Made by a program: the position numbers and the translations under genes. A stretch of DNA of 64,000 nucleotides from positions 32,001 through 96,000 of the IMG/VR virus record IMGVR_UViG_3300032268_000759; one strand, written 5' to 3'. Source of the DNA: an uncultured virus (IMG/VR IMGVR_UViG_3300032268_000759). Taxonomy: Duplodnaviria; Heunggongvirae; Uroviricota; Caudoviricetes. Numbering within the stretch: the stretch's first letter is position 1; every line of letters begins with the position of its first letter. Of this stretch, positions 1 to 64,000 are shown one piece after another. The notes below the pieces were generated by a model. That model saw nothing but the letters and a program-made list of their open reading frames with translations. It was not told the origin of the DNA and searched no databases.

Positions 1-2
1 GT

Positions 3-230
3 AAACAAAAAGATAAAATAGAAGTTAAAGGTAGAGGAGGAACAGCATTTGAACCTGTAATTAAATATTTAAATACTCATAAAGGTAAATATCAAAATAT
101 TATTTATTTGACTGATGGTGAATGTCCAGCACCTTCTACTAAACCAGCTAGACCTATATTATGGGTTATAAGTGAAAGTGGAACTATGGGAGATGATTTA
201 CCAGGTGCTAAAGTTCAAATCAAAAGATAA
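3..230 (+). CDS. VWA-like domain protein (DUF2201-type), 5'-truncated
   Basis: Frame 3 reads KQKDKIEVKGRGGTAFEPV...IIYLTDGE...ILWVI to TAA at 228-230; GRGGT/TDG motifs; next to MoxR ATPase; not in ORF track. Confidence 0.75.
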   Translation, partial: KQKDKIEVKGRGGTAFEPVIKYLNTHKGKYQNIIYLTDGECPAPSTKPARPILWVISESGTMGDDLPGAKVQIKR

Positions 231-234
231 TAGG

Positions 235-266
235 TTTGGCTTTTCAGAACTATTATGTTATATTTA
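235..266 (+). promoter_or_regulatory. Bacteroidota-type housekeeping sigma promoter (-33/-7)
   Basis: TTTG 235-238, 20 nt spacer, TATATTTA 259-266. Confidence 0.7.
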
Positions 267-308
267 CAATGTTAAAAAGATAAAATAATAATTAAAAAAA
301 TAAAGGTT

Positions 309-1496
309 ATGGCTAAAAAAACAACAAAAACAGAAGCGTTATCGTTAAATCCAAACGAATTAAAGGATTTTTTAAAACACATCATTACTAATAATCGTTA
401 TTTACAGGATAATAATAAGATTCCTGTATCAACTGAGGTAGTAGGTGAATCAGGTATTGGTAAAACATCATCAATTATTCAACTAGCTGAAGAGTTAGAT
501 TTGAGTTTTGTTAAATTAAATTTAGCTCAAATTGAAGAAATAGGTGACTTAGTAGGATTTCCAATCCGTCAATTTGAAATGGAACTAGATGGTTCTAAAT
601 TATGGATTGATGAACATGCATTTGATGAGTATAGGAAATTAGGTTATAATTCAACTTCTAAAAATAGAATGAGTTATTGTCCACCTGAATGGATTGCTGG
701 CAAATCAAATGGAGGTATTTTATTATTAGATGATTGGAATAGAGCTGACATTAGGTTTATTCAAGCTGTAATGGAATTAATAGATCGTCAACAATATATT
801 AGTTGGAAGTTACCTAAAGATTGGCATATTATTTTAACCGCTAATCCTGATAATGGTGACTATTTAGTTAACAGTATTGATACCGCCCAAAAAACACGTT
901 TTATCTCAGCTAATCTTAAATTTGATTTAAACAGTTGGGGTAAGTGGGCAGAGGAGAATGGGTTAGATGGTCGTTGTATAAATTTCTTATTAATGCATCC
1001 TGAATTAGTTACTAAGGAAATAAATGCTAGGAGTATAGTAATGTTCTTTAATTCAATATCATCTATTAAAACATTTGAAGAACAATTATCATTAATTCAG
1101 ATGATTGGTGAAGGTAGTGTTGGTACTGAGTTTGCTAGTTTATTTACAATGTTTATTAATAATAAATTAGATAAGATGATTTCACCACAAAACATATTTG
1201 AACAAGATGAGAAATATGTTATGAATACTCTAAAAGGTTTAGTAGGTAAAGATAAAAATTATAGAGCAGATATTGCCTCAACATTAGGTACTAGGGTTGT
1301 TAATTATTTAGATGTTTATTCTAAAACAAATAAAATTGAAAAACCATTAATAGATCGTTTAAGTAAAATTGTTACAGATGAGATTTTTGCTACTGATATT
1401 TGTTATCAAATGGTAAAATCAATTTATAATAATAATCCAAGTAAATTTAATTTATTAATGTTAAATAAAGATTTAGTTAAGTATATTATTAAATAA
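309..1496 (+). CDS. MoxR-like AAA+ ATPase
   Basis: Walker A GESGIGKT, Walker B LLLDDWNRA, ILTANP, DTAQKTRF arginine finger. Confidence 0.85.
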   Translation: MAKKTTKTEALSLNPNELKDFLKHIITNNRYLQDNNKIPVSTEVVGESGIGKTSSIIQLAEELDLSFVKLNLAQIEEIGDLVGFPIRQFEMELDGSKLWIDEHAFDEYRKLGYNSTSKNRMSYCPPEWIAGKSNGGILLLDDWNRADIRFIQAVMELIDRQQYISWKLPKDWHIILTANPDNGDYLVNSIDTAQKTRFISANLKFDLNSWGKWAEENGLDGRCINFLLMHPELVTKEINARSIVMFFNSISSIKTFEEQLSLIQMIGEGSVGTEFASLFTMFINNKLDKMISPQNIFEQDEKYVMNTLKGLVGKDKNYRADIASTLGTRVVNYLDVYSKTNKIEKPLIDRLSKIVTDEIFATDICYQMVKSIYNNNPSKFNLLMLNKDLVKYIIK

Positions 1497-1498
1497 TG

Positions 1499-1530
1499 TT
1501 TGGCTCCTCAGGGAGCCTTCATTATATTTA
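1499..1530 (+). promoter_or_regulatory. Bacteroidota-type promoter overlapping a hairpin
   Basis: TTTG 1499-1502, N20, TATATTTA 1523-1530; hairpin GGCTCC-TCAG-GGAGCC 1502-1517. Confidence 0.7.
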
Positions 1531-1557
1531 TGATGTAAAAAATAAAAAATAAAGGTT

Positions 1558-2682
1558 ATGATAAAAAACAGCACATTAAAAACACACATTATTACTCAAA
1601 TCAATTATAATAATCATGGTGATTCTATGACTTATAATAATTGGAATAGAAGTTTTTACTTTGATTCACTTCAAATTAATAAATTAAGACTTAAAATTAA
1701 TCAATTATTAGAAAATAATAATACTTTAAGTAGTAGTGATTTGATTTATACTAATTCTTCTAGTGATATTCCTCGTTTTAAATTAAAAGAATTTATGATT
1801 GAAAAAGGTATTAATCGTACCTCTAGAATAGAACAAAGTACTTGTATTTTATTAAGTAAAAAATTATTACAAGAACTAAAAGGAATGAAAAAATTATTTG
1901 ATGATAAAGAAATAATATATTTTGTTAGTGAAGAAGTAGCTAGTATGTTATATAATGGATGGAATAATGATAAAAACTATTATGTTAAACCAGAAAAACC
2001 AAGTTTTAATGTAGATAAATGGTTATATTTACCAGAGTGGGTTATCAAACCATCAACAAATTATAATGTTTCTCTAACTAATTCTAAAAAATATGGTAAA
2101 TATGTTCCTACTCATTTTACTAAAGAAGAAGTATATATGATAGATCATAGAAGTAAAAAGTGGGTTGATTTATTAGACACAGTTAATTTCTTATATGAAA
2201 ATCCTAATATTAAAGTAGTATTTGATGAGGATTTATTTAAAGATCTTAATAAAGAAGGTATGGTTTTAGATTCAGATATAGAATCAACTTTAAAAGATAT
2301 GATTTATAGTAAAGATAAAGATAATATTAAATTAGGTTTAGAATTGATTTCTAATCTAGAGGTAAATGATCATACTTTATATAAAATGTCTTTACTATTA
2401 AATAACTTTATTAATATGGGTGGTGATAGACTTAATAGAAGTAATAGAGCTCAAATAACTCAATTATCTATGAATAATCGTAATTTAAAAACACTTTTAA
2501 ATACATTTAAAACTAAAGAAATATATTGGGATAGAGATTGGAAAACATTTGCTTCAGGTTTAATTAAAAACTTTAGAGGTACAGAACATGAAATACTAAT
2601 TAAAGAGTATTTTATTGATAAATTAAATAATGAGTTTGCATCATTATCAGGAGTAAAAATAGAGGATATTAAATTTGCTTAA
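1558..2682 (+). CDS. hypothetical protein
   Basis: 374 aa ORF after promoter; no confident motif. Confidence 0.6.
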   Translation: MIKNSTLKTHIITQINYNNHGDSMTYNNWNRSFYFDSLQINKLRLKINQLLENNNTLSSSDLIYTNSSSDIPRFKLKEFMIEKGINRTSRIEQSTCILLSKKLLQELKGMKKLFDDKEIIYFVSEEVASMLYNGWNNDKNYYVKPEKPSFNVDKWLYLPEWVIKPSTNYNVSLTNSKKYGKYVPTHFTKEEVYMIDHRSKKWVDLLDTVNFLYENPNIKVVFDEDLFKDLNKEGMVLDSDIESTLKDMIYSKDKDNIKLGLELISNLEVNDHTLYKMSLLLNNFINMGGDRLNRSNRAQITQLSMNNRNLKTLLNTFKTKEIYWDRDWKTFASGLIKNFRGTEHEILIKEYFIDKLNNEFASLSGVKIEDIKFA

Positions 2683-2705
2683 GTAAAATATCTATATTAT
2701 ATTAT
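2674..2705 (+). promoter_or_regulatory. Bacteroidota-type promoter
   Basis: TTTG 2674-2677, N20, TATATTAT 2698-2705. Confidence 0.6.
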
Positions 2706-2732
2706 AAACAAATAAAATAAGTTAAAACAAAA

Positions 2733-2915
2733 ATGAAAAAAGTAATCGTTTTAGTTGCTATTGCAACAGTATTTATGTCATGTACATCAAATAACAATTC
2801 AAATTCAGGTCTATTAGGTGGTGATTCAGCTACAGTATCAGTTGATTCTACAAATGTAGAATGTTGTGATTCAACAGCATTAGAATCAGCTATTCAAGAT
2901 ACATTTACAAACTAG
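2733..2915 (+). CDS. small lipoprotein
   Basis: MKK-hydrophobic stretch-lipobox VFMSC; acidic tail with DSA/DST/DST. Confidence 0.75.
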   Translation: MKKVIVLVAIATVFMSCTSNNNSNSGLLGGDSATVSVDSTNVECCDSTALESAIQDTFTN

Positions 2916-2995
2916 TATCACAAGAATTACAGTTTTAATTCCCAATAAAGACTAGAAGATATTCTAGAAACTAATTGGGGATTTCTTCTTGCCTT

Positions 2996-3412
2996 ATGGA
3001 CATAGAAAAAATATTTGACTTATTTGATACACCAGATGAACCTAAAAAACAGGTCATAATGGATATAAGTGAGCATCCTGCTTTTTGGATAGGTATGTTT
3101 CGTAAAATTATTATGAATCATTCTAACTTTAATTCAGCCCAATTATCTGTCTTTAAAACGGCTTTCCCTAATATGGACATAAACGATATTAGGAACGCAG
3201 GTGAGTTTATTATATACACTAGATCATACGAATTCTTACAGAAATTAAATATTGAGCGTGAGTTCGATTTACAGATATTAAAAGATAGCACTTCTATTGA
3301 GTTAGTTGTGTCTTTAAAATTATCTATTTCATATTTTGAAAGTATTGAAGAATATGAAAAATGTGCCTTTTTAATAAAGATTTTAACAATAGTGGAAGAA
3401 GGTTTAACCTAA
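2996..3412 (+). CDS. hypothetical protein with C-terminal UVR-like motif
   Basis: ATG at 2996 preferred; ends ESIEEYEKCAFLIKIL. Confidence 0.55.
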   Translation: MDIEKIFDLFDTPDEPKKQVIMDISEHPAFWIGMFRKIIMNHSNFNSAQLSVFKTAFPNMDINDIRNAGEFIIYTRSYEFLQKLNIEREFDLQILKDSTSIELVVSLKLSISYFESIEEYEKCAFLIKILTIVEEGLT

Positions 3413-3539
3413 GTTAGGCCTTTTACCTATTAATACGTATCTTCTAATTACGGAAATAGGGAATTAGGGAACAGGAAAAAAATGAGATTAGAGAGAATGA
3501 ATAAGGTAACAGATGAAATAAACGAGAAAATAAAATAAT

Positions 3540-3740
3540 ATGAGATACAGAGAATTAACAACACGCAAGATCGAGAACATCGAGGGACAGCTGAAAGCGC
3601 TGAAATTTATGGTAAACAGAGGAGAACCAATACAAGATTTTCTTAATACTATAGAACATACTGAAAGTATCTTAGCTGAAGTAAAATCACTTCTCCAACA
3701 AGAACCACTCTCAGCAGATGAAGGATTTGGATTACAATAA
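3540..3740 (+). CDS. hypothetical protein
   Basis: 66 aa helical ORF. Confidence 0.6.
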   Translation: MRYRELTTRKIENIEGQLKALKFMVNRGEPIQDFLNTIEHTESILAEVKSLLQQEPLSADEGFGLQ

Positions 3741-3757
3741 TTTAATACTAAATAGTT

Positions 3758-4540
3758 ATGACATTAACAGCAGAACAAATACAAGAAAATTGGGATATAC
3801 TAATGTCTCAAATTGATACTTATATTTCTGAACCTCGTAGAACTAAACTTAAAGAATTCTATTCTAAATTTCAGGAACGTATTATGATGATGCCTGCATC
3901 ACATAAGAAAGAGTACCATAATGCTATGCCTGGAGGATATGTAGAACATGTTGTTCGAGTTATAGATTGTTCACTTAAAATAAATAATATTTGGGAAGAA
4001 ATGGGAGTAGATAATACTACATATACTCTTGAAGAATTAGTATTTTCAGCTTTGAATCATGACTTAGGTAAAATTGGAGATGAAGAAAATGAATCATATA
4101 TCCCTCAGACTGATCAATGGAGACGAGATAAGCTAGGAGAAGAATATATGTTTAACTCTAAGATACCATTTGCATCAGTACCTGATCGAGGTTTATTCCT
4201 ATTACAATCTCATGGTATCCAGTATACATTTAATGAGATGATTACTATCCAGACTCATGATGGTTTATATGATGAGGCAAATAAGAAATATTTAATGACT
4301 TATATGCCAGAACAAAAACCACGTACTGCTTTACCATTTATAATTCATCAAGGTGATTTTATGGCCGCCAGAATTGAGTGGGAACGTGATTGGCTACCTA
4401 AATTAAACTCAAACGTGCCTAACACAGGAAAAAATAGTACATTGTCGAATAAATCAGATACTAAAAAACTCCCAACTAAATCTAAAGCTCTTAGTAGTAT
4501 TAAGAGTGCAGGATTAATGAATATGTTAGATAATTTATGA
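3758..4540 (+). CDS. HD-domain phosphohydrolase
   Basis: YHNAMPGGYVEH...NHDLGKIG...THDG...HQGD. Confidence 0.85.
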   Translation: MTLTAEQIQENWDILMSQIDTYISEPRRTKLKEFYSKFQERIMMMPASHKKEYHNAMPGGYVEHVVRVIDCSLKINNIWEEMGVDNTTYTLEELVFSALNHDLGKIGDEENESYIPQTDQWRRDKLGEEYMFNSKIPFASVPDRGLFLLQSHGIQYTFNEMITIQTHDGLYDEANKKYLMTYMPEQKPRTALPFIIHQGDFMAARIEWERDWLPKLNSNVPNTGKNSTLSNKSDTKKLPTKSKALSSIKSAGLMNMLDNL

Positions 4541-4812
4541 TAGCAATAATAACAACATTAAGCGTTTTGGTCGTGATCTTAGGATTCACGACCATTAATC
4601 TTTTGCGAAAAAATGAAAAAGCAGAAGATATTATATTCTCATATAGAGAATACATTACTCAAGTCACAGAGGTAATTGATCAATCTAGTAAAAAATTAGA
4701 TGAAATTGATCAAAAAGGTATATTTAAAAGTGATGATGAAATTGGTTGGTTTTTTGAGAAAGTAAAATTAATTCAAGAAATATTAGACCAATATAGATTA
4801 AAAAACTTTTAA
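4537..4812 (+). CDS. membrane-anchored hypothetical protein
   Basis: N-terminal TM helix then coiled coil. Confidence 0.6.
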   Translation: MIAIITTLSVLVVILGFTTINLLRKNEKAEDIIFSYREYITQVTEVIDQSSKKLDEIDQKGIFKSDDEIGWFFEKVKLIQEILDQYRLKNF

Positions 4813-4813
4813 T

Positions 4814-5515
4814 ATGACTAAAGTAAAGAAAAAATCAGTTCAATATTTTACATCTGCTACAGAGGCAGCTATTGTAGAGTATAATAAAAGTGAGTCATTT
4901 AAAGATAAAAGTAAAATATATTACGAACGGATACATCCTGCTTTTCTTAAGTTAACAGAAAATATAATTCATACCTTTAAATTCTACTATACTGAAGTAG
5001 ATAATATAGAGGATTTACAACATGAGGTTATAACATTCCTATTATCAAAAATCCATCTATTCAACCCAGATAAAGGCGCTAAAGCCTACTCTTACTTTGG
5101 AACAATAGCAAAGCGTTACCTTATAATATCTAATGCTAAAAACTATAAAAAACGAGTAGATAAAGTGCCTATTGAAGATATAAGTGAAGATGAACGTCAT
5201 TCTTATATTATTGATCCAAATGTTGGGAGCCATGAAAAATTATATTGGTTCATAGATCAATATGTAGAACATTGTACTAATAATATATTTAAGATGTTCC
5301 CTAAAGAAATAGATGCCAAAATAGCAGATGCTATTCTTGAATTATTTCGTAAACGTGAACATATTGATATATTTAATAAAAAAGCATTATACATATATAT
5401 CCGTGAAATAATTGATGCTAAGACACCTAAAATAACAAAAATAGCTAATACATTATACTCTACATTTAAAAATGGGTATGCTTTTTATTTAGAATATGGA
5501 TATGTAAAGTTTTGA
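4814..5515 (+). CDS. phage late-transcription sigma factor (T4 gp55-like)
   Basis: Sigma region 2-like DLQHEVITFL...FNPDKGAKAYSYFGTIAKRYLI. Confidence 0.75.
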   Translation: MTKVKKKSVQYFTSATEAAIVEYNKSESFKDKSKIYYERIHPAFLKLTENIIHTFKFYYTEVDNIEDLQHEVITFLLSKIHLFNPDKGAKAYSYFGTIAKRYLIISNAKNYKKRVDKVPIEDISEDERHSYIIDPNVGSHEKLYWFIDQYVEHCTNNIFKMFPKEIDAKIADAILELFRKREHIDIFNKKALYIYIREIIDAKTPKITKIANTLYSTFKNGYAFYLEYGYVKF

Positions 5516-5523
5516 TCTATTTA

Positions 5524-5531
5524 TATTTATA
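5524..5531 (+). promoter_or_regulatory. putative late promoter TATTTATA (first of about 15 intergenic copies)
   Basis: TATTTAT[ATC] also at 7994, 17637, 20777, 23426, 26983, 30829, 39537, 42349, 44252, 45768, 50936, 51641, 55470, 59187. Confidence 0.65.
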
Positions 5532-5551
5532 ATTAAATAATTAACATAAAT

Positions 5552-5893
5552 ATGAGTGATTTTGATAAAATAGTATTTGGTAAAACTAAATTTTCTGATT
5601 TGTTGGAAGAAATATATGATAACCAAAAGAAAAAAGCTCGTCAAATTTCCGCTTTAATAACTGAATTAAAACCATTAGTAGGTGATATAGGTGATGCTAC
5701 ATTAATTGTTCCTTTAATAAAAGAATATCTTGAAATAGATGTTAAAAATGATGAGCAACTAATTAAAATAGCTACAATCATCCAGCGAGCTATGAATAAT
5801 GCTACTCCAACTGATGATGGATTTGGTATTTCTGAAGCTGAAAAAGCTCAATTATTAGCAGATATTAATAAAGTTAGTAAAGAAGATAAATAA
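5552..5893 (+). CDS. hypothetical helical protein
   Basis: 113 aa ORF, first gene after late motif. Confidence 0.6.
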   Translation: MSDFDKIVFGKTKFSDLLEEIYDNQKKKARQISALITELKPLVGDIGDATLIVPLIKEYLEIDVKNDEQLIKIATIIQRAMNNATPTDDGFGISEAEKAQLLADINKVSKEDK

Positions 5894-7134
5894 TGGCTAA
5901 ATTTAGAGAAGGTCAAGGAGCAATAAATAATGTTCATAACTCAACTCCATATGATAATGTTTTAGCAGGTTTATCTCAAAAGATTAAGTCAGTAGACACT
6001 AATGTAGTTAGAGTTAAAAGTATTATTCTTGATCCAACTCATCCTAGATATGATGAGTTAGGTGGAGAAAATAGTATTGGTACTATTATATTTGATGACA
6101 ATATTGAAATACCTAATATTAGTAATGATATTAGTGCATTTCCATATGCTCGTCCATTATATAGTAATATAAAACATTATCCTTTAATTAATGAATTAGT
6201 TTATATTTTTAGATTTCCTTCAAATGAAATAGGAAAAAATACAGCTCTTAAACAAATATATTATGCAGATGTAGTTTCATTATGGAACCATCCCCATCAT
6301 AATGCTTATCCAGACACACCTAATGCTTTACCTCCATCACAAGATAAAGATTATACAGAAACTGAAGCAGGTAGTGTTAGACGAGTAACAGATCAATCTA
6401 CTGAAATAAATTTAGGTGTTACATTTAAAGAACGAGATAATATACATCCTCTAACTCCATTTGAAGGAGATTTTATAACAGAAGGAAGATGGGGTAATAG
6501 TATTAGATTAGGTTCTACTGTTAAGGATACATCTAATAATTGGTCAGTCACAGGTACAGATGGAGATCCAATTATTATTTTTCGTAATGGTCAAGGAAAA
6601 CAAAATAATGATGGATGGGTTCATATTACTGAAGATATAAATAATGATGAATCATCTATTTATCTAACTAGTACTCAACAAATACCAATAAAAGCATCAA
6701 GTACTAATTATACTAGTTATAAAACTCAACCTGATAATCCAAGTCAATACTCAGGTAAACAAATAATATTAAATTCAGGTCGTTTAATACTAAATAGTAC
6801 TAATGACCATATACTCCTTACCTCTAATAAAACTATTAATTTAAACGCGGTATCCTCAATTAATATTGACAGTCCTACAACTATAATACAATCAAAATCA
6901 GTATTATTAGGTGGTAAAAACGCTACTGAATCTATATTATTAGGTGATACTACTATTAATTTATTAGTTGGATTAGTTGATCAATTAACTGCTTTAACTC
7001 AGGCCTTAACTACAGTAATGCCAGATGCTGGTCCTGCTGTTAGCCCCGCAGCAATTCAGTTAATACCATACTTAACCCAGTTAAGATTACAACTACGTAA
7101 TACTACACTCTCAAAAATAAGTAAAACATTATAA
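5893..7134 (+). CDS. baseplate hub/central spike protein (gp5-like)
   Basis: OB-fold-like N-terminus, EGDFITEGRWGNSIRLG, beta-helix-like QIILNSGRLILNS; upstream of gp25. Confidence 0.6.
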   Translation: MAKFREGQGAINNVHNSTPYDNVLAGLSQKIKSVDTNVVRVKSIILDPTHPRYDELGGENSIGTIIFDDNIEIPNISNDISAFPYARPLYSNIKHYPLINELVYIFRFPSNEIGKNTALKQIYYADVVSLWNHPHHNAYPDTPNALPPSQDKDYTETEAGSVRRVTDQSTEINLGVTFKERDNIHPLTPFEGDFITEGRWGNSIRLGSTVKDTSNNWSVTGTDGDPIIIFRNGQGKQNNDGWVHITEDINNDESSIYLTSTQQIPIKASSTNYTSYKTQPDNPSQYSGKQIILNSGRLILNSTNDHILLTSNKTINLNAVSSINIDSPTTIIQSKSVLLGGKNATESILLGDTTINLLVGLVDQLTALTQALTTVMPDAGPAVSPAAIQLIPYLTQLRLQLRNTTLSKISKTL

Positions 7135-7988
7135 TGGCTTTAGGAATTGATATAATCACAATCCAAAATTCTATACCTGATAATTTAAAGAGACAGGGTA
7201 TAGATAAGTTATCTAGTGTACTTATTAAAAAAGGTGAGGAGATTAAAACTCAAATTGAACCTAAATTAACACAAGAGATTCAAAAAGCAAAAGATGTATC
7301 ATTATGTGATGATATAGAGAAATTAAATCAATTAATTCAAACTCGAAATAATATAGTAAGTAAATTAAATAGTATATCTAAATTTGTAAATCAAGTATCA
7401 TTAGCATTTACAGGTATATCCACTTTACTTCAATTATTAATATTAGCTAAAAATATATTAGATGTCACTACATTGGCGTCATATATCGCATTAGGTTTTG
7501 CACCTGCGGTACCTGGTGCGGCAATCACTGCTATTGGCACTGTTCAAGATGCTTCAAATAAAATAACATATGATACTTTAGGTGCTTCACGTTTAGAAAA
7601 AGCCCAAAATATAATTGGAGGAGCAGCTATAGCAATAGCAGTATTATCAGCTACTATAAAAAGTGTTATATTATTATTAAATCAATTGGATGCTGAATTA
7701 AGTAAATGTACTAATATAGAATTAGACCCAGTTGATCAAAATTTAATTGATATAAGTAATCAAGTAATTGAAGCTGAAGCTACTATTAATGAGTCAATCT
7801 ATAAAGGATTTACTATTGAAATAGAAACAGTTCCATATGCAAATAATGTAGATCGTTATAAAGCAATTGGAGTTAATAGTGATGGTATTAAGTTAATAGA
7901 AACACCATTATCATTCACAACAAATAAGCAAACTTTAATAGATGAACTAAAATTTATTATTGATAGAGATAATTTAAAAGCTAATTAA
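7134..7988 (+). CDS. hypothetical virion protein
   Basis: Coupled ORF in baseplate operon; hydrophobic helices. Confidence 0.5.
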   Translation: MALGIDIITIQNSIPDNLKRQGIDKLSSVLIKKGEEIKTQIEPKLTQEIQKAKDVSLCDDIEKLNQLIQTRNNIVSKLNSISKFVNQVSLAFTGISTLLQLLILAKNILDVTTLASYIALGFAPAVPGAAITAIGTVQDASNKITYDTLGASRLEKAQNIIGGAAIAIAVLSATIKSVILLLNQLDAELSKCTNIELDPVDQNLIDISNQVIEAEATINESIYKGFTIEIETVPYANNVDRYKAIGVNSDGIKLIETPLSFTTNKQTLIDELKFIIDRDNLKAN

Positions 7989-8005
7989 TTAAATATTTAT
8001 AACAA

Positions 8006-8356
8006 ATGAAACCAAGTGAATTTAAACAAATAATTAAAGAATCGGTTAGAGAAGCGATTCAGGATGAACTAAAAGATATACTTTTAGAAGCCCTTAAAAC
8101 TACTAAAACTCAAGTTACAGAACATGTGGTATCTAAAAATATAAATGATGTAATACCAACCGCAGATAAACGTCAAGCTTATATGAATGTATTAAATGAA
8201 ACTGCTGGATTTGCACCAGGCGCTGAAACCATCAGTATGAATACTAATAACATATTCAGACCAACAGGTACTAATACAGCAGCAGAAGGTTCATCATTAC
8301 CACCAGGTGAGGTAGATATGAGTCAAATTATGGGTTTATTAAATCCTAATAAATAA
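8006..8356 (+). CDS. hypothetical protein with MKxSEFKQIIKE leader
   Basis: N-terminal helix shared with putative cargo proteins. Confidence 0.55.
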   Translation: MKPSEFKQIIKESVREAIQDELKDILLEALKTTKTQVTEHVVSKNINDVIPTADKRQAYMNVLNETAGFAPGAETISMNTNNIFRPTGTNTAAEGSSLPPGEVDMSQIMGLLNPNK

Positions 8357-8883
8357 TGGCATACGGTATATTTTACATATATTGCCACCGTAGAAAAACA
8401 GACGGAAAATGCTTTTATATAGGTAAAGGTACCGGATATAGATATAAACATTCATATGGTAGAAATAACTATTGGAATAATATAGTTAATAAATATGGAT
8501 TCACTTGGGAAATATTAGTAAATAACATCACTGAAGAAAAAGCATTTGAACTTGAATCTATTATTTGTAACCAAATCGGTTACGAAAATTTATGTAATAT
8601 AAATCAAGAAAAAGGAAATGGAGGATGGACTAGATCTGATGAAACCATTTTTAAATTAAAAAAACCAAAACCTAAAGGATTTGGTGATAAAATTAGTAAA
8701 ACTAAAACTAAATATATTGTATTGCAATATTCTTTAGATAATATATTTATTAAAGAATGGGATAATACATATGAAGCTGCTGAATATGTAGATGGAAATG
8801 CAACAGCTATAAGAGGATGTTGCACAGGAGAAAGAAAAACAGCTAATGGATATATTTGGAAATATAAATTAAAAACAACATGA
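8356..8883 (+). CDS. GIY-YIG homing endonuclease with NUMOD-type C-terminus
   Basis: FYIYCH...FYIGKG...R...E...N; VLQYSLD...KTANGYIWKY. Confidence 0.85.
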   Translation: MAYGIFYIYCHRRKTDGKCFYIGKGTGYRYKHSYGRNNYWNNIVNKYGFTWEILVNNITEEKAFELESIICNQIGYENLCNINQEKGNGGWTRSDETIFKLKKPKPKGFGDKISKTKTKYIVLQYSLDNIFIKEWDNTYEAAEYVDGNATAIRGCCTGERKTANGYIWKYKLKTT

Positions 8884-9287
8884 GCTACGGAGCTAAAAAA
8901 ATATTTCCTATTGATAAGAAACCTAGAGTAGCCATAGGTGTGGGTATTCCTTTTAATCAACCTGGAGTATTTAGTTCTACTTATTTAACTCAAGATGCTA
9001 TTAAAACTAATTTAATTAATTATTTTCTTACTAATGCTGGTGAAAGATATATGAATCCTTCATTTGGAGGAAATTTAAGACAATTCATATTTCAACAAAT
9101 AACTAATGGTAATATTGATTTTTTAAAAGAAGATATTCAAACAAAAATAAATCAATATTTCCCTAGTGTAATAATAGGTAATTTAGATATATTACAAGAC
9201 ACTGATAATAATACTATAACTGTACAATTGTATTATTCAATAGCAGATACAGGTATAAATGATAACTTACAATTAGAATTTCAATAA
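8880..9287 (+). CDS. baseplate wedge subunit (gp25-like)
   Basis: IKTNLINYFLTNAGERYMNPSFGGNL motif. Confidence 0.85.
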   Translation: MSYGAKKIFPIDKKPRVAIGVGIPFNQPGVFSSTYLTQDAIKTNLINYFLTNAGERYMNPSFGGNLRQFIFQQITNGNIDFLKEDIQTKINQYFPSVIIGNLDILQDTDNNTITVQLYYSIADTGINDNLQLEFQ

Positions 9288-11143
9288 TGGCTGAAAAAAA
9301 AGACATAAGATATATTAATAGAGAATTTGGTGAATTGAAAACAGCGCTTATCAATTATACTAAAACCTATTTTCCAAACACATATAATGATTTTAGTCCA
9401 TCATCTCCAGGTACAGCTTTTATAGAAATGGCTGCTTATGTAGGTGATGTATTATCATTTTATCAAGATAATCAATTTCAAGAAACATTTTTACAATATG
9501 CTAGACAAGCTAATAATTTATATGAATTAGCTTATATGTTTGGCTATAAGCCAAATGTAACAGGTGTATCAACAACTAATATAGATGTATATCAACAATT
9601 ACCTTCTATAACTAGTGGTAGTGTTCAAATACCTGATTTTTCTTATGCTTTATATTTTGCTCCAAATTCATTAGTAAAAGCAAATTTATCAGGTTCAACA
9701 AGTTTCTTAATTCAAGATCCTATTGACTTTACAGTATCAAGTTCAGGAGATCCAACTGAAATAACAGTATATAGTATAAGTGGAGATCAACCTACAAGTT
9801 TCTTATTAAAGAAAACTCGTAAAGCAATTTCATCTACTGTTAATGCAACTACCTTCACTTTTAATGACCCAGTTCCATTTTCAACAGTTGAAATAAATAC
9901 TGAAAATATTGTTGGTATAATAGAAGTAATGGATAGTGATGGTAATCAATGGTATGAAGTAGATTATTTAGCTCAAGAAACAGTATTTGATTCAATAAAA
10001 AATACAAATGTTAATGATCCTAATTTTACATTAAGTAATGATACTCCATATCTATTAAAATTAAAACAAGTACAACGTAGATTTGCTACTCGTTTTATAA
10101 ATACAGGTTCATTACAAATTCAATTTGGATCAGGTATAGCATTTGAAGATGATGAGACAATAGTACCTAATCCATATAATGTTGGTTTAGGTTTACCATC
10201 AGAGCAAAGTAAATTAACCACCGCATACTCACCTTCAAATTTCATATTTACTAAAACTTATGGTATAGCTCCTTCAGCTACTACTTTAACAGTTATATAT
10301 TTAACAGGAGGAGGAATAAGTTCAAATGTTCCTGCTAATACAATTAATACAATAATAAGTACCCCAAGATTTGTAAATTCTAATTTAGCTTCATCAATTA
10401 TAGCTCAAAGTATACTTGGATCAGTAGCTATAAACAATCCAGAAGCAGCTGATGGAGGACAAGATGGAGACACAGTTGAAGAAATAAGACAAAATTCAAT
10501 AGCAAATTTTGCTACTCAACTTAGAACTGTAACTCAAGATGATTATTTAGTTAGAGCTTTATCAATGCCTTCTAAATATGGAGTTATAGCTAAAGCATAT
10601 ATTGAACCAGTAAGAGCGCAAAATATATCAACAGGTGAAATTCCTGCTACTTTAGATTTATATACTTTATCATATGATTCAAATAACAATCTAAGAACAT
10701 GTTCAACTACTTTAAAACAAAATTTATCTACTTATCTATCTCAATATAGAGTAATAGGTGATTCAATTAGAATTAGAGATGGATTTATTATTAACATAGG
10801 TGTAAATTTTGAAATAATAGTACTGCCAGATTATAATAATAATGATATTATACTTGCTTGTATAACTGCATTACAAAATTATTTTGCTATAGATAAATGG
10901 TTAATTAATCAACCAATTGTTTTAAGAGAATTATATATCTTATTAGATAAAATAGAAGGAGTTCAAACTATTAAAACTATAAATATAGTAAATAAAGTTG
11001 GTACTAGTTTAGGATACTCACAATACGCTTATGATATACAAGGTGCTACACAAAATGGTATTATCTATCCTAGTTTAGATCCATCAGTATTTGAAGTTAA
11101 ATATCCTAACACAGATATTCAAGGTAAAATAGTATCATTATAA
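9287..11143 (+). CDS. baseplate wedge protein (gp6/baseplate J-like)
   Basis: YNDFSPSSPG..IEMAAYVGDVLSFYQD; GGQDGDTVEEIR; RTVTQDDY. Confidence 0.9.
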   Translation: MAEKKDIRYINREFGELKTALINYTKTYFPNTYNDFSPSSPGTAFIEMAAYVGDVLSFYQDNQFQETFLQYARQANNLYELAYMFGYKPNVTGVSTTNIDVYQQLPSITSGSVQIPDFSYALYFAPNSLVKANLSGSTSFLIQDPIDFTVSSSGDPTEITVYSISGDQPTSFLLKKTRKAISSTVNATTFTFNDPVPFSTVEINTENIVGIIEVMDSDGNQWYEVDYLAQETVFDSIKNTNVNDPNFTLSNDTPYLLKLKQVQRRFATRFINTGSLQIQFGSGIAFEDDETIVPNPYNVGLGLPSEQSKLTTAYSPSNFIFTKTYGIAPSATTLTVIYLTGGGISSNVPANTINTIISTPRFVNSNLASSIIAQSILGSVAINNPEAADGGQDGDTVEEIRQNSIANFATQLRTVTQDDYLVRALSMPSKYGVIAKAYIEPVRAQNISTGEIPATLDLYTLSYDSNNNLRTCSTTLKQNLSTYLSQYRVIGDSIRIRDGFIINIGVNFEIIVLPDYNNNDIILACITALQNYFAIDKWLINQPIVLRELYILLDKIEGVQTIKTINIVNKVGTSLGYSQYAYDIQGATQNGIIYPSLDPSVFEVKYPNTDIQGKIVSL

Positions 11144-11152
11144 TAAAAGAAA

Positions 11153-12277
11153 ATGGCAATATACAAATTATATCCATATAAAGACGCTACTTTATATTCA
11201 TTCTATCCTAATGCAAACATGGGTTTAGATTCTATATTAGAAGTAGGTAATCCATTAACTATAGATGGCTCATCAGGAGTATTTAGAGCATTATTAGCTT
11301 TTGATCAAACTGAAATAAATAGTATTTTAAACACTAGAATTAGTAGTTCATTATGGCAGGCTAATTTAAAATGTTATATTGCTAATGCTGAAGGTGTAGA
11401 TTTTAGTAGTACTGTATTTGCATACCCAGTATCAGGTACTTGGAGTAATGGTACTGGTCAATTTGGAGATAATCCTATAACTACAGATGGTGTTAGTTGG
11501 GGATGGATAAACTATGAAAGTGGAAGTACTTGGAATATATCAACATTCCCAGCTTATGTAACTGCTTCATTTTTAAATTCAAATAAAGGAGGAGGAAATT
11601 GGTATACAGGTTCATCAAATCCTAATTTAAAAATTCCTGCTTCACAATCATTTGATATTAGAAGTGATAAAGATTTAAATATAGTTGTAACAGATACTGT
11701 TAAAGCTTGGTATAGTGGTTCTTTTAACAATGAAGGATTTATCATTAAATGGAGTGATTCTATTGAATTTAGTAATTTAGAAGCAATTCAACCTGATTTA
11801 AAATTCTTCTCAGTAGATACTCACACAATCTATCCTCCTGAATTAGAATTTAGATGGAGAGACTATATAAATAATACAGGCTCATCAGTACAAACCACAT
11901 TAACTACTTCTCAAATATATGCTTCAGTAATTGAAAACCCAGGATTTTTTTATCCTGAGAGTGTAAATAGATTTAGAATAGAATGTAGACCACAATATCC
12001 AACTCGTGTATACCAAACATCTTCAATATATACAAATAATTTTTATTTACCTACAGCATCATATTACGCTATAAAAGATTTAGATACTAATGAATATGTA
12101 ATTGATTTTGATACTAACTATACTCAAATTAGTGCTGATAGTACAAGTAATTATTTTGACATTTATATGAATGGTTTACAACCAGAACGTTACTATAAAA
12201 TTTTAATTAAAACTACAATAAATAATAGTACAATTATATTAGATAATAATTATTACTTTAAAATAATAAATGGATAA
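11153..12277 (+). CDS. virion structural protein (DNRLRE/CBM-like beta domain)
   Basis: KDATLYS..PNANMG..ILEV; baseplate context. Confidence 0.5.
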   Translation: MAIYKLYPYKDATLYSFYPNANMGLDSILEVGNPLTIDGSSGVFRALLAFDQTEINSILNTRISSSLWQANLKCYIANAEGVDFSSTVFAYPVSGTWSNGTGQFGDNPITTDGVSWGWINYESGSTWNISTFPAYVTASFLNSNKGGGNWYTGSSNPNLKIPASQSFDIRSDKDLNIVVTDTVKAWYSGSFNNEGFIIKWSDSIEFSNLEAIQPDLKFFSVDTHTIYPPELEFRWRDYINNTGSSVQTTLTTSQIYASVIENPGFFYPESVNRFRIECRPQYPTRVYQTSSIYTNNFYLPTASYYAIKDLDTNEYVIDFDTNYTQISADSTSNYFDIYMNGLQPERYYKILIKTTINNSTIILDNNYYFKIING

Positions 12278-12627
12278 TGGCTCAAGTTGAACTAAATAAA
12301 AGAGTATTCTCAAAAAATCAATACCAAAAGGTAATTGATACTTCTTTTACTCAATTAGTACCTTTAAATCAAACTAATATAACACCAACATCATCTGTTA
12401 CTGTAGATCAATTTTTTGAATCTTACAATCAATTATTCTTTGATATACCTAAATTTGGAGAAGTAAATTCTCATGAGTACCTTATAAAAACAAGTCAAGA
12501 ATATGTTGGTTCAACATTTCAATCAGATGAAATACAAGCATTAATTGATGAAGTTACATTCTTAAGACAACAAAATCTTGATTTACAGCAACAATATCAA
12601 GTAATAAATAACAACCTACCTAAGTAA
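12277..12627 (+). CDS. hypothetical baseplate protein
   Basis: TAATG-coupled; C-terminal coiled coil. Confidence 0.5.
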   Translation: MAQVELNKRVFSKNQYQKVIDTSFTQLVPLNQTNITPTSSVTVDQFFESYNQLFFDIPKFGEVNSHEYLIKTSQEYVGSTFQSDEIQALIDEVTFLRQQNLDLQQQYQVINNNLPK

Positions 12628-15600
12628 TGGATAGAATAGTTAATATACAAAATGTAGACCCTACAACTTTAGAGTTACAAAACTACTCTTCTGAGGATCA
12701 AAACCTGATTTCAAGTTTTGAATTGGAAAATTCTTTTACTTCTAGTGTTGACTATATAGAATATACAATATATGACTTCAATCAGAATATATTATTATAT
12801 ACTGATCAATTTTCAAATTATTCAATTATAAACAATAAAGTCCAAATAGATCCAGAAAATGATTTAGTATCATATGGATTTGATGAAGGACAATATATAA
12901 CTAATTATAATTTCTTTAAAAATATATTAGGTTCATCTAATGATAATACCTACTATATATCAGAAATAAGTTCAGATAGAACTGAAGTAAGATTAGATAC
13001 TACATTAATTGATAATATTCTTGTAATATCATCATCAACAGATTTCTCAATTCAATTACAACAATCTAATTATTATAAAGATTTTTATTTAAATTTTGGA
13101 AATAATAATTTAGTAATAGCAAATAATGTTTTATTAGATACATCTGATCCTACTAATCCAACTGTATTAATTAAACTATATGAACCATTACCTACTAATT
13201 TTGATTTAAAAACAGAATTATGGGTAGTTGAATCTATAGCTGATCCTTTATCATATCAAATTAGTATTTCATTAATATTTGATAGTGTAGATAGTGGTAT
13301 ACAATTAAATGGTCCTAATTTTAATATATCAACTAAAGATAGGATTAATAATTCTTCTGAATATGCTAGCTTTAATTCAATAACAAATACTACTTCACAA
13401 TTTGGTAGTTCAAGTTTACGTTATCAATTAAATAGTTTATTAGTAGAAAAAGGAATAGAAATAAATATTGATTATAATAGTTATTATAATTTTGTATTTT
13501 TCTCATCAGCTCAAACTCGATTAGAAAATTTCTATTATAAAATGTCATTACTTGAAGAATATACAGCTAATGCTAAAATGTCTTCAACAGGTTCATCAAG
13601 TACTTCATATTATGTTTCATCAAGTTATAACATATATCAAGCTAAAATAGATGATATTATAACTAATTTTGATGGATATGAATATTTCTTATATTTTGAA
13701 TCAGGTAGTAAATGTTGGCCTAAAACTAATGATGAACAACCATATATTAATGCTACAGTAAATTCATTAGTAGTTCAAAATTGGTTAGCTGAACAATATG
13801 CTAGTGCTTCAGACTATGATAATAATTTAAATCCTAATGCTTTAATAAATACTATTCCTAGTTATCTAAGAGATGATCCTTCAAATTCACAATATGAATT
13901 ATTTGTGGAAATGGTAGGTCAACATTTTGATAGTATCTGGGTTTATATTAAAGATATAGATAATAAATATAACGCTGATAATCGTTTAGATTATGGTGTG
14001 TCTAAGGATTTAGTAGCAGATGTATTAAGAGATTTAGGTGTTAAAATATATCAAAATAACTTCTCTGTAGATGATTTATATACATCATTTATAGGAATAA
14101 CCCCAGGTGGTTCATCTTTACCTTCAACAGGAAATGAATTAATTACTAACTATGTAACAGCTTCTCTATCACCTTATGTACTACCAGGATATGTTATCAC
14201 AGGATATGTTAATGGTAAACCTATTATAGTACCATTAGATGATATTAATAAATCAATATATAAACGTATATATCATAATGTACCTTACTTATTTAAGAAA
14301 AAAGGTACTATTGAAGGACTAAGAGCATTAATAACTTTATATGGTATTCCTGATACTATTTTAAGGATAAATGAATTTGGAGGTAAAAATAAAGATAATT
14401 CTAATGACTGGGATCAATGGCAAAACCAATATAATTACTCATTATATTCATCACTTGTAGATAATTATCCTACATCTGAAAGTGGAAGTGTTTATGGTAG
14501 TGGTACATATGGTACTTCAGTTTATACCTCAACTTCAAATAAATCAGGGGTTGTTATTATTCCTTGGGATAAATTATCAACAACTAATACCAGCCCAGCA
14601 TCAATAGCTTTTAGATTTAAAACAGAAGGTGTTTCTTTTTTCTATCCTAGTCAATCATTATTATTTAATGAATTATCATTAGGTGGTAATGCTTTTAGTT
14701 TAGTATTAGAACGCTCAGAATCAATATATGGAACCTACTCAGGTTCAGGTGCTCCAATCTCACCAACATATGATTGGGGTACATTAAAATTAATACTACC
14801 AGATACATCAGTATCATGTAGTGTTTATTTACCTTTATTTAATAGTGGTTGGTGGTCAGTATTAGTAACTCGAACTAATTCAACTCACAGTTTATATGTT
14901 AAAAACAAAATAAATAATGGAGAGGATGGAAACCAATTAGGTTTTCAAGCATCATCTAGTGTGATATCTTCAAATCCAAGTTGGAATAATGTTGGTAATT
15001 CATATTTAGGTGGATTCAGATCAGGAGTAACCAGTAGTCTTATATCAGGTAAAATTTATACTCCATTTTTAGGTACTTTTCAAGAATTTAGATATTATAG
15101 TTTACCACTAAATGAAGGTACATTTGATGATTTTGTAATGAATCCTTACTCTATAGAAGGAAATACAATTGATGGTGCTCAATCATCAGTTGAAATTCTT
15201 AAATTAAGAGCACCATTAGGTTCAATATTAGATATAGATGTATCACAAAGTGCAAGAACATCAGTTCATCCAAGTTTAACTGTTGTTCCTACTACTTCAT
15301 CATTTTATAATGGTACTAACAATTATACTATAACAGGTAGTTTTCAATTTGTATCAAATACTGAAACTATATTTTTAGATCAATTCCCAGCTGGTATAAG
15401 AAATACTATTAATAATAAAATTAAAATAGCTCAAACTATTTTACCAACGGGAGATACATTATCACCTTATATTAGAATACAACAAGATTCACCTGTAAGT
15501 GGTAGTTATACTAAAGATTTAAATTTATTAGAAGTAGCATTTTCCCCACAAAATGAAATAAATGAGGATATTATAGCTCAATTAGGGTATTTTAACTTAG

Positions 15601-17636
15601 GAGATTATATTGGTGATCCAAGACAGTTGGCTCAATCTAAAGATTTTTATCCTGATTTAAATACTTTAAGAGATGAATACTTTAAAAAATATACTTCAAA
15701 TTATAATTTAACTGATTATATTCGTTTAATAAAATACTTTGATAACTCATTATTTAAAATGATTAAAGATTTTGTTCCTGCAAGAACAAGTTTATCGTCA
15801 GGTATAGTTATTAAACAGCATTTATTAGAAAGAAATAGATACAGAGTACCTTCAGCTTCATACTCAGAACCATACTATACAGCATCAGTTAAATCATTTC
15901 CATTTGATTTTAACTCATCACAGTTATATAAAACTACAGCTGCTGGGGCAGGAGAATTTGATTCAGTATATATAGATAGTTTAAATCAAGCTTGGTCTGA
16001 ATCTATTGTCACTCCATTAGGTATAGTAAATAGAATTCATAATGATAAAAGTGAATTTTTAACAGGTGAATTAAGTGGAAGTACAATTGTAGCATCAACT
16101 CAAAGTTTAGGTCCAACTCCACTTTTATTTAATTTAGATTTAATATCTACAGATAATGGAGCAGGTTTAATCACATACTATGATATTAATTTTAAATTTA
16201 AATCAGATAAAACATATTATATTCAACTTAATATTAATAATACTGATACAACATTTTTAGGTAATATCTATGCTTTTTGGTTAGGTACAAGTTTATTAGA
16301 TTCAAGTGATATTATATATGAAAATGCTAGCATCCCAGTATCAACACTGTTATCTCCATTTATAAAAATTGAGAATGCTAAAACTAGAACATTAAGAGTA
16401 GTTAATGCTAGTTTATTTAATAATAATACATCTATATCTGCCTTAATATACGAAACTCCAAATGATTTACCTGAACCATTATTAAATAATGTTTCAATAT
16501 ATCCACCAAGTAGATATTTTATGGATATTGATTATTCATCAGGTCAACTTTCTCCAACTAATCAAGGAGTACTTATTACAGGATCAGCTACTAAAGCTCC
16601 TGTACAAGATTATAATTATAATGTTCGTAGAAGTACTTTACCAAGATATGCTGGTAGTAAATTAACAGGAGCAAAAATAAATGTTCATACAGATGGAGAT
16701 ATTAGTTATGGTAAAGAACCTGTAATTAACAACTACCAAACATCTTTTTTAACATTTAAAGAAATTAGAAATGCTTATCCTGAGTTAGTAGGTAAATCAA
16801 CATTATGGATTAATAGTCTAGTTGATAAAGATGGTAATCAATTAGCTGTAAATTTTAGTACTGGTTCAAATTACTATTATAATTTAATTGATAATTTTGG
16901 AAAAGATAGTCAAGTAAACTTACAAATAACTACAACACCTACAGGCTCAACATCAACTGATTTAGATTTATCTACAACTGTATATAGACCTGCTTTATTA
17001 TGGCCTAAAGTAGTATTAACCAATGAATCAGGAAGTACTTTAAATAGTGATAATACTATTAGATATGTAACTGCTTCAATAGCTATAAATGAAACTTTAA
17101 TTTCAAGTGGAGTTGTTTCACCTTACACTCTTTTAAGTTCTAGTGTGTGGGGAACAGGAGGATCAACTTTATTGAATGTGATAACATCATCAACCCAATT
17201 ATATAATACTTATGTAGCATCAGCTTTTTTCCCAAGTTATTCATTTAGTCAAAATAATACAACAACTTCATCAGTAGGTGGAGTTGGAGGATATGATCCA
17301 ATAACATTAGATATATCTCATATTAAAGTTGGAAATGAAATTAGATTTAATCAAGATGAAAGTAGAGTATATGTCATTAAAGAAGTAAATCTTAACCCTA
17401 TGTTATTTTATATATGGTTAGTTCTTGATAAACCAATACCTTCAGCTCATACTTCTTCATTAAATAATGGATTTTTAATCAGAGAATATCAAACTGATCC
17501 ATCTAAACTAGTAATAAATGCTCCTAAATTAGTAGGAGGCGCACCAGGATATTTAACACCACAATATATATCTCCTGATCTTATAGCGAGTTTAGATAAA
17601 ACAGTTGAAACTTTAAAAGAAACCGGAATATTATAA
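12627..17636 (+). CDS. large baseplate wedge protein (gp7/tail I-like region plus LamG-like domain)
   Basis: YLFKKKGTIEGLRALITLYG motif; SIAFRFKT...GWWSVLV...FQEFRYY beta-sandwich. Confidence 0.6.
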   Translation: MDRIVNIQNVDPTTLELQNYSSEDQNLISSFELENSFTSSVDYIEYTIYDFNQNILLYTDQFSNYSIINNKVQIDPENDLVSYGFDEGQYITNYNFFKNILGSSNDNTYYISEISSDRTEVRLDTTLIDNILVISSSTDFSIQLQQSNYYKDFYLNFGNNNLVIANNVLLDTSDPTNPTVLIKLYEPLPTNFDLKTELWVVESIADPLSYQISISLIFDSVDSGIQLNGPNFNISTKDRINNSSEYASFNSITNTTSQFGSSSLRYQLNSLLVEKGIEINIDYNSYYNFVFFSSAQTRLENFYYKMSLLEEYTANAKMSSTGSSSTSYYVSSSYNIYQAKIDDIITNFDGYEYFLYFESGSKCWPKTNDEQPYINATVNSLVVQNWLAEQYASASDYDNNLNPNALINTIPSYLRDDPSNSQYELFVEMVGQHFDSIWVYIKDIDNKYNADNRLDYGVSKDLVADVLRDLGVKIYQNNFSVDDLYTSFIGITPGGSSLPSTGNELITNYVTASLSPYVLPGYVITGYVNGKPIIVPLDDINKSIYKRIYHNVPYLFKKKGTIEGLRALITLYGIPDTILRINEFGGKNKDNSNDWDQWQNQYNYSLYSSLVDNYPTSESGSVYGSGTYGTSVYTSTSNKSGVVIIPWDKLSTTNTSPASIAFRFKTEGVSFFYPSQSLLFNELSLGGNAFSLVLERSESIYGTYSGSGAPISPTYDWGTLKLILPDTSVSCSVYLPLFNSGWWSVLVTRTNSTHSLYVKNKINNGEDGNQLGFQASSSVISSNPSWNNVGNSYLGGFRSGVTSSLISGKIYTPFLGTFQEFRYYSLPLNEGTFDDFVMNPYSIEGNTIDGAQSSVEILKLRAPLGSILDIDVSQSARTSVHPSLTVVPTTSSFYNGTNNYTITGSFQFVSNTETIFLDQFPAGIRNTINNKIKIAQTILPTGDTLSPYIRIQQDSPVSGSYTKDLNLLEVAFSPQNEINEDIIAQLGYFNLGDYIGDPRQLAQSKDFYPDLNTLRDEYFKKYTSNYNLTDYIRLIKYFDNSLFKMIKDFVPARTSLSSGIVIKQHLLERNRYRVPSASYSEPYYTASVKSFPFDFNSSQLYKTTAAGAGEFDSVYIDSLNQAWSESIVTPLGIVNRIHNDKSEFLTGELSGSTIVASTQSLGPTPLLFNLDLISTDNGAGLITYYDINFKFKSDKTYYIQLNINNTDTTFLGNIYAFWLGTSLLDSSDIIYENASIPVSTLLSPFIKIENAKTRTLRVVNASLFNNNTSISALIYETPNDLPEPLLNNVSIYPPSRYFMDIDYSSGQLSPTNQGVLITGSATKAPVQDYNYNVRRSTLPRYAGSKLTGAKINVHTDGDISYGKEPVINNYQTSFLTFKEIRNAYPELVGKSTLWINSLVDKDGNQLAVNFSTGSNYYYNLIDNFGKDSQVNLQITTTPTGSTSTDLDLSTTVYRPALLWPKVVLTNESGSTLNSDNTIRYVTASIAINETLISSGVVSPYTLLSSSVWGTGGSTLLNVITSSTQLYNTYVASAFFPSYSFSQNNTTTSSVGGVGGYDPITLDISHIKVGNEIRFNQDESRVYVIKEVNLNPMLFYIWLVLDKPIPSAHTSSLNNGFLIREYQTDPSKLVINAPKLVGGAPGYLTPQYISPDLIASLDKTVETLKETGIL

Positions 17637-17663
17637 TATTTATTAACATATAAACAAATACAA

Positions 17664-18317
17664 ATGGCATACTTAAATAATTCAGTAGTAACAGTAGACG
17701 CTATATTAACAACAAAAGGTCGCGAACTTTTAGCAAAAAGCGATGGTAGTTTTAGAATTACCCAATTTTCATTAGCAGATGATGAAATTGATTATACTTT
17801 ATATAATCCAACACATCCATCTGGGTCAGCTTATTATGGTGAAGCATTAGCGAACTTACCTTTACTTGAAGCATTTCCTCAAGAAACCCAAATTATGAAA
17901 TATAAATTGGCTACTTTACCTCGTGGAACTTCAAAATTACCAATATTAAATTTAGGTACATCAAATATAGTTATACCTCAAGGTGGAACATATATTATTA
18001 ATCCTCAAACTTTAAACTATTTAGGTGGTAATTCAACAACAGAACAGTCAGGTTACACTGCTACTATATCTGATGTTCGTTTATTAAAATCATTTACTGG
18101 GACAGGTGTTAATACAGCAGCGGCTCAAGCATTAAATGTTTCAACTACTATAGGTACAAATGTATCTAAAACAGTAGTAGGTACTACAATTAGTTTAACT
18201 GCTACAACTGTTAATACATTGTTTGGTGCAAACTCATCAGCAACAGCTACATTAACAGTAGAAGGTAGAGATAGTGGTGCTCGTGTTACTATTCCTGTTA
18301 CTATAACAAAATCATAA
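17664..18317 (+). CDS. baseplate/tail-fibre attachment protein
   Basis: DAILTTKGRELLAK...ITQFSLAD resembles the tail-collar fibre N-terminal fold. Confidence 0.5.
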   Translation: MAYLNNSVVTVDAILTTKGRELLAKSDGSFRITQFSLADDEIDYTLYNPTHPSGSAYYGEALANLPLLEAFPQETQIMKYKLATLPRGTSKLPILNLGTSNIVIPQGGTYIINPQTLNYLGGNSTTEQSGYTATISDVRLLKSFTGTGVNTAAAQALNVSTTIGTNVSKTVVGTTISLTATTVNTLFGANSSATATLTVEGRDSGARVTIPVTITKS

Positions 18318-18330
18318 AATTAAATAAAAT

Positions 18331-19371
18331 ATGTCATTCAAAAGATTAGACCCAGAAGATTTTATACTATCAGCAGATTCAATAACTGCTGCGTTATGGA
18401 CTACTAACAACCCAACATTAAGTACTTTCTTTACTTCATCAACTCAAGAAGCATCAACTACAGGTGATTATTACTTAAGTGTATATCAAACTAGTTCAGC
18501 TTTATCAGGTTCAGAAGTTCAATTTGATACTACATATGGTAACAAATTTGGTAGTGGTAGTGCTTTATATAATACATTAGTACCAGAAAATTCTCCAACT
18601 AAAACTATATATGGTCAATATAGAGCATTGGTTTTAGGAGATGAAAATTCTGATTTTGTATTTGGTAATATAACATCTTCTGATTTTTGGGCTATATCAG
18701 TTTCAAGAAACAGATATAAAGAATCATTATTTCCAGGTTCATTAACTTTAAGACTATCAGGTTCAACAGGTTTAAATATATTATTAACTGATGATTCACA
18801 ATATGTTTCTACTGTATCTTTCTTAGATTCAGGTCGAGTTTATAATTTAATTTCAGGTTCAGCTGGTGTAAAAAGCACAACAACTGCTACAACTAGTGAT
18901 GGTTGGTCATTAAACTCAGGTTCATATGGTTGGTTCTTACCAGATATTGGAACAATATTACTTAATCCATTAGCATTAGGAAGTTCAGTAGTAGGTGGTG
19001 GTATTTCATTAACATCAAATAAAACAAATAATTCTGATGGACAAAATCCTCAACTATTGTTTAGAGCAATTAGTGGTAGTGGTCCATCTTTAGCAGCATT
19101 CCGTTTAAACTCTCAAGAAACAATTACTTCAGATTACGTATTTGTTAGAGCTAGAAACTCAGAATTTAACTACTCAGAAAATCCAACATTCATATCTGGT
19201 TCAACAGGTGAAGTGTTATATGATGATTTTATTAATAATCCTCAAGTATATTTCACAACTGTAGGCATGTATAATGATAACAATGAATTAGTAGCAGTAG
19301 CTAAATTATCAAAACCATTAGTTAAAGACTTTACTAAAGAAGCTTTAATTCGTGTGAAATTAGATTTCTAA
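18331..19371 (+). CDS. baseplate structural protein
   Basis: C-terminal TTVGMYNDNNELVAVAKLSKPLVK..IRVKLDF. Confidence 0.55.
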   Translation: MSFKRLDPEDFILSADSITAALWTTNNPTLSTFFTSSTQEASTTGDYYLSVYQTSSALSGSEVQFDTTYGNKFGSGSALYNTLVPENSPTKTIYGQYRALVLGDENSDFVFGNITSSDFWAISVSRNRYKESLFPGSLTLRLSGSTGLNILLTDDSQYVSTVSFLDSGRVYNLISGSAGVKSTTTATTSDGWSLNSGSYGWFLPDIGTILLNPLALGSSVVGGGISLTSNKTNNSDGQNPQLLFRAISGSGPSLAAFRLNSQETITSDYVFVRARNSEFNYSENPTFISGSTGEVLYDDFINNPQVYFTTVGMYNDNNELVAVAKLSKPLVKDFTKEALIRVKLDF

Positions 19372-19374
19372 TGA

Positions 19375-20301
19375 ATGGGTGCTTACAAAACATTACTTGC
19401 ACAAGATATAATTATAACTCCATTTGAGGTGAACAAACTGTTCACCTTTTATGGAAATAATCAACTAATTGGTTCTGAAGTAGGTATTGATAGATTTTTA
19501 GGTAAAAACATAACCTCAAGTTTTGGACAAGATTCAACATTATTTAATCCAAATACTGATCCTACAACAGGACAATTATCTACTCAATATCAAAGACTAA
19601 TATATAATTCAATAAAAGAATTATATTACTCTAATTATTTAAGCTCAAGTTTTGGCTCACCAGTAACTACAGCTAGTTTAATTCCTGGTAAAGACACAGA
19701 CGGAAATGTACTAGTAGGAGGAACATATTCTCCATTATTCTATAATTACTTACAAACTACCTTATCATACCCACACTTTTTTCCAACATCATCAGATGCT
19801 ATTATAGGTGTATTAGCTATACCTTCAAGATTATTTGGAGATAACATTTCACCTAATAGTTTAGTTTATATTTGTGATAGTGGAAGTTACACAGATGATG
19901 GTGAAGGTAATTTAATATCTGGTAGTAATATTGTAGGTAACGTCATATACCAACATGGTATGGTAGTGTTATCAAGCGGTAGTAATAGTGTTATAAATAA
20001 CTTTATCTCAACTAATAACACAACTTGCTCATTTAAAAGCTCATATTCAATATATGAAACTCAATACAAATGTACTATCAGAGAAAATGAATTTAACTTT
20101 AGTCAAAATCCTACTTTACTATCTGGAAGTAGTAATGATACGTTATATAATTTTGCTACTGGTTCTTACTTTGCTCCGTTTATAACAACAGTTGGTTTAT
20201 ATGATGAACAACAAAATTTAGTAGCTGTAGGTAAATTGGCACAACCCTTACCATCATCAAGAACAACAGATATGACAATATATGTCAATTTAGATAGATA
20301 A
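19375..20301 (+). CDS. baseplate structural protein, paralog of 18331..19371
   Basis: Shares EFNxSxNPT and TTVGLYD..LVAVGKLAQP..VNLD. Confidence 0.55.
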   Translation: MGAYKTLLAQDIIITPFEVNKLFTFYGNNQLIGSEVGIDRFLGKNITSSFGQDSTLFNPNTDPTTGQLSTQYQRLIYNSIKELYYSNYLSSSFGSPVTTASLIPGKDTDGNVLVGGTYSPLFYNYLQTTLSYPHFFPTSSDAIIGVLAIPSRLFGDNISPNSLVYICDSGSYTDDGEGNLISGSNIVGNVIYQHGMVVLSSGSNSVINNFISTNNTTCSFKSSYSIYETQYKCTIRENEFNFSQNPTLLSGSSNDTLYNFATGSYFAPFITTVGLYDEQQNLVAVGKLAQPLPSSRTTDMTIYVNLDR

Positions 20302-20306
20302 AAAAT

Positions 20307-20768
20307 ATGCATTTATTAGAATTAGTTACGACAATTGAAGATTTAATTGATGATGAGAATTTTGATTCAACTCAATATGAAGGGTACATATACATGACCA
20401 CTAACTTGGAAACAAATCGTAGTTATATAGGTAAGAAAAATTTCTTCCATAAAACCAATGTTAAATTAGGTAAAAAAGAATTAGCTAACTTACCAGTTAC
20501 ACGTGGTAGAACCAAACAAACTAAATTAGTAGTTAAACCAAGCGATTGGAAAACATATTATGGTTCATCACAGGAAATAAAAGAGGATCTTAAAAAATAT
20601 CCTAAAGATAAATTTGTACGAGTATTATTAAAACTTTGTAAATCAAAAAAATCTTTAACTTATTATGAAAACAAATATTTATTCCAATATGGAGTACTAG
20701 AAGATCCAAAACAATGGATTAACGATAATATCCAGGGTCGTTTTTTCTCATCTGATACCTTAGAATAA
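20307..20768 (+). CDS. GIY-YIG family endonuclease (Seg-like)
   Basis: GYIYMTTNLETNRSYIGKK...YYGSS...YYEN...INDNI. Confidence 0.8.
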   Translation: MHLLELVTTIEDLIDDENFDSTQYEGYIYMTTNLETNRSYIGKKNFFHKTNVKLGKKELANLPVTRGRTKQTKLVVKPSDWKTYYGSSQEIKEDLKKYPKDKFVRVLLKLCKSKKSLTYYENKYLFQYGVLEDPKQWINDNIQGRFFSSDTLE

Positions 20769-20795
20769 AAGATATATATTTATAACAAAATAACT

Positions 20796-21113
20796 ATGAA
20801 AATACAAGACTTACGTAAACTAATCAAAGAAGAAATACAAAACGTATTAAATGAAGCAACTGACTTCAAATCATTTACTGTTCTTCAACCAGGTGGATCT
20901 TGGTATGAAGTTAAATATGGTGCGGGTAAATCATTTATAGCTGCAGGTGTTGGCAAACCTGAAATGACATTAATAGGTTCAACTCCAGAAGAAAAAAAAG
21001 TTTTTGATGAAATAGCACAAATGATTGGAGGTCAAGTTCAAGAAAATGATGTATTTGGATTTGAACTATCTATTCCAGCAACTAAATTTAAAGAATTATT
21101 TAATGTACAATAA
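20796..21113 (+). CDS. putative head-packaged protein
   Basis: Leader MKIQDLRKLIKEEIQNVLNE. Confidence 0.5.
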   Translation: MKIQDLRKLIKEEIQNVLNEATDFKSFTVLQPGGSWYEVKYGAGKSFIAAGVGKPEMTLIGSTPEEKKVFDEIAQMIGGQVQENDVFGFELSIPATKFKELFNVQ

Positions 21114-21118
21114 CTAAT

Positions 21119-21670
21119 ATGAAAAAACAAATATTAAACGAAGAATTTCGTAGAATGAAAAAAATTGCAGGTTTAATCACTGAAAACGAAATTAGTGAAG
21201 AAACCCTAACTGAAAACAAATACAGAGCATCAGATTTTCCTGAAGTAACTGGATTTGAAGAAGATAATAATAGGATAATCATTACTTTTTCTGACAATAC
21301 TAAAGATTTAATTGAACCAAGAAATTTTGCTAATAAAGAAGTAGGATACTCTAAATTCCTTGAGTTATTAAATACTATGGATACTGATCCTAAAGCTAAA
21401 CAAGCAGTAAGTGATTTTTTAGAAATCAAAAGATTTAATGTAATTAGTACAAGTGACATTAATAAACTTTTAGCTGATAATGGTGTAGATGAAGAATATT
21501 ATGCAGGTATGGGTGGTAAAGAAATTGAAGGAGGAACAGAGGAATGGTTAGATATATTATCTGATATTACTGGTAAAGACGCTTATAGTGGAGAATTCAG
21601 TAAAAAAGATGATATGAAAATACAAACATTCATGAATCATCTAAGTCGTTTAGGTATTGAAGTAGTATAA
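21119..21670 (+). CDS. putative head-packaged protein
   Basis: Leader MKKQILNEEFRRMKKIAGLITE resembles scaffold C-terminus. Confidence 0.55.
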   Translation: MKKQILNEEFRRMKKIAGLITENEISEETLTENKYRASDFPEVTGFEEDNNRIIITFSDNTKDLIEPRNFANKEVGYSKFLELLNTMDTDPKAKQAVSDFLEIKRFNVISTSDINKLLADNGVDEEYYAGMGGKEIEGGTEEWLDILSDITGKDAYSGEFSKKDDMKIQTFMNHLSRLGIEVV

Positions 21671-21681
21671 AAAATATAAGT

Positions 21682-21716
21682 AAGCTTGGTTCGCCAAGCT
21701 TTCTTTATTATATTAC
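21682..21716 (+). promoter_or_regulatory. terminator hairpin overlapping Bacteroidota-type promoter
   Basis: AAGCTTGG-TTCG-CCAAGCTT 21682-21701 plus T-tract; CTTG 21685, N20, TATATTAC 21709. Confidence 0.7.
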
Positions 21717-21721
21717 TGCTA

Positions 21722-22645
21722 ATGGTAAACCAACTATTAGTTACATTAATAAATTCTGTACTTGGTACAGGTAAGTCAACATCAAGAGGTAATTATGCTT
21801 ATACTTGCCCGAGTTGCCACCACCATAAACCAAAACTAGAGATATGTTTAGATGAAACTAGTCCTGATTTTCAAAAATTTGGATGTTGGGTTTGTAAGGT
21901 TAAAGGTAAAAAACTAATTAATTTATTTAAATTAGTTGGAGCTCACTCAGATGTGATGTTAGAGCTTAAATCATTAGTTAAAAACGTCACACCCGTTGAA
22001 CAAAGACAACTTGAGGAAATTAAAGTTATATTACCTGAAGAGTTTAAATCTGTACTTAATTCTACAACATTATCATCAAAACAAGCTTTGTCATATCTAA
22101 AAGGACGAGGCATAACAGAAGATGATATTATTAAATATAATATAGGTTATTGTGAGTCAGGACTATATTCAAATATGATTATTATACCATCATATAATGA
22201 ATCTGGTTCTTTAAATTATTTTGTTGGTAGAAGTTTTATACATGACTCAGATAGAAAACTTAACCCAGATGTATCTAGAGATATAATACCATTTGAAATA
22301 TTCATTAACTGGAATTCACCTATAATATTATGTGAAGGAATGTTTGATGCTATAACAATTAAACGAAATGCTATACCATTATTAGGTAAAAATTTACAGT
22401 CAAAATTAATGAAAAAAATTGTTACTTCAACTGTAAAGAAAATATATATAGCATTAGATAAAGATGCTATAAAACAAGCACTTGATTTTTGTGAACAATT
22501 AATAAATGAAGGAAAAACAGTTTACTTAGTAGAATTAACAGATAAAGATCCAAATGAAATAGGTTTTAAACAATTTACAACACTAATCCAAAACACGTTC
22601 CCGTTAACCTATTCAGGACTGTTAGAAAAAAAATTATCATTATGA
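21722..22645 (+). CDS. DNA primase
   Basis: Zn finger CPSC..HH..CWVC; TOPRIM LCEGMFDA, ALDKDA, KDPNE; ATG at 21722. Confidence 0.9.
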   Translation: MVNQLLVTLINSVLGTGKSTSRGNYAYTCPSCHHHKPKLEICLDETSPDFQKFGCWVCKVKGKKLINLFKLVGAHSDVMLELKSLVKNVTPVEQRQLEEIKVILPEEFKSVLNSTTLSSKQALSYLKGRGITEDDIIKYNIGYCESGLYSNMIIIPSYNESGSLNYFVGRSFIHDSDRKLNPDVSRDIIPFEIFINWNSPIILCEGMFDAITIKRNAIPLLGKNLQSKLMKKIVTSTVKKIYIALDKDAIKQALDFCEQLINEGKTVYLVELTDKDPNEIGFKQFTTLIQNTFPLTYSGLLEKKLSL

Positions 22646-23409
22646 GTCAAATAAAACACTCTTACAATCGTATCTTAGAAATATCAGACGATCACAAACA
22701 AATCACATTGCCTGATTCAAGATATTATAGACGAAATGGAGAATATTATCCAAGTGTTACATATGTTTTAGGTTATTATCCAAAAGGTAAATTTTTTGAA
22801 GATTGGTTAAAAAAAGTTGGTTACTCAGCTGAACATATTGTTAAAAAAGCAGCTGATGAAGGTACTCAAGTTCATGAGATGATTGAGGAATATCTTGAAG
22901 GTAAAGAATTAAGTTATTTAAATCAACATGGTGCTCCATCAATGCATCCTGATGTTTGGGTAATGTTTTTAAAATTTGTTGAATTTTGGGAAACATATAA
23001 TCCAAAACTTATTGAAACTGAAGTACATTTATTTTCAGACGAGCTTAAAGTAGCTGGTACATGTGATATGATTTGTGAAATTGATGGTAAGTTATGGTTA
23101 ATAGATTTTAAAACATCAAATCATATCCAATTAACATATCAATTACAAACAGCAGTATATGGTCAATGTTACAAAGAATGTTATGGAAAAACTATTGATA
23201 ACTATGGTGTGTTATGGTTGAAATCATCTAAACGTAAACTTAATAAAGAAAAAATGTCTGGTAAAGGTTGGGAAATAGTAGCATCAGAACGTACTCATGA
23301 AGAAAATATTGAAATATTTAAAACTGTGAAACGTTTATTTGATTTAGAAAATCCAAACAGTTCACCAATATTTACTGAATTTAAAACAACTGCTAAACGA
23401 ACTTTATAG
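22642..23409 (+). CDS. PD-(D/E)xK exonuclease
   Basis: YPSVTYVL, GTQVH, E..AGTCD..IDFKTS, QTAVY. Confidence 0.85.
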   Translation: MSQIKHSYNRILEISDDHKQITLPDSRYYRRNGEYYPSVTYVLGYYPKGKFFEDWLKKVGYSAEHIVKKAADEGTQVHEMIEEYLEGKELSYLNQHGAPSMHPDVWVMFLKFVEFWETYNPKLIETEVHLFSDELKVAGTCDMICEIDGKLWLIDFKTSNHIQLTYQLQTAVYGQCYKECYGKTIDNYGVLWLKSSKRKLNKEKMSGKGWEIVASERTHEENIEIFKTVKRLFDLENPNSSPIFTEFKTTAKRTL

Positions 23410-23434
23410 TTCTAATTTTCATAAATATTTATAG

Positions 23435-23470
23435 GAGACTTGGCATCCCCAAGTCTCTTCATTATATTTA
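23435..23470 (+). promoter_or_regulatory. hairpin overlapping Bacteroidota-type promoter
   Basis: GAGACTTGG-CATCC-CCAAGTCTC; CTTG 23439, N20, TATATTTA 23463. Confidence 0.65.
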
Positions 23471-23475
23471 CATCG

Positions 23476-24300
23476 ATGATAAAACTTGTAGACCTATTAT
23501 TAGAAATATCCCAAAATAAAATGGTAGTCATGGCTGGTGGAGCTGGGGCAGGTAAATCGTATTTACTTAATAAAGTAAAATCTAAAGAACCAAACATAAA
23601 AATACTTAATCCTGATTCATATATTGAGGACAAAAATAGTCCAATGTATAATAACTTAACAAAAGCATCATCACAAATTGATGATGTGGATGTACCTAAT
23701 GCTATAAGTAGAGGTGAATCATTTATTTGGGACACAACAGCATCTAATGCTGCTAAAATGATTGGTGGTGAATATCGTCGTAAACAAGTAAAAGGAATAT
23801 TAAATACTGAAGGTTATGATGAGATGATGGTAATGGTTTATACACATCCTATAGTGTCATTTTTACGTAACTTTAAACGTGAACGTAAAGTACCTACAGT
23901 AGGTGTATTATCAACTTGGAATAATGTTTATGGTAATATAGACACATATAAGTCGAAATTAGGCGATAATTTTATATTGTATCAAGCGCCTGATAAAGAA
24001 TACGCTAAAGAAATACAGGCGTTTAACTCAGCGATTTCTAACGGAAAATTAAATGACTATTTCTCAAACTTGTTATCAACAGGTGAATATGCTTCAACAT
24101 TTAGAAAAGACAAACCTGAACCACAAACACCAGAAGAAATAGAAAAAGCTGAAAAAGCTAAAGAACAATCAAAAGCTTTAGTTAACACTCAGATTGATAG
24201 ACTTGAAAAAGAGTTTATGAATATTGAAAATAAAATCAAAGATTCTATCATAACTGATGAGAATGAAGTAGTAAACAGAATAGTTAACTTTATAAAATGA
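23476..24300 (+). CDS. P-loop kinase (zeta-toxin/AAA_33-like)
   Basis: MAGGAGAGKS, LNPD, IWDTT, RNFKRER; leader MIKLVDLLLE; ATG at 23476. Confidence 0.7.
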   Translation: MIKLVDLLLEISQNKMVVMAGGAGAGKSYLLNKVKSKEPNIKILNPDSYIEDKNSPMYNNLTKASSQIDDVDVPNAISRGESFIWDTTASNAAKMIGGEYRRKQVKGILNTEGYDEMMVMVYTHPIVSFLRNFKRERKVPTVGVLSTWNNVYGNIDTYKSKLGDNFILYQAPDKEYAKEIQAFNSAISNGKLNDYFSNLLSTGEYASTFRKDKPEPQTPEEIEKAEKAKEQSKALVNTQIDRLEKEFMNIENKIKDSIITDENEVVNRIVNFIK

Positions 24301-25757
24301 GTTTAGGTAAATACTTAGCAGAAATTATAATAGAACCAACTCCTAAAAAAGTGGCTTTATATCCTGGTGCTTTTAAACCACCACATAAAGGACATTTTGA
24401 GTTAGTTCAACGTCTATCTAAAGTATCAGATGAAGTATTAGTCATTATATCTCCTATAGCTCGTGATGGTATCACAGCTGAACAATCTTTAAGTGCTTGG
24501 AAATTATATTTACCATTTTTACCTAAAGCAAAAGTAGTAATATCAAATGTATCTTCTCCTGTATCATATGTTTATGATTATGTAAAATCAAATCCACAAC
24601 AAGATATTCAAGTAGCATTTGGTAAAGATGAAGGTGAAAGATATAAAGCCTTTTTAAACAAAGAAAAATATCCAAATGTAAAAGTTTATGATGCTGGTAA
24701 TATAGGAAGTTTAAGTGCATCTGGTTTACGTGCAGCTATAAAATCTAATAATCCAGTTGATATAGCTAAATTTTTACCACAAGGTATAGAAGTAAATGAT
24801 TTTTTAAATGCTTTAAAACTTAGTCCAAGAACTGAACCTACATTTAATAGTATAAATGAAAATATATCTGACCCAGATTTTACAAATGCATTAGCTAGTA
24901 TAACTAAACATTATGTTGATAATGGATACAATGTAAAACCATTACCTAAAGTAAAAATAATAAGTAATGATGAAGTAAACGCTTCTAATATGTTAGGTAA
25001 AACAGCATATTATGATCCAACAAATAAATCAATTACTTTATTTACAGCTGGGAGACATCCAAAAGATATATTACGCTCATTCTCACATGAGATGATACAT
25101 CATATACAAAACTTAGAAAATAGATTAAATAATATTACTACTACCAACACAACTGAAGATGATTATTTAAGCCAATTAGAACAAGAAGCTTACTTAAACG
25201 GTAATATGAATTTTAGGAATTGGGAGGATGGTATTAAAAATAAGGTTATGAACGAACAACAAACAACAAATAAATACCGTATATTCTGTGATATGGATGG
25301 TGTATTAGTAGACTTTGACAAAGGTTATGAAGATTTAACAGGTTTACATACCAAACATGTTGATGTGCAAGATAGTAATGAGTTTTGGAACAAATTTAGA
25401 GAAGGATTAAAAGAAAAAAACATAGGTGAATTAGAATATTGGTCTAGATTAGACTGGATGTCTGATGGAAAAGAATTATGGAACTATATTAAACAATATA
25501 ACCCATATGTGTTAACAGCTCCATCTCGTGATCCTCAATCAAGAGAAGGTAAACGAGCTTGGGCTGAACGTTTAGATAATATGAAAAATATTTATTTTAA
25601 AGCAGCAGCATTTAAATCTGAATATGCTGCTCCAAATCGAATACTTATTGATGATAGAGCAGATACCATTGAAAAATGGAATAAAAATGGAGGTATAGGT
25701 ATATTACATACATCTACATCTGATACAATTGAACAACTTAAAAAATTAGGACTATAA
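24297..25757 (+). CDS. fusion of HxGH nucleotidyltransferase, zincin-like peptidase and HAD 5'-nucleotidase
   Basis: YPGAFKPPHKGH; RSFSHEMIHH..EQEAY; FCDMDGVLVDF..LIDD. Confidence 0.8.
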   Translation: MSLGKYLAEIIIEPTPKKVALYPGAFKPPHKGHFELVQRLSKVSDEVLVIISPIARDGITAEQSLSAWKLYLPFLPKAKVVISNVSSPVSYVYDYVKSNPQQDIQVAFGKDEGERYKAFLNKEKYPNVKVYDAGNIGSLSASGLRAAIKSNNPVDIAKFLPQGIEVNDFLNALKLSPRTEPTFNSINENISDPDFTNALASITKHYVDNGYNVKPLPKVKIISNDEVNASNMLGKTAYYDPTNKSITLFTAGRHPKDILRSFSHEMIHHIQNLENRLNNITTTNTTEDDYLSQLEQEAYLNGNMNFRNWEDGIKNKVMNEQQTTNKYRIFCDMDGVLVDFDKGYEDLTGLHTKHVDVQDSNEFWNKFREGLKEKNIGELEYWSRLDWMSDGKELWNYIKQYNPYVLTAPSRDPQSREGKRAWAERLDNMKNIYFKAAAFKSEYAAPNRILIDDRADTIEKWNKNGGIGILHTSTSDTIEQLKKLGL

Positions 25758-26164
25758 TGATAAAAAGATTAGTAACAGACTCACCAGAAACATTAAACAT
25801 ATTAGTGAATAATGTTAAAACTTTATTTACTAAAAAAGATAGTACAGGTAAACCATACAAGTACTCAACTAAAATTTCAACTGAAAAACGCAAATTTCAA
25901 AATCCAGATACTAAACAAATTGAAGAAAAGGATATTGAAGTACTAACTATCACTGATGTTGAAAGTAAAGATGTGGTAACAGTTAAAATGATACCACTTA
26001 TTAAACCAGGAGAAATGCGTTTTGAAATTGGTGGAGAAGGTGAAACTACAGTTGGATCTAAAATAAAAGATACAGTTATAGGTAAAGGTCAATGGAAAGA
26101 TTATTCTAAAGATACTTTAAAAACTAAGTTAACTGAAAATATTGTAAAAAAATTAAAACAATAA
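25757..26164 (+). CDS. hypothetical protein
   Basis: Coupled ORF. Confidence 0.55.
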   Translation: MIKRLVTDSPETLNILVNNVKTLFTKKDSTGKPYKYSTKISTEKRKFQNPDTKQIEEKDIEVLTITDVESKDVVTVKMIPLIKPGEMRFEIGGEGETTVGSKIKDTVIGKGQWKDYSKDTLKTKLTENIVKKLKQ

Positions 26165-26721
26165 TGTTAAATAAAGAGTTTCAAAAAAAAGATGTACAAC
26201 GTCTTCGTAATATTGTTCAAGGTAAATATGGAGATAAAACTGTTGTAGGTGTTGGTTATACTAAAAAATATGAAAATCATATTGAAGGAGATATATGGGA
26301 AGAAAATGGACGTACATGGACTATTAAGAATAGTATTAAACAAAATATAACTAAATTAGATAAAGCTAAAGAGTTATATGCTATGCCTATATTATGTCCT
26401 AAATGTAGTAAACCAATGAAATCTCATATAGATAAACCATTCTATAATATTCATAAGCAATGTATGAATTGTGTTGTTGAGTTTGAAACTAAATTAAAAA
26501 TAGAAGGTAAGTGGGAAGAATATCAAAAACAAATTCATAACTCAGAAATTGATAATGTAATTAATGAATTTAAAGTTTGGTCTCAAGAAGAACTAGATGA
26601 ATCAATAGAATCATTTGTAACTGAAGGAGGTGTTGTTGAAAAGTGGCAAGGAGGTAATAAAAATATTGTTAAACAAAATATAGAAGATTCTATAAAATTT
26701 TTGGAAACTCTTAAAAAATAA
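26164..26721 (+). CDS. zinc-binding hypothetical protein
   Basis: CPKC...CMNC. Confidence 0.6.
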   Translation: MLNKEFQKKDVQRLRNIVQGKYGDKTVVGVGYTKKYENHIEGDIWEENGRTWTIKNSIKQNITKLDKAKELYAMPILCPKCSKPMKSHIDKPFYNIHKQCMNCVVEFETKLKIEGKWEEYQKQIHNSEIDNVINEFKVWSQEELDESIESFVTEGGVVEKWQGGNKNIVKQNIEDSIKFLETLKK

Positions 26722-26758
26722 TTTTCCTATGTTTCACCTAATAAATTAAATATGGATA

Positions 26759-26980
26759 GTGATAAACAAGCAACAAAAGACGAACCTCGAAGTATTATCT
26801 CAAATATTATTAATGGTAGGAATGTTTTTCAATCCATTAGGTTTCGATATCCTTTTTTATTCAGTGATGAAACTCACGAATTCTTATTGGATTACAACAT
26901 CTCTTTTCTACCTGGCATCAGCGTCATGCTTTGGTGTTTATTACTTTTTGCGTAAAAAATTAAAGAATAATAAATCTTAA
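26759..26980 (+). CDS. small membrane protein
   Basis: Two hydrophobic segments and basic C-tail; GTG start. Confidence 0.5.
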   Translation: MINKQQKTNLEVLSQILLMVGMFFNPLGFDILFYSVMKLTNSYWITTSLFYLASASCFGVYYFLRKKLKNNKS

Positions 26981-27006
26981 CATATTTATATATAAATAAT
27001 AATACA

Positions 27007-27819
27007 ATGAACAATCAATTTAAAAGAATGCAAAAACTCGCTGGTCTAATTACTGAAGGTGAAGCTGCATACGAATATGAAAAAGGTAAAGAAGCTGGGG
27101 AAAAAGCTGAAAAGAAAAAAATGAAAAAATCTGAACTTAAAAAACAGATTAAAGAAATGATTTTAGCTGAGATAGATATTGATTTATCTAACACTGATAG
27201 TTTTTATGATTTCTTAGCTGAAGGAGAATTAACAGCTGATTCATTATATAAGATGTTTGAAAAAGAAGGTCTAATTGATGATAGACGTGAATATGATGAA
27301 GAAGATTTAATGGCTGCTTACCCTGGTTTATCTCAATCTGAAGCTGAAAAATTAGTAAATAAAATATCAGATGGGCTAAACGAAGCCAAGAAAAAGAAAA
27401 AAGATAAAGACAAAGAAGTTGAAGACGTTGAAATAGACACAGACGTTGATATGGGTGACAAAATGGATATGGGTGCCGAAATGAACACCACACCAGTTCC
27501 AGCAGCATCAGACGTTCAAAAAGAACTAATGGACGCGTTAGAAGCAGCTAAAGCATCAGGCGACGAAAAGTTAGTTCGTCAAATCGGAAATGCGTTAACA
27601 TACTTCACTCGTAGTCAAGTATCTAAAGACGAAAATCCACCATCAATGAATGAGGAAATAAGTATGGAAGCTATAGATAGACTAGAAGGTTTAGCTAATA
27701 TGCAAGATTTAGCTGTACTAAAAGCTAAACTTCGTATCTTATCTTCAGATTGGATGCAAGATGGATTTGAGAAAGAAGATATTATTGAATATATAACTGA
27801 ACTTATAAACCAAATATAA
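27007..27819 (+). CDS. putative head-packaged acidic protein
   Basis: QFKRMQKLAGLITE and MKKSELKKQIKE motifs. Confidence 0.55.
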   Translation: MNNQFKRMQKLAGLITEGEAAYEYEKGKEAGEKAEKKKMKKSELKKQIKEMILAEIDIDLSNTDSFYDFLAEGELTADSLYKMFEKEGLIDDRREYDEEDLMAAYPGLSQSEAEKLVNKISDGLNEAKKKKKDKDKEVEDVEIDTDVDMGDKMDMGAEMNTTPVPAASDVQKELMDALEAAKASGDEKLVRQIGNALTYFTRSQVSKDENPPSMNEEISMEAIDRLEGLANMQDLAVLKAKLRILSSDWMQDGFEKEDIIEYITELINQI

Positions 27820-27824
27820 ACAAA

Positions 27825-27992
27825 ATGAAACAAGAGTTATTTGAAAAAATGCATCAAACATGGGATATGTTTGTAGTAGAGCACAATGGTACAAGTAAAG
27901 CTGCTCAAGGTCGCGCAAGAAAATTATCAAGCGAACTAAAAAAGTTAGCTGCTGAATACAAAAAAGTATCAGTTGCTGAAGCGAAAGCATAA
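27825..27992 (+). CDS. histone H1-like (Hc1 family) protein
   Basis: Read by hand: MKQELFEKMHQTWDMFVVEHNGTSKAAQGRARKLSSELKKLAAEYKKVSVAEAKA; KAAxxRARK motif; absent from ORF track. Confidence 0.75.
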   Translation: MKQELFEKMHQTWDMFVVEHNGTSKAAQGRARKLSSELKKLAAEYKKVSVAEAKA

Positions 27993-28026
27993 TGAAGGTG
28001 GAGGACTTATATAGTCCTCCCTTCAT
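27992..28026 (+). terminator. hairpin after Hc1-like gene
   Basis: GGAGGACT-TATAT-AGTCCTCC extended by ATGAAG/CTTCAT. Confidence 0.55.
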
Positions 28027-28045
28027 ATTTAAAATAAAAAATACT

Positions 28046-29140
28046 ATGAAAAAATCAGAATTAAAAGAATATATTAAAGAACTTTATTCATCTAAAGATG
28101 AAACATTAAATGAAGAGTTTAATCCAGCTGACAAAATAATGATGGATGTTCCATTATTTATTCGTTTATTAGAATATGCTCGTGAAGATGCTAAAACTGA
28201 TATGGATTTACATAATATAACTGAAAAAGCTATTAGTTTAAGTACAGAAGATAAAGTATTAACTATGTCTGACTACAATAGTATTGTAGGTGGTTTAAAT
28301 GAAGGAATAGCTGGATCTCCTGGTTTATCTCAAATAGCAGATGAAATATACGCTAAGATGCCTAAAGAAGGATCTTATGATGCTTTTAAAGAAACTCAAA
28401 AGCATATTAAAGTATATAACTTAAGTCCTGAAGAAGAAAAACAAGTATATGCTATCATTAGAGACAAAGAAAATGACAATCTAGCAGAATCAGCTATTGG
28501 TGAAAAGAAATTAACATCTGCTGAGTTAAAAAAACGTGAAGAAATAGTTAAATCAATGAAAGATACTTTTAAAGGTCCTAAAGCAGCTATGTATGCTATA
28601 GCAACTGATAAAGCTAAAAGAGTAGCTGAAGATTTAGATATTGGTCATGAAGATGATGAGCCAGCAATGTTAAAAGCTGATGTTTATCGTATAATGGAAT
28701 ACGCTGAAGAATTATATAAAATGCTAAATACATTTGATCAAATATCAGGTGAAGTAGATTTTCCAGATTGGTGGCAATCAAAAATTCATATAGCAGCAGA
28801 AAATATGGATAAAGCTAAACATTATTTAGAATTTGAAATGAAACAATCTAGTATGGATAATAAGGTTAATATGTCTGCTTTAGCAGAAGTTATAGCTAAA
28901 AAATTAAAAGAATCAGCAGGTGGTACTTTAGATTTTGCTAGTGGTAAATTATCTAAACCAACCCCAAAAGAAGGTGAAGTATACTTAAAAGACTTAAAAC
29001 CAGGTGACAAATTTTCTACTGGTAAATTAGAATATGTAGTAGTAAATTCTGAAAAGGGTGATCGTGGAGTAGGAGTAAAATACTCAGATGGAACTGGCAA
29101 TATGAATTTCAGAGGAGATGTGATTGTTAAAAAGAAATAA
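28046..29140 (+). CDS. putative head-packaged multi-module protein
   Basis: Start MKKSELKEYIKE; modules separated by LNE/LAE/LKE. Confidence 0.55.
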   Translation: MKKSELKEYIKELYSSKDETLNEEFNPADKIMMDVPLFIRLLEYAREDAKTDMDLHNITEKAISLSTEDKVLTMSDYNSIVGGLNEGIAGSPGLSQIADEIYAKMPKEGSYDAFKETQKHIKVYNLSPEEEKQVYAIIRDKENDNLAESAIGEKKLTSAELKKREEIVKSMKDTFKGPKAAMYAIATDKAKRVAEDLDIGHEDDEPAMLKADVYRIMEYAEELYKMLNTFDQISGEVDFPDWWQSKIHIAAENMDKAKHYLEFEMKQSSMDNKVNMSALAEVIAKKLKESAGGTLDFASGKLSKPTPKEGEVYLKDLKPGDKFSTGKLEYVVVNSEKGDRGVGVKYSDGTGNMNFRGDVIVKKK

Positions 29141-29164
29141 TCAAATTTCTATAAATTAAAAATA

Positions 29165-29602
29165 ATGACTAAACAAGAACTAATAGATAAAATTAAGTCA
29201 ATAGCTAAAGAAAAATATGAGCCACAAATTACATTTGTGTCTGGTATGAAATTTACAGCTATTCAAGCATATCCTAAATTGCATGATGTGCTTGTTGAAT
29301 TAATGACTAATGCTTATGAAATATTTGTTGTTGATGTTGAATGGGTAGCCCCAAAACCAACAACATTTAGAATTCAATTAGCTAATGGTGAATATTTTTT
29401 CTTAACTAATACAGATAGAACTTGGATAGCAACAGTAGAAGGTAAAAAATTCTATATGCTAAATTTAAATGAAAAACAAGATGCTATTAATTCTATAGCT
29501 CGTGTGTTAAGATACGGTAAAACTAAATCAGAAATTGAAGCAACAAAAACAACTGAAAAAACTTCAACTGAAGAAATCCCAGAAGAATTACCAGCAGCCT
29601 AA
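29165..29602 (+). CDS. hypothetical protein
   Basis: Leader MTKQELIDKIKSIAKE. Confidence 0.55.
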   Translation: MTKQELIDKIKSIAKEKYEPQITFVSGMKFTAIQAYPKLHDVLVELMTNAYEIFVVDVEWVAPKPTTFRIQLANGEYFFLTNTDRTWIATVEGKKFYMLNLNEKQDAINSIARVLRYGKTKSEIEATKTTEKTSTEEIPEELPAA

Positions 29603-29613
29603 AATAAAATAAA

Positions 29614-30828
29614 ATGGATGTATTAGATTTGTTTTTTAAAAAATATTCTTATAAATTTCCTAAAGGATATCCTGACATGAATAATGAGCAGGATATCTTA
29701 TTACTTGAAAATATATTAAATGAACTAGGTGTAGATCTAAATGAAGGATCAGTTATGAATAATTCTGCTAAAGCTATTAAGAAAATTCTTAATTCTCCAG
29801 AAGGAAAACAATATAATTTTAAATTACAAACTGCAAGTAATAGATTAGGTAATTTAGATAAAATATCTAAAGAAGATTTTTTAAATATACTTAACTCTGT
29901 ATTTCCAAATATTAAAATTATAGTACATGCCCCAGGTGAAGGTCCTAATATTAAGCCTAAAGGTAGTTCTAAATTTAATATGTATGAATTCAATACTGAA
30001 GATGGTAAGGTACAAATTATATTATCTGGTGGAGCAAATGAAGGAGAAAAATACGAACAATCATTTACTAGTGATTTAAAAGCATCAGCAGGTCAATCAT
30101 TAGAAAGTATTGAAAATGAAAATGTTAAAAAATTATTTCAATCATTAAATATTGATCCTAAAAATTTAACACCTGAGGATATTGATTTTGCTGGTACGGC
30201 TGATACAAAACGATCTCTTAGTTTTACCAACCCAGAGAATATTGGTAAAAAAATAGCTGATGTTATTATAAAATATAAAGGTAAAGAATATTATATATCA
30301 TTAAAAAATATTTCAGGACATACTTTCTATAATGGAGGTAATGTTCCATTTATAGTATTTGATGAAAATAATAAAGTAGTCTTTGATAAATCTAAATATA
30401 ATAATAATGAAATAATTAAAACATTATTTGAAATATTTAATATAGATATTAATAAAGTAACCCAAGGATTAAATGAATATATAGCTGGAGAAGGTAACAT
30501 TTCTAATAGTTTTGAACCAGTTAATAATATTAATGTTAATGCTGTTAAAAATATGATAACATCAGGTTTTGGATATGGTTACTATTATGTTAAAGAAAAA
30601 AAAGATGGTTTAAGTGTAATATCTCTTTTAACACAAGAAGACGCGTATAGAGCTATAGGAGATATATCATCTGCTTCTATAAAATATCCTAATTCTGAAA
30701 CAAAATCTCTAACTATTAAAGTACCTTTAGATAGTGAAATATTTGGAAAGGTAGATTGTTTAATAGAAATAAGAAATACAACAGGTAATGTTTTACCATT
30801 ATCTCTTAAAATAAAAACTAACAAGTAA
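29614..30828 (+). CDS. PD-(D/E)xK restriction-endonuclease-like protein
   Basis: GEKYE...KIADVII...YISLK catalytic-like pattern. Confidence 0.55.
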   Translation: MDVLDLFFKKYSYKFPKGYPDMNNEQDILLLENILNELGVDLNEGSVMNNSAKAIKKILNSPEGKQYNFKLQTASNRLGNLDKISKEDFLNILNSVFPNIKIIVHAPGEGPNIKPKGSSKFNMYEFNTEDGKVQIILSGGANEGEKYEQSFTSDLKASAGQSLESIENENVKKLFQSLNIDPKNLTPEDIDFAGTADTKRSLSFTNPENIGKKIADVIIKYKGKEYYISLKNISGHTFYNGGNVPFIVFDENNKVVFDKSKYNNNEIIKTLFEIFNIDINKVTQGLNEYIAGEGNISNSFEPVNNINVNAVKNMITSGFGYGYYYVKEKKDGLSVISLLTQEDAYRAIGDISSASIKYPNSETKSLTIKVPLDSEIFGKVDCLIEIRNTTGNVLPLSLKIKTNK

Positions 30829-30839
30829 TATTTATCAAC

Positions 30840-31703
30840 ATGGATAAATTAAGACAAATAATTAGAGAATCGTTAAAAAACCGCGCTTTAAATGAAGATT
30901 GCGGTTGTGGTTGCCATGGTAAGTGTGGTGATGATGCTCCTGTTTTAAATGAAAATTTAGCACGTAAACCATTACTAAGTGAACACCTACAATACCATGT
31001 TGATAATAAAAAACCACTAACTGAAAACACATTCCGTTATGGTTCCTCAGCATTCCTTGATTTATGGAAAGAAGCAAGAAAATTATACTCACGTAACTTA
31101 CTTGAAGTTGCTGGTTTAGATAAAGATATTATAGTTGAAACTGACTTAGGTGAATATGGTATATATGAAGGTCAAGAAGTACCATTAGATTTACCTATGA
31201 TTGAAGAAGGTCAAATGTTAGATAACTATGAAGTTGATTTTTTTCATACTAAAGCTAATGTATATGCTAATATAGAAATACCTAGTGAAAATCCAACATT
31301 TGAAGATGATATTCAAATAAAAGGAACAGGTAAAACTGAAGAAGAAGCTTTTGAAGATTTAAAACAAAATTACAATAATTACAAGAAAACAGGAATAAAT
31401 GAAGCTAAGTATCAAGGTAAAGAGGTTCAACTTAATAAACCTAAACGTGGTGGATCAAAGAAATTTTTTGTATATGTTATGAATCCTAAAACTAAAAAAG
31501 TTAAAAAAGTACAGTTTGGAGCAGCAGGTGGAGGTCAAAACTTAGCAGTTAAACTTAGAGATCCTAAAGCACGTAAAGCATTCGCTGCACGCCAAAACTG
31601 TGATAAGAAAAAAGACAGAACAACACCTGGTTACTGGAGTTGTAATATAGGTAGATATTGGAAATCATTGGGCGGTAGCTCAAATTTTAGCGGGTATTGG
31701 TAA
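30840..31703 (+). CDS. putative head-packaged multi-module protein
   Basis: Leader MDKLRQIIRES; C-terminal KKVQFG..RKAFAARQNC..GYWSC phage module after INE. Confidence 0.55.
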   Translation: MDKLRQIIRESLKNRALNEDCGCGCHGKCGDDAPVLNENLARKPLLSEHLQYHVDNKKPLTENTFRYGSSAFLDLWKEARKLYSRNLLEVAGLDKDIIVETDLGEYGIYEGQEVPLDLPMIEEGQMLDNYEVDFFHTKANVYANIEIPSENPTFEDDIQIKGTGKTEEEAFEDLKQNYNNYKKTGINEAKYQGKEVQLNKPKRGGSKKFFVYVMNPKTKKVKKVQFGAAGGGQNLAVKLRDPKARKAFAARQNCDKKKDRTTPGYWSCNIGRYWKSLGGSSNFSGYW

Positions 31704-31704
31704 T

Positions 31705-32055
31705 ATGAAACTATCAGAATTAAAACAAATAATTAGAGAAGAATACAGTTCAGCTTCAAAATTATATGAAATTGAAGGTGTTATTGCCATTGATACAGAT
31801 ACAGCATTTCATAAACAAATTATGTCTGATGTTCGCGCTATTAAAGGAGTTACAATTGTAAAGGATTATATTTATGACCCAGCAGGAGCATCAAGTAATA
31901 GAGGATATGCTAATTTAAATATAAAAATTGATCCATCACCATTTCCAGGTATGCAAGCTAAAGAAATTGTTGATATAGTAATTGATGATATTAAAAACAT
32001 TAAAGGTGTTCGGGCATTTAAATTAAAAAGTGGACCATTTAATGCTAATGTATAA
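31705..32055 (+). CDS. putative head-packaged protein
   Basis: Leader MKLSELKQIIREE. Confidence 0.5.
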   Translation: MKLSELKQIIREEYSSASKLYEIEGVIAIDTDTAFHKQIMSDVRAIKGVTIVKDYIYDPAGASSNRGYANLNIKIDPSPFPGMQAKEIVDIVIDDIKNIKGVRAFKLKSGPFNANV

Positions 32056-33005
32056 TGAATTTACAAAAACTAGTTAAAGAAGTATTAGATGAACAAAAAG
32101 TAAAACGTGATAGATGTTTACGTATTGCTGACCGTAAGTTTGATAAACCATCAGCTTATAAATCAGGTGCTGTTGTTCGTTGTCGTCAAGGAGATATTTG
32201 GAAAGGTATTAAAGAAGATGCTCATACTGTCACTGAAATTTATGATCAAAATATTATTAATCAAATATTTCAATCTAATTCTGAATTAGCAAGTGTAGGC
32301 ACACCTCAACAATACTCTCAATATTTAGATACTATATTTCCTAGTAGTAAAGTAAAAGATATTGTTTATCATGGTACTAATGCTAATGATATTGAAGGTG
32401 GTAGGTTAAGATTAAGTAAGGAAGGTGTGTATGGAGAAGGAATTTATGTTCAAACAAATAAAGAATTTACAGGAACATTTGGTTCAAATACACTTTCACT
32501 TATTATAGATACTAAAAAATCTTTTTCATTCTATGATAATGATGGCAAACCAAATAAACTATGGTTAACAATTCGTGATAAATACGCGAATATTAAAAAG
32601 TTTTATTGGGCTGATATTGCCAAAGAAGAATTTAGAGATGAAATTAAAAAGTTAGGTTATGATTCTATTAAGACAGAAGAAGGTGGTGGTAATGCATACT
32701 ATATCCTATTCAATCCAGAACAAATATATATATTAGGCTCTAAACAAGATATTGAAGGATTTAAAAAATCCATTAATAGATTAACTGAAGCTGAAAAAGA
32801 AACATTACGAGGTTGGTTTAAACGTTCTGGTCCTAAAGGTAAAGAAGGTGGATGGGTAGATTGCAATGCACCTGATGGAAAAGGAGGATATAAAGCATGT
32901 GGTAGAAAAAAAGGTGAAAAACGAGCTAAATATCCATCATGTCGTCCAACACCATCAGCATGTAAACAACCAGGCAAAGGTAAAAAGTGGGGGAAAACAA
33001 AATGA
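32055..33005 (+). CDS. ADP-ribosyltransferase-like (ART-PolyVal-like) domain inside a basic Cys-rich protein
   Basis: DIVYHGT...YGEGIYV...LGYDSIK..E..YILFNPEQI. Confidence 0.65.
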   Translation: MNLQKLVKEVLDEQKVKRDRCLRIADRKFDKPSAYKSGAVVRCRQGDIWKGIKEDAHTVTEIYDQNIINQIFQSNSELASVGTPQQYSQYLDTIFPSSKVKDIVYHGTNANDIEGGRLRLSKEGVYGEGIYVQTNKEFTGTFGSNTLSLIIDTKKSFSFYDNDGKPNKLWLTIRDKYANIKKFYWADIAKEEFRDEIKKLGYDSIKTEEGGGNAYYILFNPEQIYILGSKQDIEGFKKSINRLTEAEKETLRGWFKRSGPKGKEGGWVDCNAPDGKGGYKACGRKKGEKRAKYPSCRPTPSACKQPGKGKKWGKTK

Positions 33006-33640
33006 TTAAATTAATAGATATATTAAATGAAGTATTATCTGAAAATGATCCTAAAACAGGTACAGGTAAAAAACCTAAAGGATCAGGACGTCGTTTATAT
33101 ACAGATGAAGATCCTAAAGATACTGTATCTATTAAATTTAAAACTAAAGAAGATATAGTTAATACTTTAAATAAGAAATCATTTAAATCTAAACCTCATA
33201 ATCGTCAATCTCAAATTATTAATGTAATTCATCAACGAGTAAGAGCAGCATACAATAAAGCAAAAGAACCTGAAGTAAAATCTAGATTAAAACGTGCTTT
33301 AGATTATATTGAAAAACGTAAAGAAGCTTCTAAAAAGAAAACAGAACGTTTAAATAAATTAAAAGAAACACCAGATCCACAATCTGGCAAAGCAGCACCT
33401 TATGGTTCAGGATATGCTCCTATTAAAGAATTAGTAACAGACACAGAAGTTATTTGTGATAATTGTGGATGGGAATGGGATATAGCAGATGGTGGAGATG
33501 ATTTATATATTTGTCATAAATGTGGTCATGATAATACTCCAAAACAATTAAATGAAAAATGTTGGAAAGGATATACTCAAAAAGGTATGAAAACAATGTT
33601 TGGTAAAAAATATCCAAATTGTGTAAAAAATAAAAAATAA
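33002..33640 (+). CDS. putative head-packaged basic multi-module protein
   Basis: Start MIKLIDILNE; Zn ribbon CDNC..CHKC; KCWKGY..PNCV. Confidence 0.55.
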   Translation: MIKLIDILNEVLSENDPKTGTGKKPKGSGRRLYTDEDPKDTVSIKFKTKEDIVNTLNKKSFKSKPHNRQSQIINVIHQRVRAAYNKAKEPEVKSRLKRALDYIEKRKEASKKKTERLNKLKETPDPQSGKAAPYGSGYAPIKELVTDTEVICDNCGWEWDIADGGDDLYICHKCGHDNTPKQLNEKCWKGYTQKGMKTMFGKKYPNCVKNKK

Positions 33641-33643
33641 CTT

Positions 33644-33961
33644 ATGATAAAACTTATTAACTTATTAACTGAAGCTAAGGAAAGCTTTGAAACATTTGCT
33701 ACAAAACGTTTAGCAGGTGCTGAAAAAATAGCTGACACCACTCAAGAAGCAGGTGGATTATCTTTATTAACTTATAAACACTATAAAGTTAAATTACCAT
33801 ATTATAAAAAAGCAGCAGCTGGTAAATTAGATAAAGATACTGCTAAAAAGGAATTTGAAGAAACTTTAAAAAGTATATCTTTAGGTATGACCCAAACTCA
33901 ATTCCAAATAGAAGTTGGACGTTTAGAAGTATTAGGTGAATTATTAATAGAAAATAAATAA
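33644..33961 (+). CDS. putative head-packaged protein
   Basis: Leader MIKLINLLTE. Confidence 0.5.
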   Translation: MIKLINLLTEAKESFETFATKRLAGAEKIADTTQEAGGLSLLTYKHYKVKLPYYKKAAAGKLDKDTAKKEFEETLKSISLGMTQTQFQIEVGRLEVLGELLIENK

Positions 33962-33962
33962 T

Positions 33963-34586
33963 ATGTTAAATGTTGATATTCCAAGTTTTAAAGCTTTAGT
34001 TCGCAAATCATACTTTACAAAAAATTCAAAAGATACTGAGATTTTTTTAAATGTGTATGTTTTTGGAGCCCAATCTACATCTGGAAAAATATTAACCTTT
34101 CATGTTATGACTGATGATGGAATGGTTCGTAATAGAGTTCCAATATCAGAAATATATACTAAAATTCCAAAAAATGATATTCCATTCCACTTTAAACAAT
34201 TATGGGATTGTTTCTCTGAAAATGTAGCTATTATAGCTTATGATTTTTTAGCATATCATAAAGCACAAATTGTTTTAAAAGATGGAAGTAAAGTTTGGGG
34301 AAATTATATGTTTACTGTAGATTGGTTTAATAATCCACACAGTGATGAACCTTCAGATTATAAATGTGGTCATATATTTAAAGCTAGTGATGGTTATTTA
34401 TTATGTCAACCTAACAATAGAATATTTTGGAAAGATTCAAATTGGGTAACTAAAAAATTACCTGAAGATCTAAAACAATTTAAAGTAGATACTGAATTAC
34501 CATCAGTTGAAAATCAATCTGATAGATGGGTAACTGAGGATAGTGATTCATTTTATTATAATATGATTAATACTGAAAGTAAATGA
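33963..34586 (+). CDS. phage hypothetical protein
   Basis: QLWDCFS, FTVDW, YKCGH, QPNNRI motifs. Confidence 0.6.
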   Translation: MLNVDIPSFKALVRKSYFTKNSKDTEIFLNVYVFGAQSTSGKILTFHVMTDDGMVRNRVPISEIYTKIPKNDIPFHFKQLWDCFSENVAIIAYDFLAYHKAQIVLKDGSKVWGNYMFTVDWFNNPHSDEPSDYKCGHIFKASDGYLLCQPNNRIFWKDSNWVTKKLPEDLKQFKVDTELPSVENQSDRWVTEDSDSFYYNMINTESK

Positions 34587-34843
34587 CCCCATACACAGAC
34601 ATAGAAGTAACAGATAAATATATTATTCGTGAATTTAACGAAAATATAGACCCAATAGAATTAATGTGGCATCGCGATGATGAGCATCGTACTGTTGAAA
34701 TATTAGGTGAAACAAATTGGAAACTACAACTTGATAATAAATTACCGACTTCTATAAATGAGCAAATATTTATTGAAAGACACCAATGGCACCGAGTTAT
34801 TAAAGGAACTGGAACATTAAAACTAAAAATACATAAATCATGA
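34583..34843 (+). CDS. cupin-fold protein
   Basis: WHRD...W.LQLD...WHRVIKG. Confidence 0.6.
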   Translation: MTPYTDIEVTDKYIIREFNENIDPIELMWHRDDEHRTVEILGETNWKLQLDNKLPTSINEQIFIERHQWHRVIKGTGTLKLKIHKS

Positions 34844-35235
34844 AACTATCAGATTTAAGAAAATTAATTAAAGAAGAATTAACTAATATAACTGGAATGC
34901 CAGTTGAAGAAGTAGCTCACAAATTAGAAAAAGATGAGTTAGGTAAATTCTATGTGGTAACAAAACCCACAGATATGAAAGATGAGAATATGATTGAAAC
35001 TAATATTCTTGAATTTGCTAAGAAAATTAAATCAGGTGAAATAGATGAAGCTCGAATCATGGGTGTATATGAAAAATCAGGTTCAGCTAAAACTAGAGCT
35101 AAAGAATTAATGAAAGAAATTGAAGATGAATTAAACGAACTTCAATTAACTATGGATGAATATAGAACTAAAAAATCAGAAATAGAAGAGAAAAAAGCAA
35201 AAGCAGCAGAAATTATTAAAAAATATAAAAAATAA
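34840..35235 (+). CDS. putative head-packaged protein
   Basis: Leader MKLSDLRKLIKEEL. Confidence 0.5.
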   Translation: MKLSDLRKLIKEELTNITGMPVEEVAHKLEKDELGKFYVVTKPTDMKDENMIETNILEFAKKIKSGEIDEARIMGVYEKSGSAKTRAKELMKEIEDELNELQLTMDEYRTKKSEIEEKKAKAAEIIKKYKK

Positions 35236-36569
35236 TGAAATTAACTGATATATATAAAGCTATTAAGGAAAAAATGAGTGAAGAAGATATTCTTGCTACA
35301 TTAAAAAAACAATTAGATCCTAAAAGTACAGTTAAAGTAAATAAACCTGTAGTTAAGCCAAATATTATCTATACTGATAAAGCAAATGAAGAAGTAGCTG
35401 AAGCCTATAGACAATACAATGAAGAAGCTGTTGATCTTGATAAGGAAATAATTGACAATACTACTGGAAGACCAATTGTAACATATATCCTTCCAAAAAA
35501 TGGTGATGGTTCATATAATGTTATTTATAATGATGCTACTACAGGTGTGATATATGTAAGTAATGATGCTTGGGATGAAATTAATAATTTAAATCAACCA
35601 AATATGAATGAAGATGAGACAGAAGAATTATCTGAAGCATATGTCCCTGATAATATTAAGAAGTTTGCAAAACAAAAAGGTGCTAGCTCATTAGTAAACA
35701 AAATAGCAGGTTGGGCTGAAAAAGCTGGCAAAGGTATTCGTGGTGGAACAGCAATTGGAAAAAATTATAGTACTCTTATTTTAGATTTATCATATCAAGA
35801 CGGAGCTATTCGTATTAATCTTGATGACTATACAATTGAATTATATGGTGAAGAAGTTAACAGCTTTAATGAATTCAAATCAGTTTTAGCAAAAGAACCA
35901 ATGGATAAAATGGATATGAATGAAGAATTCACACGTATACAAAAATTAGCAGGTGTAATCACAGAAAGTCAATATAAAGAAAAATTAAATGAAATAACTA
36001 TGAAAAAACAAATTTTAAATGAAGAATTCAAACGCATGCAAAAACTAGCAGGCATTATTAATGAAAATCAAATCAATGAAGTTGAAGTAGATAAAGAAAA
36101 ACTAATGCCTATATTTGATGAAGTATTTAATGATAAAATACAAGACTATTCATCACTAGTAGGTACAGATCCTATTTATGATGGTTTAAATAATGTGATC
36201 AAAGATCCAAGTGTTAAACAAGCAATATTTGATTGGGCTTATTTAATAACAACTGAGGATGAAGATGACGAAGAAGAAGTAATAGATATGTTTGGAGGTT
36301 ATGTTAGTGATGGTGTTGATTATAAAATCATGAAAACTTTTACCCCTCAATTAGCTAAAAACTTAATAAAAGCAGGATTTACTTATGATAAAGATGAGGA
36401 TATATGGACTATCCCTCAACCATACTTAGATAAAATAGATAGTTCATTTAACTACTCAGATGGCGCTACATCTTATGGTATTATTTGGGATGTTTGGGGT
36501 GTAGATTATGATACAAGTCCTAGAGAAAATATAGGCTCTTATTTAGAAGACGCTGCCCAAGAATTATAA
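35235..36569 (+). CDS. putative head-packaged polyprotein
   Basis: Two internal EEFxRxQKLAG motifs at 35916 and 36000. Confidence 0.55.
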   Translation: MKLTDIYKAIKEKMSEEDILATLKKQLDPKSTVKVNKPVVKPNIIYTDKANEEVAEAYRQYNEEAVDLDKEIIDNTTGRPIVTYILPKNGDGSYNVIYNDATTGVIYVSNDAWDEINNLNQPNMNEDETEELSEAYVPDNIKKFAKQKGASSLVNKIAGWAEKAGKGIRGGTAIGKNYSTLILDLSYQDGAIRINLDDYTIELYGEEVNSFNEFKSVLAKEPMDKMDMNEEFTRIQKLAGVITESQYKEKLNEITMKKQILNEEFKRMQKLAGIINENQINEVEVDKEKLMPIFDEVFNDKIQDYSSLVGTDPIYDGLNNVIKDPSVKQAIFDWAYLITTEDEDDEEEVIDMFGGYVSDGVDYKIMKTFTPQLAKNLIKAGFTYDKDEDIWTIPQPYLDKIDSSFNYSDGATSYGIIWDVWGVDYDTSPRENIGSYLEDAAQEL

Positions 36570-36625
36570 TATATAGACCGATTCATAGCCGGTCGCTCTA
36601 ACAAGAGATAAAATAATATGGAGCT

Positions 36626-36651
36626 GTGGCCCACCCTAAAAGGTGGGCCAC
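36626..36651 (+). terminator. strong hairpin, probable terminator
   Basis: Perfect 10-bp stem GTGGCCCACC-CTAAAA-GGTGGGCCAC. Confidence 0.6.
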
Positions 36652-36656
36652 CTTAG

Positions 36657-36688
36657 TTTGTACTTTATAGATAAAAATATTATATTAA
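36657..36688 (+). promoter_or_regulatory. Bacteroidota-type promoter
   Basis: TTTG 36657-36660, N20, TATATTAA 36681-36688. Confidence 0.65.
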
Positions 36689-36694
36689 TAGCAT

Positions 36695-38008
36695 ATGAAT
36701 AAGAAAATTGTAATTGTAGGTAGTGGAGTAGCAGGTATTAGTGCTGCATTAAAATTAGTAGATAATAACTACCTAGGAGAGTTAATTACCATTATAGATA
36801 AAGGTAATGATCCTTATGTTCGTAAACCAGAAGAAGTAATGACAGGATTCGCTGGGGCTGGAGGATTCTCAGATGGTAAACTTACTTATCATACTTCAAT
36901 TGGTGGTCAATTAAGTAAATATTGTGGTGAAGAAAAAGCTTATGATTTAATGGATCAATCTATTGAAATGTGGAAACGTTTCCACCCGGATCCATCTAAA
37001 ATAATGTACTCAAATCCACAATCTGAACCGGATTTTATTAAACCTCATTTTGGTCTTCGTTTATTCCCAGTTTACCATATTGGTACAGATTATTTACACG
37101 AAATAGGAAAAACATGGTATCAATATTTAGTTGATAAAGGTGTTAAATTTGAATGGAGAGCAGAAGTTAAAACTATAGATTTTAATAACAATACAATTAA
37201 AATTGTAAATGTAGATCATACTGAATTACAAGCGAGTATATCATATGATAAACTTGTATTCGCAGTAGGTAAATCAGGTATTGACTTTGGTAAAAAATTA
37301 GCTGATGAATATGAACTACCTACAGAAGCTAAATCAGTGCAAATAGGGGTCCGTTTTGAATCACCACAAAAATACTTTCAAAAATTAATTGATATTAGTT
37401 ATGATTTTAAATTATATCAAAAGTTTGATAATGTGTCATTACGTTCATTTTGTACTAATAATAACGCAGCTTATGTAGCGGTAGAAGAAACATATGGTGA
37501 TGTCACATATAATGGTCATGCTAAAAAAGGTGAAGAGTTTAGAAATGATATGACTAACTTTGGTATATTAATGGAAATTAAAGGTATTGAAAATCCATTT
37601 GAATGGTCACGTCATGTAGTAGGACAATTACAAGTTGATGGTAAAGGATTATATTACTCACCAAACAAAACACGTAAACCAGGTATAACATCAGAAGGAA
37701 CAATTGTATCAGCATATCAAATAGATGATTTAGAAGAATTTGATGAAGTATTAGGTGAATACGCAAATTATATTATTAATTTTATTGATAATATGGATGA
37801 AGTATTTGGATTTGGTGATGACTGGGGTATGTATTTACCAGAAGTAAAGTATCTATCACCTGAACCATTAGTAAATTATACTAACTTAGCATTAAATGAA
37901 TTTCCAAATGTATATTTTGTTGGAGATGCATTGAGTGCTCGTGGTATTACTGTTTCAGGAGCGCATGGGATATATGTTGCTGAATATTTATTATCAAATA
38001 ACAACTAA
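36695..38008 (+). CDS. FAD/NAD(P)-dependent oxidoreductase
   Basis: IVGSGVAG Rossmann motif, GAGGFSDGKL, IGVRFE, YFVGDA..RGI. Confidence 0.85.
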   Translation: MNKKIVIVGSGVAGISAALKLVDNNYLGELITIIDKGNDPYVRKPEEVMTGFAGAGGFSDGKLTYHTSIGGQLSKYCGEEKAYDLMDQSIEMWKRFHPDPSKIMYSNPQSEPDFIKPHFGLRLFPVYHIGTDYLHEIGKTWYQYLVDKGVKFEWRAEVKTIDFNNNTIKIVNVDHTELQASISYDKLVFAVGKSGIDFGKKLADEYELPTEAKSVQIGVRFESPQKYFQKLIDISYDFKLYQKFDNVSLRSFCTNNNAAYVAVEETYGDVTYNGHAKKGEEFRNDMTNFGILMEIKGIENPFEWSRHVVGQLQVDGKGLYYSPNKTRKPGITSEGTIVSAYQIDDLEEFDEVLGEYANYIINFIDNMDEVFGFGDDWGMYLPEVKYLSPEPLVNYTNLALNEFPNVYFVGDALSARGITVSGAHGIYVAEYLLSNNN

Positions 38009-38508
38009 TGGCAAAAATAGTATTACTAAGTTGTACTAAATCAAAACTTGACAAACCATCTCCTGCACAGGAGTTATACTCTGCCTCTCCAATGTTTCAA
38101 AAGACATTGGAATATGGTAAAGCTCTTAAGCCTGATAAAATGTACATACTGTCAGCAAAACACCATCTTGTACCTTTACAAAAGGAACTAGCTCCATATG
38201 ATAAAACATTAAAGGAAATGCCTAAAGATGAAAAAGAAAAATGGGGAGAAGAAACAGTAAAACAAATGAAATCAGCAGGTATTAATCTTGAAAAAGATAA
38301 GTTTGTATTTTTAACTGGAGCAGAATATATGAAACCATTTACAGAATATATTCCAGAAGAAAATATTGAAAAACCAATGGAAGGAAAACGTTTTGGTGAA
38401 CGTTTAAGCTGGTTAAATAGTCAAATTAATAAAATAAGTGAAATAATTAATAAAATCAAAAATATAATTTATGAAGAAGTCAAAAAAGCAGCTAGAAGAA
38501 TATATTAA
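38008..38508 (+). CDS. DUF6884-like protein
   Basis: LLSCTKSK..PAQELY...ILSAKHHLV..PYD. Confidence 0.65.
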   Translation: MAKIVLLSCTKSKLDKPSPAQELYSASPMFQKTLEYGKALKPDKMYILSAKHHLVPLQKELAPYDKTLKEMPKDEKEKWGEETVKQMKSAGINLEKDKFVFLTGAEYMKPFTEYIPEENIEKPMEGKRFGERLSWLNSQINKISEIINKIKNIIYEEVKKAARRIY

Positions 38509-38713
38509 GCTGTATCTTAATGATGTTGAAGATTATGGTGATGAAGATAAATTTAATATCATCGCTGAACAGACATTATCTCGTTTAAGTAATAACTTAA
38601 TAACAGAGGGTGAGTTTGATATTAATCAAATATTAAACGAAGCAATAAGTAAAGCCCAAACTAAATCAAAAATAGTATTGGAAGATTTTCGTATTTATAT
38701 TGAAAATATTTAA
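38471..38713 (+). CDS. hypothetical protein
   Basis: 80 aa acidic ORF. Confidence 0.5.
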   Translation: MKKSKKQLEEYIKLYLNDVEDYGDEDKFNIIAEQTLSRLSNNLITEGEFDINQILNEAISKAQTKSKIVLEDFRIYIENI

Positions 38714-38719
38714 AACAAG

Positions 38720-38751
38720 TTTGGCTCCTTCGGGAGCCTTACTTATATTTA
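38720..38751 (+). promoter_or_regulatory. Bacteroidota-type promoter overlapping cUUCGg hairpin
   Basis: TTTG 38720, GGCTCC-TTCG-GGAGCC, TATATTTA 38744; near copy of the 1499 element. Confidence 0.75.
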
Positions 38752-38768
38752 TAATATAAATCAAAGTT

Positions 38769-39008
38769 ATGGACAAAACAGAATTTCCACAATCAAAGAA
38801 GTACACAAAGTCTGATGGTACAGTAATGTATCTATGGGACAAAAAGTTACATAACTGGGATGGGCCAGCATTAATACCTGAGGGCGAGAATAAACGTCGT
38901 GAATATTATTTATATGGTATTAAATATGATGAAAAAGAATGGAAGTTTCGTAAAAAACAATTAGTAGGATTGCCATTTTATAAGATGGCTGGAACAAAAA
39001 TGAGATAA
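38769..39008 (+). CDS. hypothetical protein with LHxxDGPA motif
   Basis: KLHNWDGPALI...EYYLYG. Confidence 0.6.
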   Translation: MDKTEFPQSKKYTKSDGTVMYLWDKKLHNWDGPALIPEGENKRREYYLYGIKYDEKEWKFRKKQLVGLPFYKMAGTKMR

Positions 39009-39011
39009 TAT

Positions 39012-39536
39012 ATGAGAATTGGATTAACAGGAACAATGTCAGTTGGTAAAACAACACTTGTAAACACATTAAAAGAACTTGAGCAATTTAAAGAATATCA
39101 AACAGCAACAGAACGTAGTAAGTATCTAAATGAACTTGGTATACCATTAAATACTGATTCTACATTACCAGGACAATTTGTATTTATAGCTGAACGTGCT
39201 AGTGAATTACTTCAAGAAAATATTATCACTGATAGAACAATATATGATGTATGTGCTTTTACATTCAGTGCTCAATCTATTGAGTGGTCACATAAAGAAG
39301 CATTTGTAAAAGCAGCTATACCATTAGCAGCAATGTATGATATTATATTTTATATTTCACCTGAAGGAGTTGAACTAGAAGATAATGGTGTTAGAACAAC
39401 TGATCCTGATTATCGTATAAAAATTGATATGGTTATTCAAGCAATGTTAAATGAATATCCACCTAATAGATTGGTTAAAATATCAGGTACTACAGAAGAA
39501 CGTATTGAACAAATTAAAGAGGCACTTTCCCATTAA
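39012..39536 (+). CDS. P-loop nucleotide kinase-like ATPase (NadR/AAA_28-like)
   Basis: GTMSVGKTT, ITDRTIYD, EDNGVR. Confidence 0.75.
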   Translation: MRIGLTGTMSVGKTTLVNTLKELEQFKEYQTATERSKYLNELGIPLNTDSTLPGQFVFIAERASELLQENIITDRTIYDVCAFTFSAQSIEWSHKEAFVKAAIPLAAMYDIIFYISPEGVELEDNGVRTTDPDYRIKIDMVIQAMLNEYPPNRLVKISGTTEERIEQIKEALSH

Positions 39537-39558
39537 TATTTATATGTAAATAAACAAT

Positions 39559-40221
39559 ATGAGCAAAATAAATATCCGCCAAATCATTCAAGAAGAATTA
39601 AATATAGCATTAGATGAAATGGCTCGTGCTAAAGTAATTTACACACTTAAAGACAAATCATCACTAGAAAAAGTAGTAGATGCTGCTAAAGGTAATACTA
39701 AAATGGCACTACAGTATTTGTTAGATAAAGGTGAAATGGCTATATCTGACTTAGCTAAAGAACTTAAAAAAGATGCAGCTACATTTAACAATCCAGGTTT
39801 TAGAAAATTAATGTCAGATTTATCTGATAAAAATATAGTAAGTATCTCAGCTGGTACTCCAAGTATGTCTACTCCATCAGTTACTCCTGCCCCTAAAATG
39901 GCTAAAGTAAGTACACCAACAGATGGTGAAGAAGATTTTGAAAAAGAAATGCCATCAGATATTGATGTAATGGCTGGTGAAAAAGAATTTGGAGATGCTA
40001 CAGCAGATACATTAGGAGCAGAAGAAAAAGCTAAATTTGAAAAATTAAATACTGCTATTAGAAATAAAGTAGCTAAATTAGAAAAAATGTCTGTTAAAGA
40101 TAGAATTAAATCTCCTGATTTAGCAGTAGTGAAACAAATCATTAATAAACCTGAAGTTAAAAAACTATTTAGATCTAAAGGTATTGATGTAATGGATTTA
40201 GTTAGTAGTGTGATAGGTTAA
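39559..40221 (+). CDS. putative head-packaged protein
   Basis: Leader IRQIIQEELNIALDE followed by possible HTH-like region. Confidence 0.5.
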   Translation: MSKINIRQIIQEELNIALDEMARAKVIYTLKDKSSLEKVVDAAKGNTKMALQYLLDKGEMAISDLAKELKKDAATFNNPGFRKLMSDLSDKNIVSISAGTPSMSTPSVTPAPKMAKVSTPTDGEEDFEKEMPSDIDVMAGEKEFGDATADTLGAEEKAKFEKLNTAIRNKVAKLEKMSVKDRIKSPDLAVVKQIINKPEVKKLFRSKGIDVMDLVSSVIG

Positions 40222-40223
40222 TC

Positions 40224-40772
40224 ATGAAGATTAAAATTGAATATATTATTATAGTCCTACTTGTAGCAGCTTTGCTGCTACAATGGACTTGTTCTGGTTC
40301 TAAAGTAGAAGGTGTTACCACAACAACAACAGAAATTAAGTGGGACACTATTAAAACTGAAGTACCTAAATATGTTCCTCGGTGGAGTACACGCACTGAA
40401 ATAGATATCGACACCTTCACCACACCAATAGATACTCTCGCTATACTTACAGATTATTACGCTATATATGGTTATTCTGATACTGTAGGTACTGATAGTG
40501 TTCAAATAGTAATACATGATACAGTGTCAACAAATAAAATAGTTTCACGTAGTATAAAATACAATATTATGTATCCTACTATTACTATTACAAAAGAAAC
40601 AGTTATAAACAAACCACAGTTCTTTTATGGCATTGGTTTAGGTACTAAATCAATAGGTCCAGAAGTGTTATATAAATCAAAAAAGAACCATGCATATGGA
40701 TTAGGTATAGGTGTAAACAGTGATTTACAACCTAACTTTTCCTTCAGAATGTATTGGTCAATAGGTAAATGA
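40224..40772 (+). CDS. envelope protein, spanin candidate
   Basis: N-terminal TM + Cys, Thr-rich region, C-terminal amphipathic beta strands. Confidence 0.45.
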   Translation: MKIKIEYIIIVLLVAALLLQWTCSGSKVEGVTTTTTEIKWDTIKTEVPKYVPRWSTRTEIDIDTFTTPIDTLAILTDYYAIYGYSDTVGTDSVQIVIHDTVSTNKIVSRSIKYNIMYPTITITKETVINKPQFFYGIGLGTKSIGPEVLYKSKKNHAYGLGIGVNSDLQPNFSFRMYWSIGK

Positions 40773-42346
40773 GTCAAGATATAAAACAAATCATCAGGCA
40801 AGAATACCTGAATTGTGCCAGTGACCCTGCACATTTCATGCGTAAATATTGTAATATACAGCATCCACAACGTGGTCGTGTTATATTTAATTTATACCCA
40901 TTTCAAGGTAAGGTATTAAATCTATGGAAAGAAAATCCATACTCTATTATCTTAAAATCAAGACAGTTAGGTATTTCTACTTTAGCTGCAGGATATTCTT
41001 TATGGTTAATGTTATTCCATAAAGATAAAAACGTATTATGTTTAGCTACAAAACAAGAAACAGCTAAAAATATGGTTACAAAGGTAAAGTTTATGTATGA
41101 AAACTTACCTTCATGGTTAAAAGTAACAGCTGAAGAAAATAATAAATTAACACTTAGATTAACTAATGGCTCCCAAATTAAAGCAGTATCGGCAGCAGGT
41201 GATGCAGGTCGTTCAGAAGCTGTATCATTACTTATTGTTGATGAGGCAGCATTTATTGATAATATAGGTGAGATTTGGGCTTCTGCTCAACAAACCTTAG
41301 CAACTGGTGGTGGTGCAATAGTATTATCTACTCCATATGGTACAGGTAATTGGTTTCATCAAACTTGGGTTAAAGCTGAATCTAATGAAAATCAATTTCT
41401 TCCTATTAAATTACCATGGTATGTACATCCTGAACGTAATGAAGAATGGAGAAAAATGCAAGATGAGTTATTAGGTGATCCTAGATTAGCAGCGCAAGAA
41501 TGTGATTGTGATTTTAGTACATCTGGTGATGTTGTATTTTATCCTGAGTTTATAGAATTTTATGACCAAACATATATCCAAGAACCACTTGAAAGAAGAG
41601 GAGTAGATAAAAATTTATGGGTATGGGAACCGGCTGATTGGGGTCGTTCATATATGGTTGTAGCTGACGTTGCTAGAGGTGACTCAAAAGATTACTCAGC
41701 ATTCCATGTGATTGATATAGAATCTAATACACAAGTAGCAGAATATAAAGGTCAATTAAGTACAACTGAATTTGGACATTTACTAGTAGGTATAGCTACT
41801 GAATATGCTGAGGCATTATTGGTAGTAGAAAATGCAAACATAGGTTGGTCAACATTACAAACAATATTGGAACGAGGATACAGAAATCTATATTTTTCAT
41901 CTAAAAGTGATAAAGCAGATTCTTCTACGTATTTTGATAAGTATGCAGATAATAGTAATATGACAGCTGGATTTACAAATTCATTAAAAACCAGACCAAT
42001 GGTGATTAATAAATTTAGAGAATATGTAAGTGAAAAAAGTATTATTATTAGATCAAGACGTTTACTTGAAGAAATGAAAGTGTTCATTTGGAAAAATGGT
42101 AGAGCAGAAGCTCAATCAGGCTATAATGATGATTTGGTTATGAGTATGGGTATTGGAATGTATGTTCGTGATACTGCATTAAGATTTAATCAAAATAGTG
42201 TAGATTTAACTAAAGCTGTAATAAATAACTTTACAAAATCAACATTCAACGCTGGGGCATATTCAAGTAATACCTCATATTCTCCAACAGCAGATTGGAA
42301 TATGGATGTGAACGGACAAAAAGAAGACATTAAATGGTTACTATAA
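40769..42346 (+). CDS. terL: terminase large subunit (gp17-like)
   Basis: KSRQLGIST Walker A, IVDEAAF Walker B, LSTPYG, ADVARG..DYS, NDDLVM. Confidence 0.95.
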   Translation: MSQDIKQIIRQEYLNCASDPAHFMRKYCNIQHPQRGRVIFNLYPFQGKVLNLWKENPYSIILKSRQLGISTLAAGYSLWLMLFHKDKNVLCLATKQETAKNMVTKVKFMYENLPSWLKVTAEENNKLTLRLTNGSQIKAVSAAGDAGRSEAVSLLIVDEAAFIDNIGEIWASAQQTLATGGGAIVLSTPYGTGNWFHQTWVKAESNENQFLPIKLPWYVHPERNEEWRKMQDELLGDPRLAAQECDCDFSTSGDVVFYPEFIEFYDQTYIQEPLERRGVDKNLWVWEPADWGRSYMVVADVARGDSKDYSAFHVIDIESNTQVAEYKGQLSTTEFGHLLVGIATEYAEALLVVENANIGWSTLQTILERGYRNLYFSSKSDKADSSTYFDKYADNSNMTAGFTNSLKTRPMVINKFREYVSEKSIIIRSRRLLEEMKVFIWKNGRAEAQSGYNDDLVMSMGIGMYVRDTALRFNQNSVDLTKAVINNFTKSTFNAGAYSSNTSYSPTADWNMDVNGQKEDIKWLL

Positions 42347-42359
42347 TATATTTATAAAC

Positions 42360-44240
42360 ATGGCAGATACCAACATATTTAATAGATTAAGACGATTATT
42401 TTCAACAGATGTTATCATTAGAAACACTGGAGGAAACGAATTACGAGTAGTGGATGTGAACGCTATTCAAAAATCAGGTGAAATAGAAACTAACTCATTA
42501 TTAGATAGATTCAATAGGATATATACAACAAGTCCTACCTCACTATATGGTTACCAACAAAACTTTAACTACCAAACACTACGTACTCAGTTATATTCAG
42601 AGTATGATGTTATGGATGGTGATGCTATTATTGCTTCAGCATTAGATATTATAGCAGATGAATCTACACTTAAAAATGAACAAGGTGAAGTACTTCATAT
42701 TAGATCAAGTGATGAAGATGTTCAAAAAATACTATATAATTTATTCTATGATGTATTAAATATAGAATTTAATTTATGGTCATGGATTCGCCAAATGTGT
42801 AAATATGGTGATTTCTTCTTAAAATTAGAAATAGCAGAAAAGTTTGGTGTATATAATGTTATACCATACTCTGCTTATCATATTGAAAGACAAGAACTAT
42901 ATGACCGTGAAAATCCATCATCAGTAAGATTTAGATTTGATCCAGAAGGTTTATCAGCGGGTGATTATGGTTACTATAACATGCCTGGTTCAAACCAAGG
43001 TAATTCTATTTATTTTGATAACTATGAAATAGCACATTTTCGCCTAATATCAGATACCAACTTTTTACCATATGGTAGAAGTTATATTGAGCCAGCTCGT
43101 AAGTTATTTAAACAATATGCATTAATGGAAGACGCGATGTTAATTCATCGTATTGTTCGCGCTCCTGAAAAACGTGTATTTTATATTAATGTAGGTGGAA
43201 TTGCACCAGCAGAAGTTGAAGCGTTCATGCAAAAAACTGTTAATACCATGAAACGTACTCCATATATGGATCCTAAAACTGGTGATTATAACTTAAAATA
43301 TAACATGCAAAACATGTTAGAAGATTTTTATATTCCAGTTCGTGGTAATGATCAAGCAACAAAAATTGATACTACTAAAGGATTAGATTATGATGGTATT
43401 AAAGACGTTGAATATTTACGTGATAAATTATTTGCTGCTTTAAAAGTACCAAAAGCGTTTATGGGTTATGAAAAAGACTTAACTGGTAAAGCAACTTTAG
43501 CAGCAGAGGATATTAGATTTGCTCGTACAATTGAGCGTATTCAACGTATCATATTATCAGAATTATATAAAATAGGATTAGTACATTTATATACTCAAGG
43601 TTATACTGAAGAGTCATTAACTAACTTTGAATTAAACTTAACAACTCCATCAATCATATATGATCAAGAACGTATTGCATTAATGAAAGAAAAAGTTGAA
43701 TTAGCTAATACTATAATGGAAGCACAATTATTACCATCAGATTGGGTTTATGATAATATATTCCACTTTAGTGATGATCAATATTCAGAATATAGAGATT
43801 TAATTCGTGAAGATGCTAAACGTAACTTTAGATTAACACAGATTAAAGAAGAAGGTAATGATCCATTAGAAACAGGTAAATCATATGGTACACCACACGA
43901 TTTAGCTTATTTATATGGTAATACTAAAACTCACGGGACTGTACCTGATGGGTATGATGAAAAAACACCACTAGGTCGTCCTAAAGAAAAAGCAAGTAGT
44001 ATAAACACACAAGACAATCCATTAGGAAGAGATAGATTAGGTGTTAATGATATGAAAGTTGATGACCAACCAACAGCAGGCCGTACAGCATTTAAAGGAG
44101 GATCAGCATTAGCTTTAGAAAATAACAAAACTGAATTTCATAAAAATAAAATTGTGTTAGAAGGTTTAAAAAAGAAATTAGTATTTGAAAATGATAAGGC
44201 AGCAGGTACATATCTAGATGAAAATCTACTTAAAGATTAA
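42360..44240 (+). CDS. portal protein (gp20-like)
   Basis: LMEDAMLIHRIVRAPEKRVFYINVG; EDFYIPVRG; LFAALKVP. Confidence 0.95.
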   Translation: MADTNIFNRLRRLFSTDVIIRNTGGNELRVVDVNAIQKSGEIETNSLLDRFNRIYTTSPTSLYGYQQNFNYQTLRTQLYSEYDVMDGDAIIASALDIIADESTLKNEQGEVLHIRSSDEDVQKILYNLFYDVLNIEFNLWSWIRQMCKYGDFFLKLEIAEKFGVYNVIPYSAYHIERQELYDRENPSSVRFRFDPEGLSAGDYGYYNMPGSNQGNSIYFDNYEIAHFRLISDTNFLPYGRSYIEPARKLFKQYALMEDAMLIHRIVRAPEKRVFYINVGGIAPAEVEAFMQKTVNTMKRTPYMDPKTGDYNLKYNMQNMLEDFYIPVRGNDQATKIDTTKGLDYDGIKDVEYLRDKLFAALKVPKAFMGYEKDLTGKATLAAEDIRFARTIERIQRIILSELYKIGLVHLYTQGYTEESLTNFELNLTTPSIIYDQERIALMKEKVELANTIMEAQLLPSDWVYDNIFHFSDDQYSEYRDLIREDAKRNFRLTQIKEEGNDPLETGKSYGTPHDLAYLYGNTKTHGTVPDGYDEKTPLGRPKEKASSINTQDNPLGRDRLGVNDMKVDDQPTAGRTAFKGGSALALENNKTEFHKNKIVLEGLKKKLVFENDKAAGTYLDENLLKD

Positions 44241-44277
44241 TATTTTTTATATATTTATAACAAAACTTACTTATTAA

Positions 44278-45135
44278 ATGAGTATTATCAAACATAATAA
44301 ATTCAAAAACTCAGGTATATTATTTGAATTGTTAGTTAGACAAATAACTAATGATACATTATCTGGGAAAGAATCTCCGGCTATTGATATTCTTAAAAAT
44401 AGCTTTGTTAAGTCAGAGTTAGGAAAAGAATATAAATTATATGAGACATTATTTAAGCAAACACAAATCAGCGAAACTAAAGCTAATATTATCATTGAAG
44501 AAGTATTAAAAGCATCTAAAAAACTTAATAGATCATCATTAAAAAGAGATAAATATAATCTAATTAATGAGATTAAAAAACATTATGATTTAGAAGAATT
44601 TTTTAAACATAAACTACCTAATTATAAATCTCAAGCTGCTCTATATACATTGATTGAAGTATATAATAATCAAGAAACAGTAAATCCTAATCAAGTTATA
44701 TCTAATAAAATTACATTATTAGAATCATTAACTAAACTCCCAGTTAAAGAAAAAGAGATTAGAGAAGATGTATTAAATGAATTTAAAACTTATGATAAAG
44801 ATTTACGTTTATTAACATACCAGGTATTATTAGAAAAATTTAATAATAAATATGGTTCATTAAATGATAATCAAAAATTAATATTACGTGAATTTATAAA
44901 TGCTGTTGATAATCCATCACGCTTAAAAGATTTCTACAACCAAAAAATAGTTGAAGTTAAAACTCAATTAACTAAGTCAATAGAAAAAATTAATGATAAA
45001 GTAACTCAGATTAAATTAACTGAAGTGTTATCATTAATTAATGAAGTAGATAAAACCTCTAAAGTGTCTAATGATGATGTAATTAATTTATTACAATATT
45101 ATTCATTAGTTGAAGAATTAAAGGCAGTAAAATAA
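44278..45135 (+). CDS. head-module hypothetical protein
   Basis: Helical ORF directly after portal. Confidence 0.6.
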   Translation: MSIIKHNKFKNSGILFELLVRQITNDTLSGKESPAIDILKNSFVKSELGKEYKLYETLFKQTQISETKANIIIEEVLKASKKLNRSSLKRDKYNLINEIKKHYDLEEFFKHKLPNYKSQAALYTLIEVYNNQETVNPNQVISNKITLLESLTKLPVKEKEIREDVLNEFKTYDKDLRLLTYQVLLEKFNNKYGSLNDNQKLILREFINAVDNPSRLKDFYNQKIVEVKTQLTKSIEKINDKVTQIKLTEVLSLINEVDKTSKVSNDDVINLLQYYSLVEELKAVK

Positions 45136-45767
45136 TGGATAGACTAAAAAACGCAGTTAAAAAGGTATTAAAAGAAATGTCTATGACTGGTGGTGGAACA
45201 GCAGGTGCTGCTTTCTCTCCTGGTGTAGGTATGAATTATGCTACTCCTAAAGCATTTAAAAAGAAAAAACTTAAAGAGGTTAGTGGCTATAAAGGAATTG
45301 ATGGCTCATTTGATACAGCTCTTCAATGGATTTGGTTTTTTGGTGGTAAAGAATTACTACAAAATAAATTAGAAATTTATAGTACAAGCCAAAACTACTT
45401 TAGATTTAAAAAAGCTATGGAAAATGGTAAAATTACTATCCAAGACTTAGATAAAGCTACAAAAGGAGAACATGGACAAACCGGTGGTATACCTTTTTCA
45501 CAAACAGCAGTTTGGACACAAGATATAAAACCATACTTAGATAGAGTTAAACAAGATAAAATTAATGATTTAAATATTGATTTAGAAGAAACTAAAACTC
45601 CATACGGTACAGGTAACTTAGGCCCAGGCCCAAAAGCAACAGAACAAGGTGTTAAAGATAATTACTATGTTAAAGCATTTGGTTTTAAACTTGTTGACAG
45701 AAAAAAATTAGCAAAAGCATCTAAAACAATAGATTATAAAGATCTATGGGGTGCTACATATAAATAA
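45135..45767 (+). CDS. putative prohead core/cargo protein
   Basis: Leader ending VLKE; modules bounded by LKE/LEE. Confidence 0.5.
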   Translation: MDRLKNAVKKVLKEMSMTGGGTAGAAFSPGVGMNYATPKAFKKKKLKEVSGYKGIDGSFDTALQWIWFFGGKELLQNKLEIYSTSQNYFRFKKAMENGKITIQDLDKATKGEHGQTGGIPFSQTAVWTQDIKPYLDRVKQDKINDLNIDLEETKTPYGTGNLGPGPKATEQGVKDNYYVKAFGFKLVDRKKLAKASKTIDYKDLWGATYK

Positions 45768-45792
45768 TATTTATTGATATAATATAAAAACA

Positions 45793-47241
45793 ATGACACT
45801 TCAAGAACAATACAATCTAATTAAAGAAGGTAAAGGTGCTAAAGATGTATTTACAAAACATGCTAAAGCTTTATTTCCTCATTTAATTCCAAATCATTTT
45901 GGATTTGATAATACATCTCAAATCTTAACTCAACGTGGAATAATCTCAGAAAATCTTTGGGGTATAGCTACAGGTAATAATCAACAACCAGACTGGTTTA
46001 AAATATTTAATGAAGCTCAAGAAACTAATGTTAAAGCTGATGAAAAGAAACCATCTAAAGAAGTAGATGTATATAAAGATAAGTCATATCATAATCAATA
46101 TGAAGCTGAAACTGGTGATGATGTAATATTTGATCAATATCTAAGAGGTATTCAATTAGAAACAACTAATCCTAAAAATGCAGATAAAACTGTTGATGAA
46201 CTTAAAAAAATGGTATTAAAAAATCTTAAAAAAGATAAATTATACTACACTAAAAATGCTGCCTTTGGAATTGAAGGTATTGGCTACACAGATGAAGCAC
46301 CAGGTTTAGGTAAAACTAAAGAAGTAAAAGGTAAATATGCTTCATCGGGTATGGAACCAGTTAAAATAAAGGAATCATATGATTATGAAACACAAGCTGA
46401 TTTGACAGCAATGGCTAAAGATAGCGATATGTTGAAAGATGATCCTAAAGTAAAAAAAGCTGCGGAATTTATAGGAATGAATGCATCTGATGTTGATATG
46501 ATTGGTATATTAACAAACGCATATGTTAAAAAATATAATATTACTGACTCAGATCTAATATCTCATATAATAGATCAAGCATATAATATTTTTAAATCTA
46601 GATTTTCAAAAACAAATGAAGGTATTGGAATGTTTATGGATCCTATAGGATACGATAAAGGTTCTAAATCTCAAATGGAAAAAGCTCGTGATATATTAAA
46701 AGACGCAGGATTATCTAAGGAAGAAATAGAAACATTTATTAGTAATAATATGTTTAAAAAAGGAAGATTAGATGATTTAGCTCAAGAATTTATCAAAAGT
46801 AATTTAGAAGAATCAGAATTACGTTCAATACTTCGTCAAATTATTAAAGAAGAACTTAACTTAAAAGAAATTGATCAAATTGGTGAAGAAGCTTCAAAAA
46901 TGGCTAAAATTAAAAAAGTTAGTGATGAGATAACTAAACGTAAGAAAAAACTTAAAGCGTTAGAAACCTTAAAAGAACTTGAAGATGACTCAATCAACCC
47001 AGGTAAAATAAAAGAACTATATGGTGACGTTAAGAAACTGGAGAAGATGAAAGAAAAACTTGAGAAAAAAGGTAAGAAAAAAGAAAAAACAGAATTAGTT
47101 GATGAAGTAGTGGTGGTGAGTGATAAAACAACTCCTGAAGAAGTATCTTCAATAGTTAAAACAGGTGATACAACCATGGATGCTATAAAAGCTGCTGTAA
47201 TGCAAGCTAAAAAAACAAAACAACCAGTAACCGTATCATAA
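45793..47241 (+). CDS. putative prohead core/cargo protein
   Basis: Many [LI]xE sites; internal SELRSILRQIIKEE. Confidence 0.5.
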   Translation: MTLQEQYNLIKEGKGAKDVFTKHAKALFPHLIPNHFGFDNTSQILTQRGIISENLWGIATGNNQQPDWFKIFNEAQETNVKADEKKPSKEVDVYKDKSYHNQYEAETGDDVIFDQYLRGIQLETTNPKNADKTVDELKKMVLKNLKKDKLYYTKNAAFGIEGIGYTDEAPGLGKTKEVKGKYASSGMEPVKIKESYDYETQADLTAMAKDSDMLKDDPKVKKAAEFIGMNASDVDMIGILTNAYVKKYNITDSDLISHIIDQAYNIFKSRFSKTNEGIGMFMDPIGYDKGSKSQMEKARDILKDAGLSKEEIETFISNNMFKKGRLDDLAQEFIKSNLEESELRSILRQIIKEELNLKEIDQIGEEASKMAKIKKVSDEITKRKKKLKALETLKELEDDSINPGKIKELYGDVKKLEKMKEKLEKKGKKKEKTELVDEVVVVSDKTTPEEVSSIVKTGDTTMDAIKAAVMQAKKTKQPVTVS

Positions 47242-47242
47242 A

Positions 47243-47857
47243 ATGAAGCAGGTATTAATAGAAACCCAATTATTTCAAATATCTCCTAAACAATTAAGTG
47301 AAGGAGTTAAATCAACATCAGGTAATCCTATTGTTGAAGGAATATTAGCTACAGCTGAAGTAAAAAACGGTAATGGACGCTATTATAAAAGAGAATTATG
47401 GGAACGTGAAATAGACAAATACCTATCTAGTGTTAAAGAAAATAGAGCACTTGGTGAATTAGACCACCCAGAATCATCGATAATCAACCTTAAAAACGTG
47501 TCTCATAATATTAGAGGCTTATGGTGGGATGGTGATAAGGTAATGGGTAAAATCGAAATACTTCCAACTCCTTCAGGTAACATATTAAAAGCATTAATTG
47601 AAAACAACATTACTGTAGGTGTTTCATCACGTGGTATGGGTAGTTTAAAACAATTAGGTGAAACAATGGAAGTACAAGATGACTTTGAATTGTTATGCTG
47701 GGATTTTGTTTCAACTCCATCAAATCCAGGTTCATGGATGAAACCAATTAATGGAATGATGAATGAAGGATTAATATCAACATTAAATCCATATGCTAAA
47801 GTAAATTCTGTTATTACAGAAATATTATGTGCTAATGGATCTTGTCCAATATTTTAA
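47243..47857 (+). CDS. prohead protease (T4 gp21-like)
   Basis: KNGNGRYY, LGELDHP, VSH, GVSSRGMGS, DFVSTPS. Confidence 0.95.
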   Translation: MKQVLIETQLFQISPKQLSEGVKSTSGNPIVEGILATAEVKNGNGRYYKRELWEREIDKYLSSVKENRALGELDHPESSIINLKNVSHNIRGLWWDGDKVMGKIEILPTPSGNILKALIENNITVGVSSRGMGSLKQLGETMEVQDDFELLCWDFVSTPSNPGSWMKPINGMMNEGLISTLNPYAKVNSVITEILCANGSCPIF

Positions 47858-47885
47858 CCACTCTATCAATAGTATTGTTAGACAG

Positions 47886-47918
47886 ATGCCTCCTCTAAAA
47901 AAGGAGGCATTTCTTTTG
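47886..47918 (+). terminator. Rho-independent terminator
   Basis: ATGCCTCCT-loop-AGGAGGCAT followed by TTCTTTT. Confidence 0.8.
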
Positions 47919-48054
47919 TGTTTTTAAGCTCTTCATATATATGTATATGTGAATATGCCGTTCCTATTCCACTTATACGGTATCAATTTCAAATATAATC
48001 CCATTGCGCTACAGTAATTAAGCGTATTTCCAAAAAACAATTTAGGACAAAATT

Positions 48055-49152
48055 ATGACAAACAGAGATTTGTTAAAAGAGGCTATTGCCGATGCTAAAG
48101 CTATCAAGGATACTGCTATAGCAAACGCTAAATCTGCTTTAGAAGAATCTTTTACACCTCATTTGAAGTCTATGTTAGCTGCTAAAATCAATGAAATGGA
48201 CAACTTCTATGAAGAAGATGATACCATGGAAGAAGTAGAAACAGACTTAAATGAAATGAAAGATGAAGATGAAATGGATGAAGTAAAAAAAGAAACTTAT
48301 TCAGAAGCAACCGAAGAAATGGATGAAGAAATCAATTTAGACGAATTGCTAGCTGAGTTAGAATTAGAAGAAACTGTAACTGAAGCTAAAGAAGAAATGG
48401 AAGCTGAAGAAACAGAAGAAGAAGGTGAAGAAGAAGAAGGTGAAGAAGAAATTGATCTTGAAAACATGTCAGAAGAAGATTTGAAAAACTTTATTGAAAA
48501 CGTAATTGAAGATATGATCACAGATGGCGAAATTGAAGCTGGTGATGGTATGGAAGGCGAAGAAGAAGTTGAAGATGAAACTGAAGAAGAAATCAATATT
48601 GATGAAATCTTAGCTGAACTAAAAAGTGAAAAAGTTGAAGAAGAAATGAGTGCTGTAATGGGTGCTTCTGCAACTGCTGGATTAGCTGAACTAGCTAAAA
48701 TGTTTAAAAAAGGGCTTATTTCTCTTAATGACTTTTTAGAAAAAGTAGCAGCTGCATCAGCTCCAGGCTTTTCTAAAGGTATGAATGAAGAAGAAAAAAT
48801 GAAAGACGAGTTAAAAGAAGCATATGCAGTAGTAAAAACTTTACACTCAGAACTTAATGAAATCAATTTATTAAACGCTAAATTACTTTACACTAATAAG
48901 ATTTTCAAATCGAAAAACTTAACTGAAACTCAGAAAGTAAAAGTATTAACAGCATTTGATAAAGCTACTTCTAAAAAAGAAGCACAATTAGTTTATGAAA
49001 CTTTATTAGGAGGATTAAAATCAGAAACTAAATCTCCAATTAAAGAAAATTTAGGTAGAGCATCTAAATCAGCAGGTGTTTCCGTTAAAAATCCTATTGT
49101 AGAATCAAATGAAATGGTCAATAGATTCCAAAAATTAGCTGGTATTATTTAA
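48055..49152 (+). CDS. prohead scaffold/core protein (gp22-like)
   Basis: Very acidic coiled coil between protease and capsid genes; ends RFQKLAGII. Confidence 0.8.
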   Translation: MTNRDLLKEAIADAKAIKDTAIANAKSALEESFTPHLKSMLAAKINEMDNFYEEDDTMEEVETDLNEMKDEDEMDEVKKETYSEATEEMDEEINLDELLAELELEETVTEAKEEMEAEETEEEGEEEEGEEEIDLENMSEEDLKNFIENVIEDMITDGEIEAGDGMEGEEEVEDETEEEINIDEILAELKSEKVEEEMSAVMGASATAGLAELAKMFKKGLISLNDFLEKVAAASAPGFSKGMNEEEKMKDELKEAYAVVKTLHSELNEINLLNAKLLYTNKIFKSKNLTETQKVKVLTAFDKATSKKEAQLVYETLLGGLKSETKSPIKENLGRASKSAGVSVKNPIVESNEMVNRFQKLAGII

Positions 49153-49179
49153 TAACAAAAACAATTAAGATTAAAAAAA

Positions 49180-50859
49180 ATGAACAACATTCAATCTCTA
49201 TTAGAAGGTGCTAATCCTTGGAAAGCGTTACAAACAGACGCTACCCGATTAGCAAACAAATGGGCTAAAACTGGCCTATTAGAAGGTTTAAAAACCGAAA
49301 CTGACAAAAACAATATGTCAATGATGCTTGAAAATCAAGCAAAACAATTAGTAATGGAATCATCACAAACTGGTGCTGGTACCGCAGGTGCTGCATTTAC
49401 AGCAGGTGTTGGTGAGCAGTGGGCAGGTGTAGCATTACCATTAGTACGTAAGGTATTTGGTCAAATCGCTGCGAAAGAATTCGTTAGTGTTCAACCAATG
49501 AATTTACCTTCAGGTCTAGTGTTCTTCTTAGATTTCCAATATGGAACAACTAAATCTCCATTTAGAGCAGCTGCTGGTGCAGGTTTCTACGGAACTGAAT
49601 CTATGTATGGTAATACCAATCCAGGAGAAACAGCTAATCCTAATGGTGGTTTATATGGTGCTGGTCGTTTCTCGTATTCAATCAACAACACTTCATCATT
49701 CTCATCTGCTACTGTAGCAACAGCTTCATGGTCAGATTTTAACTTTGATTCTAACTACTCAGCTTCAGTAGTTGCGGGTACTGGTACTCCAAACTGGAAA
49801 AAAGTAACTATTACTTTACCATCAAACACAGATTTTAATGGTGTACGTGCATTTACAGTAGTTTCACAATCAGGTTTCCAAGCTGCTGATATTCAAGCTG
49901 CTTACACAACTACAACTGGTACTGTATTCAGTGGTACAACTGGAACTGTTACTTTCTTAGTAACTGGTTCATTAACTGGTCAAGTTGCTACATTAGCAAA
50001 TGTAACTGCTTCATTCCAATTACAACCAACTGATCAATTACGTGGTGATTTTGAAGATGGTAACACTAGCTTAAATGCTACTAACAACCCAATCACAATC
50101 CCTGAAGTAAATGTTAAAATGAAGTCAGAGCCAATTGTTGCTAAGACTCGTAAGTTAAAAGCTGTATGGACTCCTGAGTTTGCACAAGATTTGAACGCTT
50201 ACCATGCATTAGATGCTGAAGCTGAATTAACTTCAATTATGAGTGAGTACATCTCATTAGAGATTGACTTAGAAATCATGGATATGTTGATTGAAAATGC
50301 TTCTGCAGGTACTGAGTACTGGTCAGCAATTAACAACCAACAATTTGATGGTAGTACATTTGTACAACAATCATCTACAACTGGTGGTTTCTACAATACT
50401 CAAGGTGGTTGGTTCCAAACTTTAGGAACTAAATTCCAAAAGTTAAGTAACAAAATCCATCAAAAGACTTTACGCGGTGGCGCTAACTTCTTAGTATGTT
50501 CTCCATCTGTAGCTACAATATTGGAATCAATTCCAGGATTTGCTGCTACTTCAAATGGTGATGCTGCTAAAATGAACTATGCTTTTGGTGTACAGAAAAT
50601 GGGTAGCTTAAACACTCAATACGAAGTTTACAAGAATCCATATATGCTTGAAAGTACCATCTTGATGGGCTTCAAAGGTAAGCAATTCTTGGAAACAGGA
50701 GCGGTATTTGCTCCATACATTCCGTTAATCATGACTCCATTAGTATACGATCCAGATACATTTACTCCACGTAAAGGTCTATTAACTCGTTATGCTAAGA
50801 AAATGGTTCGTCCTGAATTCTACGGTAAAGTATACGTAAGTGGTTTAAGTAGCATCTAA
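49180..50859 (+). CDS. major capsid protein (gp23-like)
   Basis: LPLVRKVF, VQPMNLPSGLVF, KTRKLKAVWTPEFAQDL, FAPYIPL, TRYA. Confidence 0.97.
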   Translation: MNNIQSLLEGANPWKALQTDATRLANKWAKTGLLEGLKTETDKNNMSMMLENQAKQLVMESSQTGAGTAGAAFTAGVGEQWAGVALPLVRKVFGQIAAKEFVSVQPMNLPSGLVFFLDFQYGTTKSPFRAAAGAGFYGTESMYGNTNPGETANPNGGLYGAGRFSYSINNTSSFSSATVATASWSDFNFDSNYSASVVAGTGTPNWKKVTITLPSNTDFNGVRAFTVVSQSGFQAADIQAAYTTTTGTVFSGTTGTVTFLVTGSLTGQVATLANVTASFQLQPTDQLRGDFEDGNTSLNATNNPITIPEVNVKMKSEPIVAKTRKLKAVWTPEFAQDLNAYHALDAEAELTSIMSEYISLEIDLEIMDMLIENASAGTEYWSAINNQQFDGSTFVQQSSTTGGFYNTQGGWFQTLGTKFQKLSNKIHQKTLRGGANFLVCSPSVATILESIPGFAATSNGDAAKMNYAFGVQKMGSLNTQYEVYKNPYMLESTILMGFKGKQFLETGAVFAPYIPLIMTPLVYDPDTFTPRKGLLTRYAKKMVRPEFYGKVYVSGLSSI

Positions 50860-50880
50860 TATTAAATTAACCTAATATAG

Positions 50881-50915
50881 GAAGCCGAGCGAAAGCTCGG
50901 CTTTCTTTGTTTTTA
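50881..50915 (+). terminator. Rho-independent terminator
   Basis: AAGCCGAGC-GAAA-GCTCGGCTT followed by T-rich tract. Confidence 0.9.
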
Positions 50916-50961
50916 TTTATTCAATATTTTATTAATATTTATATCAAATAAATTGTTATAT

Positions 50962-51630
50962 ATGAAGGAACCAAATCGTGAAAGAAAAACTGACATTAAA
51001 GCAATCAATGCTGTTCAATTAAATGAAGAGCAAAAGGAAGCTAAACGTTTAATAGTTGAAAATCAAATTGTTATAGTAACAGGTAGAGCAGGTTCAGGTA
51101 AAAGTTTAGTATGTGCTCAAGCTGCTTTAGATTTCTTAAAGAAAAAACAAATTCAATGTATTTACAATACTCGAGCTGCTATTGAAGTAGGTAAAAGTTT
51201 AGGTTTTCTACCTGGAGCATTAAATGAAAAGTTTGATCCATATATGGAAGCCCTAATTGAAAATTTAAATAAATGTTGTAAAGATAAAGCTGAAGTAGAT
51301 AAACTAATTCAGGATGAAAAAATCAAAGCAATGCCTGTTCAGTTTATTCGTGGTAAAACAGTAGATGATATTTTAATTGTTGAAGAAGCACAAAATCTTA
51401 CTAAAGCAGAAATGTTAGCTATATTAACTCGTTTAGGTAAAACTGGTAAAATTGTTATCAATGGTGATAATGAGCAAACAGATATTAAAACACCTACAGG
51501 TGAAGTAAACGGTTTAACTTACGCTATTGAATTATCAAAGAAGGTTGATGAAGTTAAATGGATTAAATTAAAAGAAAATCACCGTTCTGATTTAGTTGGT
51601 AAAATACTTGACTATGAATATGGAAAATAA
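50962..51630 (+). CDS. phoH: PhoH-like ATPase
   Basis: GRAGSGKS, LGFLPG, FIRGKT, EEAQN, TRLG, GDNEQTD, HRS. Confidence 0.92.
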   Translation: MKEPNRERKTDIKAINAVQLNEEQKEAKRLIVENQIVIVTGRAGSGKSLVCAQAALDFLKKKQIQCIYNTRAAIEVGKSLGFLPGALNEKFDPYMEALIENLNKCCKDKAEVDKLIQDEKIKAMPVQFIRGKTVDDILIVEEAQNLTKAEMLAILTRLGKTGKIVINGDNEQTDIKTPTGEVNGLTYAIELSKKVDEVKWIKLKENHRSDLVGKILDYEYGK

Positions 51631-51658
51631 ATTTACTAAATATTTATAATAAAATACA

Positions 51659-52102
51659 ATGGCTGACTTAACAATATATTTGAATGAAAAAATTACTTTA
51701 GATGGTAATGATAGAGGAGTATTAACTACACAAACAATTTCTGGAATTAACAATATTGATAATAGAATATTAAGTATTCCTACAGGTTCATATACTGGAT
51801 TATTTAAATTTGATCCTAGTAATATTGATGCAGGTGTATTTTTAACAAGTAGTTTTAAATACGGAAGAATAACTAATAAATCATCAATACCAGTACAATT
51901 ACTAGTAAACACAATGAGTGGTTCAATTTCATCATCTATCTCATTTATAGTAAATTCAAGTAGTTCATTTTTATTATCAACTACAGCAGTTACTGGTTCA
52001 AATCCAGGAAATGTTTTTGTATTTAATCAATATATAAATTTAATATCAGTTTTACCTTCAAGTTCATCTGCTGTTGTTGAATATTTTATAGCAACTACTT
52101 AA
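51659..52102 (+). CDS. Ser-rich virion protein (possible decoration protein)
   Basis: After late motif; beta-rich; many [ST]xS motifs. Confidence 0.5.
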   Translation: MADLTIYLNEKITLDGNDRGVLTTQTISGINNIDNRILSIPTGSYTGLFKFDPSNIDAGVFLTSSFKYGRITNKSSIPVQLLVNTMSGSISSSISFIVNSSSSFLLSTTAVTGSNPGNVFVFNQYINLISVLPSSSSAVVEYFIATT

Positions 52103-52114
52103 TAATAATAAATT

Positions 52115-53266
52115 ATGGCAAATATCCCTATATGGCCTGGTACATCATCATTTTCTCCTGGAGATACTCCATTTGGATTTTATGACTATGATGTTTCATT
52201 CCAACAAGAAGCAGATAAAGTAGCTAAGTTTTGTGCTCAACGTTTAGGATATCCTATAATGGAAGTTGAGTTACAAGATATACATTTTTATACAGCATTT
52301 GAAGAAGCAATTACTACCTATGGTAATGAATTATACGCTTTTAAAATTAGACAAGACTATTTATCATTTGAAGGAGCATCGTCAGTAATAAATGTAAATA
52401 ATGCTATAGTAACTCCATCATTTGCTGCTATAATTAGATTATCAGAACAATATGGTGAAGAAGCTGGAACAGGAGGTAATATAGATTGGAATGAAGGCTT
52501 AATACCTCTATCAGCTAGTGTTCAAGATTATGATTTAGGAAAATGGGCTATAGAAAATAACATAACTGGAGGTATTGAAATTAAAAGAGTATTTTATGAA
52601 GCAGTTCCTGCAGTTGTAAGATTTTTTGATCCATATGCTGGTACAGGTATGGGTATGCAACAATTATTAGATAACTTTGGATGGGGTAATTACTCACCTG
52701 CTATTAACTTTTTAATGATGCCTATTAATTATGATCTACAAAAACTTCAAGCAATTGAATTTAATGATCAAATTAGAAAATCTCAATTTAGCTTTGAAAT
52801 TATAAATAATAAATTAAAAATATTTCCTATACCAACACATACAGATAAAAATTTAGTATTTCAGTATGTTATTAAAGAAGATAGATTAAATAATGGTATA
52901 GCTCCAAACACAAGTGGAAATCAGATTTCAAATGTTTCTAATGTTCCATTTACTAACCCAGTATATTCAACAATAAATTCAGTTGGTAAACAATGGATAT
53001 ATGAATATGTTTTAGCAATAAGTAAAGAAATGTTAGGATTAATTAGAGGAAAGTATCAAACTGTACCTATTCCTAATTCTGAAGCTACTTTAAATCATGG
53101 TGATTTATTAACGGATGCTAGAACAGAAAAATTAGCATTAATACAGAGATTAAGAGAATATTTTGATGATACTTCAAGAAATAAATTATTAGAAGCAAGA
53201 TCTCAAGAAGCAGATTATAAACAAAAAGAAATGCAACAAGTACCTTTACCAATTTATATATACTAA
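52115..53266 (+). CDS. neck protein (gp13-like)
   Basis: RLGYPIMEVEL; WIYEYVLAISKEMLGLIRGKY..P...LN. Confidence 0.8.
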   Translation: MANIPIWPGTSSFSPGDTPFGFYDYDVSFQQEADKVAKFCAQRLGYPIMEVELQDIHFYTAFEEAITTYGNELYAFKIRQDYLSFEGASSVINVNNAIVTPSFAAIIRLSEQYGEEAGTGGNIDWNEGLIPLSASVQDYDLGKWAIENNITGGIEIKRVFYEAVPAVVRFFDPYAGTGMGMQQLLDNFGWGNYSPAINFLMMPINYDLQKLQAIEFNDQIRKSQFSFEIINNKLKIFPIPTHTDKNLVFQYVIKEDRLNNGIAPNTSGNQISNVSNVPFTNPVYSTINSVGKQWIYEYVLAISKEMLGLIRGKYQTVPIPNSEATLNHGDLLTDARTEKLALIQRLREYFDDTSRNKLLEARSQEADYKQKEMQQVPLPIYIY

Positions 53267-53775
53267 TGGCAATATTTGGTTCATCAAGAGATATGTCTGT
53301 ATTTAGACATATAAATAGAGAGTTGCTAGGAGATATTATCAATCAGCAAGTTTCTTTTTATAAGTATAAATTAGGTGAAACAATAGTTAATTTGTATGGG
53401 GAAGCCTCTGGTGAAAAGTACTATAATGGTCCTACATTATTTAATTGTTTAATAGATCGTCTTGACCAACAATATGTTGATGCTCCTTATGGTGTGGATT
53501 TAAATTGGCAAATACAAGTTGCATTTTTAAAAGATGATTTAGTTGATGCTAATCTAATCCCAGAAGTAGGTGATATAATACTGTATAACGAAAGTTATTA
53601 TGAAATCAACAATATTATCATGAATCAGTTTTTTGTTGGTAAAGATCCAGATTATCCAAATGAAATTAATCCACTAAATCCAGGACTAAGTAATTTTGGT
53701 TATGATGTATCAACAATAGTAAAAGCTCATTTAGTACCAGGTGATAAAGTTGGTATAACTAAAGAAAGAATGTAA
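53266..53775 (+). CDS. head closure/neck protein (gp14-like)
   Basis: NLYGEA; PEVGDII; position after gp13-like gene. Confidence 0.65.
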   Translation: MAIFGSSRDMSVFRHINRELLGDIINQQVSFYKYKLGETIVNLYGEASGEKYYNGPTLFNCLIDRLDQQYVDAPYGVDLNWQIQVAFLKDDLVDANLIPEVGDIILYNESYYEINNIIMNQFFVGKDPDYPNEINPLNPGLSNFGYDVSTIVKAHLVPGDKVGITKERM

Positions 53776-55085
53776 TGGCAAACGGAAGAAAACCTATACC
53801 TAAATCTCAAAGAAAGATCTCAGAAGATCTTCAAACCCCACTTTCAGAAGGGGGTGCCGGGTTCCAGCCTATAGGAAATCCTAATGATAATAACATATTA
53901 AATAATCCGAATGAACAGGCTACCGGTCTCGAACATAATCGTGCGTTAAAGTACAGTTTCTCAGGTGATACCATCAAACCATTTACTGTAGGTATTGAAG
54001 ATATTGATAATGCTGTGTTTTTCTATTTTCAAAATGTTATTCAACCCTACGTAGTACAAAATAGTCAAAGAATAGAAGTTCCAGTAATATATGGTTCACC
54101 AGAAAGATGGAAATCAGTTCAAAAAGATGGCTATTATAGAGATAAATTAAATAAAGTAATGTTACCTCTTATAATGATTAAGAGAAATGATATTACTAAA
54201 AATAGAAGTATAGGAAATAAATTAGATGCTAACCAACCTAATTTATATGTTAGTTTTAAAAAACAGTATTCATCAAGAAATTTCTATGGTAATTTTGCTG
54301 TATTAAACAATCGTATACCTGAAACTGAATATTATGCTAATGTAGTTCCAGATTATGTTACTGTAACATATGAATGTATGGTAATGACTTACTATATGGA
54401 TCAAATGAATAAAATTGTAGAAGCAATTAATTATGCATCTGATTCATATTGGGGTGATCCAAGCCGTTTTAAATTTAAAGCAGCTATTGATTCAATCAAT
54501 ACTGTAACAGAATTATCAACAGATCAAGATCGTGTTGTTAGAAGTACATTTCAAATAAAATTAAATGGATATATAATACCTGATGTTGTTCAAAAAGATG
54601 CTAGTGCATTAAAAAAATTACCATCTTTATCTAAAGTAACATTCACTATGGAAACAGATTCGTCAGCTGAAACATTTGGTATTTCTACTAAAGTACAACC
54701 AATGAAGAAAATTGCTGCTACATTCTTTGATAATGTAACTGTAGTAAATAATGGTAGTAGTGGAGGTGGAACATCTCAAGAAGTATTAGATTACTTAGCA
54801 TTAAATAATGTTGAAATAGGAAATTCATCAACAATAACAAATAATGGAACTATTTCAACAGTGACTTTCTTAAATTCATCTATAGAAGCATCACCAGGCT
54901 CATTACCATCAACAACATTATCACAGTTTTCATTTTATATAAATGGACAATATGTAGAACATAGTGCTATATCTTCATTTGTAAACTCAGGTAGTAATAC
55001 AATTTTAACATTAAATAATGCTTCTTTAGGATTTGGATTAGATACAACAATGGAAGTAGTAGCTTCAGGTAAATTTAGTAATTAA
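53775..55085 (+). CDS. tail terminator/sheath stabiliser (gp15-like) with C-terminal extension
   Basis: VPVIYGSPERW, LPLIMI, QMNKIVE. Confidence 0.7.
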   Translation: MANGRKPIPKSQRKISEDLQTPLSEGGAGFQPIGNPNDNNILNNPNEQATGLEHNRALKYSFSGDTIKPFTVGIEDIDNAVFFYFQNVIQPYVVQNSQRIEVPVIYGSPERWKSVQKDGYYRDKLNKVMLPLIMIKRNDITKNRSIGNKLDANQPNLYVSFKKQYSSRNFYGNFAVLNNRIPETEYYANVVPDYVTVTYECMVMTYYMDQMNKIVEAINYASDSYWGDPSRFKFKAAIDSINTVTELSTDQDRVVRSTFQIKLNGYIIPDVVQKDASALKKLPSLSKVTFTMETDSSAETFGISTKVQPMKKIAATFFDNVTVVNNGSSGGGTSQEVLDYLALNNVEIGNSSTITNNGTISTVTFLNSSIEASPGSLPSTTLSQFSFYINGQYVEHSAISSFVNSGSNTILTLNNASLGFGLDTTMEVVASGKFSN

Positions 55086-55468
55086 TGGCATTAATAAATA
55101 GTAATCAAATATTATACCCATTATCAGGTTCATTTAGTGGTTCATTTAATGGAGATGGTAGTGGCTTAACTAATCTATCAGTTAGTGGTAATAGAATATC
55201 ATCAGGTAGTGTTAGTGCTAGTGTTAGTCCTATTGGTGATTTATTTTTAGTTAAATCAGCTAGTGCTGAATTTTTAAAAGTTACATCTACCACCACTACA
55301 ATTACTAATAATATATTCTTAATTAAGAATAGCGCAAATCAAACTGTATTTACTGTGAGTGAAAGTATAGTATATTTAGCCACACAATCTGCATTTTTAA
55401 CTGGTTCAGCTGTAGTAGGTGGGATATATTTTACTTCATCTTCATTTTATGTAAGTCTAGAAAATTAA
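55085..55468 (+). CDS. short fibre-like virion protein
   Basis: SGSFSGSFNGDGSGLTNL fibre motif. Confidence 0.55.
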   Translation: MALINSNQILYPLSGSFSGSFNGDGSGLTNLSVSGNRISSGSVSASVSPIGDLFLVKSASAEFLKVTSTTTTITNNIFLIKNSANQTVFTVSESIVYLATQSAFLTGSAVVGGIYFTSSSFYVSLEN

Positions 55469-55499
55469 ATATTTATAATAAACAATAAAATAATATACA

Positions 55500-57542
55500 A
55501 TGGCAGAATGGAAAAAAGTCGTAGTCTCAGGATCTGTAGCAGAGTTACAAAATCATTTTAATGGTGAACCAACAGTAAATCCATGGTCATCAGGACTTGA
55601 TGGTAGTTACTTTAGTACATTTTCACCTACTACATATACTTCAGATGTATTAAGATTTATAGCTGGATTATTAAGTTCATCAGCTCCTGCTCCAACACCT
55701 AATACAAGAACATTCGCTAGTATTAGTGAAACTATTACAAATAGTGGCACTGGAACTGCTCCAGCTGGTTATATACCTCAAAATCATACTGATACTGATG
55801 TAACTTATTTAATTAATCAAGGATTTGCATCAACTGGTAGTCCATTATTTTCTGGAAAAACTATATATAATAATTCAAGTTATAATATTGTTTATAGTAG
55901 TGTTGCTGGTGGATCTACAACAGTATCTTCATCTGCAGATGCTCAATTATTTGGATTAGGAACTTTATCTAGTGTTCCTTTCCGTGTATCTGGAGCCATC
56001 AATTGGTTTTACTCAGATAATAATAGTGAAACATCAACAGCCACATCTCAATCACAAAATTTATTAACATTAGCTGTAACTGGCTCTTCAGGTGGATTAA
56101 CATTAGGTAAAATAAATACAGCTAATCCATTAGTTATACCTCCAGCTTTCCAAGATGGTAAATTTGCTAGTGTATTTAGCTCAGGTTTATTTAATAATGG
56201 AAGATCATTTACTAGTGTAAGTTCATCAGGTTGGTATCATGTATCAGCATCTATTAAAATAAATAGTGGTTCATCAGCTTATACAACAGATAGTACAATT
56301 TCAGAAAGAATATTTTGGGCACCAACAACTACTATTGATAGTAATATAGGTAGTAACTCATTATCATATACAGGTGGTGTAACTGCTTCATTAACAGCAA
56401 CATCTCGCTCATTAAGTGGTGCTCCATATTTACAAACTGCTACTTGGTCTCAAACATCAACAGCAAGTGGATTTTTTGCTCCATTATATGCTTCAAGTAC
56501 AACAATATCTGACCTAAACACAGCTAATTCTTTAGTAACATTAGGTGGTATAACAGCAGCATCAACAAATGGTGGTACAGTACAAACTGCAAATGCAATA
56601 TTTGACTCAACAGGAGTAACAGCTAGAGCAACAACTACTGTACCTTTTATTAATGATATAGTTAAACTAAGTGGTAGTGTATCCTTTGATGCTGGCTCAG
56701 GTGGATCTACAAATATACAACAGGTTAGTTCTTTATCTACATCTACATTTACAGTATTAACAAGAGGTAGAGACAGAAATAGTTCTCAATCTACATTAAA
56801 TACTCAAACATATCTATTCCACTCAGCAAGTACATTCGGACAACCATTACTTTCAGGCTCATTAGGTTATTATGGTAGAGCACAAGCCTATGATGCTGGA
56901 ACATTAACAGGAGGTTCAGAAACATTTGTTGGTGAAAACTTTAGATTAAAAATTAATAATGACTCATTATCAGGTTCATATACATCAGGTACTAAATGGA
57001 CTACAGGTTCATATGATGCCTATAGTTTAGGAGCTTTAGATTTACAGGTTAAACCTGGGTATTTAGCAAGACCAGGTGGTTCATATGGATATTGGTTAGC
57101 TGACCCTGATAGTGGTAAAACATACAAATATTATGCTAGAGCATTTAAACGTGATTTAGGAACAGCAGCTACTTCAATGACTATAAATGTTGGTAAAACA
57201 TTAGTTGCTTGGGATTCAGTTTCATCTGGCACATCAGTAGCTTTAATATTTGCTAGTTCAGGTGTTAATTTATATGCTACTCCTAGAATTTATGATCCTT
57301 CAGCTACTACATCTAACTTAATATCAGCTAGTATCACTAATGATGATTTTAAAAATCCTTTTACAAGAAATACAGCTTTATATGGTAATACAGGTGGTAG
57401 TGTAGCTTCAACAACATATACTGTTCCTTTAAGAGCAGCAGATGGTATGACATTAGATACTACATATAGAGATTTAATAGTATTAGTAAGATATAGTGGA
57501 GACCAAATTCCAGTAACAAGCATATCAGTAACATATTCATAA
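55500..57542 (+). CDS. Ser/Thr-rich fibre or appendage protein
   Basis: N-terminal MAEWKKVVVSGS shared with 59280. Confidence 0.55.
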   Translation: MAEWKKVVVSGSVAELQNHFNGEPTVNPWSSGLDGSYFSTFSPTTYTSDVLRFIAGLLSSSAPAPTPNTRTFASISETITNSGTGTAPAGYIPQNHTDTDVTYLINQGFASTGSPLFSGKTIYNNSSYNIVYSSVAGGSTTVSSSADAQLFGLGTLSSVPFRVSGAINWFYSDNNSETSTATSQSQNLLTLAVTGSSGGLTLGKINTANPLVIPPAFQDGKFASVFSSGLFNNGRSFTSVSSSGWYHVSASIKINSGSSAYTTDSTISERIFWAPTTTIDSNIGSNSLSYTGGVTASLTATSRSLSGAPYLQTATWSQTSTASGFFAPLYASSTTISDLNTANSLVTLGGITAASTNGGTVQTANAIFDSTGVTARATTTVPFINDIVKLSGSVSFDAGSGGSTNIQQVSSLSTSTFTVLTRGRDRNSSQSTLNTQTYLFHSASTFGQPLLSGSLGYYGRAQAYDAGTLTGGSETFVGENFRLKINNDSLSGSYTSGTKWTTGSYDAYSLGALDLQVKPGYLARPGGSYGYWLADPDSGKTYKYYARAFKRDLGTAATSMTINVGKTLVAWDSVSSGTSVALIFASSGVNLYATPRIYDPSATTSNLISASITNDDFKNPFTRNTALYGNTGGSVASTTYTVPLRAADGMTLDTTYRDLIVLVRYSGDQIPVTSISVTYS

Positions 57543-57556
57543 TATAGTATAACAAC

Positions 57557-58714
57557 ATGGCAATTGATAAAACAATAAAATCTAATAGGTTACTACAGAG
57601 TAGAAGATATACTCAAGCTGCTTTAACAGATGCTCAAGAGGCATTTACCAGTGTATTAGATATAAATTCTAAAGAAATATATGCTCAGGTTAATTTATTG
57701 CCTACTGCTAGTTTACCGTTTTCTGGTTCAAGTCAAAGTGGAAGTATATATGCTACTGGAGGACAAAACTTATTAAAATATTGGTATCAACATACATTAA
57801 CACCTTCAAATGTTGTTAGTGCTTCATTAGTTGATGCTTGGTTTTTTATTGATCCTTCTGGTTCATCTATTACACCTCAAATTATTCAATCAGGCCAACA
57901 AACAAATTTTATATCAAATAAATATGCTGACCCATCATTAACAAATGCTGATGCTCAAGATAATCCTCCAGGTTATAATGTTGTTGTATTGGTTGATAAT
58001 GTTAAACAAAACTCAGCAAATTATCAATTTGATTATAAAGATGGTGTTTTACAATTTAATGCTTCAGCTCCAACCCCATCACAAGTAGTTAAAGTTACTG
58101 CTTATCAATATATTGGCCAAACATTAGATACAGTTTTATCTAATTTTAGTGCTTCTATTGCTAATATTAGTGGGTCAGGTGGTAGTAGTTTAAGTGGCAA
58201 TATGATAGCTACTGGTTCAATAACAGCATCAGTTTCACTTAACTCTCCAATTGCTTTTAATATAACAAGTGCTTCAATATCATTACTAAGTATAAGCACA
58301 GCTAGTATGGTAACAGTTACTGATTTAACTGTTAGTAATAATTTAATAGTAGCAGGTACAGCTTCATTTACAAATGTTGATAACTTAACTGTTAAAGATA
58401 AGTTTATTTTAATAAACAGTGGCTCTTCAGTATTAGCAGATTCAGGTTTAATCACTCAATATAATGCTGCTGGCTCAGGTTCAGCATTTTATTTAGAAGC
58501 AGGAACAGCAGGTGATACAGGAACATATGGTCGTTTTGCTGTAGCATATGATGTTATAGGAACTGCTCAAGCATTAACAGTAGATGAATTTGTAGTAACA
58601 GCTAAAAAAGCATCAGGTGTACCTCCAGCAACTCCAACATGGGGTGGTACTACTAATGGATTTGGTAATATGTATGTCAATAGTGACAATGGTGAAATTT
58701 ACATTTATTCTTAA
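57557..58714 (+). CDS. fibre-associated virion protein
   Basis: FDYKDGVLQF; NLIVAGT..NLTVKDKFILIN fibre motif. Confidence 0.55.
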   Translation: MAIDKTIKSNRLLQSRRYTQAALTDAQEAFTSVLDINSKEIYAQVNLLPTASLPFSGSSQSGSIYATGGQNLLKYWYQHTLTPSNVVSASLVDAWFFIDPSGSSITPQIIQSGQQTNFISNKYADPSLTNADAQDNPPGYNVVVLVDNVKQNSANYQFDYKDGVLQFNASAPTPSQVVKVTAYQYIGQTLDTVLSNFSASIANISGSGGSSLSGNMIATGSITASVSLNSPIAFNITSASISLLSISTASMVTVTDLTVSNNLIVAGTASFTNVDNLTVKDKFILINSGSSVLADSGLITQYNAAGSGSAFYLEAGTAGDTGTYGRFAVAYDVIGTAQALTVDEFVVTAKKASGVPPATPTWGGTTNGFGNMYVNSDNGEIYIYS

Positions 58715-58733
58715 AAAAATATATAATATAGTT

Positions 58734-58949
58734 ATGGCATTTACAGCAAACAATGTACAAACATTAAATAATAGTGTACAAACATCAAACATTGATACAA
58801 CTCCTCTACTTCCAATGCAATTAAATGCGAAGGAATTAGAGGTTTTACTTTCTTTAATAAAAGCTTCAACATTCCTTGGAGAAGACGTAGAAGCTATTTA
58901 TAATATGGTTATTAAATTACAAAACCAATATTTAGAACAAACCAAATAA
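58734..58949 (+). CDS. small helical protein (possible fibre chaperone)
   Basis: ATG at 58734; similar to next ORF. Confidence 0.5.
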   Translation: MAFTANNVQTLNNSVQTSNIDTTPLLPMQLNAKELEVLLSLIKASTFLGEDVEAIYNMVIKLQNQYLEQTK

Positions 58950-58956
58950 TTAAGTT

Positions 58957-59178
58957 ATGGACATATTTTCAATAGATTTTAATCTGAATGAATTAAATTT
59001 CATTCGTCAATCCCTTGAGACAGTAACAATCCAAGGTAAAGATGCTAAATTTTTAGCTAGTCTTCAAATAAAACTAGAGCATGAATTATCAGAAATTCAG
59101 CGTTTAAAACAAGAAGAAGAACAGAAAAAAATGTTAGCATTATCTGAAACAATATCAAAGGCTACATCTAAGAAATAA
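58957..59178 (+). CDS. small helical protein (possible fibre chaperone)
   Basis: ELNFIRQSLETVTIQGKDA resembles ELEVLLSLIKASTFLGEDV. Confidence 0.5.
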   Translation: MDIFSIDFNLNELNFIRQSLETVTIQGKDAKFLASLQIKLEHELSEIQRLKQEEEQKKMLALSETISKATSKK

Positions 59179-59279
59179 TATCTATATATTTATTGTAGAC
59201 CATTGGCCCTTATAAGGGAAGTAGGCTCACGCACGGCATAAGTGTATGTATCTAACCATGGTTTAATCATAAAAATAGT

Positions 59280-62174
59280 ATGCCAAATTGGAAAAAAATT
59301 GTCACTAGTGGCTCAGATGCTGCTCTAAACTCATTAAATGTTACTTCAGGTGTAACAGGTTCATTATTTGGAACAGCCTCATTTGCTACAACAGCATCAT
59401 TTGCCTTAAATGTAGGCGCAACTATAAATACAGGTTCATTTGCAACTACTGGCTCAAACATATTTATAGGTAATCAAACAATATCTGGTTCTCTATCACA
59501 GGGATTAAGTACTTTAGCCTCAGGGAGCTTTTCACATGCAGAAGGATTTCTTACTATAGCTTCAGGGAGTTATTCACATGCTGAAGGATCAGGATCAATA
59601 TCATTTGGAATAGGATCACATGCTGAAGGAGAATTTACTATGGCATCTGGAAGCTACTCACATGCTGAAGGATATTATACATCAGCTTCAGAAGCTTACT
59701 CACATGCTGAAGGATATGGATCAATAGCCTTAGGAGTAGCTTCACATGCTGAAGGAATAGGTACTGCAGCATTAGGAAATGTTTCACACACTGAAGGCAA
59801 TGAGACAACAGCTTCTGGAGATTATTCACACACTGAAGGTAGTAATACAACAACATTAGGATATAGTTCACACGCTGAAGGTTATTTTACATTAGCATTA
59901 GGATCATACTCCCATGCTGAAGGTTATAATACAGTAACATCAGGATCAACTTCCCACGCGGAAGGAAATAGTACACAAGCAATAGGAATTGCTTCACATG
60001 CTGAAGGATGGGTGACACAAGCCGTAGGATCAGGATCACATGCTGAAGGATACTTTACATCAGCATCAGGACCTCATTCACATGCTGAAGGATCAGGATC
60101 AATAGCCTCAGGATTAGCTTCACATGCTGAAGGACTTAATACAGTAGCACAAGGTAATTACCAACATGTTCAAGGCCAATATAATATATCATCATCAGTA
60201 CAATCAGCTTTTATTGTAGGTAATGGAACTGATGATAGCAATAGACGTAATCTTATATATGCTGCAGGTACACAAGTTGAAATAACAGGTTCATTAAATG
60301 TAACTCAAGGCATAACAGGTTCACTATTCGGAACAGCATCATTTGCAACAACAGCATCCTTTGCCTTAAATGCCGGTACAACTATAAATACAAGTTCATT
60401 AGCAACTACAGGCTCAAATTCATTTGTAGGTAACCAAACTATAACAGGTTCATTTACTGTCACTACTGGCTCAAATATTGAACTGCAAGTACTAGACACA
60501 GGTGTTAGATTAGGTAATATTTCAACAGATGCTCATACTATAACAGGTAGTTTAGGAGTAAGTGGTAGTTTAAATATTACTGGATCAGATGCAAATACTT
60601 TACAAGTAAGAGGATCAGGCTCAGCTATAGCATCAAGCGCTATCCAGGCTCGAAATGGAGCAGGTACTACTTTGTTTACTGTTAGAAATGATGGTAAAAC
60701 TGTAGTTGGTTCTAATTCAGGATCAACAGCATCAGGTGTATTAACTATATTTCAAGGAGGATCAAGTTTTGGAAATGGTATTAATTTTCAAACTACAGCA
60801 AATGATGCCAATACATTTGGTATAGGAGCATCAAGTACTAGTACTATTCAAATGGGATTTAATGCTGGTTATTGGAATGTTACTGGGAATCGTTTAGGTA
60901 GTTCATTAGTTAGTCTTGACACTAATGGTTATGGTACATTAGGAACAGGACTATATGGTAGTGGTATTGATATACAAGGTACATACACTAACCCAGGAGG
61001 TGCTGGTTTTGGAAATGGTGGAGGACGAGGTGGTAATTCATTTGTTGATAGTGCAATAGTAACTGTAAATGCTTCATCAACTAACACATTAGCACAATAT
61101 GCTACATTATTTGCTAATCGTACTGTAAATATTACTGGTTCACAATTACCAATTTCTAGTATAGTATTAAATAATACCTATAATCAAACACAAGCTGTAT
61201 CATCAGGCAGTATAATTGGTATTAACCATATGCCTGTTTTAACATCAGCCTATAACTATAGAGCATTTGATTTTGGTAATACAACAGTATACACTCCAAA
61301 TGCAGCTGTAACTAATTATGTTTGGAGTACTATATATTCTAATGTGAGTGCTTCTGTAAATAATCAACAGATTACAGGTTTAGATATTGTACTTAGTGGT
61401 TCAAACTCATCATTTACTGGAGTAAGAAGATCAGCTTTAAGATTAGCTACCCAAAATACAAATGACACAGCATTAACTGCTGTAGGTACTGTTATAATCA
61501 CAGGTTCATTAATTGTTACTGGTGGTATAACAGGAAGTTTATCTGGTTCATCTGGGGGAGGAGCAGCGTTCCCATTCACAGGCTCAGCTGGTATATCAGG
61601 AAGCTTAAGTGTAAATGGACCTATATCAGGTTCATATGTTAGACTATCTGGTTCATTTAATACAGCAGCATCTGGCTCAATATTAACAGTAATAGGTTCA
61701 GGCTCAGCACAACCAATATTTACAGTACAGGGATCTCAAGGTGAACTATTCTCAGTAACAGATAGTTTAACAGGATCTTTATTTAGTGTAAATGATATAT
61801 CAGGTTTGCCAATATTAGAAGTATTCTCTGATAATACCATATTAATGGGTGACTATCAGGATCCGATGTTATTAACTACCAAAAAAGTAACACAAACAAA
61901 CTCAGGATCATTTATAATTTACAGTATACCAACAGCATCATATGATGGAGCATTTATAGAATATACAATAAAATCAGGTTCAAATGCAAGAGCAGGAACT
62001 ATAATGAGTACCTGGGCTGGTTCATCAATTGAATTTACAGAGGTAGATACAATGGATATAGGTAATACAGCAGTAGTAGGATTAACAATGATACTATCAG
62101 GATCAAATGCAGTAATGACAGGTTCATCATCAACTGGATCTTGGACAATTAGAACAATAATAAGAGCAGTATAG
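59280..62174 (+). CDS. tail fibre protein with YadA-head-like repeats
   Basis: 15 SH[AT]EG repeats; Gly/Ser/Thr-rich shaft motifs. Confidence 0.75.
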   Translation: MPNWKKIVTSGSDAALNSLNVTSGVTGSLFGTASFATTASFALNVGATINTGSFATTGSNIFIGNQTISGSLSQGLSTLASGSFSHAEGFLTIASGSYSHAEGSGSISFGIGSHAEGEFTMASGSYSHAEGYYTSASEAYSHAEGYGSIALGVASHAEGIGTAALGNVSHTEGNETTASGDYSHTEGSNTTTLGYSSHAEGYFTLALGSYSHAEGYNTVTSGSTSHAEGNSTQAIGIASHAEGWVTQAVGSGSHAEGYFTSASGPHSHAEGSGSIASGLASHAEGLNTVAQGNYQHVQGQYNISSSVQSAFIVGNGTDDSNRRNLIYAAGTQVEITGSLNVTQGITGSLFGTASFATTASFALNAGTTINTSSLATTGSNSFVGNQTITGSFTVTTGSNIELQVLDTGVRLGNISTDAHTITGSLGVSGSLNITGSDANTLQVRGSGSAIASSAIQARNGAGTTLFTVRNDGKTVVGSNSGSTASGVLTIFQGGSSFGNGINFQTTANDANTFGIGASSTSTIQMGFNAGYWNVTGNRLGSSLVSLDTNGYGTLGTGLYGSGIDIQGTYTNPGGAGFGNGGGRGGNSFVDSAIVTVNASSTNTLAQYATLFANRTVNITGSQLPISSIVLNNTYNQTQAVSSGSIIGINHMPVLTSAYNYRAFDFGNTTVYTPNAAVTNYVWSTIYSNVSASVNNQQITGLDIVLSGSNSSFTGVRRSALRLATQNTNDTALTAVGTVIITGSLIVTGGITGSLSGSSGGGAAFPFTGSAGISGSLSVNGPISGSYVRLSGSFNTAASGSILTVIGSGSAQPIFTVQGSQGELFSVTDSLTGSLFSVNDISGLPILEVFSDNTILMGDYQDPMLLTTKKVTQTNSGSFIIYSIPTASYDGAFIEYTIKSGSNARAGTIMSTWAGSSIEFTEVDTMDIGNTAVVGLTMILSGSNAVMTGSSSTGSWTIRTIIRAV
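59331..60451 (+). repeat. imperfect ~160 bp direct repeats (59331-59491 and 60291-60451)
   Basis: Both encode SLNVT..TGSLFGTASFATTASFALN..TIN..ATTGSN.F.GNQTI.GS; offset 960 nt. Confidence 0.85.
59532..60134 (+). repeat. 42-nt period coding tandem repeat (15 x SH[AT]EG)
   Basis: TCACATGCTGAAGG-like core recurring every 42 nt from 59532 to 60120. Confidence 0.9.
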
Positions 62175-62176
62175 TT

Positions 62177-62836
62177 ATGGCATTTAATTACTCACCAAAA
62201 ATAGTAACAAATGGATTAGTATTCTATTTAGATGCTGCTAACACTAAAAGTTATGTTAGTGGAAGTACTACTTGGATTAATATCTCACAAATAAATAATA
62301 ATAACGGAACACTAACTAATGGACCTACATTTAACACAGGAAGTGGAGGCAGCATAGTATTTGATGGAGTTGATGACTCAGTTGTAAGTACTAATAACAT
62401 TAATATAACAGGCTCAGCAGCTAGAACTATAAATATTTGGTTTAGAAGTACAGGTACAATATCAACACGTCAGGCATTAGCCTATTTTGGTTCAGAAGCA
62501 GCAAGTGGTAGATCATACATAGAAATAGAATCTAGTCAGTTTAAATTTAATACAGGAGCTGTTGCTCTTGGTGGAGCTGTTGTTGCAAATGTATGGTATA
62601 ATGGAGCTGTTACTTTTGGTGGAAGTATACTAACAGTATATATTAATGGTATACAAGTTAATACATCTACTCCTACTGTAAATACAGGTACTGGTAGTTT
62701 AATTTTAGGTAGATTTGTCACAAATGTATTTCCATTAACAGGAAATATAGCTCAATATTCACTATATGACAGAGCATTATCTGCTCAAGAAATTCTACGA
62801 AATTACGAAGCAACTAAAACAAGATTCGGACTATAA
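62177..62836 (+). CDS. LamG/concanavalin A-like domain virion protein
   Basis: GLVFYLDAAN..SY, LTNGPTF, FDGVDD, YDRALS. Confidence 0.8.
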   Translation: MAFNYSPKIVTNGLVFYLDAANTKSYVSGSTTWINISQINNNNGTLTNGPTFNTGSGGSIVFDGVDDSVVSTNNINITGSAARTINIWFRSTGTISTRQALAYFGSEAASGRSYIEIESSQFKFNTGAVALGGAVVANVWYNGAVTFGGSILTVYINGIQVNTSTPTVNTGTGSLILGRFVTNVFPLTGNIAQYSLYDRALSAQEILRNYEATKTRFGL

Positions 62837-62840
62837 AATT

Positions 62841-63500
62841 ATGGCAGGAAATGTAGCACCAAATACAGTAACAGATGGCTTAGTATTCTACTTAGATGCT
62901 GCTAATAATAAATCATACATTAGTGGAAGTAGTACTTGGACTGACATTAGTGAATTTCAAAGAAATGGAACTTTAACCAATGGACCTACCTTCAATACAC
63001 AAAGTGGAGGAAATATTGTGTTTGATGGTGTAGATGATTATGTTACTTTTTCAACAATAACAAATACTGTTTATACTATTGAATTTTGGTATAAGATGTT
63101 TGGTAATGATGGAACTTATGGTTATTTTGCTTCAAGTGGTAATAATGGATTAGCAATAGGAGAAGGTGGAGCTGGCGTTGGATTTGGACAATTTTATTAT
63201 TGGAATGGTACAGCTTCTGTTCTTTTAGCAACAATTCCGTCTACTACAAATTGGAATCATATATGTGCTTTAATTAATACAACCACAAATAATATACAAA
63301 TATTTGGTAACGGAAATCAACTAAGTACTTCAACTCAAACTAGCATGTCAACATCTGTTTCAAATATAGGAAGATTTATTTTTTCAAACTTAAATTTTCT
63401 TAGAGGTAATTTAGCTGTATATAGAATATATAATCGTGTGCTTACAACAACAGAAATAACACAAAACTATAACGCAACAAAAGGAAGATATGGACTATAA
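62841..63500 (+). CDS. LamG/concanavalin A-like domain virion protein
   Basis: Paralog of previous gene; ATG at 62841. Confidence 0.8.
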   Translation: MAGNVAPNTVTDGLVFYLDAANNKSYISGSSTWTDISEFQRNGTLTNGPTFNTQSGGNIVFDGVDDYVTFSTITNTVYTIEFWYKMFGNDGTYGYFASSGNNGLAIGEGGAGVGFGQFYYWNGTASVLLATIPSTTNWNHICALINTTTNNIQIFGNGNQLSTSTQTSMSTSVSNIGRFIFSNLNFLRGNLAVYRIYNRVLTTTEITQNYNATKGRYGL

Positions 63501-63753
63501 TAATAGAAATTTTATGATATTTAGTGTAACAGAGTTACCTAATATCGATTTTACTCAAGTATGCGAAACATCAATCGATACAGTAAGAAAATCAGTTGAT
63601 GGAACAAAAACATTTGTTAAATGGGATGGAGAAATTATTCCATCAAGTGTAGAAAGTCTTACAACAAAAGAAGGATCTTATAACTATGAGGAAATAGTAG
63701 TAATATTAGCTACAGAGGAATGGACTGATCCTAATATATTAGTGGGAATATAG
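63490..63753 (+). CDS. small phage protein
   Basis: RKSVDGTKTFVKW; lies between LamG genes. Confidence 0.6.
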   Translation: MDYNNRNFMIFSVTELPNIDFTQVCETSIDTVRKSVDGTKTFVKWDGEIIPSSVESLTTKEGSYNYEEIVVILATEEWTDPNILVGI

Positions 63754-63754
63754 T

Positions 63755-64000
63755 ATGAGTACTGTAGGAAATTGGAGAGGGCCAGATATAGTTAAAGATG
63801 GATTAGTATTCTATTTAGATGCTGGTTCACCAAATTCTTATTTTGATAAGAGTAGTGCTATTATTAATGATATTAGTGGAAATGGAACTAATGGAACTTT
63901 AACTAACGGACCTACATTTAATACTGGAAATGGAGGTAGTATAGTATTTGATGGTACAAATGATACCATAATAATGCCAACAACAGTAGTAAATTCTACA
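63755..64000 (+). CDS. LamG-domain protein, 3'-truncated
   Basis: MSTVGNWRGPDIVKDGLVFYLDAG...LTNGPTF..FDGTND, open to window end. Confidence 0.75.
   Translation, partial: MSTVGNWRGPDIVKDGLVFYLDAGSPNSYFDKSSAIINDISGNGTNGTLTNGPTFNTGNGGSIVFDGTNDTIIMPTTVVNST

What the first reader, a model, noticed from the sequence alone, without database searches (positions are those of the whole stretch)
21119..49152. Scaffold C-terminal tail reused as a capsid-docking tag on cargo proteins
Seen: the scaffold ends NEMVNRFQKLAGII* (49108-49152). Closely similar peptides occur in otherwise unrelated accessory proteins: EEFRRMKKIAGLITE (in 21119), QFKRMQKLAGLITE (in 27007), EEFTRIQKLAGVITE (from 35916) and EEFKRMQKLAGIINE (from 36000). 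Each cargo copy is followed at once by an I-x-E site. Established: scaffold C-terminal peptides bind the coat protein in P22 and herpesviruses, and T4 gp21 cuts after Glu in [LI]-x-E. Inference: these proteins mimic the scaffold tail to dock on the inner capsid wall, and the protease then frees the payload. This would be a portable loading peptide analogous to encapsulin cargo peptides.
Basis: partly seen in the sequence, partly recalled or inferred. Interest (0 to 1): 0.88.

Follow-up and report, generated by a model that had tools for sequence, protein, structure and literature searches.

The report
Scaffold-tail address tag on phage cargo
In this T4-like phage, three otherwise unrelated proteins carry a short clip-off peptide that copies the conserved last residues of the head-scaffolding protein; it is most likely the address label that loads them into the capsid, and related uncultured phages put it on many unrelated protein families, but no experiment has tested this.

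Summary
The window comes from a 154.8-kb, 30% GC T4-like phage genome. It holds five in-frame copies of one roughly 14-residue motif, N-E-x-F-x-R-M-Q-K-L-A-G-[LIV]-I. Two are N-terminal leaders (ORFs 21119 and 27007). Two lie in tandem inside ORF 35235. One forms the last residues of the gp22-position scaffold. Shuffled controls never reach these scores, and the copies differ at synonymous sites.

The pairing is conserved. All 24 scaffold homologues whose tail I read end in a variant of the motif, always just after an invariant P-I-x-E protease-type site. IMG/VR holds at least 118 stretches carrying the leader. Their 98 mature parts fall into 67 sequence clusters. In six whole or nearly whole genomes scanned without that bias, 17 of 19 non-terminal copies are followed at once by I-[TN]-E.

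My best reading is a protease-removable prohead-targeting tag that copies the scaffold's docking tail. It is a new variant of the phage T4 capsid-targeting-sequence principle. The receptor (capsid wall or scaffold core), the packaging and the cleavage are all untested. The cargo domains have no known family or fold.

This scan has already noted the same phenomenon on other genomes (e1-5705091, e1-5750153, e1-5740886).

The parts
48055..49152 (+). Head scaffolding protein (gp22 position), 365 aa, acidic middle region
   Evidence: Lies between the S77 protease and the Gp23-family capsid gene. It has no Pfam or PHROG hit of its own. Homologues sit in the same position in 13 IMG/VR loci.
49093..49104 (+). 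P-I-V-E site directly before the scaffold tail (predicted protease cut after Glu350)
   Evidence: P347, I348 and E350 are invariant in 12 scaffolds. The site fits the T4 gp21 rule L/I-x-E (PMC9026906).
49105..49149 (+). Scaffold C-terminal tail, 15 aa, containing R-F-Q-K-L-A-G-I-I
   Evidence: R357, L361, A362 and G363 are invariant. All 24 scaffold tails read carry a variant of it.
21119..21184 (+). N-terminal tag of ORF 21119 (22 aa, ends I-T-E)
   Evidence: 17.5 bits. AlphaFold2 gives a helix at residues 3-17 and then a disordered linker at 23-34.
21119..21670 (+). Cargo protein 1 (183 aa): tag, N-module, and a widespread C-module of about 75 aa
   Evidence: 62 relatives among 1.84 billion representative proteins, most of them carrying the same tag. 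The domain at residues 40-183 folds with confidence, but no PDB match reaches E<=0.001.
27007..27057 (+). N-terminal tag of ORF 27007 (17 aa, ends I-T-E)
   Evidence: 32.7 bits. F5, M8, Q9, K10, A12, G13, I15, T16 and E17 are invariant in 12 family members.
27007..27819 (+). Cargo protein 2 (270 aa), a modular acidic protein
   Evidence: Member of the largest leader-bearing cluster, 12 of 98.
35235..36569 (+). Cargo protein 3 (444 aa): two folded domains joined by two tandem tags
   Evidence: AlphaFold2 gives confident domains at 133-222 and 285-444, with the two tag helices between them. The C-terminal half is a stand-alone tagged gene in L064 and L102.
35919..35966 (+). Internal tag copy a (ends I-T-E)
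   Evidence: 26.2 bits.
36000..36065 (+). Internal tag copy b. It starts with Met-Lys-Lys-Gln-Ile-Leu like ORF 21119 and ends I-N-E.
   Evidence: 31.2 bits.
47243..47857 (+). Prohead protease, the presumed enzyme that removes the tag
   Evidence: Pfam Peptidase_S77, 1e-30; PHROG 207, 2e-56.
49180..50859 (+). Major capsid protein, a candidate receptor of the tail and tag
   Evidence: Pfam Gp23, 3e-77. The receptor role is inference only.

Best explanation
The motif is a removable prohead-targeting tag. The scaffold protein of this T4-like clade ends in a short amphipathic helix followed by G-I-I(-K). This tail sits just after an invariant P-I-x-E site. By analogy with other tailed phages, it is the handle that ties the scaffold to its partner in the assembling head. 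Cargo proteins carry a copy of that handle. Most carry it at the N-terminus. Some carry it between domains and a few at the C-terminus. They are therefore taken into the prohead through the scaffold's own docking site. When the S77 protease is activated it cuts after the Glu of I-T-E. In the scaffold and in internal copies it also cuts after the Glu just upstream of the motif. This frees the mature cargo inside the head and detaches the scaffold. Shown: the shared motif, its conservation, its positions, the flanking sites, the protease gene, and the restriction to phage contigs of this clade. Inferred: packaging, cleavage, and the receptor. For the receptor I estimate capsid protein about 0.45, scaffold core about 0.35 and other about 0.2.
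For: Five specific copies lie in the genome, and shuffles never reach their scores. Synonymous differences between copies show selection on the peptide. All 24 scaffold tails read carry the motif, with P-I-x-E invariant just before it. IMG/VR holds at least 118 stretches: 100 unique N-terminal leaders, 22 internal copies (mostly preceded by L-N-E) and 7 C-terminal copies. The 98 mature parts fall into 67 clusters, so the tag is portable. In six whole or near-whole genomes, scanned without that bias, 17 of 19 non-terminal copies run into I-[TN]-E. Leader genes often lie beside the protease-scaffold-capsid module. Every leader-bearing record that is at least 63% complete has the scaffold. In 596 Gb of prokaryote genomes the full motif occurs once, on a phage contig that also carries the scaffold tail. 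The protease is S77, and T4 gp21 cuts after L/I-x-E. T4's N-terminal propeptides target proteins to the core and are then removed (PMC9026906). There is a precedent for copying a scaffold tail: in phage 80alpha the scaffold's helix-and-hook tail binds the capsid protein, and SaPI1 CpmB copies that tail (PMC5644958).
Against: There is no experimental datum. Only Immutovirus phages among 50,697 cultured phage records carry the leader, and I found no virion proteomics for them. Tail and leader do not co-vary strictly. Some genomes have a drifted tail (R-M-R-E-L-A-F-G-N-N-K) but canonical leaders, although the DNA pattern used to find those leaders forced the canonical form. One N-terminal copy lacks the cut site (G016). 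In this genome the cargo genes lie 12 to 28 kb from the head module, among genes that look metabolic. Microcystis phage Mel-JY01 has the tail but no leader copy, so the reuse is specific to certain lineages. In T4 the targeting sequence is described as binding the core and not the shell.
Confidence: 0.6

Rival explanations
1. The tag and tail do not touch the capsid wall. The helix is a scaffold-scaffold (core) contact, and tagged proteins co-polymerise with the scaffold core, as described for the T4 targeting sequence.
For: T4 reviews say the propeptides give affinity for the core, and that the localisation mechanism is unknown (PMC9026906; PMC9958956). The ORF 27007 family itself looks scaffold-like, being acidic and modular.
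Against: In the systems with solved structures (80alpha, with P22 cited there), the scaffold C-terminus binds the capsid protein (PMC5644958). Nothing here distinguishes the two receptors.
Confidence: 0.22
2. The motif is a docking site (exosite) for the prohead protease. It marks substrates for cutting and does not address them to the head.
For: Every copy lies next to an [LI]-x-E site. The scaffold is the protease's main substrate.
Against: The major capsid protein is also expected to be cut but lacks the motif. C-terminal copies and one uncleavable N-terminal copy exist. Substrates must still get inside the head.
Confidence: 0.08
3. The peptide is a generic helical module or a mobile N-terminal cassette spread by recombination among small phage genes. 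It has a role unrelated to head assembly, and the scaffold match is a by-product.
For: The cargo proteins are mosaics of shuffled modules. No cargo function is known.
Against: The match to the invariant scaffold tail, the adjacent protease sites, the synonymous divergence and the restriction to this T4-like clade are hard to explain this way.
Confidence: 0.07

Closest known systems
Capsid targeting sequence (CTS) of phage T4 internal proteins IPI-III and Alt (Mullaney & Black 1996; PMC9026906, PMC9958956)
   Same: A short N-terminal propeptide on diverse non-essential head proteins. It ends in L/I-x-E and is removed by an S77 gp21-type protease. It is portable to foreign proteins.
   Different: The sequence is different and longer (17-22 aa, against about 10 aa for M-K-T-Y-Q-E-F-I-A-E; PMC8442874). 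Here it equals the scaffold's C-terminal tail, which is not the case in T4, where gp22 ends ...Y-A-K-V-A-S-R-F. It also occurs internally and at C-termini. It has not been tested experimentally.
Phage 80alpha scaffold tail and SaPI1 CpmB (PMC5644958)
   Same: The last 16 or so residues form an amphipathic helix plus a short hook ending in I-I-K-like residues. A second protein copies the tail and binds the same site.
   Different: In 80alpha the copy is made by a satellite to change capsid size, not to load cargo. There is no sequence homology, and no protease site brackets the copy in that system.
Herpesvirus protease and scaffold sharing one C-terminal tail, released at the maturation site (established knowledge, from memory)
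   Same: A scaffold tail carries a non-scaffold protein into the procapsid. A protease cut next to the tail releases it. This is comparable to the invariant P-I-x-E before the tail here.
   Different: In herpesviruses the sharing comes from nested in-frame genes, with a single cargo (the protease). Here the tail is copied onto many separate genes, mostly at the opposite terminus.
Encapsulin cargo-loading peptides and the HK97 protease C-terminal targeting domain (Duda et al. 2013, cited in PMC7411985)
   Same: A short terminal peptide addresses cargo to the inside of an HK97-fold shell.
   Different: Encapsulin peptides are not removed and do not copy a scaffold. The HK97 domain is on one protein only.

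Membership tests
T4-type capsid-targeting propeptide system | Genome encodes a gp21-type (S77) prohead protease | tested here: met
   Pfam PF03420, 1e-30; PHROG 207, 2e-56
T4-type capsid-targeting propeptide system | Short N-terminal leader shared by otherwise unrelated proteins and ending in L/I-x-E | tested here: met
   In the unbiased scan, 17 of 19 non-terminal copies are followed by I-[TN]-E.
T4-type capsid-targeting propeptide system | Sequence likeness to the T4 CTS (M-K-T-Y-Q-E-F-I-A-E) | tested here: not met
   The motif is different and the leader is longer (the CTS sequence is from PMC8442874).
T4-type capsid-targeting propeptide system | Tagged proteins are found in heads with the leader removed | not testable with these tools
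   No virion proteomics was found for any phage with the tag.
gp22-type head scaffold | Gene lies between the prohead protease and the Gp23-family capsid gene; the protein is acidic and helical | tested here: met
   The same order is seen in relatives and in T4.
gp22-type head scaffold | Sequence-family match to T4 gp22 | tested here: inconclusive
   No Pfam or PHROG hit. Only weak likeness at the ends to T4 gp22, judged by eye.
Helix-and-hook scaffold tail (80alpha type) | C-terminal amphipathic helix plus hook that binds the capsid protein N-arm | not testable with these tools
   The helix-then-Gly-then-I-I(K) layout is visible in the sequence. No sequence match to any PDB chain. Binding was not established.
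Encapsulin cargo-loading peptide | Non-viral encapsulin shell operon; the peptide is retained on the cargo | tested here: not met
   This is a complete T4-like phage genome with terminase, portal, protease and capsid genes, and a cleavage site adjoins the tag.

The most novel reading that the evidence does not exclude
The scaffold's C-terminal helix-and-hook is the general address of T4-type heads in this large aquatic clade. Any protein bearing a copy, at either end or between domains, occupies the scaffold's own receptor site on the capsid protein. One protease then releases scaffold and cargo alike by cutting next to the handle. That would give the first sequence-defined ligand for the core-shell contact. 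It would also give a rule for how T4-type heads choose their contents, which a 2023 T4 head review (PMC9958956) says 'remain mysterious'.
Probability: 0.35. Interest if true: 0.8.

Novelty: new variant of a known kind. Interest (0 to 1): 0.6.

Why it matters
T4's capsid targeting sequence has been used for thirty years to load foreign proteins into heads, yet its receptor and logic are unknown (PMC9958956). Here the tag is visibly the scaffold's own conserved tail, bracketed by protease sites. This turns the question into a simple, testable one: what does the tail bind? The tag also marks a large and fast-changing set of dark-matter proteins as probable packaged proteins, possibly injected ones, in a widespread aquatic phage clade. 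These are candidates for anti-defence or take-over functions. The tag also offers a second loading tag, different in sequence from the T4 CTS, for capsid engineering. One cultured member exists, Flavobacterium phage immuto, so bench tests are feasible.

Tried and rejected
1. Complex prediction of the capsid protein (alignment A2) with the first 40 residues of ORF 27007 (A1) scored 0.00, and the tool returned 'no answer'. It counts neither for nor against binding.

2. Cargo function:
- Pfam and PHROG found nothing for the three window cargo proteins.
- Nine large tagged proteins from relatives gave nothing above Pfam's own cut-offs.
- None of 115 tagged proteins in the 5.8-billion-protein set has a Pfam family.
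- The ESM Atlas gave no usable lead.
- AlphaFold2 models of ORF 21119 and ORF 35235 have confident domains, but Foldseek against the PDB gave no match at E<=0.001.

3. I tested the idea that the other leader class in this genome, and the T4 CTS, copy the scaffold's N-terminus. A profile of 15 scaffold N-termini finds only the scaffold itself in this genome (27.7 bits). The next hit, at 4.9 bits, is below shuffled noise of up to 7.7 bits. The idea is not supported here. Only the by-eye likeness between the T4 gp22 N-terminus and the T4 CTS remains.

4. I looked for the fused two-tag architecture of ORF 35235 elsewhere. Proteins of similar length, P0092 to P0095, turned out to be ORF 27007-family proteins. 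The homologue search shows only shared modules.

5. Searching the PDB with the tail sequence gave no hit.

6. The first census with ORF 21119's own atypical leader found only 6 proteins.

7. Chance and DNA-repeat explanations are rejected.

8. The sixth, weak hit, in a 713-aa ORF outside the window, is treated as chance (i-E 0.42).
Full report
WHAT IS THERE

The window is bases 32001-96000 of a 154,840-bp phage genome with 29.6% GC. The head module is T4-like:
- large terminase, 40769-42346
- portal, 42360-44240
- three unknown ORFs
- an S77 prohead protease, 47243-47857 (Pfam 1e-30)
- an acidic 365-aa protein in the gp22 scaffold position, 48055-49152
- a Gp23-family capsid protein, 49180-50859 (Pfam 3e-77)

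The nearest cultured phage is Flavobacterium phage vB_FspM_immuto, with about 71% nucleotide identity in the capsid gene.

CHECKING THE OBSERVATION

A six-frame search finds the core [KQR]-K-[LIVM]-A-G-[LIVM]-[LIVM] five times in the window.
- at the N-terminus of ORF 21119 (22-residue leader)
- at the N-terminus of ORF 27007 (17-residue leader)
- twice in tandem inside ORF 35235 (residues 229-244 and 256-277)
- as the last residues of the scaffold

The four non-terminal copies run directly into I-T-E or I-N-E.

A profile built only from copies in other phages scores the five at 15.4 to 32.7 bits. The next hit in the genome scores 7.7 bits. Twenty shuffles never exceeded 10.9 bits. The copies differ at synonymous positions, so the peptide is what is conserved and not the DNA.

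THE PAIRING IS CONSERVED AND WIDESPREAD

In phage immuto the scaffold is annotated 'DNA polymerase phi-like protein'. It ends in the motif, and two small ORFs, immuto26A_188 and immuto26A_41, begin with it.

Read in six frames, these give 129 unique copies:
- 100 N-terminal leaders, with Met-to-Glu lengths peaking at 17 and at 21-22 residues
- 22 internal copies, mostly preceded by L-N-E and therefore bracketed by two protease-type sites
- 7 C-terminal copies

The mature parts of 98 leader proteins fall into 67 BLAST clusters. The same leader is therefore attached to many unrelated or very distant domains.

About 20 of the loci also carry the protease. A partly overlapping 20 carry the scaffold and 12 carry the capsid gene. 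Leader genes often lie right beside this head module.

Every scaffold tail I could read ends in a variant of the motif: 13 in those loci, 10 more from long records, and Microcystis phage Mel-JY01. In a 12-row scaffold alignment R357, L361, A362 and G363 are invariant. So are P347, I348 and E350, which form a P-I-x-E site immediately before the tail.

Of 21 leader-bearing records of 40 kb or more, 12 have the scaffold. These 12 include every record that is at least 63% complete. The nine without it are fragments estimated at 23-61% complete.

UNBIASED CHECKS

The IMG/VR pattern forced 'T-E' after the motif, so I also scanned six whole or nearly whole genomes with the profile. Each has one to five tagged proteins besides the scaffold tail. 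Of 19 non-terminal copies, 17 are followed by I-[TN]-E.

Two records also have non-scaffold proteins that end in the tag. One 805-aa ORF has a leader-like start and a tag at its end.

The same DNA pattern in 596 Gb of prokaryote genomes gave 32 hits. Thirty-one are the bare nine residues inside unrelated proteins. The one full match lies on a 22.5-kb contig of a Flavobacteriaceae MAG that also carries a scaffold with the tail, so it is a phage contig.

Among 50,697 cultured phage records, only the four Immutovirus immuto records have the leader. Mel-JY01 has the tail but no leader copy. The tail is therefore the older and broader feature, and its reuse is specific to certain lineages.

T4 gp22 ends ...Y-A-K-V-A-S-R-F, which is only loosely alike.

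HOW IT MOST LIKELY WORKS

T4 gp21 cuts after Glu in L/I-x-E. T4 internal proteins carry propeptides of 10-19 residues that take them into the prohead core and are then removed. These propeptides can carry foreign proteins such as GFP (PMC9026906; PMC3012670). How proteins are localised to the core 'remain[s] mysterious' (PMC9958956).

The anatomy here is the same: an S77 protease, and a leader ending in I-T-E on diverse small proteins. The added clue is that the leader equals the scaffold's tail.

In phage 80alpha the last 16 scaffold residues form an amphipathic helix plus a hook. They bind the capsid protein's N-arm, and the satellite protein CpmB copies them to bind the same site (PMC5644958). 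The tail here has the same layout, with hydrophobic residues at F, M, L and then G-I-I(-K). AlphaFold2 models the leader of ORF 21119 as a low-confidence helix followed by a disordered linker and then a confidently folded domain.

I therefore read the motif as a docking handle. The scaffold uses it, cargo proteins copy it, and the protease cuts beside it in every context: after P-I-x-E in the scaffold, after I-T-E in leaders, and on both sides of internal copies.

The receptor, the packaging and the cleavage are all inferred.

THE CARGO

ORF 21119 is a tag, an N-module, and a C-module of about 75 residues. That C-module is found in 62 representative proteins, most of them tagged.

ORF 27007 belongs to a modular acidic family.

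ORF 35235 has two confident domains with both tags between them. Its C-terminal half is a separate tagged gene in other phages. A module at about residues 131-221 recurs in 704 proteins. ORF 35235 therefore looks like a fusion that the protease would split.

No family or fold could be assigned to any cargo protein.

WEAKNESSES

There is no experiment. Tail and leader do not co-vary strictly. The cargo genes lie far from the head module in this genome. The receptor could equally be the scaffold core. A test of whether the scaffold's N-terminus is copied as well was negative here.

PLACE AMONG KNOWN THINGS

This is a new variant of the T4 capsid-targeting principle. It has precedents for tail copying in 80alpha/SaPI1 and in herpesviruses. 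I found no paper that mentions the motif in phages. Earlier notes of this scan report the same phenomenon on other genomes. I repeated the key checks independently on this genome.

Noticed in passing
window 38746, 51641, 55470, 58895; genome-wide 12 sites on the + strand: A conserved upstream motif, A-T-A-T-T-T-A-T-A-A-T-A-A-A, precedes several ORFs of this genome. It lies 12-20 nt before the ATG of about a third of the IMG/VR leader genes. It is probably a phage promoter, perhaps a late one.
   Followed up: partly
window 27121-27174 (ORF 27007, residues about 39-56): The ORF 27007 family carries a second conserved internal peptide, K-M-x-K-S-E-L-K-x-x-I-K-E-M-I-L-A-E. It resembles the short M-K-x-S-E-L-K-x-I-I-K-E leaders noted elsewhere in this genome, and may be a second tag or cleavage class.
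   Followed up: partly
window 35625-35897 (ORF 35235, residues about 131-221): A module of about 90 residues is conserved at 60-89% identity in 704 proteins of 250-730 aa from large phage contigs. It folds confidently but matches no known structure. This is unusually strong conservation for a protein of unknown role.
   Followed up: partly
window 45793-47241: In about 20 related loci, the first 190 or so residues of the 482-aa ORF just upstream of the protease are conserved near the protease gene. In T4 this is the position of the core proteins gp67 and gp68.
   Followed up: no
L001:45626-46867 (MW353175.1, immuto26A_204): The scaffold of phage immuto is annotated 'DNA polymerase phi-like protein'. 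This is probably caused by its acidic low-complexity region.
   Followed up: yes
L155:2104-4518 (IMG/VR record G016): An 805-aa ORF starts with the tag but lacks a cut site (A-G-V-K-S), and it ends with a second copy of the tag as its C-terminus.
   Followed up: partly
L166 (CANGUP010000043.1, Flavobacteriaceae MAG): A 22.5-kb contig binned into a bacterial MAG carries both the scaffold tail and a tagged ORF. It is a phage contig, and may hint at the host.
   Followed up: partly
genome 102986-105127 (outside the window, about window 70986): A 713-aa ORF behind the promoter-like motif contains G-F-Q-K-L-A-G-V-V internally (7.7 bits, i-E 0.42). This is probably chance.
   Followed up: partly
L123:6118-6927 (T4 gene 22): The T4 gp22 N-terminus (M-L-K-E-Q-L-I-A-E) resembles the T4 CTS (M-K-T-Y-Q-E-F-I-A-E) by eye. 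The matching idea was not supported by a profile test in this genome.
   Followed up: partly

Follow-up and report, generated by a model that had tools for sequence, protein, structure and literature searches.

The window, a stretch of 64,000 nucleotides from a T4-like phage of aquatic bacteria, carries a set of cargo genes that adjoin the head genes: they share a strand with terminase, portal, protease and capsid and lie immediately upstream of these. Do these genes encode strings of separate proteins, joined at sites that the prohead protease of the phage would cut? A sequence-only reading had proposed this, with [LIMV]xE as the site and four proteins (24297, 28046, 30840 and 33002, named by the start of the ORF) as examples. 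All 15 sites that it named are found where it placed them, and the ORF starts it used for 28046 and 33002 are backed by orthologues. Its range of 24297–47241 is cargo only in part, as ordinary genes such as a FAD oxidoreductase (36695) and DUF6884 (38008) lie within it. About 160 related IMG/VR loci were compared besides the window. The consensus of T4 late promoters, TATAAATA, shows no excess (32 found, 26 expected), and no signal of this type was seen for the cargo genes. The features are collected in Table 1.

Table 1. Cargo strings, head genes and their [LIMV]xE sites in the window
Feature	Position (nt unless stated)	Strand	Detail	Basis
24297, three-module protein	24297..25757	+		Pfam, PHROGs, AlphaFold, Foldseek
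24297 leader			13 residues, ends IIE
24297 module 1	residues 18-176		HxGH adenylyltransferase	Foldseek matches: NaMN/PPAT adenylyltransferases
24297 linker 1	24849-24860		SINE188
24297 module 2	residues 194-316		HExxH zincin-like domain
24297 linker 2	25245-25256		VMNE320
24297 module 3	residues 327-486		HAD/NT5C nucleotidase
27007	27007..27819	+	FKRMQKLAGLITE tag at start, then second, internal KKSELKKQIKE leader
28046, five-module string	28046..29140	+	behind KKSELKEYIKE leader	homology breakpoints
28046 joint TLNE	28103-28114
28046 joint GLNE	28292-28303
28046 joint NLAE	28478-28489
28046 joint RVAE	28619-28630
28046 joint KLKE	28901-28912
30840	30840..31703	+		15-homologue alignment
30840 ALNE	30885-30896		closes leader; then Cys-rich mini-module
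30840 VLNE	30942-30953		then conserved domain
30840 MIEE	31197-31208		closes conserved domain; then 65-residue variable cassette
30840 GINE	31392-31403		then basic module at C-terminus
32055, small basic Cys-rich protein	32055..33005	+	interrupted by cassette slot	Pfam
32055 ART-PolyVal domain	32217-32789		between GIKE54 and RLTE245	Pfam E 1e-9
33002	33002..33640	+		homology breakpoints
33002 VLSE	33032-33043		leader MIKLIDILNE/VLSE; then basic module
33002 KLKE	33356-33367		then short peptide
33002 PIKE	33419-33430		then zinc ribbon
33002 QLNE	33545-33556		then basic tail
35235, fusion protein	35235..36569	+	N-terminal MKLTDIYKAIKE leader, two internal RxQKLAG[IV]I tags
Further non-cargo genes in range	24297-47241		AAA_28 (39012); terminase; portal
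Two proteins at T4 gp67/gp68 head-core position	45135..47241	+	leaders VLKE/MSMTGGG, LIKE/GKG
Prohead protease, S77, T4 gp21-like	47243..47857	+		Pfam PF03420 E 1e-30
Acidic scaffold protein	48055..49152	+	C-terminus NRFQKLAGII
gp23-type major capsid protein	49180..50859	+		Pfam Gp23 E 3e-77
Capsid leader	residues 1-60, nt 49180-49359		sites LLE9, LLE35, MLE51, VME60

Protein 24297 is predicted by AlphaFold (pLDDT 85.7) to fold as three separate domains (pTM 0.41), with low confidence confined to residues 178–192, 286–290 and 316–324. SINE188 and VMNE320 each fall in one of the two inter-domain linkers, which are disordered in the model and make up two of the three segments with pLDDT <50. The zincin-like domain has HExxH and a downstream Glu; its best Pfam match, MPTase-PolyVal, is sub-threshold (E 0.012, 16.2 bits against a cut-off of 27.5). 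In >590 relatives the three modules occur fused, split or in a different arrangement, and the nucleotidyltransferase module, when internal, retains its leader. Untagged versions of the adenylyltransferase, nucleotidase and P-loop kinase-like modules occur (for example MKIAIYPGAFKPPH and MYTIYCDMDG). All three are ordinary metabolic enzymes, a point against the cargo reading.

Homology breakpoints divide 28046, 30840, 32055 and 33002 into three to five modules apiece. Module A of 28046 (DVPLFIRLLEYAREDAKTD...) is a stand-alone ORF of 79–86 aa in six loci, the order of modules A, C and D is permuted in other phages, and the presence of B and E varies among relatives. The AlphaFold model of 28046 is poor (pLDDT 66), does not resolve the last 73 residues and supports a placement of sites in linkers weakly: 3–4 of 12 sites lie in or beside low-confidence segments, which is not significant alone. 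The cassette slot of 30840 has [LIM]xE at its left edge in 15/15 and at its right edge in 14/15 aligned homologues. Residue 189 of 30840, right after GINE188, is where phrog_7595 starts, as do separate ORFs of pelagiphages and roseophages; this C-terminal module is also found in podophages apparently without such a system. ART-PolyVal in 32055 scores 36–39 bits, above the Pfam cut-off of 31.2. Homologues have the 32055 slot either vacant or filled by a cassette, ParB-like (DGAHR) or unknown, and LxE/LNE closes each cassette; the ParB-like motif was seen solely in a homologue (L075). Homologues of 33002 start or end at residues ~124–130, ~149–155 and ~190, and its zinc ribbon recurs within unrelated proteins. 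Modules are exchanged at [LIMV]xE joints among relatives, as had been claimed, and are also permuted, fused and split there; in the relatives' loci indels and cassettes begin and finish at these sites, the outcome of an orthologue comparison that the sequence-only reading had suggested. DNA microhomology at the joints was considered as a recombination signal and set aside, because at 29% GC the L-N-E codons are nearly fixed and microhomology is inseparable from protein-level selection.

A site is located at residues 5–24 in 14 of the 19 cargo ORFs, as compared to 65 of the 195 other ORFs (Fisher p 8e-4). The address peptides are of two types, an N-terminal amphipathic leader (MKLSELKQIIRE type) or an RMQKLAG[IL]I peptide, which we take to be a copy of the scaffold C-terminus. 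Leaders are missing from untagged homologues and are retained internally after fusion; the cargo leaders do not resemble the T4 CTS in sequence. In 40 of 41 checks, the side of the RMQKLAG tag that faces the cargo bears a site. One internal tag of 35235 comes after an internal MKKQILNE, the N-terminus of ORF 21119, and gp079 of Flavobacterium phage vB_FspM_immuto joins homologues of 27992 and 29165 via an internal SKSELKEIMLE leader. The earlier idea that one tag loads a whole string does not fit these proteins: a leader or RMQKLAG[IL] peptide of its own is retained by many an internal module, and the strings therefore resemble units of tag and module that have been fused.

The motif as first written is too loose. 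With expected counts calculated analytically from composition, the 19 cargo ORFs contain 112 [LIMV]xE against 91 expected, and the observed/expected ratio (1.22) is equalled in the rest of the proteome (1.19), which rules out a general enrichment of cargo genes. As the density is at background, the motif alone predicts nothing. In a tripeptide scan, LNE is the most over-represented tripeptide of the cargo set (16 observed and 1.9 expected, 9-fold; z 10.3, the next tripeptide reaching 5.1), and [LIMV]NE is 4.6-fold above expectation. What is informative is where the site lies, together with the narrower [LIM]-N-E subset.

Inserted cassettes form 21 clusters, and a site is present at the left edge in 18 of these, the right edge in 16 and both in 12 (expectation 20%, 20% and 5%); the clusters share limited slots (about 6–8), hence the p-values overstate independence. 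Insertion clusters in tail fibres, used as a control, have an edge site in 0/6. The ends of HSPs peak exactly on the motif, 2.5–3.4 fold for [LIMV]xE and 6–7.5 fold for [LIMV]NE. At borders the control motifs LxD, LxK, LxQ and LxN are at or below expectation and [AGSTP]xE shows no enrichment (0.25 at the left, 0.03 at the right; 0.18 expected); [DENQKR]xE is mildly raised there too. Of the 15 named sites in the four named proteins, 11 have homology-breakpoint support in the 75th percentile or higher; for unnamed sites within folded domains this support is zero. An anchored survey took modules in non-N-terminal positions and unique contexts and sought a site 1–10 residues upstream. One is present for the HAD domain in 43/44 contexts, with a leader, a zincin domain or a kinase-like domain as the varying upstream partner, for the nucleotidyltransferase in 27/27, and for the C-terminal basic module of 30840 in 16/16. 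The joint consensus is L>I>M/V at P3, any residue at P2 and always Glu at P1. The coincidence of module borders with [LIMV]xE is therefore confirmed at independently defined borders, in the window and in relatives. Sites inside folded domains at background frequency, which had been thought to count against the proposal, make up about half of all [LIMV]xE sites; the border placement still stands out.

The phage encodes a T4 gp21-type S77 protease, as had been supposed for 47243. Its residues 30–169 match the T4 gp21 structure 5jbl (phmmer E 3e-15), and its ELDHP, SSRG and WDFV motifs align with T4 gp21, leaving the core intact. These motifs presumably hold the catalytic residues. The C-terminal site of the protease, [LIMV]xE/[GS] (MMNE175), is conserved in 26 homologues. 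Both core proteins have cleavable-looking leaders, kept in at least 20 homologues with P2 free and Glu invariant; in the clade these read [LI]xE/GKG. All four sites of the capsid leader are conserved in an alignment of 26 homologues. LV-x-E60 occupies the position equivalent to the T4 cut in the alignment to mature T4 gp23*, and its P2 varies among M/V/I/S/T/L. The capsid leader thus does share the cargo sites, as had been said of it and the scaffold together; the scaffold count (24 sites, four of them xNE, where composition predicts 18.9) is explained by its 21% Glu, and enrichment is ruled out. Judged by sequence, the capsid leader, the protease C-terminus and the core proteins of the clade follow the rule of the joints (P3 hydrophobic, P2 free, P1 Glu), and by position and homology these head proteins are predicted T4-type substrates.

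Since nearly every joint bears the cutting motif of the head protease, the capsid is probably where the module strings are taken and then separated by cutting. That the S77 prohead protease cuts the cargo strings at the joints is the best reading of the data, and we hold it with moderate confidence. From the motif, its placement and conservation, the shuffling of modules and the intact protease, we infer packaging, cleavage and delivery as follows. The genes upstream of the head module would encode capsid cargo made as strings of independent modules, each unit being a small enzyme or binding domain after a short exposed linker that closes with hydrophobic-x-Glu, often L/I/M-N-E; many units would retain a detachable address peptide besides the joint. 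The address peptides would bring the precursor into the assembling prohead core, where the S77 protease, activated in the prohead, would cut after the Glu of exposed linkers, removing tags and separating modules. The modules would remain with the DNA and be delivered upon infection, the set comprising an adenylyltransferase, a nucleotidase, a zincin-like domain, an ADP-ribosyltransferase, zinc ribbons and basic proteins. As each module would have its own joint, fusion, splitting, reordering and exchange between phages could occur without loss of processing, which would explain the mosaic among relatives.

The same data might be read without any cleavage, the proteins being intact multidomain enzymes, packaged or not, and hydrophobic-x-Glu a structural linker, helix end or docking peptide that accompanies each module in gene recombination. 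Many modules are indeed metabolic enzymes that also exist untagged, nucleotide enzymes are often fused into multidomain proteins, and several 28046 sites lie at helix ends in its model. A purely structural feature, however, would not bar Asp, Gln, Lys or Asn from the last position, nor would it agree with the sites that the capsid leader and protease C-terminus conserve; free permutation of modules and the low pTM also argue against a need for the fused state. We regard this reading as unlikely. It is very improbable that the pattern is chance, in which Glu/Leu-rich linkers of an AT-rich genome yield many LxE and border-like ones are picked. The generic density, the post hoc choice of sites and the raised [DENQKR]xE are what chance would give, but the tests independent of the reader's choices are strongly positive, namely the tripeptide scan, the insertion edges against their controls and the anchored surveys.

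The joints may also be real processing sites of another enzyme, either the zincin of 24297, acting in cis or in trans and either before packaging or once injected, or a host protease. The HExxH and Glu of the middle domain, with its sub-threshold MPTase-PolyVal match, and the presence of ART-PolyVal in the cargo are consistent with the zincin, and MPTase-driven release of domains, by a zincin embedded in the polypeptide, has been proposed for polyvalent proteins (PMC5512222). Against it, the leaders of capsid, protease and core proteins, classical S77 substrates, keep the same P3/P1 rule, and the joint rule fits the specificity of T4 gp21, down to its exclusion of Asp. We consider another enzyme quite improbable. 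Glu-specific cutting is not known for the zincin family in question.

T4 itself is among the closest known systems. T4 gp21 cuts after L/I-x-E but does not process a site with Asp at P1; ten residues of CTS suffice for packaging, and the packaged ADP-ribosyltransferase Alt is cut at its two ends (PMC9026906). IPI, IPII, IPIII and Alt (PMC9026906, PMC3012670) share with the cargo here the S77 protease, the rule of hydrophobic P3, free P2 and Glu P1 without Asp, short leaders closing in a site, variability of the genes between phages and one ADP-ribosyltransferase. Each T4 cargo protein is one module and sheds no more than short terminal peptides, whereas the strings described here, from sequence alone, hold 3–6 unrelated modules with a site per internal joint, internal tags in some strings and a second tag type that copies the scaffold C-terminus. 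Polyvalent proteins (Iyer et al. 2017, PMC5512222) likewise combine many unrelated effector domains per polypeptide near virion genes, form a domain mosaic and overlap in part in families (ART-PolyVal, the ParB-like cassette of a homologue, the weak MPTase-PolyVal match); 24297, with three domains, and 28046, 30840, 32055 and 33002, with their three to five modules, have the two or more unrelated effector-type domains beside virion genes that are expected of such proteins. In that model the junction motif is undefined, whereas here a defined joint motif matches the prohead serine protease, and the proteins are far smaller (200–500 residues) and more numerous. In the giant phages phiKZ, 201phi2-1 and SPN3US, a gp21-related protease (gp175/gp245) likewise processes many proteins inside the head, the inner-body and ejection proteins, after the Glu of a three-residue motif, with several sites possible in one protein (PMC10052503, PMC5694885). 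Their motif is S/A-x-E (A-x-E in SPN3US), unlike the L/I/M/V at P3 of the joints, the cuts degrade long propeptides rather than freeing folded enzymes, and the proteins have no sequence relation to the cargo genes. No published description of protease-jointed cargo polyproteins was found in the literature covered, which excludes subscription journals; searches there turned up no virion proteome of this phage, of immuto or of another relative.

More tentatively, a large aquatic T4-like clade may possess plug-and-play cargo, in which any small protein becomes injectable by acquiring a joint and one detachable address peptide, with the prohead protease cutting the strings; we see this as possible and hold it with some doubt. 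The scaffold-copy RMQKLAGII tag would then dock cargo at the docking place of the scaffold, and a pre-made enzyme set, including nuclease-like cassettes, would be delivered at DNA entry, one possible use being to pre-empt nucleotide- or NAD-depleting defences. As immuto is a cultured relative with the same architecture, cutting of the joints is directly testable. If the joints are cut, the system would supply a natural design rule for packing several proteins into phage capsids, and its simple grammar of tag, joint and module would make injected effectors predictable from sequence in thousands of uncultured phage genomes, besides explaining the hypervariable gene block beside the head genes. 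The capsid cargo of T4-like phages would then be a combinatorial, fast-reshuffled enzyme payload, and not a few small internal proteins.

The window is bases 32001–96000 of a single 154,840-bp contig (29% G+C). The source phage is T4-like, and its closest cultured relative is Flavobacterium phage vB_FspM_immuto (capsid identity 56%). The head genes are listed in the table; a PhoH gene also lies on the + strand of the window. Upstream of the head genes, a cargo block of about 19 ORFs, mostly without annotation, spans approximately 20.8–36.6 kb and includes all four genes (24297, 28046, 30840, and 33002, labelled by start nucleotide) described as polyproteins in the sequence-only reading. The range proposed there, 24297–47241, does hold these genes, but it also takes in ordinary ones, those for an FAD oxidoreductase, DUF6884, an AAA_28 kinase, the terminase, and the portal. 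Across the whole window, the T4 late-promoter consensus TATAAATA occurs 32 times, with 26 expected, which is no enrichment.

Positions of modules, head genes, tags, and other features (window nucleotides unless stated)
Feature	Position	Strand	Remark
24297, adenylyltransferase	residues 18–176		
24297, HExxH zincin-like	residues 194–316		
24297, HAD/NT5C nucleotidase	residues 327–486		
P-loop kinase-like protein	23476–24300		
Cys-rich cargo protein 32055	32055–33005		
Large terminase, T4-type	40769	+	
gp20 portal	42360	+	
Helical protein	44278–45135		285 residues
Small head protein	45135–45767		
S77 prohead protease	47243–47857	+	Pfam S77, E 1e-30
Acidic scaffold	48055	+	
gp23 major capsid protein	49180	+	559 residues
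Capsid region with N-terminal repeat	49180–49440		
Ser/Thr/Gly/Ala-rich capsid stretch	49480–50040		
RMQKLAG[IL]I	49123–49152		scaffold C-terminus
RMQKLAG[IL]I	27022–27045, 21152–21175, 36033–36056		
RMQKLAG[IL]I, related loci	L032, L065, L070, L072		
immuto gp079	19007–21532 of L001		841 residues
immuto gp088	12132–14855 of L001		907 residues

All tetrapeptides listed in the sequence-only reading are present at the places it gave in the named proteins, and its internal starts for 28046 and 33002 are backed by orthologues beginning at the same Met. By count alone, its motif, [LIMV]xE, is background: the 19 cargo ORFs contain 112 sites versus 91 expected from composition (ratio 1.22), the ratio in the other 195 ORFs is 1.19, and about half of the sites fall inside folded domains. 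Two features do depart strongly from background: where the sites lie and how often LNE occurs. An unbiased all-tripeptide scan ranks L-N-E highest in the cargo set (16 versus 1.9 expected), with a z of 10.3 against 5.1 for the runner-up; outside the cargo set, LNE occurs 28 times, with 16 expected. The form [LIMV]NE occurs 26 times in the cargo set, with 5.7 expected.

An IMG/VR scan with the three-module 24297 protein gave more than 590 relatives, and 80 loci were kept with 10-kb flanks. Foldseek confirmed the adenylyltransferase fold, and the C-terminal domain is a 5'-3' deoxyribonucleotidase in PHROGs. The parts are found in relatives as fusions, as adjacent separate ORFs, or with extra modules inserted, and also behind an N-terminal module of about 290 residues or linked with a P-loop kinase-like protein. 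The AlphaFold model (30-sequence alignment; pLDDT 85.7, pTM 0.41) consists of three separate folded domains, with pLDDT below 50 only at 178–192, 286–290, and 316–324. Of the six sites, the 13-residue leader and the HAD cap account for two each; the others, SINE188 and VMNE320 (numbered by the Glu), are located in the two inter-domain segments of the model. Both junctions retain hydrophobic-x-Glu in 12 collinear homologues (37–80% identity), the remaining linker being divergent. The first junction reads SINE, SITE, SIAE, SLYE, ELKE, PLKE, TLKE, or SLNE, and the second VMNE, MIFE, EIFE, MIYE, or SMNE. Three independent insertions begin at these junction sites, each closed by another site. The neighbouring P-loop kinase-like protein carries a MIKLVDLLLE leader at an internal Met, where homologues begin and which is probably its start; in other phages, its homologue is fused to the HAD nucleotidase via an ELNE or MLAE joint.

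The other named proteins show similar behaviour. In six loci, module A of 28046 (TLNE–GLNE) stands alone as an ORF of 79–86 residues. The order of modules A, C, and D differs from phage to phage, and modules B and E are present in some relatives and absent in others. The cassette slot of 30840 has conserved edges in an alignment of 15 homologues ([LIM]xE on the left in 15, on the right in 14), and its content is either nothing or unrelated inserts of 65–145 residues. The C-terminal module of 30840 is phrog_7595, and stand-alone ORFs of pelagiphages and roseophages start at residue 189, directly after GINE188. The 32055 protein, small, basic, Cys-rich, and conserved, is interrupted at one fixed slot after G[IL]KE (homologues from L002, L004, L008, L014, L024, L031, L075, and L080). 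This slot is empty in one relative, holds ART-PolyVal in the window, a ParB-like domain (DGAHR) in another relative, and unknown domains in others; every insert ends in an LNE or LTE site. Homologues of 33002 begin or end at KLKE, PIKE, and QLNE, and its zinc ribbon (PIKE–QLNE) is found again within unrelated proteins. The proposal that modules can be swapped at the linkers is borne out by the permuted order in 28046 and by the interchangeable, site-closed inserts of 30840 and 32055. Domain borders also coincide with sites, in agreement with the 24297 linkers: when HSP ends were scored along the four named proteins, breakpoint support reached at least the 75th percentile at 11 of the 15 named sites and at 7 of the 9 [LIMV]NE sites, and it was zero at unnamed sites inside conserved domains.

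Placement was examined family-wide in an all-against-all BLAST that took in this genome and the 80 loci (1865 ORFs). An insertion was scored where one protein has 25 or more extra residues opposite no more than 8 in its partner, and the 211 cases group into 27 inserted-sequence clusters. Among the 21 cargo clusters, 18 have a site no more than 5 residues from the left edge, 16 have one that close to the right edge, and 12 have both (expected about 20%, 20%, and 5%), as anticipated for indels starting and ending at sites; none of the six tail-fibre-type clusters has an edge site. Control motifs with Asp, Lys, Gln, Asn, or Ser for Glu, or small or aromatic residues for the hydrophobic one, are at or below expectation at insertion edges. 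Only [DENQKR]xE is raised, mildly, as expected of acidic linkers. HSP ends accumulate precisely on the motif. In contexts with at least 10 residues ahead of a conserved domain start, a site lies 1–10 residues upstream of the HAD domain in 43 of 44 unique contexts, of the adenylyltransferase in 27 of 27, and of the 30840 C-terminal module in 16 of 16, with L>I>M/V at P3, nearly any residue at P2, and always Glu at P1. These anchored and insertion cases are not all independent, representing perhaps 6–8 slots with several upstream partners; despite this, the placement pattern is consistent and the controls are flat. Chance as the origin of the placement is excluded for practical purposes.

The window protease aligns with the T4 gp21 structure over its core. 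When the protease was used as query, another IMG/VR scan yielded 80 head modules with identities of at least 74%. In these, the capsid leader has four conserved sites, the last being L-V-x-E60 (x = M, V, I, S, T, or L), no more than five residues from the point that corresponds to the maturation cut of T4 gp23. The protease C-terminus has a conserved [LIMV]xE with G or S as the next residue, and the leaders of the proteins in the gp67/gp68 positions end in [LI]xE|GKG and xLKE|MSxTGGG. Leader and scaffold do both carry sites, as claimed: the leader has LLE9, LLE35, MLE51, and VME60, and the scaffold has 24, but 18.9 are expected from its 21% Glu. The sequence that follows the leader of the small head protein is a repeat of the predicted mature N-terminus of the capsid protein (E|MSMTGGGTAGAAF versus E|SSQTGAGTAGAAF), and this repeat is kept in relatives. 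In the helical protein encoded between portal and protease, [LIMV]xE occurs 19 times versus 7.4 expected from composition; the protein may be core or scaffold-like, degraded during maturation. The Ser/Thr/Gly/Ala-rich stretch of the capsid protein, about 140 residues between two T4 gp23-similar blocks, is probably a lineage-specific insertion domain.

Two kinds of tag accompany the cargo. The first is an amphipathic N-terminal leader of MKLSELKQIIRE type. A leader with a site in residues 5–24 is found in 14 of 19 cargo ORFs; 65 of 195 others have a site there (p 8e-4). The leaders are add-ons: many homologues have none (MKIAIYPGAFKPPH, MYTIYCDMDG). A tagged module made internal by fusion keeps its leader; in immuto gp079, homologues of the window 27992 and 29165 genes are joined via an internal SKSELKEIMLE leader. 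The second tag, RMQKLAG[IL], copies the scaffold C-terminus and is carried by unrelated small proteins (unique contexts: 16 N-terminal, 23 C-terminal, 1 internal). In 40 of 41 checks, a hydrophobic-x-Glu site was present on the side of the tag that faces the cargo. The tag resembles an address peptide that mimics the scaffold. The idea that one tag loads a string has to be given up, as many modules inside the strings still have a leader or an RMQKLAG[IL] peptide of their own. Given the retained leaders, that of gp079, and the cargo-side sites, the strings look like fusions of tag–joint–module units rather than one tag pulling a passive chain.

The best reading of these sequences, and a probable one, is that capsid cargo would be produced as polyproteins, which the prohead protease would cleave into separate parts. 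Proteins acting intact, with hydrophobic-x-Glu as a structural element, would be the main rival; we consider it rather unlikely, as it leaves the exclusion of Asp and the free permutation of modules unexplained and does not account for the identity of the cargo joints with the capsid and protease sites. Head-protein sites and cargo joints share one conservation pattern, with P3 hydrophobic, P2 free, and P1 Glu. In favouring Glu to the exclusion of Asp, these putative joints agree with the specificity of the T4 enzyme: gp21 cleaves after Glu in L/I-x-E, and Asp there blocks processing (PMC9026906). Processing by the embedded zincin-like domain, as was proposed for polyvalent proteins (PMC5512222), would be a more distant prospect still.

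Cleavage by the prohead protease would resemble the handling of IPI–III and Alt by the T4 CTS and gp21, where ten N-terminal residues ending in a site are enough for a protein to enter the head (PMC9026906); here, in contrast, the strings consist of several modules and have joints and tags in their interior. Polyvalent proteins overlap in domain content and logic, but the present strings have a defined joint motif, which points to the prohead protease, a serine enzyme. The proteases of giant phages likewise cut one protein several times, but their motif is S/A-x-E and the cuts fall within propeptides (PMC10052503). Searches of the literature outside subscription journals found no description of protease-jointed cargo polyproteins. 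The immuto strings gp079 and gp088 contain the same module families, seven xNE sites, and an internal leader. As a cultured phage with such strings, immuto is a ready experimental system.
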